A DNA stretch of 64,000 nucleotides from Clostridia bacterium (GTDB lineage: Bacteria > Bacillota > Clostridia > TANB77 > CAG-508). Positions 1-64,000 of the stretch are shown here, piece after piece. The stretch is from positions 22,855 to 86,854 of the forward strand of contig JAFSBT010000002.1 in the NCBI GenBank assembly GCA_017437145.1, read 5' to 3'. Under the pieces are notes generated by a model. It searched no databases and was not told the origin of the DNA. It was given only the letters and a program-made list of their open reading frames with translations. The position numbers and the translations under genes were made by a program. How positions within the stretch are numbered: the first letter of the stretch is position 1; each line of letters starts with the position of its first letter.

Positions 1-28
1 GAAAAAATAGGGGAGGTGAAGAAAGAAA

Positions 29-442
29 GTGCCTACAATTAATCAATTAGTAAGAAAAGGTAGAAAAACAACTGCATCAAAAGCTAAAGCTCCAGCATTA
101 TTAAAGGGATTTAACTCAAAATTAAACAGACAAACAAACCATAAATCTCCACAAAAAAGAGGAGTATGTACAGTTGTAAAAACAGTTACACCTAAAAAAC
201 CTAACTCAGCTTTAAGAAAAGTTGCCAGAGTTAGACTTTCAAACGGATATGAAGTTACATCTTATATTCCTGGAATAGGACACAACTTACAAGAACACAG
301 CGTTGTTTTAATAAGAGGTGGAAGGGTAAAAGATATCCCTGGTGTTAGATACCATATTATTAGAGGAACATTAGATACAGCAGGAGTTAAAGACAGAATG
401 CAAGCAAGATCTAAATATGGAGCTAAAAGACCTAAAAAATAA
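29..442 (+). CDS. rpsL: 30S ribosomal protein S12
   Basis: 137-aa [15 protein letters not shown]-terminus and conserved S12 core; GTG start after GGAGG RBS. Confidence 0.95.
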
Positions 443-655
443 GATTTATGGTCTAAAAAATAGTGCTAAATAAAGAGATATAATAAAAGTTGTGAAGTGA
501 GAAATTTTAATTTCAAACGATAAACTGAAAAAAATATAGATTTATAGCACTGTACGGGAAAGAAAAAACTTTCCAGAGTAACTAATGTATTTTATTTAAA
601 ATACAAAATTAAAGAGTGTAAATATATACACATCTTAGAAAAGGAGTGAAGAATA

Positions 656-1126
656 GTGCCAAGAAGAGGATATATAGCAAAAAGAGATGTTCTAGCAGAT
701 CCTATATATAACAGTAAAGTTGTAACAAAATTAATCAACAATGTTATGTTAGATGGTAAAAAAACAGTTGCTCAAAAAATAGTATATGATGCATTTGATA
801 TCATAAAAGAAAAAGAAGGAAAAGATGCATTAGAAGTTTTTGAAGCAGCATTAAATAATATAATGCCAGTTCTTGAAGTTAAAGCTAGAAGAGTAGGAGG
901 AGCAACATACCAAGTTCCTATCGAAATTAGAGCAGAAAGAAGACAAACATTAGGATTAAGATGGTTAGTAAATTATGCTAGAAACAGACATGAAAAAACA
1001 ATGGCTGAAAAATTAGCCAACGAAATCATCGATGCTTTAAACAGCACAGGTGGTTCATTCAAGAAAAAAGAAGATATGCATAGAATGGCTGAAGCTAACA
1101 AAGCTTTCGCACATTACAAATGGTAA
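656..1126 (+). CDS. rpsG: 30S ribosomal protein S7
   Basis: 156-aa ORF with S7 motifs (PRRG...[20 protein letters not shown]); AAGGAG RBS, GTG start. Confidence 0.95.
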
Positions 1127-1129
1127 AAT

Positions 1130-1245
1130 TTTTATGAAAAACTTCGTCTTGCGTTGTTATTTTAAATACAAAAAATGCTCAATGTACCTTTGTACATCTC
1201 CGCTTTTTTGATTTAAAATGCCTAGCAATACTTGTTTTTGATAAA
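1130..1245. repeat. AAACGAA...TTCGTTT MITE-like element (copy lacking extreme ends), immediately 3' of rpsG stop
   Basis: About 95% identical to 27719-27840 over about 110 bp. Confidence 0.75.
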
Positions 1246-1262
1246 AATTTGAATTGAAAAGT

Positions 1263-1290
1263 GTAGGGGCGACCATTGATCGTCCGCAAA
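1263..1290. repeat. TGTAGGGG-family GC-rich palindromic element (half copy)
   Basis: tgtaggggcgaccattgatcgtccgc. Confidence 0.7.
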
Positions 1291-1323
1291 TGAAGAAAAA
1301 TAAAAAATAGAGAGGAGAAAATT

Positions 1324-3408
1324 ATGGCAGGTAGAGCATTTCCGTTAGAAAGAACAAGGAATATAGGAATAATGGCTCACATCGATGCAGGAAAAACAAC
1401 TACTACAGAGAGAATTCTTTTCTATACAGGTGTTAACCACAAAATAGGTGAAACTCACGAAGGTGAAGCAACAATGGACTGGATGGCACAAGAGCAAGAA
1501 AGAGGTATAACAATTACTTCTGCTGCAACAACATGTCAATGGTTAAACCATAGAATAAACATCATCGATACTCCTGGTCACGTTGACTTTACAGTTGAAG
1601 TTGAAAGATCTTTAAGAGTATTAGATGGTTCTGTTACAGTATTTTGTGCAAAAGGTGGAGTTCAACCTCAATCAGAAACTGTTTGGAGACAAGCAGATAA
1701 ATATGGTGTTCCAAGAATGGCATATGTAAATAAAATGGATACTACAGGAGCAGATTTCTTTGCTTGTGTAAACCAAATGAGAGATAGATTAAATGCAAAT
1801 GCAATTCCAGTAGAAATACCAGTAGGAGCTGAAGATACTTTTGCAGGAATAGTTGATTTGATAAAAATGAAAGCATTCATCCATAAAGATGATTTAGGAA
1901 AAGTTATTGAAGAAACAGATATTCCAGCAGAATTAATTGAAACAGCAGAAAAATATAGAAGTGAAATGATAGAAGCAGCTGCAGAACAAGATGATGAATT
2001 AATGATGAAATATCTTGATGAAGGAGAATTGTCAGAAGAAGAAATCAAAAAAGGTTTAAGACTAGGAACATTAGCTAACAAAATAGTTCCAGTTTGCTGT
2101 GGTTCATCATATAAAAACAAAGGTGTTCAAGAATTATTAAACTACATTGTAGAATTCATGCCATCACCATTAGATATACCAGATATAAAAGGTATTACAT
2201 TAGATGGAGAAGAAACAGAAAGAAAAACTTCTGATACAGAACCTTTCGCAGCTTTAGCATTTAAAATTGCAACAGACCCATTCGTTGGAAAATTATGTTT
2301 CTTTAGAGTATATTCAGGAACATTAGAATCAGGTTCAACAGTATTAAATGCTAACAAAGATAAAAAAGAAAGAATCGGAAGAATTCTTCAAATGCATGCT
2401 AACCACAGAGAAGATATAGACAAAGTTTATGCTGGAGATATTGCAGCAGCAGTTGGATTAAAAGAAGTTACAACAGGAGATACATTATGCGACATTCAAC
2501 ATCCAGTTATATTAGAATCTATGGAATTCCCAGAGCCAGTTATCGAAATAGCTATTGAGCCAAAAGATAAAGTAGCTCAAGAAAAAATGGGTATAGCACT
2601 TGCAAAATTAGCAGAAGAAGATCCAACATTCAAAACATATACAAACCATGAAACAGGTCAAACTATCATTGCAGGTATGGGAGAATTACACTTAGATATC
2701 ATCGTAGATAGATTAAAAAGAGAATTCAAAGTAGAATGTAATGTAGGTAAACCACAAGTTTCTTACAAAGAAACAATCAGAAACAAAGTAAGAGTTGAAG
2801 GAAAATTCATCCGTCAATCTGGTGGACGTGGACAATACGGACACGTATGGCTAGAAATGGAACCATTAGAGCCAGGTACAGGAATTCAATTCGAAAGCAA
2901 AATCGTTGGTGGTGTTGTTCCTAAAGAATACGTTAAACCAACAGAAGAAGGAATTCGTGAAGCTGCTGAAAGTGGTATCTTAGCTGGATATCCAGTTATA
3001 GACTTCAAAGCAACTTTAGTAGATGGTTCTTACCATGATGTTGACTCTTCTGAAATGGCGTTCAAAATTGCTGGTTCAATGGCATTCAAAGAAGGATGTA
3101 GACAAGGTAAAGCAGTAATTCTAGAACCTATTATGAAAGTTGAAGTAACAGTTCCTGAAGAATATATGGGAGATGTTATAGGAGACGTTAACTCAAGACG
3201 TGGAAGAATGGAAGGAATGGAAGCTAGAAGTGGAATGCAAATAATAAGAGCATTCATCCCATTATCAGACATGTTTGGTTATGCAACAGACTTACGTTCA
3301 AAAACACAAGGTAGAGGAACATATTCTATGGAACCAAGCCATTATGAAGAAGTTCCTAAATCTGTACTTGAAAAGATAGTAGCAGCTAGAACAAAGAAAG
3401 AAGACTAA
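1324..3408 (+). CDS. fusA: elongation factor G
   Basis: 694 aa, GTPase motifs [21 protein letters not shown]; str-operon context. Confidence 0.97.
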
Positions 3409-3414
3409 ATTTAA

Positions 3415-3536
3415 AAACGAATGAAATTGCGCATCTTGCGTTGTCAAACATCATAAAAATTTTTTCGATATACACACGTATAATCTCAAAAATTTTTACT
3501 CGTTTTCCTAGCAATATACACAATTTGCTTCGTTTT
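3415..3536. repeat. AAACGAA...TTCGTTT MITE-like element, 3' of fusA stop
   Basis: aaacgaatgaaattgcgcatcttgcgttgtcaaaca...ttactcgttttcc...gcttcgtttt; about 85% identical to 27237-27358. Confidence 0.75.
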
Positions 3537-3554
3537 AGGATAAAATCAAAGAAA

Positions 3555-3580
3555 TGTAGGGGCGGGTCCTGTGTCCGCCC
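3555..3580. repeat. TGTAGGGG-family element (half copy)
   Basis: tgtaggggcgggtcctgtgtccgccc, stem GGGCGG/CCGCCC. Confidence 0.7.
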
Positions 3581-3616
3581 AACAATACCATTTCGAAATT
3601 AAAAACAAAAAAGGTA

Positions 3617-3645
3617 TTGCAAAAAAATGCCAAATGTTATAAAAT
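3617..3645 (+). promoter_or_regulatory. sigma-A-type promoter for tuf
   Basis: TTGCAA-17 nt-TAAAAT about 110 nt upstream of tuf. Confidence 0.5.
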
Positions 3646-3756
3646 ACATTTGCTTAAAAAATTTTGTTATTAAATTTTTAAAATATAAAAGCGAAGTAAA
3701 TTCACTTTAAAAGTGAAAAGTACAAGTTGCTTCGTAATTTAAAGGAGGAATATTAA

Positions 3757-4959
3757 ATGGCAAAAGAGAAGTTCGAAAGAACAAAACCGCACGTTAATAT
3801 CGGTACAATCGGTCACGTTGACCACGGAAAAACAACAACAACAGCAGCTATAACAAAATGGTTAGGATTATTAGGAAAGGCTCAATTCGCAGCATATGAT
3901 CAAATCGACGGTGCTCCAGAAGAAAAAGCAAGAGGAATCACAATTAACACAGCACACGTTGAATATGAAACAGAAAATAGACACTATGCACACGTTGACT
4001 GTCCTGGACACGCTGACTACGTTAAAAACATGATTACAGGTGCAGCTCAAATGGACGGAGCTATATTAGTTGTTTCTGCAGCTGATGGTCCAATGCCTCA
4101 AACAAGAGAGCATATACTACTTGCAAGACAAGTTGGTGTTAAATATATCGTTGTTTACATGAACAAATGTGATATGGTTGACGACCCAGAATTATTAGAA
4201 TTAGTTGAAATGGAAGTTAGAGACTTATTATCTAGCTACGAATTCCCAGGAGACGAAATTCCAATCGTTAAAGGTTCTTCATTAAAAGTATTAGAAAGTT
4301 CAGCAACAGATCCAAATGCAGCTGAATATGCTTGTATGAAAGAATTAATGGATGCGGTAGATTCATATATACCAACTCCAGACAGACCAACAGATGGTGA
4401 CTTCTTAATGCCAGTAGAAGACGTATTCTCTATAACAGGTAGAGGAACAGTTGCTACAGGTAGAGTTGAAAGAGGAATTGTTAAAGTTTCAGACGAAGTT
4501 GAAATAGTTGGATTAGCAACAGAAGCTAAGAAAACAGTTGTAACAGGTGTTGAAATGTTCAGAAAATTATTAGACCAAGCAGAAGCTGGAGATAACATAG
4601 GAGTTCTTTTAAGAGGAATCCAAAGAACAGAAATCGAAAGAGGTCAAGTATTAGCTAAACCAGGTTCAATCAAACCTCATACAAAATTCAAAGCAGAAGT
4701 TTACGTTCTAACAAAAGAAGAAGGTGGACGTCATACACCATTCTTCAATGGATATAGACCACAATTCTATTTCAGAACAACAGACGTTACAGGATTAATT
4801 GATTTACCAGAAGGAACAGAAATGGTAATGCCAGGAGATAACATCACAATGACAATCGAATTAATCACACCAATCGCTATGGAAAAAGGATTAAGATTCG
4901 CTATCCGTGAAGGTGGAAGAACAGTTGGTTCTGGTATAGTTTCAGATATAATTGAATAA
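3757..4959 (+). CDS. tuf: elongation factor Tu
   Basis: 400 aa, [21 protein letters not shown] motifs; strong RBS AAAGGAGG. Confidence 0.97.
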
Positions 4960-4978
4960 TATTTATAAATTATAAAAA

Positions 4979-5010
4979 ATTAGAGGCAATTTATTGTCTC
5001 TAATTTTTTA
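4979..5010 (+). terminator. rho-independent terminator after tuf
   Basis: attagaggcaa-ttta-ttgtctctaat + T run. Confidence 0.7.
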
Positions 5011-5041
5011 TAATTTATATAGATGAATTGATTGCAAATGT

Positions 5042-5072
5042 TGTAGGGGCGAACTGTGTTCGCCAGTCTTCA
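5042..5072. repeat. TGTAGGGG-family element (half copy)
   Basis: tgtaggggcgaactgtgttcgcc + agtcttcag tail. Confidence 0.7.
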
Positions 5073-5226
5073 GAAAATAGGTGATAAAAAATCGCTCCTA
5101 CAAACACCCAACTACCAAATTCAAAAATCCAAACACAAAAATAACCAATTTACTATTGCTTTTTTTCCAATAAAATAATAAAATAAGTAAATAGAAAATA
5201 TATTATAGATAAGGAAGGATTTTTAC

Positions 5227-6246
5227 ATGAGAATTTTATTAGATGCTATGGGTGGAGATAATGCACCTGATGCAAATATAAAAGGTGCTGTAAAAGCAAT
5301 AAACGAAATCAAATCAGAAATTGTTTTAATTGGTAAAGAAGAAGTAATAAAAAATAGAATAAAAGAATTATATAATAAAGATGATATAAAAGAAATATCA
5401 GAAAGATTAAGCATAATTAATGCTACGGAAACAATCGAAATGGAAGATATACCTACACATGCTATAAAACATAAAAAGGATTCTTCAATGGTAGTTGGAT
5501 TTAAGTCATTAAAAGAAGGAAATGGAGATGTTTTTATTTCTGCTGGAAATTCAGGTGCACTTTTAACTGGTGCAACATTATTAGTAGGTAGAATAAAAGG
5601 TATTGATAGACCAGCACTTGCACCAATGTTACCCGCATATAAAAAAGGAGTAATGCTTGTTGATGCAGGAGCAAACACAAATTGTAAACCAATTAATTTA
5701 TTACAATTTGCGCAAATGGCTAATATATACCTTAAGAATATTTATAAAATGGAAAAACCAGTTATAGGATTATTGAATATTGGTACAGAAGAAACAAAAG
5801 GTAATGAATTAATGAAAGAAAGTTACCAATTATTAAAAGAAAATGCTAAAAAATATGATATAAACTTTATTGGAAATGTAGAAGGAAGAGAAGCACTTTC
5901 AGGAGAAATTGATGCTGTAGTTACTGATGGGTTTACAGGAAATATATTCTTAAAAACTGTTGAAGGTGTAGGAAAACTTGTAAAAAGAACATTAACAGAA
6001 AGTTTAAAAAGAAATTTATGGACTACACTATGTGCAGTTCCAGCATTACCATCAATAAAAAGATTTAGTAAAACCATGGATTATAAAGAATATGGTGGAG
6101 CATTATTTTTAGGAGTTAAAAAACCTGTAGTAAAAGCACATGGAAGTAGTGACGAATATTTATTTTACTGTACAATAAAACAAGCAGAAAAGTTTGCAGA
6201 AAGTAAAGCAGTGGATTTAATGATAAAAGAATTTGAAAAAATATAA
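5227..6246 (+). CDS. plsX: phosphate acyltransferase PlsX
   Basis: 339 aa, MRILLDAMGGDNAP N-terminus typical of PlsX; followed by acpP. Confidence 0.9.
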   Translation: MRILLDAMGGDNAPDANIKGAVKAINEIKSEIVLIGKEEVIKNRIKELYNKDDIKEISERLSIINATETIEMEDIPTHAIKHKKDSSMVVGFKSLKEGNGDVFISAGNSGALLTGATLLVGRIKGIDRPALAPMLPAYKKGVMLVDAGANTNCKPINLLQFAQMANIYLKNIYKMEKPVIGLLNIGTEETKGNELMKESYQLLKENAKKYDINFIGNVEGREALSGEIDAVVTDGFTGNIFLKTVEGVGKLVKRTLTESLKRNLWTTLCAVPALPSIKRFSKTMDYKEYGGALFLGVKKPVVKAHGSSDEYLFYCTIKQAEKFAESKAVDLMIKEFEKI

Positions 6247-6333
6247 AAAAAAGTATTGACAATAGTTTAATAACCATATAAGATTCTAAGTAGCAAATGT
6301 GACAAACATTTTTAAGGAGGTGTAAGAAAACCT

Positions 6334-6573
6334 ATGAGTTCAGAAGATATTTTTGAAAAAGTAAAAGAAATCATAATAGAACAATTAGGCGTAGCTGAAG
6401 CAGCTGTAACATTAGAAGCATCTTTCATAGATGATTTAGGAGCTGATTCATTAGACATAGTTGAATTGATAATGGCTTTAGAAGAAGAATTCGATTTAGA
6501 AATACCAGACGCAGATGCAGAAAAAGTTGTATCAGTTGGTGACGTAGTTGACTACATAAAAGAAAATATATAG
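6334..6573 (+). CDS. acpP: acyl carrier protein
   Basis: 79 aa acidic protein with LGADSLD phosphopantetheine-attachment motif. Confidence 0.9.
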
Positions 6574-6589
6574 ATTGAATATATAAAAA

Positions 6590-6617
6590 AAGAAAGGTAT
6601 AACCTTTCTTTTTTTGT
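6590..6617 (+). terminator. rho-independent terminator after acpP
   Basis: gaaaggt-ata-acctttc + T8. Confidence 0.7.
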
Positions 6618-6653
6618 AGTTTAATAACATAGTGTGAAATTAATTGCAGACGT

Positions 6654-6687
6654 TGTAGGGGCGATTTTAATCGCCCGCGCTTCAAAG
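6654..6687. repeat. TGTAGGGG-family element (half copy)
   Basis: tgtaggggcgattttaatcgcccgcgcttcaaag. Confidence 0.7.
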
Positions 6688-6719
6688 AAAATGCTATATT
6701 TTAATGATATGTATAATTT

Positions 6720-6901
6720 AAGCTAAAATATTAATTTTTGAAAATAAGTACCATTTGTCAAAAATTAATTATTTTAGCTTTTTAAAATTTAATTAAAAAT
6801 ATAATATTTTTAATTAAATCGATGAAATGCGAGTGTTATTTAAATTTTTCTACCCGATGATTTTGAAAAATCCAACTACCAAATTCTAAATTCCAAACTC
6901 C
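6720..6901. repeat. composite AT-rich intergenic element (AAGCTAAAATATTAATTTTTGA hairpin family)
   Basis: 62-bp perfect hairpin + second palindrome + CCAACTACCAAATTC tail; homologous to 11124 and 30281 copies. Confidence 0.7.
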
Positions 6902-7016
6902 ATTTGTCGAAAAAGATTGAAATATAGGCTTTTTTTGCATACGATTTAACTTGCTTTTTGGTATATATGTATAGTATAGTTGTAAAGTATGAAAAAACGA
7001 AAGAGGAGGAAAAATT

Positions 7017-7358
7017 TTGGAGGCTTCAAGGACTTATCATGGTGGAACTTTTTTAGGATGGGATGACTTACAAGAAGCAAAAATAAACCATAGAGTAGAG
7101 CTAGAATATTACCAAACAAAAAATGATATCAATAATATTTTAAATGAAGATACTACAAAATACGGAATAGAAGTATTAAAAAAAGAATATGAAAAAGATA
7201 GAATATATATTGAAAGCAATAATATAAAAAATGTATGTGATAGTTCAAAAAAAGTTATAGAAATAATAAATGTACTAAAGAAAAACAAAGTAACGCCAGT
7301 AGGATTACAAGATGTGTTAGATGATTTATTAACACAACAAAGAATGCATTTGGATTAA
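7017..7358 (+). CDS. hypothetical protein (113 aa)
   Basis: ORF with AGGAGGA RBS and TTG start; no recognisable family. Confidence 0.4.
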   Translation: MEASRTYHGGTFLGWDDLQEAKINHRVELEYYQTKNDINNILNEDTTKYGIEVLKKEYEKDRIYIESNNIKNVCDSSKKVIEIINVLKKNKVTPVGLQDVLDDLLTQQRMHLD

Positions 7359-7390
7359 ATCCAAATGTTATTTTTTTATTTGCTATCTAT

Positions 7391-7418
7391 TTACATGAAT
7401 TTGCATTTAGTATATAAT
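7391..7418 (+). promoter_or_regulatory. candidate promoter for glyA
   Basis: TTACAT-16 nt-TATAAT. Confidence 0.35.
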
Positions 7419-7450
7419 GCCTTTAAAAGTAAAATGAGGGGAGTGATTTT

Positions 7451-8686
7451 ATGCCTACCTTTGAGAATTTAAAAAAACAAGACAAACAAGTATATGAAAC
7501 TATAGAAAAAGAATTAGAAAGACAAAGAAATAAAATAGAGTTAATTGCTTCAGAAAATGTTGTAAGTGATAGCGTAATGGAAGCAATGGGTAGTTATATG
7601 ACAAATAAATATGCAGAAGGTTATCCAATGCATAGATATTATGGAGGATGCGAGTGTGTAGATGTCGTTGAAGACATTGCACGTGATAGATTAAAAGAAA
7701 TTTTTAGAGCAGAATATGCAAATGTACAACCTCATTCAGGAGCTCAAGCAAATATGGCAGTATATTTTGCAATATTAGAACCAGGAGATACAGTACTTGG
7801 AATGAATTTATCTCATGGTGGACATTTATCACATGGAAGTAAAGTTAATTTTTCAGGGAAATTATATAATTTCATACCTTATGGAGTAGACGAAAAAACA
7901 GGTAGAATAGATTATGATGAAGTAGAAAGATTAGCAATAGAAAATAAACCAAAACTAATTTTAGCAGGAGCTAGTGCATATCCAAGAGAAGTAGATTTTA
8001 AAAGATTTAGAGAAATAGCTGATAAGACAGGAAGTTTATTTATGGTAGATATGGCTCATATTGCTGGATTAGTTGCAGCAGGATTACATCAAAATCCAGT
8101 AGAATATGCTGATTTTGTAACAAGTACAACGCATAAAACATTAAGAGGACCAAGAGGTGGAATAATATTATGCAAAGAAGAATATGGTAAAGCAATAGAT
8201 AAAGCAGTTTTTCCAGGAATACAAGGTGGTCCATTAATGCATGTGATCGCATCAAAAGCAGTATGTTTTGGAGAAGCATTAAAACCTGAATTTAAAGAAT
8301 ATCAAGCACAAGTAATAAAAAATGCAAAAGTATTAGCTGAGGAATTAGTTAAATTAGGATTTAATTTAGTATCAGGAGGAACAGACAATCATTTAATTTT
8401 AGTAGATTTAAGAAACAAAGGAATAACAGGAAAAGAATTAGAAGAAAGATTAGATGAAATAGGAATAACACTTAATAAAAATTCAGTACCATTTGACACA
8501 GAAAAACCTACTATAACTAGTGGAGTAAGAATTGGAACACCAGCAGTTACAACAAGAGGATTTAAAGAACAAGAAATGGTAAAAATAGCAAAACTTATAA
8601 ACATGACAGTAGAAAAATATGAAGACAAGAAAGAAGAAATAAAAGCAGAAGTAGCAAAATTGTGCGCACAATTTCCATTATATTAA
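7451..8686 (+). CDS. glyA: serine hydroxymethyltransferase
   Basis: 411 aa, SHMT motifs ([27 protein letters not shown]). Confidence 0.95.
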
Positions 8687-8737
8687 TTATATTTAAAAAA
8701 TATATATGTATAATTAGAATAAAAAATAGCAAAGAAA

Positions 8738-8767
8738 TGTAGGGGGTGAACTGTGTTCGCCCGCAAA
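8738..8767. repeat. TGTAGGGG-family element (half copy)
   Basis: tgtagggggtgaactgtgttcgcccgcaa. Confidence 0.7.
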
Positions 8768-8881
8768 TATAATAAAAAGTAAAGAAACAAAAAAGGAGGA
8801 GGCAGGAATCAAAAACAAGCAGGACTAGGCAAACAAATAAAAATTTTTGAGATTGTACATAGGTACATCGATAAAATTTTT

Positions 8882-10927
8882 ATGCAGTTTAACGACGTAA
8901 TGCGAAGTTTTTCATTACTGCCTGTAGTAAATATGAGTGATAGATTGGTTATAGTCGAATCTCCGGCTAAAGCAAACACAATAAAAAAATTCTTAGGAGG
9001 AAATACAAAAGTAGTTGCATCAATGGGGCATATAAGAGATCTTCCTAAATCAAAATTAGGAGTAGATACAAAAACTTTTGAACCAGAATATATAAACATC
9101 AGAGGAAAGGGAGATTTAATAAAATCTTTAAAAAAAGAAGCAAAAGCAGCAAAAAAAGTATATATCGCAACTGACCCTGACCGTGAGGGAGAAGCAATAG
9201 CATGGCATTTAGCAACAATTCTAGGTGTAGAAAAAAGCAAAATGTACAGAGTAACTTTTAATGAAATAACAAAAGATGCTGTAAAAAAAGCCATACAAAA
9301 TCCAAGAGAAATCGATATGGATTTAACAGATGCACAACAAGCAAGACGTGTTTTAGATAGAATAGTTGGTTATAAAATAAGTCCTGTGTTATGGAAAAAA
9401 GTTCAAAAAGGTTTATCAGCAGGTAGAGTGCAATCAGTTGCTGTAAAATTGATAGTAGATAGAGAGGAAGAAATTGAAAAATTTATTCCAGAAGAATATT
9501 GGAATATATATGCTACTCTTGCAACTAAAAAGCCTAAAAAGAGTTTCGAAGCTAAATTCTATGGAAAAAATAATGAAAAATTAGAAATACATTCTAAAGA
9601 AGAAGTAGACAAAATTTTAAAAGATTTAGAGAATGCAAAATATATAGTAAATGAAATAAAAAGAGGAGAAAAGAAAAGAAACCCAGCACCACCATTTACT
9701 ACAAGTACAATGCAACAAGAAGCTTCAAGAAAATTAAACTTTGCACTTAGGAAAACTATGCAAGTTGCACAAGGTCTATATGAGGGTGTAAAAATACCAT
9801 CAAAAGGAACTGTAGGTTTAATTACATATATGAGAACTGACTCTACAAGAATTTCAGAAGAAGCAAGAGCTGCAGCTAAGGTTCATATAGAAGGTACATA
9901 TGGAACAGAGTATTATGAAAACAGATATTATAAAACAAAGAATGACGCGCAAGATGCGCACGAAGCAATAAGACCAACATATGTAGATTTAACTCCAGAT
10001 GAAATAAAAGATAGTTTAACAACAGATCAATATAAACTATATAAATTAATATATAATAGATTTATTGCAAGTCAAATGTCAGCAGCAATTTTTGATACTT
10101 TATCAGTAAAAATAAATGCTAATGAATATAATTTTAAAGCAAATGGACAAACAGTTAAATTTAAAGGCTTTATGAAAGTATATGTAGAGACAGAAGATAA
10201 TGCCCAAAAAGAAGAATTTGAAAACATACCTGATTTAAAAGAAAAACAAGAATTACAAAAGGAAAAAATAGAATCTAAACAAAGCTTTACAGAACCACCA
10301 CCAAGATATACAGAAGCAAGTTTAGTAAAAGCATTAGAAGAAAAAGGCATAGGAAGACCTAGTACATATTCACCAACAATAACAACAATTTTAGCAAGAA
10401 GATATATAGAAAAAGTACAAAAACAATTACATCCTACAGAATTAGGAAAAATAGTAAATAAATTATTAATTGAAAACTTTAGTGATGTAATAAATGTAGA
10501 ATTTACAGCACAAATGGAAGAAAAATTTGACCAAATAGCAGAAGGAAAAGAAATGTGGAAAAAGGTAATTGAAGAATTTTATGGTCCATTTGAAAAGGTT
10601 GTAGAAAAAGTTGAAAAAGAATTAGAACATGTACAATTAGAGTATGAAGAATCAGATGTGCCATGTGAAAAATGTGGTAGAATGATGGTTATAAAATATG
10701 GAAAATACGGAAAATTCTTAGCATGTCCAGGATATCCAGAATGTCAAAATGCAAAACCATATATAGAAACAATAGAAGAAGTATGTCCCAAATGTGGTGG
10801 GGCAGTACAAATAAGAAAAACTAAAAAAAGAAGAACTTATTATATATGTGAAAATAATCCAAACAATGGATGTGAGTATATATCATGGACAAAACCAGGA
10901 AAAGAGCGCCAGGACGAGAGGTCATAA
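8882..10927 (+). CDS. topA: DNA topoisomerase I
   Basis: 681 aa; TOPRIM LVIVESPAKA, catalytic region, C-terminal Cys4 zinc ribbons; true start may be ATG at 8933. Confidence 0.9.
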   Translation: MQFNDVMRSFSLLPVVNMSDRLVIVESPAKANTIKKFLGGNTKVVASMGHIRDLPKSKLGVDTKTFEPEYINIRGKGDLIKSLKKEAKAAKKVYIATDPDREGEAIAWHLATILGVEKSKMYRVTFNEITKDAVKKAIQNPREIDMDLTDAQQARRVLDRIVGYKISPVLWKKVQKGLSAGRVQSVAVKLIVDREEEIEKFIPEEYWNIYATLATKKPKKSFEAKFYGKNNEKLEIHSKEEVDKILKDLENAKYIVNEIKRGEKKRNPAPPFTTSTMQQEASRKLNFALRKTMQVAQGLYEGVKIPSKGTVGLITYMRTDSTRISEEARAAAKVHIEGTYGTEYYENRYYKTKNDAQDAHEAIRPTYVDLTPDEIKDSLTTDQYKLYKLIYNRFIASQMSAAIFDTLSVKINANEYNFKANGQTVKFKGFMKVYVETEDNAQKEEFENIPDLKEKQELQKEKIESKQSFTEPPPRYTEASLVKALEEKGIGRPSTYSPTITTILARRYIEKVQKQLHPTELGKIVNKLLIENFSDVINVEFTAQMEEKFDQIAEGKEMWKKVIEEFYGPFEKVVEKVEKELEHVQLEYEESDVPCEKCGRMMVIKYGKYGKFLACPGYPECQNAKPYIETIEEVCPKCGGAVQIRKTKKRRTYYICENNPNNGCEYISWTKPGKERQDERS

Positions 10928-11003
10928 AATGTAATTTTTAATGGCATTTTTGCCTCCGTCCAAGCGATACTGTTCAATATCTAACTAAAATTTGTAGATT
11001 AAA

Positions 11004-11083
11004 TGTAGGGGCGACCATCGATTAGCTGTGCGAAATGAAATGAGCTACAGATAATACATGCCCTTGGGGTATTGGTCGTCCGT
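11004..11083. repeat. TGTAGGGG-family element, long composite form (about 80 bp)
   Basis: Near-identical to copy at 35721-35800; internal nested palindromes. Confidence 0.75.
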
Positions 11084-11123
11084 ACTTCGTAGACATAGCT
11101 ATATATTCTAATTTATATAAACT

Positions 11124-11263
11124 AAGCTAAAATATTAATTTTTGAAAATGAATGCTCATTTGTCAAAAATTAATTATTTTAGCTTTTTAAAATTTGACAG
11201 AAAATTTTAAATTTTCTGTCAAATCAAAATGCTGATTGGATTATTCTAATTTGGAATCCGATT
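11124..11263. repeat. composite AT-rich intergenic element, copy 2
   Basis: First 80 bp near-identical to copy 3; second palindrome tttgacagaaaatt/aattttctgtcaaa. Confidence 0.7.
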
Positions 11264-11406
11264 TCTTATTTAATAGTACTTTTCAAATAATTAATGAAAT
11301 AATAAAAAAAAATGTCGAAAAACTTTGTCAAAAAAGCTATTGACAAAAGCCTGAAGTTCTTAATATAATATTTTCGTAAAATGCATAGTTTAAAAGAGGT
11401 GATTTT

Positions 11407-11667
11407 ATGACTAATCAAGAAAAAAACAACAAACTTTTTGAAGAATATAAAAAGAAAACATATGAAGAATTAGATGAGTTAGAATCAAAATCTGATATAA
11501 CATATAATGACTATGTTATACTTTGCATTGCAAGAGGAGTTAAACAAATAGAAGATGGAATTCCTGGGATACCAGCAGACGAAGTTTTTAGCGAATTATT
11601 AGGAGATTATAACGATAGAGCAAATAATACTTTTACAACCAGCAAAAATCGACTTAATAAATATTAA
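11407..11667 (+). CDS. small protein, putative antitoxin partner of downstream RelE/ParE-like ORF
   Basis: 86-aa ORF directly abutting toxin-like ORF; no family recognised. Confidence 0.35.
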   Translation: MTNQEKNNKLFEEYKKKTYEELDELESKSDITYNDYVILCIARGVKQIEDGIPGIPADEVFSELLGDYNDRANNTFTTSKNRLNKY

Positions 11668-11668
11668 A

Positions 11669-33132: not shown

Positions 33133-33930
33133 ATGGGAGAAGTAATAGTTATAACATCAGGAAAAGGTGGAGTTGGAAAAACTACTACAACTGCAAATTT
33201 AGGGTCAAGTCTTGCGGAAGCAGGGAAAAAGGTAGTATTAGTTGATACTGATATTGGACTTAGAAACCTTGATGTTGTTATGGGATTAGAAAATAGGATT
33301 GTTTACGATATAGTTGATGTAATTGAAGAAAAATGTAAATTAAGACAAGCATTAATTAAAGATAAAAGATTTGATGAACTTTTTCTACTTCCAGCAGCCC
33401 AAACAAGAGATAAATCAGCAATAAATGAAGAACAAATGAAAGAGTTAACAAAAAAATTAAAAGAAGAATTTGACTATATATTAATAGATTGTCCAGCAGG
33501 AATTGAACAAGGATTTAAAAATGCAATAGCTGGTGCAGATAGAGCAATTGTTGTAACAACAGCAGAAATATCTGCAATTAGAGATGCCGATAGAATAATA
33601 GGTTTACTAGAAAGTTCAGAAATAAAAAATCCTGAATTAATAGTTAACAGATTAAGACCTGCAATGGTAAAAAAAGGCGAAATGATGGATGTTGAAGATA
33701 TTGTGGATTTATTATCAATTGATTTAGTAGGTGTTGTTCCTGATGATGAATACATAATAACACAAACAAACAAAGGAGAGCCTGTAATAAAAAATAAAAA
33801 AGCACCTTCAGGGAAGGCTTATGTTGAAACAGCAAAAAGAATTTTAGGAGAAAATATAGAAGTAACAATCCCAGGAAGAGATTTGAGCTTTTGGGATAAA
33901 ATAAAAAACTTTTTTAAAATCAAAAAATAA
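33133..33930 (+). CDS. minD: septum site-determining ATPase MinD
   Basis: Deviant Walker A GKGGVGKTT, 265 aa, C-terminal amphipathic helix. Confidence 0.95.
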   Translation: MGEVIVITSGKGGVGKTTTTANLGSSLAEAGKKVVLVDTDIGLRNLDVVMGLENRIVYDIVDVIEEKCKLRQALIKDKRFDELFLLPAAQTRDKSAINEEQMKELTKKLKEEFDYILIDCPAGIEQGFKNAIAGADRAIVVTTAEISAIRDADRIIGLLESSEIKNPELIVNRLRPAMVKKGEMMDVEDIVDLLSIDLVGVVPDDEYIITQTNKGEPVIKNKKAPSGKAYVETAKRILGENIEVTIPGRDLSFWDKIKNFFKIKK

Positions 33931-33945
33931 TTTGGAGGAATAGAT

Positions 33946-34524
33946 ATGTTCGAGGCTATTGCTAATTTTTTTAAGAAACTAAAGAAATCTGAAAAACAAG
34001 AAAATACAAATAGTAAAAATACTGCAAAAGAAAGATTGCATTTAGTTTTGATGCAAGATAGAGCAAATGTTTCGGCAGATTTCTTAGAATTAATGAAGCA
34101 AGAAATAATTGAAGTCATAAAAAAGTATATAGAAGTTGAAGAAGAAGCAATAGATGTAAGATTAACCAACAAAGTTCAAGATGATGGAACAACAGGTTCA
34201 CCTTTTTTATATGCAAATATTCCAATTTTAAATATAAGAAATGATATGAAAAAAGACAATGTGGATGTAAAACCTGATGTGAATAAAGAAGATAAGAAAG
34301 TAAGTAATAAGCAGGAAAAAGCTAAAATTGAGGTTGAAGAAAAAAAAGAAGATATTAAAAAAGAACAAAAAATAGAAGAAGAAAAAAAAGAAGAAAAGAA
34401 TAAGGATAAAAAAGAAAAAACGGAAAACAATAATACAGAAGAGAATAAAGAAAAAGATGAAAAAAAAGTGCAGGAAGTAGAAAATAAAAAAGATGAAGCT
34501 GAAGATAAAGATAAAAAAGAATAG
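33946..34524 (+). CDS. minE: MinE with about 100-aa Lys/Glu-rich C-terminal extension
   Basis: N-terminal about 90 aa matches MinE; remainder low-complexity KE repeats. Confidence 0.8.
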   Translation: MFEAIANFFKKLKKSEKQENTNSKNTAKERLHLVLMQDRANVSADFLELMKQEIIEVIKKYIEVEEEAIDVRLTNKVQDDGTTGSPFLYANIPILNIRNDMKKDNVDVKPDVNKEDKKVSNKQEKAKIEVEEKKEDIKKEQKIEEEKKEEKNKDKKEKTENNNTEENKEKDEKKVQEVENKKDEAEDKDKKE

Positions 34525-34526
34525 TG

Positions 34527-34554
34527 AATGCGGAGAATTTAATCTCCGCATTTG
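34527..34554 (+). terminator. terminator after minE
   Basis: tgcggaga..tctccgca. Confidence 0.5.
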
Positions 34555-34594
34555 TTAGAATAAAAGAAAAATATTAATGTAATAAAGGAATGCC

Positions 34595-35696
34595 ATGAAT
34601 AAAAAAATATTTAATAAAACACAATGGGAAATATTAATATGTACAGTATTACTTACTATAATAGGGTTTATAGGATTATTTAGTACTAGTAAAAATTCTG
34701 GATATGAAGAATTTACTAAACAATTAATATGGTTTGTAATAAGTGTAATAATAATGATTATATTTATAAAAGTAGATTATAATACTCTAGCAAAAATTTC
34801 GCCATATTTGTATGGAACAGCAATATTAATGCTTATAGGGGTATTGTTTACAAGTGCTATAAACGGTGCTAAGAGTTGGTTCGCAATTGGTTCTTTTTCT
34901 TTTCAACCAGGAGAATTTTCTAAGGTATTTGTTATTCTATTTTTGAGTTATAGTGTTACCCGAATATGCAAACATAGAGATGATATAAATAAACCTTTAA
35001 ATTTATTAAAAATATTAGCTATAGGATTATTTCCAGTTTTTCTTATTGCTTTAGAACCTGATTTAGGAACTGCTATTGCTTATGTTGTGGCACTTGTTTT
35101 AATATTATTTGTATCAGGAATAAATAAAAAATATATAATATCTGCTATATTATTAATAATAATTATAATACCAATTTTATACTTTTTCTTATTACCAGAA
35201 CATGCAGTAAATAGAATAAATGTATATTTAAATCCTAATTTAGATCCAAGAGGAATAGGATATAATATTATACAATCAAAAATTGCAGTTGGTGCAGGAA
35301 AATTATTTGGAATGGGATTTGGAAATGGTACTCAAACTCAGTTAGGATATCTATATCCTAAAACAACAGATTTTATATTTTCTGCAATAGGAGAAGAATT
35401 TGGTTTTTTTGTTTGCGGCATAATAGTTGCTTTATATGTAATGTTACTTACAAAAGCAATAGGAGTTGCTAAAAATTCTCAAGATGATTTAGGAGGTTTT
35501 ATTGCTATTGGTATAGTGCGGAATACTATTATTTCATGTAATTGAGAATATAGGAATGACAATAGGTTTATTGCCTATAACGGGTATACCATTACCTTTT
35601 ATAAGTTATGGTGGAAGTTCATTAATGACAAATTATATATTAATAGGATTATTATTAAACATTAGTAAAAGAAGCAATAAAAATATATTTGTATAA
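34595..35696 (+). CDS. rodA: FtsW/RodA/SpoVE-family peptidoglycan polymerase, requires +1 at in-frame CGG 35519
   Basis: Skipping C35519 yields [37 protein letters not shown] conserved SEDS C-terminus; position after minDE as in clostridia. Confidence 0.75.
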
Positions 35697-35720
35697 ACAA
35701 ATATATTTTTATTACAGATT

Positions 35721-35800
35721 TGTAGGGACGACCATCGATTAGCTGTGCGAAATGCAATGAGCTACAGATAATACATGCCCTTGGGGTATTGGTCGTCCGT
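35721..35800. repeat. TGTAGGGG-family element, long composite form
   Basis: About 97% identical to 11004-11083. Confidence 0.75.
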
Positions 35801-35849
35801 AAAATTTAATTTATAAAAAATAATATTACCAACAAAATTTGGAGGAGAA

Positions 35850-36809
35850 ATGATACAAAAATTAAGAATAGGAAATGTAGAACTAGAAAATAACATATTA
35901 TTAGCACCAATGGCAGGAGTAACAGATAAATCATTTAGGATAATAAGCAGAAAATATAGTAATCCAGGCTTAGTTTACACAGAAATGGCAAGTAGTAAAG
36001 CTATATTTTATAGAGATATAAAAACTCAAAAATTACTTGATATAGAAGGCGAAAAGAGACCAATTGCAATACAATTATTTGGAAGCGACCCATCTATTAT
36101 GGCAGAAAGCAGCAAGGAAATCGAAAAGATGGCAGATATAATAGACATAAATATGGGATGTCCTGCTCCAAAGATTGTAAAAAATGGGGATGGAAGCAAA
36201 TTACTCTTAAATCCAGAATTAATAAGAGAAATCATAAAATCAGTAGTAGCATCAGTAAATAAACCAGTTACAGTAAAAATAAGGAAAGGCTGGGACAAAA
36301 ATAATATTGTTGCTACAGAAGTAGCTCAAATAGCTGAAAAAGCAGGAGCAGCTGCTTTAACAATACATGGAAGAACAAGAGAAGAATATTATAGCGGGAG
36401 TGTAGATTTAGATATTATAAAAAAAGTGAAGGAAAAAGTTAAAATACCAGTAATAGGTAATGGAGATGTAAAATCTATACAAGATGCTAAGAAAATGTTT
36501 GAATATACAGGTGTAGATGGAATAATGATAGGAAGAGGAGCTTTAGGAAATCCATGGCTTATAGGAGAAATAATAAGTGGGCAAGAAACAAATATTTTAA
36601 ATGAAGAAAAATTAAATTGTATAAAAGAACATTTGAATCTAGAAATTATAGAAAAAGGAGAATACGTAGGTATTCGAGAATTTAGAAAACATTTATGTTG
36701 GTATCTAAAAAATATGAAAGAATCAAGCAAAATAAGAGCAAAAGTAAATACAATAGAAAATGTAAATGAATTAATTCAAATATTAGAAGAATATTTTTCA
36801 AACATATAA
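35850..36809 (+). CDS. dusB: tRNA-dihydrouridine synthase
   Basis: 319 aa, MAGVTD..INMGCPAPK..HGRTRE motifs. Confidence 0.9.
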   Translation: MIQKLRIGNVELENNILLAPMAGVTDKSFRIISRKYSNPGLVYTEMASSKAIFYRDIKTQKLLDIEGEKRPIAIQLFGSDPSIMAESSKEIEKMADIIDINMGCPAPKIVKNGDGSKLLLNPELIREIIKSVVASVNKPVTVKIRKGWDKNNIVATEVAQIAEKAGAAALTIHGRTREEYYSGSVDLDIIKKVKEKVKIPVIGNGDVKSIQDAKKMFEYTGVDGIMIGRGALGNPWLIGEIISGQETNILNEEKLNCIKEHLNLEIIEKGEYVGIREFRKHLCWYLKNMKESSKIRAKVNTIENVNELIQILEEYFSNI

Positions 36810-36810
36810 G

Positions 36811-36856
36811 TGTAGGGGTAGACGCCTACGGCTGCCCATGTGACCCTGTAGGGTCA
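36811..36856. repeat. TGTAGGGG-family variant with TIR
   Basis: tgtaggggtagacgcctacggctgccc...ccctgtagggtca. Confidence 0.6.
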
Positions 36857-37050
36857 TTTTTTTGTAATTAAATTATAAAAAAAATTATAAAACATATAAA
36901 ACCGGGAACAATATAAGTAATGAATTCCTTAATATATATTTAAACAAAAGAATGACAGTTTACATATTATATAAAGAGATAGATTAATGATTTGATATAA
37001 AGATTAAAATATATATTAAAATTCTAAACATACAAACAGGAGTGAAGAAT

Positions 37051-37401
37051 ATGGTAATAAAAAGAGGAGATATGTTTTACGCGGATTTAAGTCCAGTTAT
37101 AGGTTCAGAACAAGGAGGAATAAGACCAGTATTAGTAATACAAAATGATACAGGAAATAAATATAGTCCAACAGTAATTGTTTCAGCAATAACATCACAG
37201 TTAGGAAAAAATAAATTACCAACACATATAGAATTAGATTCAGAAGAATTTGGATTAAAATCAGATTCAGTAGTATTAGCAGAACAAATAAGAACAATAG
37301 ATAAAAGTAGACTAAAGGAAAAAATTGGACATATAGATGATAATAAAATAATGAACAGAATAAATGGAGCTTTAGGAGTAAGTTTCGGCTTAGATAGATA
37401 G
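37051..37401 (+). CDS. mazF: MazF/EndoA-family endoribonuclease toxin
   Basis: [33 protein letters not shown] typical MazF; no upstream mazE ORF. Confidence 0.85.
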
Positions 37402-37410
37402 GGAGGAATA

Positions 37411-37438
37411 AAAAAATCCGCTGAAAGCGGATTTTTTA
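37411..37438. terminator. bidirectional terminator between mazF(+) and SPFH(-)
   Basis: aaaaaatccgc-tgaaa-gcggatttttt. Confidence 0.75.
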
Positions 37439-38341
37439 TTATTTTTTGTCATCTTTCATTATCTCTTTAATTGCACCTAAACTACTTAAAGTTTGTGTTG
37501 CTTCAAATGGAATGAAAACTTTATTTGCTTCTCCATGAGCAATTTCAGTAAGAGCTTCTAATGATTTTAATTGAATTAGTTTTTCATCAGGGTCAGCTTT
37601 CTTAATAGTTTCATAAATCATTTGGATTTCTTTTGCTTTAGCTATTGCTACTTCTTTTATAGCTTCAGCTTCACCGGCTGCACGTCTTATTCTAGCTTCT
37701 TTATCAGCTTCAGCTTGTAATATAGCAGCTTCTTTTTGTCCTTCAGCTATTGTAATAGCTGCTTGTTTTTCTCCTTCTGCTTGAAGAATAGCAGCTCTTT
37801 TATTTCTTTCTGCATTCATTTGTTTTTCCATTGCATCACGGATATCAACAGGTGGATTAATGTCTTTAATTTCTACACGATTAACTTTACAACCCCATTT
37901 ATCTGTTGCTTCATCTAATAAAATTCTTAATTGATTATTTATTACATCTCTTGAACTAAATGTTGAATCTAAGCTCATTTTACCAACTATATCACGAATA
38001 GTTGTAATTGCTAAATATTCAATACCTTTTCTTAAAGATTGAATTTCATAAACTGCTTTTGCAGGGTCTGTTATTTGATAAAATACAACTGTGTCAATTG
38101 TAATTGTAACATTATCTTCTGTAATAACTCCTTGAGGTGGAATATCCATTGTTTGTTCTTTTAAGCTTACTACGCTTCTTACATGGTCAAAGAAGGGAAT
38201 AATTATTGTAAGACCAGCATCTGCAATTTTGTGAAATTTACCAAGTCTTTCAATAATATAAACTTCAGCTTGTTTAACAATTTTGATTGATGAAAATGCT
38301 ATTATTAAAATAATAGCAAGTAAAACGATTAAAAATATCAT
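37439..38341 (-). CDS. SPFH/band-7 (stomatin/flotillin-like) protein
   Basis: 300 aa, N-terminal TM, SPFH core, coiled-coil AEAEK repeats. Confidence 0.85.
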   Translation of the reverse strand: MIFLIVLLAIILIIAFSSIKIVKQAEVYIIERLGKFHKIADAGLTIIIPFFDHVRSVVSLKEQTMDIPPQGVITEDNVTITIDTVVFYQITDPAKAVYEIQSLRKGIEYLAITTIRDIVGKMSLDSTFSSRDVINNQLRILLDEATDKWGCKVNRVEIKDINPPVDIRDAMEKQMNAERNKRAAILQAEGEKQAAITIAEGQKEAAILQAEADKEARIRRAAGEAEAIKEVAIAKAKEIQMIYETIKKADPDEKLIQLKSLEALTEIAHGEANKVFIPFEATQTLSSLGAIKEIMKDDKK

Positions 38342-38367
38342 TTTTTACCTCCTAAAAAATATATAAT

Positions 38368-38802
38368 TTAAATTAATTCTTGAACTACGGCCTTTACACC
38401 ATCTATATTCAAGACTTTAACTTCTGTACCAACAGGAATAATTTTTTCATTTTCGCTTTTAGCAGACCAAATTTCGCCATTTACTTTTATTTGTCCAGTT
38501 GCCTCAGTAGGATTAATTTCAATAGTAACAATTCCTTTTTTTTCAATAATTGAATAAGCATTTGTTTTTACTGTTTTAGAATTAATATATTTATTGACTA
38601 AAGGTTTTGTTAATGGTATAAGTGCTGCAGATGAAATTACAAATACTATACATTGTATTGCAAGGTCATCTGTAATAAAACTTGTGAGCATTGCTAAAAG
38701 TGCTCCTATTCCAAGCCAAAATATTAAAAAACCGGAAGTGAAAATTTCAAATATAAAAAATATTCCAGTAGCAATTAGCCAAATATACCACATAATGTTC
38801 AC
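38368..38802 (-). CDS. NfeD-family membrane protein
   Basis: 144 aa, 2 TM plus OB-fold-like C-terminus, immediately upstream partner of SPFH gene. Confidence 0.75.
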   Translation of the reverse strand: MNIMWYIWLIATGIFFIFEIFTSGFLIFWLGIGALLAMLTSFITDDLAIQCIVFVISSAALIPLTKPLVNKYINSKTVKTNAYSIIEKKGIVTIEINPTEATGQIKVNGEIWSAKSENEKIIPVGTEVKVLNIDGVKAVVQELI

Positions 38803-38908
38803 CTTCCTATCTAATTTACTTCAATATTATACTATAAAGAAAGAAAAAAATAAATAATAAAATGAAAAAATCATAACAAAATTGTTATGATTTAAAAATA
38901 TAAAATAT

Positions 38909-39406
38909 TTATGGTAAGAAAAATTGTTTCAAGAAAGGAACGTTCCAAAAGATGAAGACAATCATTGAAACAAAAATTATTGTTAATAATATAGCTACTA
39001 AATCTCTATTACGTTCAAGTTTATCTTTTTTTGTTTCATTATATATTGTTTGTCCTATAGCAGATATATATTTTTTTAAATTAATTTTATTGTTTGAATC
39101 AGAATTTTCAGTCTTTGCAAGAATAGATTTTTTATTTTCAGGATTCTTTTTAGCTGAAGAATTTGAATAATTATAATAGTCTTTATTATAAAGTTTAAGT
39201 TTTAAATCGTAATCAGTTTTTGCATTTTTATCAGAAAGAACATTATAAGCTTCAGTTATATCTTTAATTTTATTTTCAAAAAAGTAAGAATCTTTATTTG
39301 TTTGTAAATCAGGATGATATTTTTTTATTAATGCTCTATAAGCTTTTTCAATAACTTCAGGGGAAGCATTTTGACTTACTTCTAATATTTCATAATAATT
39401 TTTCAT
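38909..39406 (-). CDS. J-domain (DnaJ-like) membrane protein
   Basis: [10 protein letters not shown]...KKYHPD J-domain, C-terminal TM. Confidence 0.7.
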   Translation of the reverse strand: MKNYYEILEVSQNASPEVIEKAYRALIKKYHPDLQTNKDSYFFENKIKDITEAYNVLSDKNAKTDYDLKLKLYNKDYYNYSNSSAKKNPENKKSILAKTENSDSNNKINLKKYISAIGQTIYNETKKDKLERNRDLVAILLTIIFVSMIVFIFWNVPFLKQFFLP

Positions 39407-39429
39407 ATTTTATCACATGTCCTTTCTTA

Positions 39430-40056
39430 CTAATTTAAGAAAAAGAATAATTCTTTTAAATAGCTTCTAAGAGATGGAATTTGCCAACATATATAAGCAA
39501 TTACGAAAATTATAATAGCTGTTAAAACTAATGAAATAAATCCTTTACAATAATCCTTAAACGTTTTTTTATATCTAATTTTATAGCCTAAATTTTTAAG
39601 TGTATTTATATATGCATCATTATAGGCTTGATTTACAGCATCATTATATGATTGATTAACTGCATCATTGTATGTCTGATTTACTGTTTGGTTGTAATTT
39701 TTTTGTGGTTCAACATTAGCTTGATTTTTTAAATTAGAGCTATATTGTTGTAAATAATTAATTTTGTTTTCAAGTTCAATACAATAATTTTTTAAATTTT
39801 CATAATCTTCATAATTAACAGAAGGCATTTGAGAATCTTTAAACTCTTTTAATTCTATATCATAAGACGCTCTTTTTTCAGAATTTGAAAGTATTTCATA
39901 AGCTTCTGAAATTTCTTTGAATTTAGCTTCAGCAAATTCTTTATTATCAGGATTTGTATCTGGATGATATTTTTTTGCTAAAAATTTATATACTTTACTA
40001 ATAGTTTCTTCTGAAGCAGTTTCATTTACTTCTAGAATTTCATAATAATTTTTCAT
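39430..40056 (-). CDS. J-domain (DnaJ-like) membrane protein, paralogue
   Basis: Same N-terminal J-domain, Asn/Gln-rich repeat linker, C-terminal TM. Confidence 0.7.
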
Positions 40057-40173
40057 AAAATTAATTCCTTTTTTTAATATTAAAATAATAATAACATATA
40101 ATGAAAAAAATGTAAAATTAAATAAGAAAATATGCAGAAAAATTTAATTTATATAATTTAATAAATTTGATTA

Positions 40174-40235
40174 TGTAGGGGAGAACTTTGTTCTCCCGTT
40201 TCTTCGAAGGAGGGCGAACAAAGTTCGCCCCTACA
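40174..40235. repeat. TGTAGGGG-family element, full dimeric copy
   Basis: tgtaggggagaactttgttctccc-gtttcttcgaagga-gggcgaacaaagttcgcccctaca; TIR TGTAGGGG/CCCCTACA. Confidence 0.8.
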
Positions 40236-40344
40236 ATATATAATAAAGAAATTTTTTTAAGTACTTGCTACTTTTTTTAATTTAGTGTAATATAATACAG
40301 TATCGAATGAAAGTAAAAAAGTAAACGAAGCTAAAGAAAGGAGA

Positions 40345-40520
40345 AGAGTAAATTTATAGCGCCAGAACAATAATAAATTTATTGTTGACGAGGATTAGAA
40401 CTTATCGAAATTTCGGCGGATGGTTCTATGGCAATAAAGTATGCCATTAGTATTACACAAAAACTAATAGCAATATTAGAACAAAAGTAATATATACTTT
40501 GGATTTACTAATTTATACTT
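40345..40520 (+). ncRNA. glmS ribozyme: glmS ribozyme/riboswitch
   Basis: Core AGCGCCAGAAC...GACGAGG...UUAUCGAAAUUUCGGCGGAUGG matches glmS ribozyme consensus; lies in glmS 5' leader. Confidence 0.8.
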
Positions 40521-40556
40521 TCAATTCCAGTAAATAATTTAGGAGGTATTTAAACT

Positions 40557-42380
40557 ATGTGTGGAATTGTAGGTTACATAGGAAACAAAAAAGCAAGTCC
40601 AATATTAATAAATGGACTTTTAAGATTAGAATATAGAGGATATGATTCAGCAGGAATTGCAACTGTAGAAGAAGAAAAAATTTCAGTAATGAAAAATAAG
40701 GGAAGAGTAAATAATTTAAATGACTTAGAAGGAATTAACAACTTGAAAGGAACTATAGGAATTGCTCATACAAGATGGGCAACACATGGAAAACCATCAA
40801 AAGAAAATTCTCATCCTCATATGGATAATAGCAATTCTTTTGCTGTAGTTCATAATGGTATTATAGAAAACTATCAAGAACTAAGAAAAAAATTAACTGA
40901 CAAAGGATATGAATTTTTATCAGAAACAGATACAGAAGTTATACCAAATTTAATACATTATTATTATAAAAAAGAAAATGATGTTCTAAAAGCAATATCA
41001 AGAGCATGTAAAAAGTTAAAAGGAAGTTATGCAATAGAAGTTTTATCAAAATATGAACCAGATAAAATGATTATTGCAAGAAAAGATAGTCCATTAGTAG
41101 TAGGAAAAGGAAACGGAGAAAATTATATAGCTTCAGATATTCCAGCTATTTTATCATATACAAAAGATTTTTACTTTTTAGATGATAATGAAATTGTAGA
41201 ATTAACAAGAGATAGTATAACATTTTACAATCAAGAATTAGAACAAATAAGAAAAAGAGTAAAAGTTATTGATTGGGGTGCAGCAGCTGCTGAAAAAGAT
41301 GGTTATGATGATTTCATGCTAAAAGAAATTCATGAACAACCAAATGCTATTAGAGAAACAATTGGTGCAAAATTAGATAATGGTAAAATTGAATTAGAGG
41401 ATTTGAATTTCTCAAAAGAGTATTTAGAAAGTTTAAATAAAATATATATAGTAGCATGTGGTACAGCTATGCATGCAGGGTTAGTTGCAAAAACAATAAT
41501 TGAAAAATTGTGTAAAATACCTACAGAGGTAGATATTGCGTCTGAATTTAGATATAGAGAACCATTAATAGATGAAAAAACATTGGCAATATATATTAGT
41601 CAATCTGGAGAAACAGCTGACACAATCGCAGCCTTAAAACTTGCAAAATCAAAAGGCGCTAAAACTATAGCGATTTCAAATGTAATAGGAAGCTCAATAA
41701 CAAGAGAAGCAGATTATTCAATTTACACTCATGCTGGACCAGAAATTGCGGTAGCTTCTACAAAAGCATATACATCTCAAGTTGTATTATTAAGTGTGTT
41801 AGCAATATATTTTGCAGAAGTATTAGAGTCTTCAGAGGATAAATTAATTAATAAATTGAAAAAAGCTATATTAGAATTGCCTGCACAAGTTGAAGAAATT
41901 TTAAAGGATGTTTCATCTATAAAAAGGTTTGCAAAAAAAATATATAAAGAAACAGATATGTTCTTCTTAGGAAGAGGAACTGATTATGCTGTAGCTTTAG
42001 AAGGTTCATTAAAATTAAAAGAAATTTCATATATCCATTCTGAAAGCTATGCAGCAGGTGAATTAAAACATGGACCAATTGCTTTAATTGAAAATGGAAT
42101 AACAGTAGTTTCAATTATAACAAATAAAGATTTAATGGATAAATCACTTAGCAACATACAAGAAGTAATAACACGTGGGGCAAAAATAATGATGGTTACA
42201 AATCAAGAAATGGATAATAAAAATTTTGATTGCATAATAAATATACCAAAAACAAATCCATTAATATCACCAATACTATCTGTAGTTCCACTTCAGGTAT
42301 TAGCATATTATATATCTAAGGAAAAAGGGCTAGATGTTGACAAACCAAGAAATCTAGCAAAATCAGTAACAGTAGAATAA
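40557..42380 (+). CDS. glmS: glutamine--fructose-6-phosphate aminotransferase
   Basis: 607 aa, N-terminal MCGIVGY, two SIS domains, C-terminal SVTVE. Confidence 0.95.
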   Translation: MCGIVGYIGNKKASPILINGLLRLEYRGYDSAGIATVEEEKISVMKNKGRVNNLNDLEGINNLKGTIGIAHTRWATHGKPSKENSHPHMDNSNSFAVVHNGIIENYQELRKKLTDKGYEFLSETDTEVIPNLIHYYYKKENDVLKAISRACKKLKGSYAIEVLSKYEPDKMIIARKDSPLVVGKGNGENYIASDIPAILSYTKDFYFLDDNEIVELTRDSITFYNQELEQIRKRVKVIDWGAAAAEKDGYDDFMLKEIHEQPNAIRETIGAKLDNGKIELEDLNFSKEYLESLNKIYIVACGTAMHAGLVAKTIIEKLCKIPTEVDIASEFRYREPLIDEKTLAIYISQSGETADTIAALKLAKSKGAKTIAISNVIGSSITREADYSIYTHAGPEIAVASTKAYTSQVVLLSVLAIYFAEVLESSEDKLINKLKKAILELPAQVEEILKDVSSIKRFAKKIYKETDMFFLGRGTDYAVALEGSLKLKEISYIHSESYAAGELKHGPIALIENGITVVSIITNKDLMDKSLSNIQEVITRGAKIMMVTNQEMDNKNFDCIINIPKTNPLISPILSVVPLQVLAYYISKEKGLDVDKPRNLAKSVTVE

Positions 42381-42397
42381 ATTAATATATAAGAAAA

Positions 42398-42433
42398 AAT
42401 GCACTTAAGGTATAAGTCTTAAGTGCTTTTTTA
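42398..42433 (+). terminator. terminator after glmS
   Basis: gcacttaag-gtataagt-cttaagtgc + T6. Confidence 0.7.
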
Positions 42434-42436
42434 GTA

Positions 42437-42462
42437 TGTAGGGGCGGGCCCCGTGTCCGCCC
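42437..42462. repeat. TGTAGGGG-family element (half copy)
   Basis: tgtaggggcgggccccgtgtccgccc. Confidence 0.7.
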
Positions 42463-42568
42463 TTTTGTTAATAATTAATCTCATAATAAAATTTAATTAG
42501 GGTATTGCAAAATAAATTTAATATGATAAAATAAAAAACAGAAAATTTGTTTGCAAGGAGAAGTGAAA

Positions 42569-43168
42569 ATGTTTGCATATATAAAAGGAAATTTAGAACA
42601 AAAAACAAATAACTTTGTTGTAATAGATGTAGGTGGAATAGGATATAGAATATTTATGTCGTCAAAAGCAATTGAAAATGTAGGAGGCTTAGGGGAGAAA
42701 GTTAAAGTATATACACATTATTATGTAAGAGAAGATAACATTAGTTTATATGGATTTAATTCAAATGAGGAATTAAGAATGTTTGAATTATTAATATCTG
42801 TTAGTGGAATAGGAGCAAAATCTGCAATTGCAATGCTTTCTGAAATAAGTCCATCAAGTTTTGCCTTAGCTGTTATTTCTGATGATATTTCAAAATTAGT
42901 TAAAGTACCAGGAATAGGAAAGAAAACAGCAGCAAGAATAGTGTTGGAGTTAAAGGATAAATTAAAAACAGAAGAAGCAATAGAACAAACAGAAGAATTA
43001 GTTTGTGCAATTGATGATAGCAGTAAAGAATGTGAAGCACTTGCAGCACTTCAAGTTTTAGGATATACAAGAAAAGAAATAGAAAATGTACTTCACAAAA
43101 TAGATGTCAAAAATTTAGAATTAGAAGAAATAATAAAACAAGCATTAAAGTTCTTGTCAAGGAATTAG
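42569..43168 (+). CDS. ruvA: Holliday junction helicase subunit RuvA
   Basis: MFAYIKG...GVGYRI, HhH motifs; start at ATG after AAGGAGAAG RBS. Confidence 0.9.
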   Translation: MFAYIKGNLEQKTNNFVVIDVGGIGYRIFMSSKAIENVGGLGEKVKVYTHYYVREDNISLYGFNSNEELRMFELLISVSGIGAKSAIAMLSEISPSSFALAVISDDISKLVKVPGIGKKTAARIVLELKDKLKTEEAIEQTEELVCAIDDSSKECEALAALQVLGYTRKEIENVLHKIDVKNLELEEIIKQALKFLSRN

Positions 43169-43191
43169 AGATAAAAATATATTGCAAACGT

Positions 43192-43229
43192 TGTAGGGGG
43201 GCGGTCTTGACCGACCCAGGACAGGTCAA
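43192..43229. repeat. TGTAGGGG-family element (truncated copy of 29143 type)
   Basis: tgtagggggggcggtcttgaccgacccaggacaggtcaa. Confidence 0.65.
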
Positions 43230-43252
43230 ATATATAAATAAAGGAGAAAAAT

Positions 43253-64000: not shown

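Follow-up and report, generated by a model that had tools for sequence, protein, structure and literature searches.

What are the short GC-rich palindromes that recur between the genes of an AT-rich Clostridia genome? The window, i.e., the whole stretch of 64,000 nucleotides analysed here, carries many of them, and an earlier note had counted 17 copies and compared them to REP/BIME, Correia and RPE elements. We consider it highly probable that they are GTAG-tagged REPs and REPINs, short non-autonomous elements recognised as an unpaired 5′ GTAG plus a hairpin.

Census and placement of the elements

The head TGTAGGGG occurs 17 times in the window, against 0.44 ± 0.66 occurrences (maximum 3) expected from dinucleotide-preserving shuffles, a 40-fold excess over chance. 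The exact head marks 15 loci, the dimers at 29142-29192 and 40174-40235 each adding a second one on the minus strand, and one-base variants mark three further loci (15418, CGTAGGGG; 25553, TGTAAGGG; 35721, TGTAGGGA). The 17 copies of the earlier note are thus confirmed position by position, but as heads and not as elements. The elements total 18, all within the first 44.5 kb (positions 1-44.5 kb): 12 singles, four dimers (two intact, two decayed or truncated) and two composites. They are as follows.

1262..1287, + strand: decayed single REP with GCGACC-type stem, rpsG-fusA spacer; exact head, weak hairpin (z = -0.5)
3555..3581, + strand: single REP with GCGGGTCC-type stem, fusA-tuf spacer; z = -2.5
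5042..5103, + strand: decayed REPIN after tuf; intact GCGAAC-type left arm, CTTCAGAA spacer, then degenerate right arm (GTAGGAG on the minus strand, 5095-5101); z = -3.4
6654..6678, + strand: single REP with GCGAT-TTTA-ATCGC stem after acpP, preceded by ATTGCAGACGT and followed by CTTCAAAG and then a 146-nt AT-rich module; z = -3.6; repeat families D8 and D1
8738..8764, + strand: single REP, GCGAAC-type variant with one T.G wobble, glyA-topA spacer; repeat family D3
11004..11084, + strand: 81-nt double-foot composite after topA, GCGACCA and TGGTCGTC arms around a 55-nt insert with two small hairpins; z = -3.2; repeat family D12
13827..13852, + strand: single GCGAAC-type REP in ORF 12985-14130 (glycosyltransferase part of the split cgs), in-frame translation VGANCVRP; z = -4.9
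15418..15444, + strand: single GCGAAC-type REP with head CGTAGGGG in ORF 14183-16819 (cgs), in frame as VGANCVRP
15469..15492, + strand: decayed REP in the same cgs ORF (14183-16819), 50 nt downstream of the preceding one, in frame as VGAGAMLQ; z = 0.1
21196..21221, + strand: single GCGAAC-type REP between response-regulator and histidine-kinase genes; repeat family D3
25553..25580, + strand: single REP with head TGTAAGGG and bulged GCAGAC..GGCTGC stem, after a ferredoxin gene; z = -6.4
29142..29192, no strand: intact REPIN (inverted dimer or "double foot"), porA-porB spacer; perfect TGTAGGGG/CCCCTACA ends, arms of different stem subtype; -19.4 kcal/mol as DNA, z = -5.4
30217..30241, + strand: single REP with GCGAT-type stem after porB, followed by CTTCGAAG and the 146-nt module seen at 6654
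35721..35801, + strand: second copy of the 81-nt composite, head TGTAGGGA, rodA-dusB spacer
36811..36837, + strand: single REP with GTAGAC..GGCTGC stem starting 2 nt past the dusB stop; exact head, folded
40174..40235, no strand: intact REPIN between dnaJ (minus strand) and the glmS ribozyme; GAGAAC and GCGAAC arms (a compensated C:G to A:T change) around spacer TTTCTTCGAAGGA; -21.6 kcal/mol, z = -7.6
42437..42462, + strand: single REP with GCGGGC-type stem after glmS and its terminator; z = -2.2
43192..43228, + strand: truncated REPIN, GGCGGTC-type arm and part of a second, ruvA-rarA spacer

The intergenic location claimed before holds for 15 of the 18 elements, most of them 2-150 nt 3′ of a stop codon, and not for the remaining three (13827, 15418 and 15469), which lie in frame within ORFs of a cyclic beta-1,2-glucan synthase (cgs) gene that is fragmented. 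Many copies stand inside operons (rpsG-fusA, porA-porB, response regulator-kinase, ruvA-rarA), and core DNA carries about one REP element per 2.5 kb. A scan of the whole window showed the island and conjugative element (44.5-64 kb) to be free of REP elements; an empty stretch of this size (19.5 kb, almost all of it island and conjugative element) has a probability of about 0.001 if elements are spread uniformly. Confinement of the copies to the window, for which the earlier note had allowed, is not what we found: one more head lies at L001:71 on the same contig, 8.6 kb upstream of the window, and four more in L003:1-2555 from the same population.

With respect to gene ends, the copies are mostly in sense orientation after stop codons. 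The head is on the + strand, which is the strand of positive GC skew, in all 12 single copies; nearly all genes of the window are on this strand as well, and orientation relative to replication is here inseparable from orientation relative to transcription. At other low-GC loci, head orientation compared with flanking genes gave 46 same and 33 opposite cases, a non-significant difference, and that count probably includes halves of decayed dimers among its singles.

Anatomy of the REP unit

In each unit an unpaired (T)GTAG head precedes a hairpin with three G-C pairs at its base, as in TGTAGGGGCGAACTGTGTTCGCCCG, a REP sequence with GTAG and hairpin stem. GTAG stands immediately 5′ of the GGG stem base in 17 heads. 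When 12 copies were folded as single-stranded DNA, 10 gave the expected hairpin with TGTAG unpaired (z from -2.0 to -7.6); the other two (1262 and 15469) have decayed hairpins with z near 0. Stems measure 6-9 bp, and most loops have 3-5 nt, the longest reaching 9 when 3555 is folded. The window holds at least six types of stem, with GCGAAC, GAGAAC, GCGAT, GCGGGC, TCGGTC, CAGGTC and GCGACC represented; behind the same head, the loci retrieved show 72 different perfect stem types. Stems vary among copies, yet they remain complementary. Singles outnumber dimers (12 versus 4, plus 2 composites) and several stems are decayed, as expected without an active transposase.

We also compared substitutions in stems as a strand-specific test of structure, counting 59 G.T wobbles versus 4 A.C mismatches on the GTAG strand. 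This result was rejected as an artefact because the pattern used for the search requires GGGG in the 5′ arm and thereby bars A.C at the first stem positions. Stem positions judged free of the pattern constraint hold distinct variants without a clear excess of either G.T or A.C.

Larger modules described in the earlier note were borne out in detail. The composite of about 80 bp said to occur twice at about 97% identity is an 81-nt unit (11004-11084 and 35721-35801) whose copies differ at 2 of 81 positions (97.5% identity). The two full dimers with perfect terminal inverted repeats are intact (29142-29192 and 40174-40235; z = -5.4 and -7.6). The (a/g)tcttc(a/g)aag tail is likewise present, as CTTC(R)AAG at 5042, 6654, 30217 and 40174 and as CTTCGTAG after the composite at 11004; it serves as the spacer of the dimeric form and as the start of a larger repeated intergenic module.

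Membership of the REP class

GTAG-tagged REPs are defined by a 5′ GT[AG]G placed 0-2 nt from the foot of a hairpin (PMC6006769; PMC3733652); the hairpin is GC-based, inverted dimers occur and location is mainly extragenic (Di Nocera 2013, PMC3733652; Quentin 2018, PMC6006769). As to the hairpin, we looked for a basal stem rich in GC, 7-20 bp long and closed by a short loop, or else for a long hairpin with a bulge. By head, GC hairpin and mostly extragenic multicopy occurrence, the palindromes of the window are GTAG-tagged REPs in this published structural sense. The dimers at 29142-29192 and 40174-40235 are REPINs, i.e., inverted REP pairs with a short spacer, each predicted to fold as one hairpin. 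The REP/BIME comparison made earlier was therefore more than an analogy, since the units fit the REP definition and the identical sequence is tied to RAYT genes elsewhere.

A known annotated element, which the earlier note had left open, is present at the level of class: this kind of element is already known, and the window family is a member of it for which our literature search found no published description of family or sequence, sequence matches being unrelated primers and barcodes only. Rfam searches of the window matched only the glmS ribozyme, both at the gathering threshold and at E ≤ 0.1. CRISPR, attC, IS200/IS605-end and riboswitch readings were dropped in view of irregular spacing and the lack of an Rfam match. 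No cas, integrase, tnpA or tnpB genes adjoin the REP elements of the window.

The same REP and associated transposases in other genomes

The commonest 23-mer of the family, TGTAGGGGCGAACTGTGTTCGCC, is found exactly in at least 118 stretches from at least 70 assemblies. Its carriers are at least 70 other species-level genomes, mostly of gut Clostridia, with 24-63% GC; they include isolates, namely the cultured Acetanaerobacterium elongatum and two Acinetobacter species, the latter of another phylum. Elsewhere the 23-mer is usually half of an inverted dimer with a spacer of 20-30 nt, and dimers are the majority form.

RAYT-like ORFs or fragments are present at nine of the listed 23-mer loci, the full-length ones being of about 160 aa. 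Two full-length RAYTs were scored, and for both the best match was the NCBIfam model NF047646 (REP-associated tyrosine transposase) with 66-72 bits, relative to a curated cut-off of 80; against Pfam Y1_Tnp one scored above the cut-off and one below, and one of the two matches PDB 4ER8 (E. coli TnpA-REP). Close homologues are named "REP element-mobilizing transposase RayT" by JGI. In five other genomes with the identical REP (L131, L125, L108, L122 and L067) a RAYT gene is flanked by the same REPs. The layout is that of a REPtron: arrays of the same REP types stand on both sides of the RAYT gene, and the TAG stop of the gene is the TAG of a GTAG head. The candidates P0158, P0156 and P0160, AT-rich homologues from other organisms, are single-copy, syntenic and REP-flanked. 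Acetanaerobacterium elongatum CGMCC 1.5012 also has a RAYT of this clade.

The RAYT genes of about 160 aa also contain the REP sequence in frame, as two inverted, co-varying copies whose positions are fixed, one following beta-1 and the other the HUH strand. This embedded pair brackets the HUH-coding segment of the gene. The motifs read MPNHIHMI or MPDHIHFI, IWQKSF, and YIENNP, YIEYNP or YIDTNP. TnpAY1 subclass 2.4 is described by NH[IFV]H, WQ, YIxNNP, a three G-C stem base, double feet and in-frame REPs (PMC6006769), and the associated RAYTs appear to fit this subclass, which corresponds to Bertels Group 4, as assigned by motifs and not by phylogeny.

A plasmid or phage vehicle for the family received little support: distant RAYT relatives (under 34% identity) occur in only 7 of 72,556 plasmids, and the 23-mer in only four viral contigs.

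Gain and loss among relatives

Comparison with relatives revealed presence/absence polymorphism. In the close relative L144 (glmS 97.7% identical in amino acids; nucleotides 87-96% identical), REP content differs from that of the window in all five shared intergenic spacers. Between the ruvA stop and the ribosome-binding site of rarA, the window has a clean 72-nt insertion holding 43192..43228, with no target duplication beyond a single A, where the L144 spacer measures 12 nt. The composite 35721..35801 lies within about 130 nt of extra rodA-dusB spacer absent from L144. After dusB (36811) the L144 REP has a different stem type; between dnaJ and glmS (40174) L144 shares the core TTTCTTCGAAG but with different AT-rich arms; after glmS (42437) its REP is absent. 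The more distant L141 (fusA 91% identical in amino acids) has no REP in 20 kb: its rpsG-fusA spacer is 28 nt long and REP-free, as opposed to 197 nt in the window, and its fusA-tuf spacer lacks the REP at 3555..3581. Because L144 differs at five of five spacers, L141 has none in 20 kb and the island and conjugative element have none, the REP elements appear to be both mobile and dispensable.

It is less probable, in our judgement unlikely, that they are a relic population, in which the lineage lost its RAYT and the REPs are immobile leftovers, decaying or retained only where the host uses them. A tblastn search with three RAYT queries found no RAYT gene of this genome in the window and L001-L006, about 75 kb, which would suit such a loss. 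So would the 12 singles compared with two intact dimers, the decayed stems at 1262 and 15469, the dimers with a decayed or truncated arm (5042 and 43192) and the mutated heads at 15418, 25553 and 35721. However, the same-genome sequence examined (the window plus about 11 kb) is just 2-3% or so of a typical genome, whereas RAYTs are usually single-copy (PMC5581495). Also contrary to a relic, REP content is unlike that of L144 at every shared spacer in spite of 87-96% nucleotide identity, and the two 81-nt copies are only 2 nt apart.

Unlikely alternatives: host-evolved structures and other mobile elements

If the hairpins were born in place as host RNA elements, either intrinsic terminators or mRNA-stabilising 3′ structures, and were not mobile DNA, the sense orientation of most copies at 2-150 nt past a stop codon would be readily understood. 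E. coli REPs are known to stabilise upstream mRNA, which provides a precedent. We nevertheless consider this very unlikely. No REP hairpin has a T-run next to it on the transcribed strand, and a terminator scan of the + strand flagged none of them, only a separate hairpin at 36840-36857. This hairpin and its T-run (36840-36864) follow REP 36811..36837 and are separate from it; the tuf terminator is again a separate, AT-rich hairpin (4970-5013), and that of glmS is likewise distinct and AT-rich. The REPs are not intrinsic terminators. Moreover, many copies are inside operons, unrelated loci, as well as at least 70 other genomes, share identical 23-26-mers, orthologous spacers of relatives lack copies and Rfam gives no match. 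A secondary, exapted RNA role of the REP hairpins may exist.

A classical MITE of Correia type, derived from a DDE-transposase insertion sequence with TIRs and target-site duplication, is hardly credible: the dimers do end in perfect inverted repeats of 8 nt (TGTAGGGG and CCCCTACA), but most copies are half units missing the second end, at most a single A is duplicated at the target of the 72-nt insertion, and in the retrieved loci these ends accompany Y1 transposases and never a DDE transposase.

The earlier comparison with Correia elements and RPEs fails in detail because long TIRs and a TA duplication are lacking and a unit spans only 25-60 nt. Correia elements of Neisseria resemble the window family as abundant intergenic palindromes near gene ends that can be co-transcribed; neither their size (100-155 bp) nor their 26-bp TIRs, TA duplication or IHF site recurs in the window. 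Rickettsia palindromic elements are 100-150 bp long and, to our knowledge, have neither a GTAG head nor an associated Y1 transposase. What RPEs and intragenic REPs (Di Nocera 2013) share with the window is the in-frame palindrome, here three times in cgs ORFs.

Proposed mechanism

We return to mobile REPs as the preferred reading. Its observed basis is the anatomy of the units, their excess over chance, the REP-RAYT link elsewhere, gain and loss among relatives, and absence from recently acquired DNA. RAYTs are HUH/Y1 tyrosine transposases, and the one at work here would belong to TnpAY1 subclass 2.4, i.e., Bertels Group 4. By analogy with E. coli TnpA-REP, it would recognise GTAG plus hairpin on single-stranded DNA, cut beside it and re-join it. 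Copies would then spread to tolerant sites, mostly right after stop codons and sometimes in frame in protein loops. The RAYT of this genome may thus have moved the REPs of the window, and the presence/absence polymorphism between relatives is indirect evidence for such mobility. Movement may proceed via single-stranded DNA at the replication fork, a route that would agree with the presence of GTAG on the leading-strand sequence in all of the singles. The transcribed hairpins would now act, if at all, as barriers at mRNA 3′ ends and not as terminators.

Likeness to known systems

Proteobacterial REPs and REPINs, as in E. coli (REP/BIME) and Pseudomonas fluorescens, share the 5′ GTAG and GC hairpin, the inverted dimers with short spacers, the mostly extragenic sites after genes and the several stem subfamilies per genome. 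BIMEs are also alike in their mosaic association with other repeated spacer modules, and Proteobacterial RAYTs (TnpA-REP, PDB 4ER8) in being single-copy Y1 transposases flanked by the same repeats. Differences concern the host, here an AT-rich (28% GC) Clostridia MAG, and the transposase: E. coli RAYT has DHLH and YIHYNP motifs, whereas the related RAYTs here (NH[IV]H and YIxNNP) are of another subclass. Proteobacterial REP families are usually species- or genus-specific, in contrast to a single 23-mer in at least 70 species-level genomes across 24-63% GC.

Subclass 2.4 (PMC6006769), or RAYT Group 4 (PMC5581495), is closer, with shared HUH, W and Y motifs, "long" REPs with a three G-C base, double feet and in-frame REPs in the tnpA-REP gene (PMC6006769). 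It was described as frequent among Cyanobacteria and Bacteroidetes and scattered elsewhere (PMC6006769). The 16-mers tied to Group 4 were repeated only modestly, with about 14 per replicon (Bertels et al. 2017, PMC5581495), unlike the density of about one REP per 2.5 kb of core DNA found here. A co-varying embedded inverted pair at two fixed positions is not spelled out in the accessible part of PMC6006769.

Significance

REPs and REPINs have been studied almost wholly in Proteobacteria, and the accessible surveys, in which GTAG REPs are listed for Proteobacteria, Cyanobacteria, Chloroflexi and the PVC group, do not include Firmicutes (PMC3733652). Dense REPs in an AT-rich gut Clostridia genome would widen the host range to a major gut clade. 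They would also account for GC-rich hairpins in 28%-GC spacers, which MAG annotation might otherwise misread as terminators or regulatory RNAs. Since many RAYT homologues lie on contigs shorter than 2 kb, REP repeats are probably break points in metagenome assemblies. A single REP shared across many species offers material to test whether REPIN-RAYT inheritance is always vertical, and the cultured carriers (Acetanaerobacterium elongatum and two Acinetobacter species) can be used in experiments.

We tentatively hypothesize, with more doubt than confidence, that gut Clostridia carry an uncatalogued and unusually conserved REPIN-RAYT system in which the transposase gene's own REP pair makes the gene a REPIN-like substrate. 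If true, the RAYT gene would be a self-regulating switch or a master copy spawning genomic REPINs, and the breadth of the family would mean that a system thought to be vertical and to diverge with its lineage either spreads horizontally or is under extreme constraint.

Copies and anatomy of the unit

The GC-rich elements of the window are a real, abundant and mobile family of REPs (GTAG-headed hairpin units) and REPINs (two inverted REPs), belonging to the GTAG superfamily. The earlier note counted 17 copies in 64 kb, and an exact count of the head, TGTAGGGG, gives the same number, against 0.44 ± 0.66 (maximum 3) in dinucleotide-preserving shuffles. The heads lie at 15 loci, each of the dimers 29142-29192 and 40174-40235 contributing an extra minus-strand head. 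Relaxed searches recovered three further REPs and revealed that the right arm of the 5042 element is decayed.

REPs with a one-base head change (relaxed searches)
15418, head CGTAGGGG
25553, head TGTAAGGG
35721, head TGTAGGGA

Since the window has 23–34% GC (2-kb windows), the copies stand out as GC-rich islands; GC skew is positive almost throughout. The composite form said to occur twice does so, as 81 nt with 2 differences between the copies.

Each unit consists of an unpaired (T)GTAG followed directly by a hairpin with three G-C pairs at its base, and its inner stem varies from copy to copy with complementarity kept. The expected hairpin with TGTAG unpaired was obtained by ssDNA folding in 10 of 12 tested copies (z −2.0 to −7.6), 1262 and 15469 being decayed. 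Dimers are two inverted units with a short spacer between them and, according to folding models, can adopt either two small hairpins or a single long one. A G·T-over-A·C wobble asymmetry, at first striking, was rejected as an artefact of copy ascertainment.

Stem types
GGGCGAAC-TGT-GTTCGCCC
GGGAGAAC-TTT-GTTCTCCC
GGGCGAT-TTTA-ATCGCCC
GGGCGGGC..GTCCGCCC
GGGTCGGTC-TT-GACCGACCC
GGGCAGGTC-AA-GACCTGCCC
GGGCGACCA..TGGTCGTCC
GGGCAGAC..GGCTGCCC (bulged)

The working definition of a canonical REP is GT[AG]G at 0–2 nt from a GC-based hairpin (PMC6006769; PMC3733652), which describes the window unit. The same sequence also flanks RAYT (REP-associated Y1 tyrosine transposase) genes in other genomes, so that the suspected likeness to REP/BIME elements holds.

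Other genomes and associated transposases

An exact search of one genome per species found the commonest 23-mer in at least 118 stretches from at least 70 assemblies. Among the matches listed, carriers are mostly Oscillospiraceae, Ruminococcus, Acutalibacteraceae, Christensenellaceae and unclassified Clostridia MAGs of animal, human and termite gut origin, ranging from 24 to 63% GC; further carriers are a few MAGs from other phyla and the isolates Acetanaerobacterium elongatum, Acinetobacter corruptisaponis and A. halotolerans. Outside this genome the 23-mer usually forms one half of an inverted dimer whose spacer measures 20–30 nt. Plasmids and viral contigs rarely carry the REP system. The Acinetobacter loci (L034, L037, L094) carry the exact clostridial 23-mer, which in A. 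corruptisaponis adjoins a RAYT fragment 54–58% identical to clostridial RAYTs; this match points either to transfer across phyla or to extreme conservation.

ORF clustering revealed a ~160-aa protein with an HUH motif in nine 23-mer loci. For the two full-length proteins scored, the best family match was NCBIfam 'REP-associated tyrosine transposase' at 66–72 bits, below the cut-off of 80; Pfam Y1_Tnp matched one above and the other below its 23-bit cut-off, and one protein also has a match to the E. coli TnpA-REP structure (4ER8). Database matches numbered 2,820 for one query and at least 7,981 for the other (among 8,000 candidates scored), some bearing the JGI name 'REP element-mobilizing transposase RayT'. 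Wherever flanks were readable, the RAYT gene is bordered on each side by arrays of the same REP types, the REPtron layout. In human-gut relatives the RAYT stop TAG is the TAG of the downstream REP's GTAG head (L131:6489, L125:6510), and therefore gene end and first flanking REP overlap. Human-gut relatives have two diverged RAYT versions at one shared site of the chromosome, between pilin genes, the same pattern of single-copy, vertical inheritance as described for RAYTs (PMC5581495).

The RAYTs of related genomes carry the motifs NH[IV]H, WQ and YIxNNP. RAYT motifs, a three-G-C stem base, double-foot forms and in-frame REPs in tnpA are the hallmarks of TnpAY1 subclass 2.4 (PMC6006769), equivalent to Bertels Group 4, and all are shared by these REPs and the RAYTs of related genomes. 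REPs in frame inside the transposase gene were reported for this subclass by Quentin et al. (PMC6006769). Most of the ~240 RAYT homologues read (P0001-P0120, P0155-P0274) have two embedded REPs at fixed places, after beta-1 and after the HUH strand; the pair is in frame, inverted and brackets the HUH-coding part, as also at loci L027, L067, L080 and L137. The two usually change together as reverse complements, even in their loop bases, and a common mixed pairing is VGASIARP/GRPMVAPT (n = 15). This paired, co-varying arrangement may be an addition to the published report. Some RAYT genes, e.g., P0006 and P0012, have extra whole-REPIN insertions.

Translations of co-varying embedded pairs
VGASIARP/GRAMLAPT, VGATIGRP/GRPMVAPT, VGARIARP/GRAMRAPT, VGATCGRP/GRPQVAPT
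VGATFGRP/GRPKVAPT, VGAIIDRP/GRSMIAPT, VGAPIGRP/GRPMGAPT

Turnover between relatives

In L144, a close relative with 97.7% identical GlmS, flanking genes are 87–96% nucleotide-identical, and REP content differs at five of five shared spacers.

Shared spacers, this genome and L144
rodA-dusB: 81-nt composite 35721 absent in L144
after dusB: L144 REP of a different stem type
dimer 40174: in L144, AT-rich arms instead, around the same TTTCTTCGAAG core
after glmS: REP absent in L144
ruvA-rarA: 84 nt here, 12 nt in L144

The extra 72 nt of the ruvA-rarA spacer contain REP 43192, with no target duplication. The more distant relative L141 (EF-G 91% identical) has no REP within 20 kb, and its rpsG-fusA spacer measures 28 nt against 197 nt here. 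Comparison with relatives, suggested by the earlier note, thus uncovers presence/absence polymorphism. Whether copies were gained here or precisely lost in the relatives, the elements can be dispensed with and have a fast turnover.

A same-sample contig (L003:1-2555) diverges from window 30557-33110, upstream of minD: two paralogous ~346-aa genes replace the poly(A) polymerase gene and a 347-aa dockerin-like gene, and the contig also has a (CA)n microsatellite and four additional REP heads. At this position L144 has a 517-aa 'head fibre' protein. The region is a strain-variable surface-protein locus.

Everything beyond 44.5 kb is REP-free; zero of 18 elements in 19.5 of 64 kb has a chance of ~0.001. 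This part comprises a 5-kb segment and, parted from it only by a truncated PBP5-type gene, a conjugative element that has type IV secretion genes. The segment (44492-49516) is missing from L144, where the PBP5 gene directly follows rarA, and it is probably a recently acquired island. It holds a radical-SAM/HD protein gene and a strikingly GC-rich 121-aa ORF (44691-45056) for which no Pfam match was found. The integrative conjugative element (~50400-64000), with no REPs, encodes PrgI, VirB4-like, TrbL, TraG/T4CP, sortase, TED/SpaA adhesin and M23 peptidase proteins. The PBP5-type carboxypeptidase beside it has 256 aa versus 406 aa in L144, so the element's insertion seems to have truncated the gene.

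This genome's own RAYT was not found in the window or in L001-L006, additional sequence of the same genome or population. Together with singles outnumbering dimers and the decay of some copies, this makes it conceivable, though we consider it unlikely, that the elements are a relic REP population whose lineage lost its transposase.

Genomic context and transcription

The host, represented by a ruminant-gut MAG, is a spore-forming member of the Clostridia; spore-germination genes are found directly upstream of the window, and the window's proteins (MBQ6991365 and others) carry the NCBI label 'Clostridia bacterium'. Copies lie 2–150 nt from the upstream stop codon, downstream of rpsG, fusA, tuf, acpP, glyA, topA, a response regulator gene, ferredoxin, porA, porB, rodA, dusB, glmS and ruvA. 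One dimer (REPIN 40174-40235) is in a divergent region, ~110 nt upstream of the glmS ribozyme (40347-40503, 5' of glmS; RF00234, 94.7 bits). The intergenic location claimed previously stands for most copies but fails for three (13827, 15418, 15469), which translate in frame as VGANCVRPQ or VGAGAM. The ORFs concerned belong, as colinear fragments, to a gene for cyclic beta-1,2-glucan synthase. This Cgs/NdvB-like gene (12033-20220) appears split into ~5 consecutive ORFs (316, 381, 878, 857 and 302 aa), of which the three aligned are colinear with PDB 8RF9 residues 304-2527; an independent assembly has virtually the same sequence, with one indel across L002. The gene may be a pseudogene in decay, or else it may encode a true multi-part enzyme.

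The + strand carries the head in all 12 single copies; since it is the coding strand as well as the one with positive GC skew, the window itself cannot separate replication from transcription; across genomes the orientation bias is weak. By analogy with E. coli REPs, the transcribed hairpins might have a role in mRNA stability. Intrinsic terminators were rejected, as the REP hairpins have no T-run on the transcribed strand; the one hairpin flagged by a terminator scan (36840-36857) is separate from them, and tuf and glmS have AT-rich terminator hairpins distinct from REPs. DDE-type MITEs were discarded, the expected second end and target duplication being missing. An Rfam search of the window matched the glmS ribozyme alone, and no REP.

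The CTTC(R)AAG observed after copies is real: it is the spacer of the dimer and also the start of a ~270-nt module, in which REP and CTTCRAAG are followed by an AT-rich palindromic block of 146 nt and then by the 46-nt CCAACTACCAAATTC block. The module follows acpP and porB, and partially topA and tuf, a mosaic arrangement resembling BIMEs. L144 shares the TTTCTTCGAAG core of REPIN 40174, but there the core is flanked by 46-nt-type blocks in inverted orientation. A second module family lies upstream of fusA, tuf, porD and porA; its pairs share CTTGCGTTGT and CCTAGCAATA, no Rfam match was found, and it may represent promoter/leader modules of highly expressed genes. Separately, the 3' end of minE (34315-34521) encodes a long Lys/Glu-rich low-complexity tail from degenerate AAAGAAGAA repeats, MinE having 192 aa here versus 181 aa in L144.

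Spacer modules
146-nt block: 6718-6863, 11123-11268, 30280-30425
46-nt block: 5090-5135, 6854-6899, 27371-27416, 30425-30470
second family, ~125–140 nt, 86–92% identity within pairs: 1105-1242/27695-27832, 3411-3536/27232-27358

The REP surveys searched name no Firmicutes as GTAG-REP hosts; in the literature searched, Clostridia come up only in connection with IS200 and a different RAYT group, and the family's sequence matched only unrelated primers and barcodes. As judged from sequence, the family is linked in related genomes to RAYTs of subclass 2.4. Elements of this kind are already known; of this particular family and its range of hosts, the literature searched appears to contain no description.
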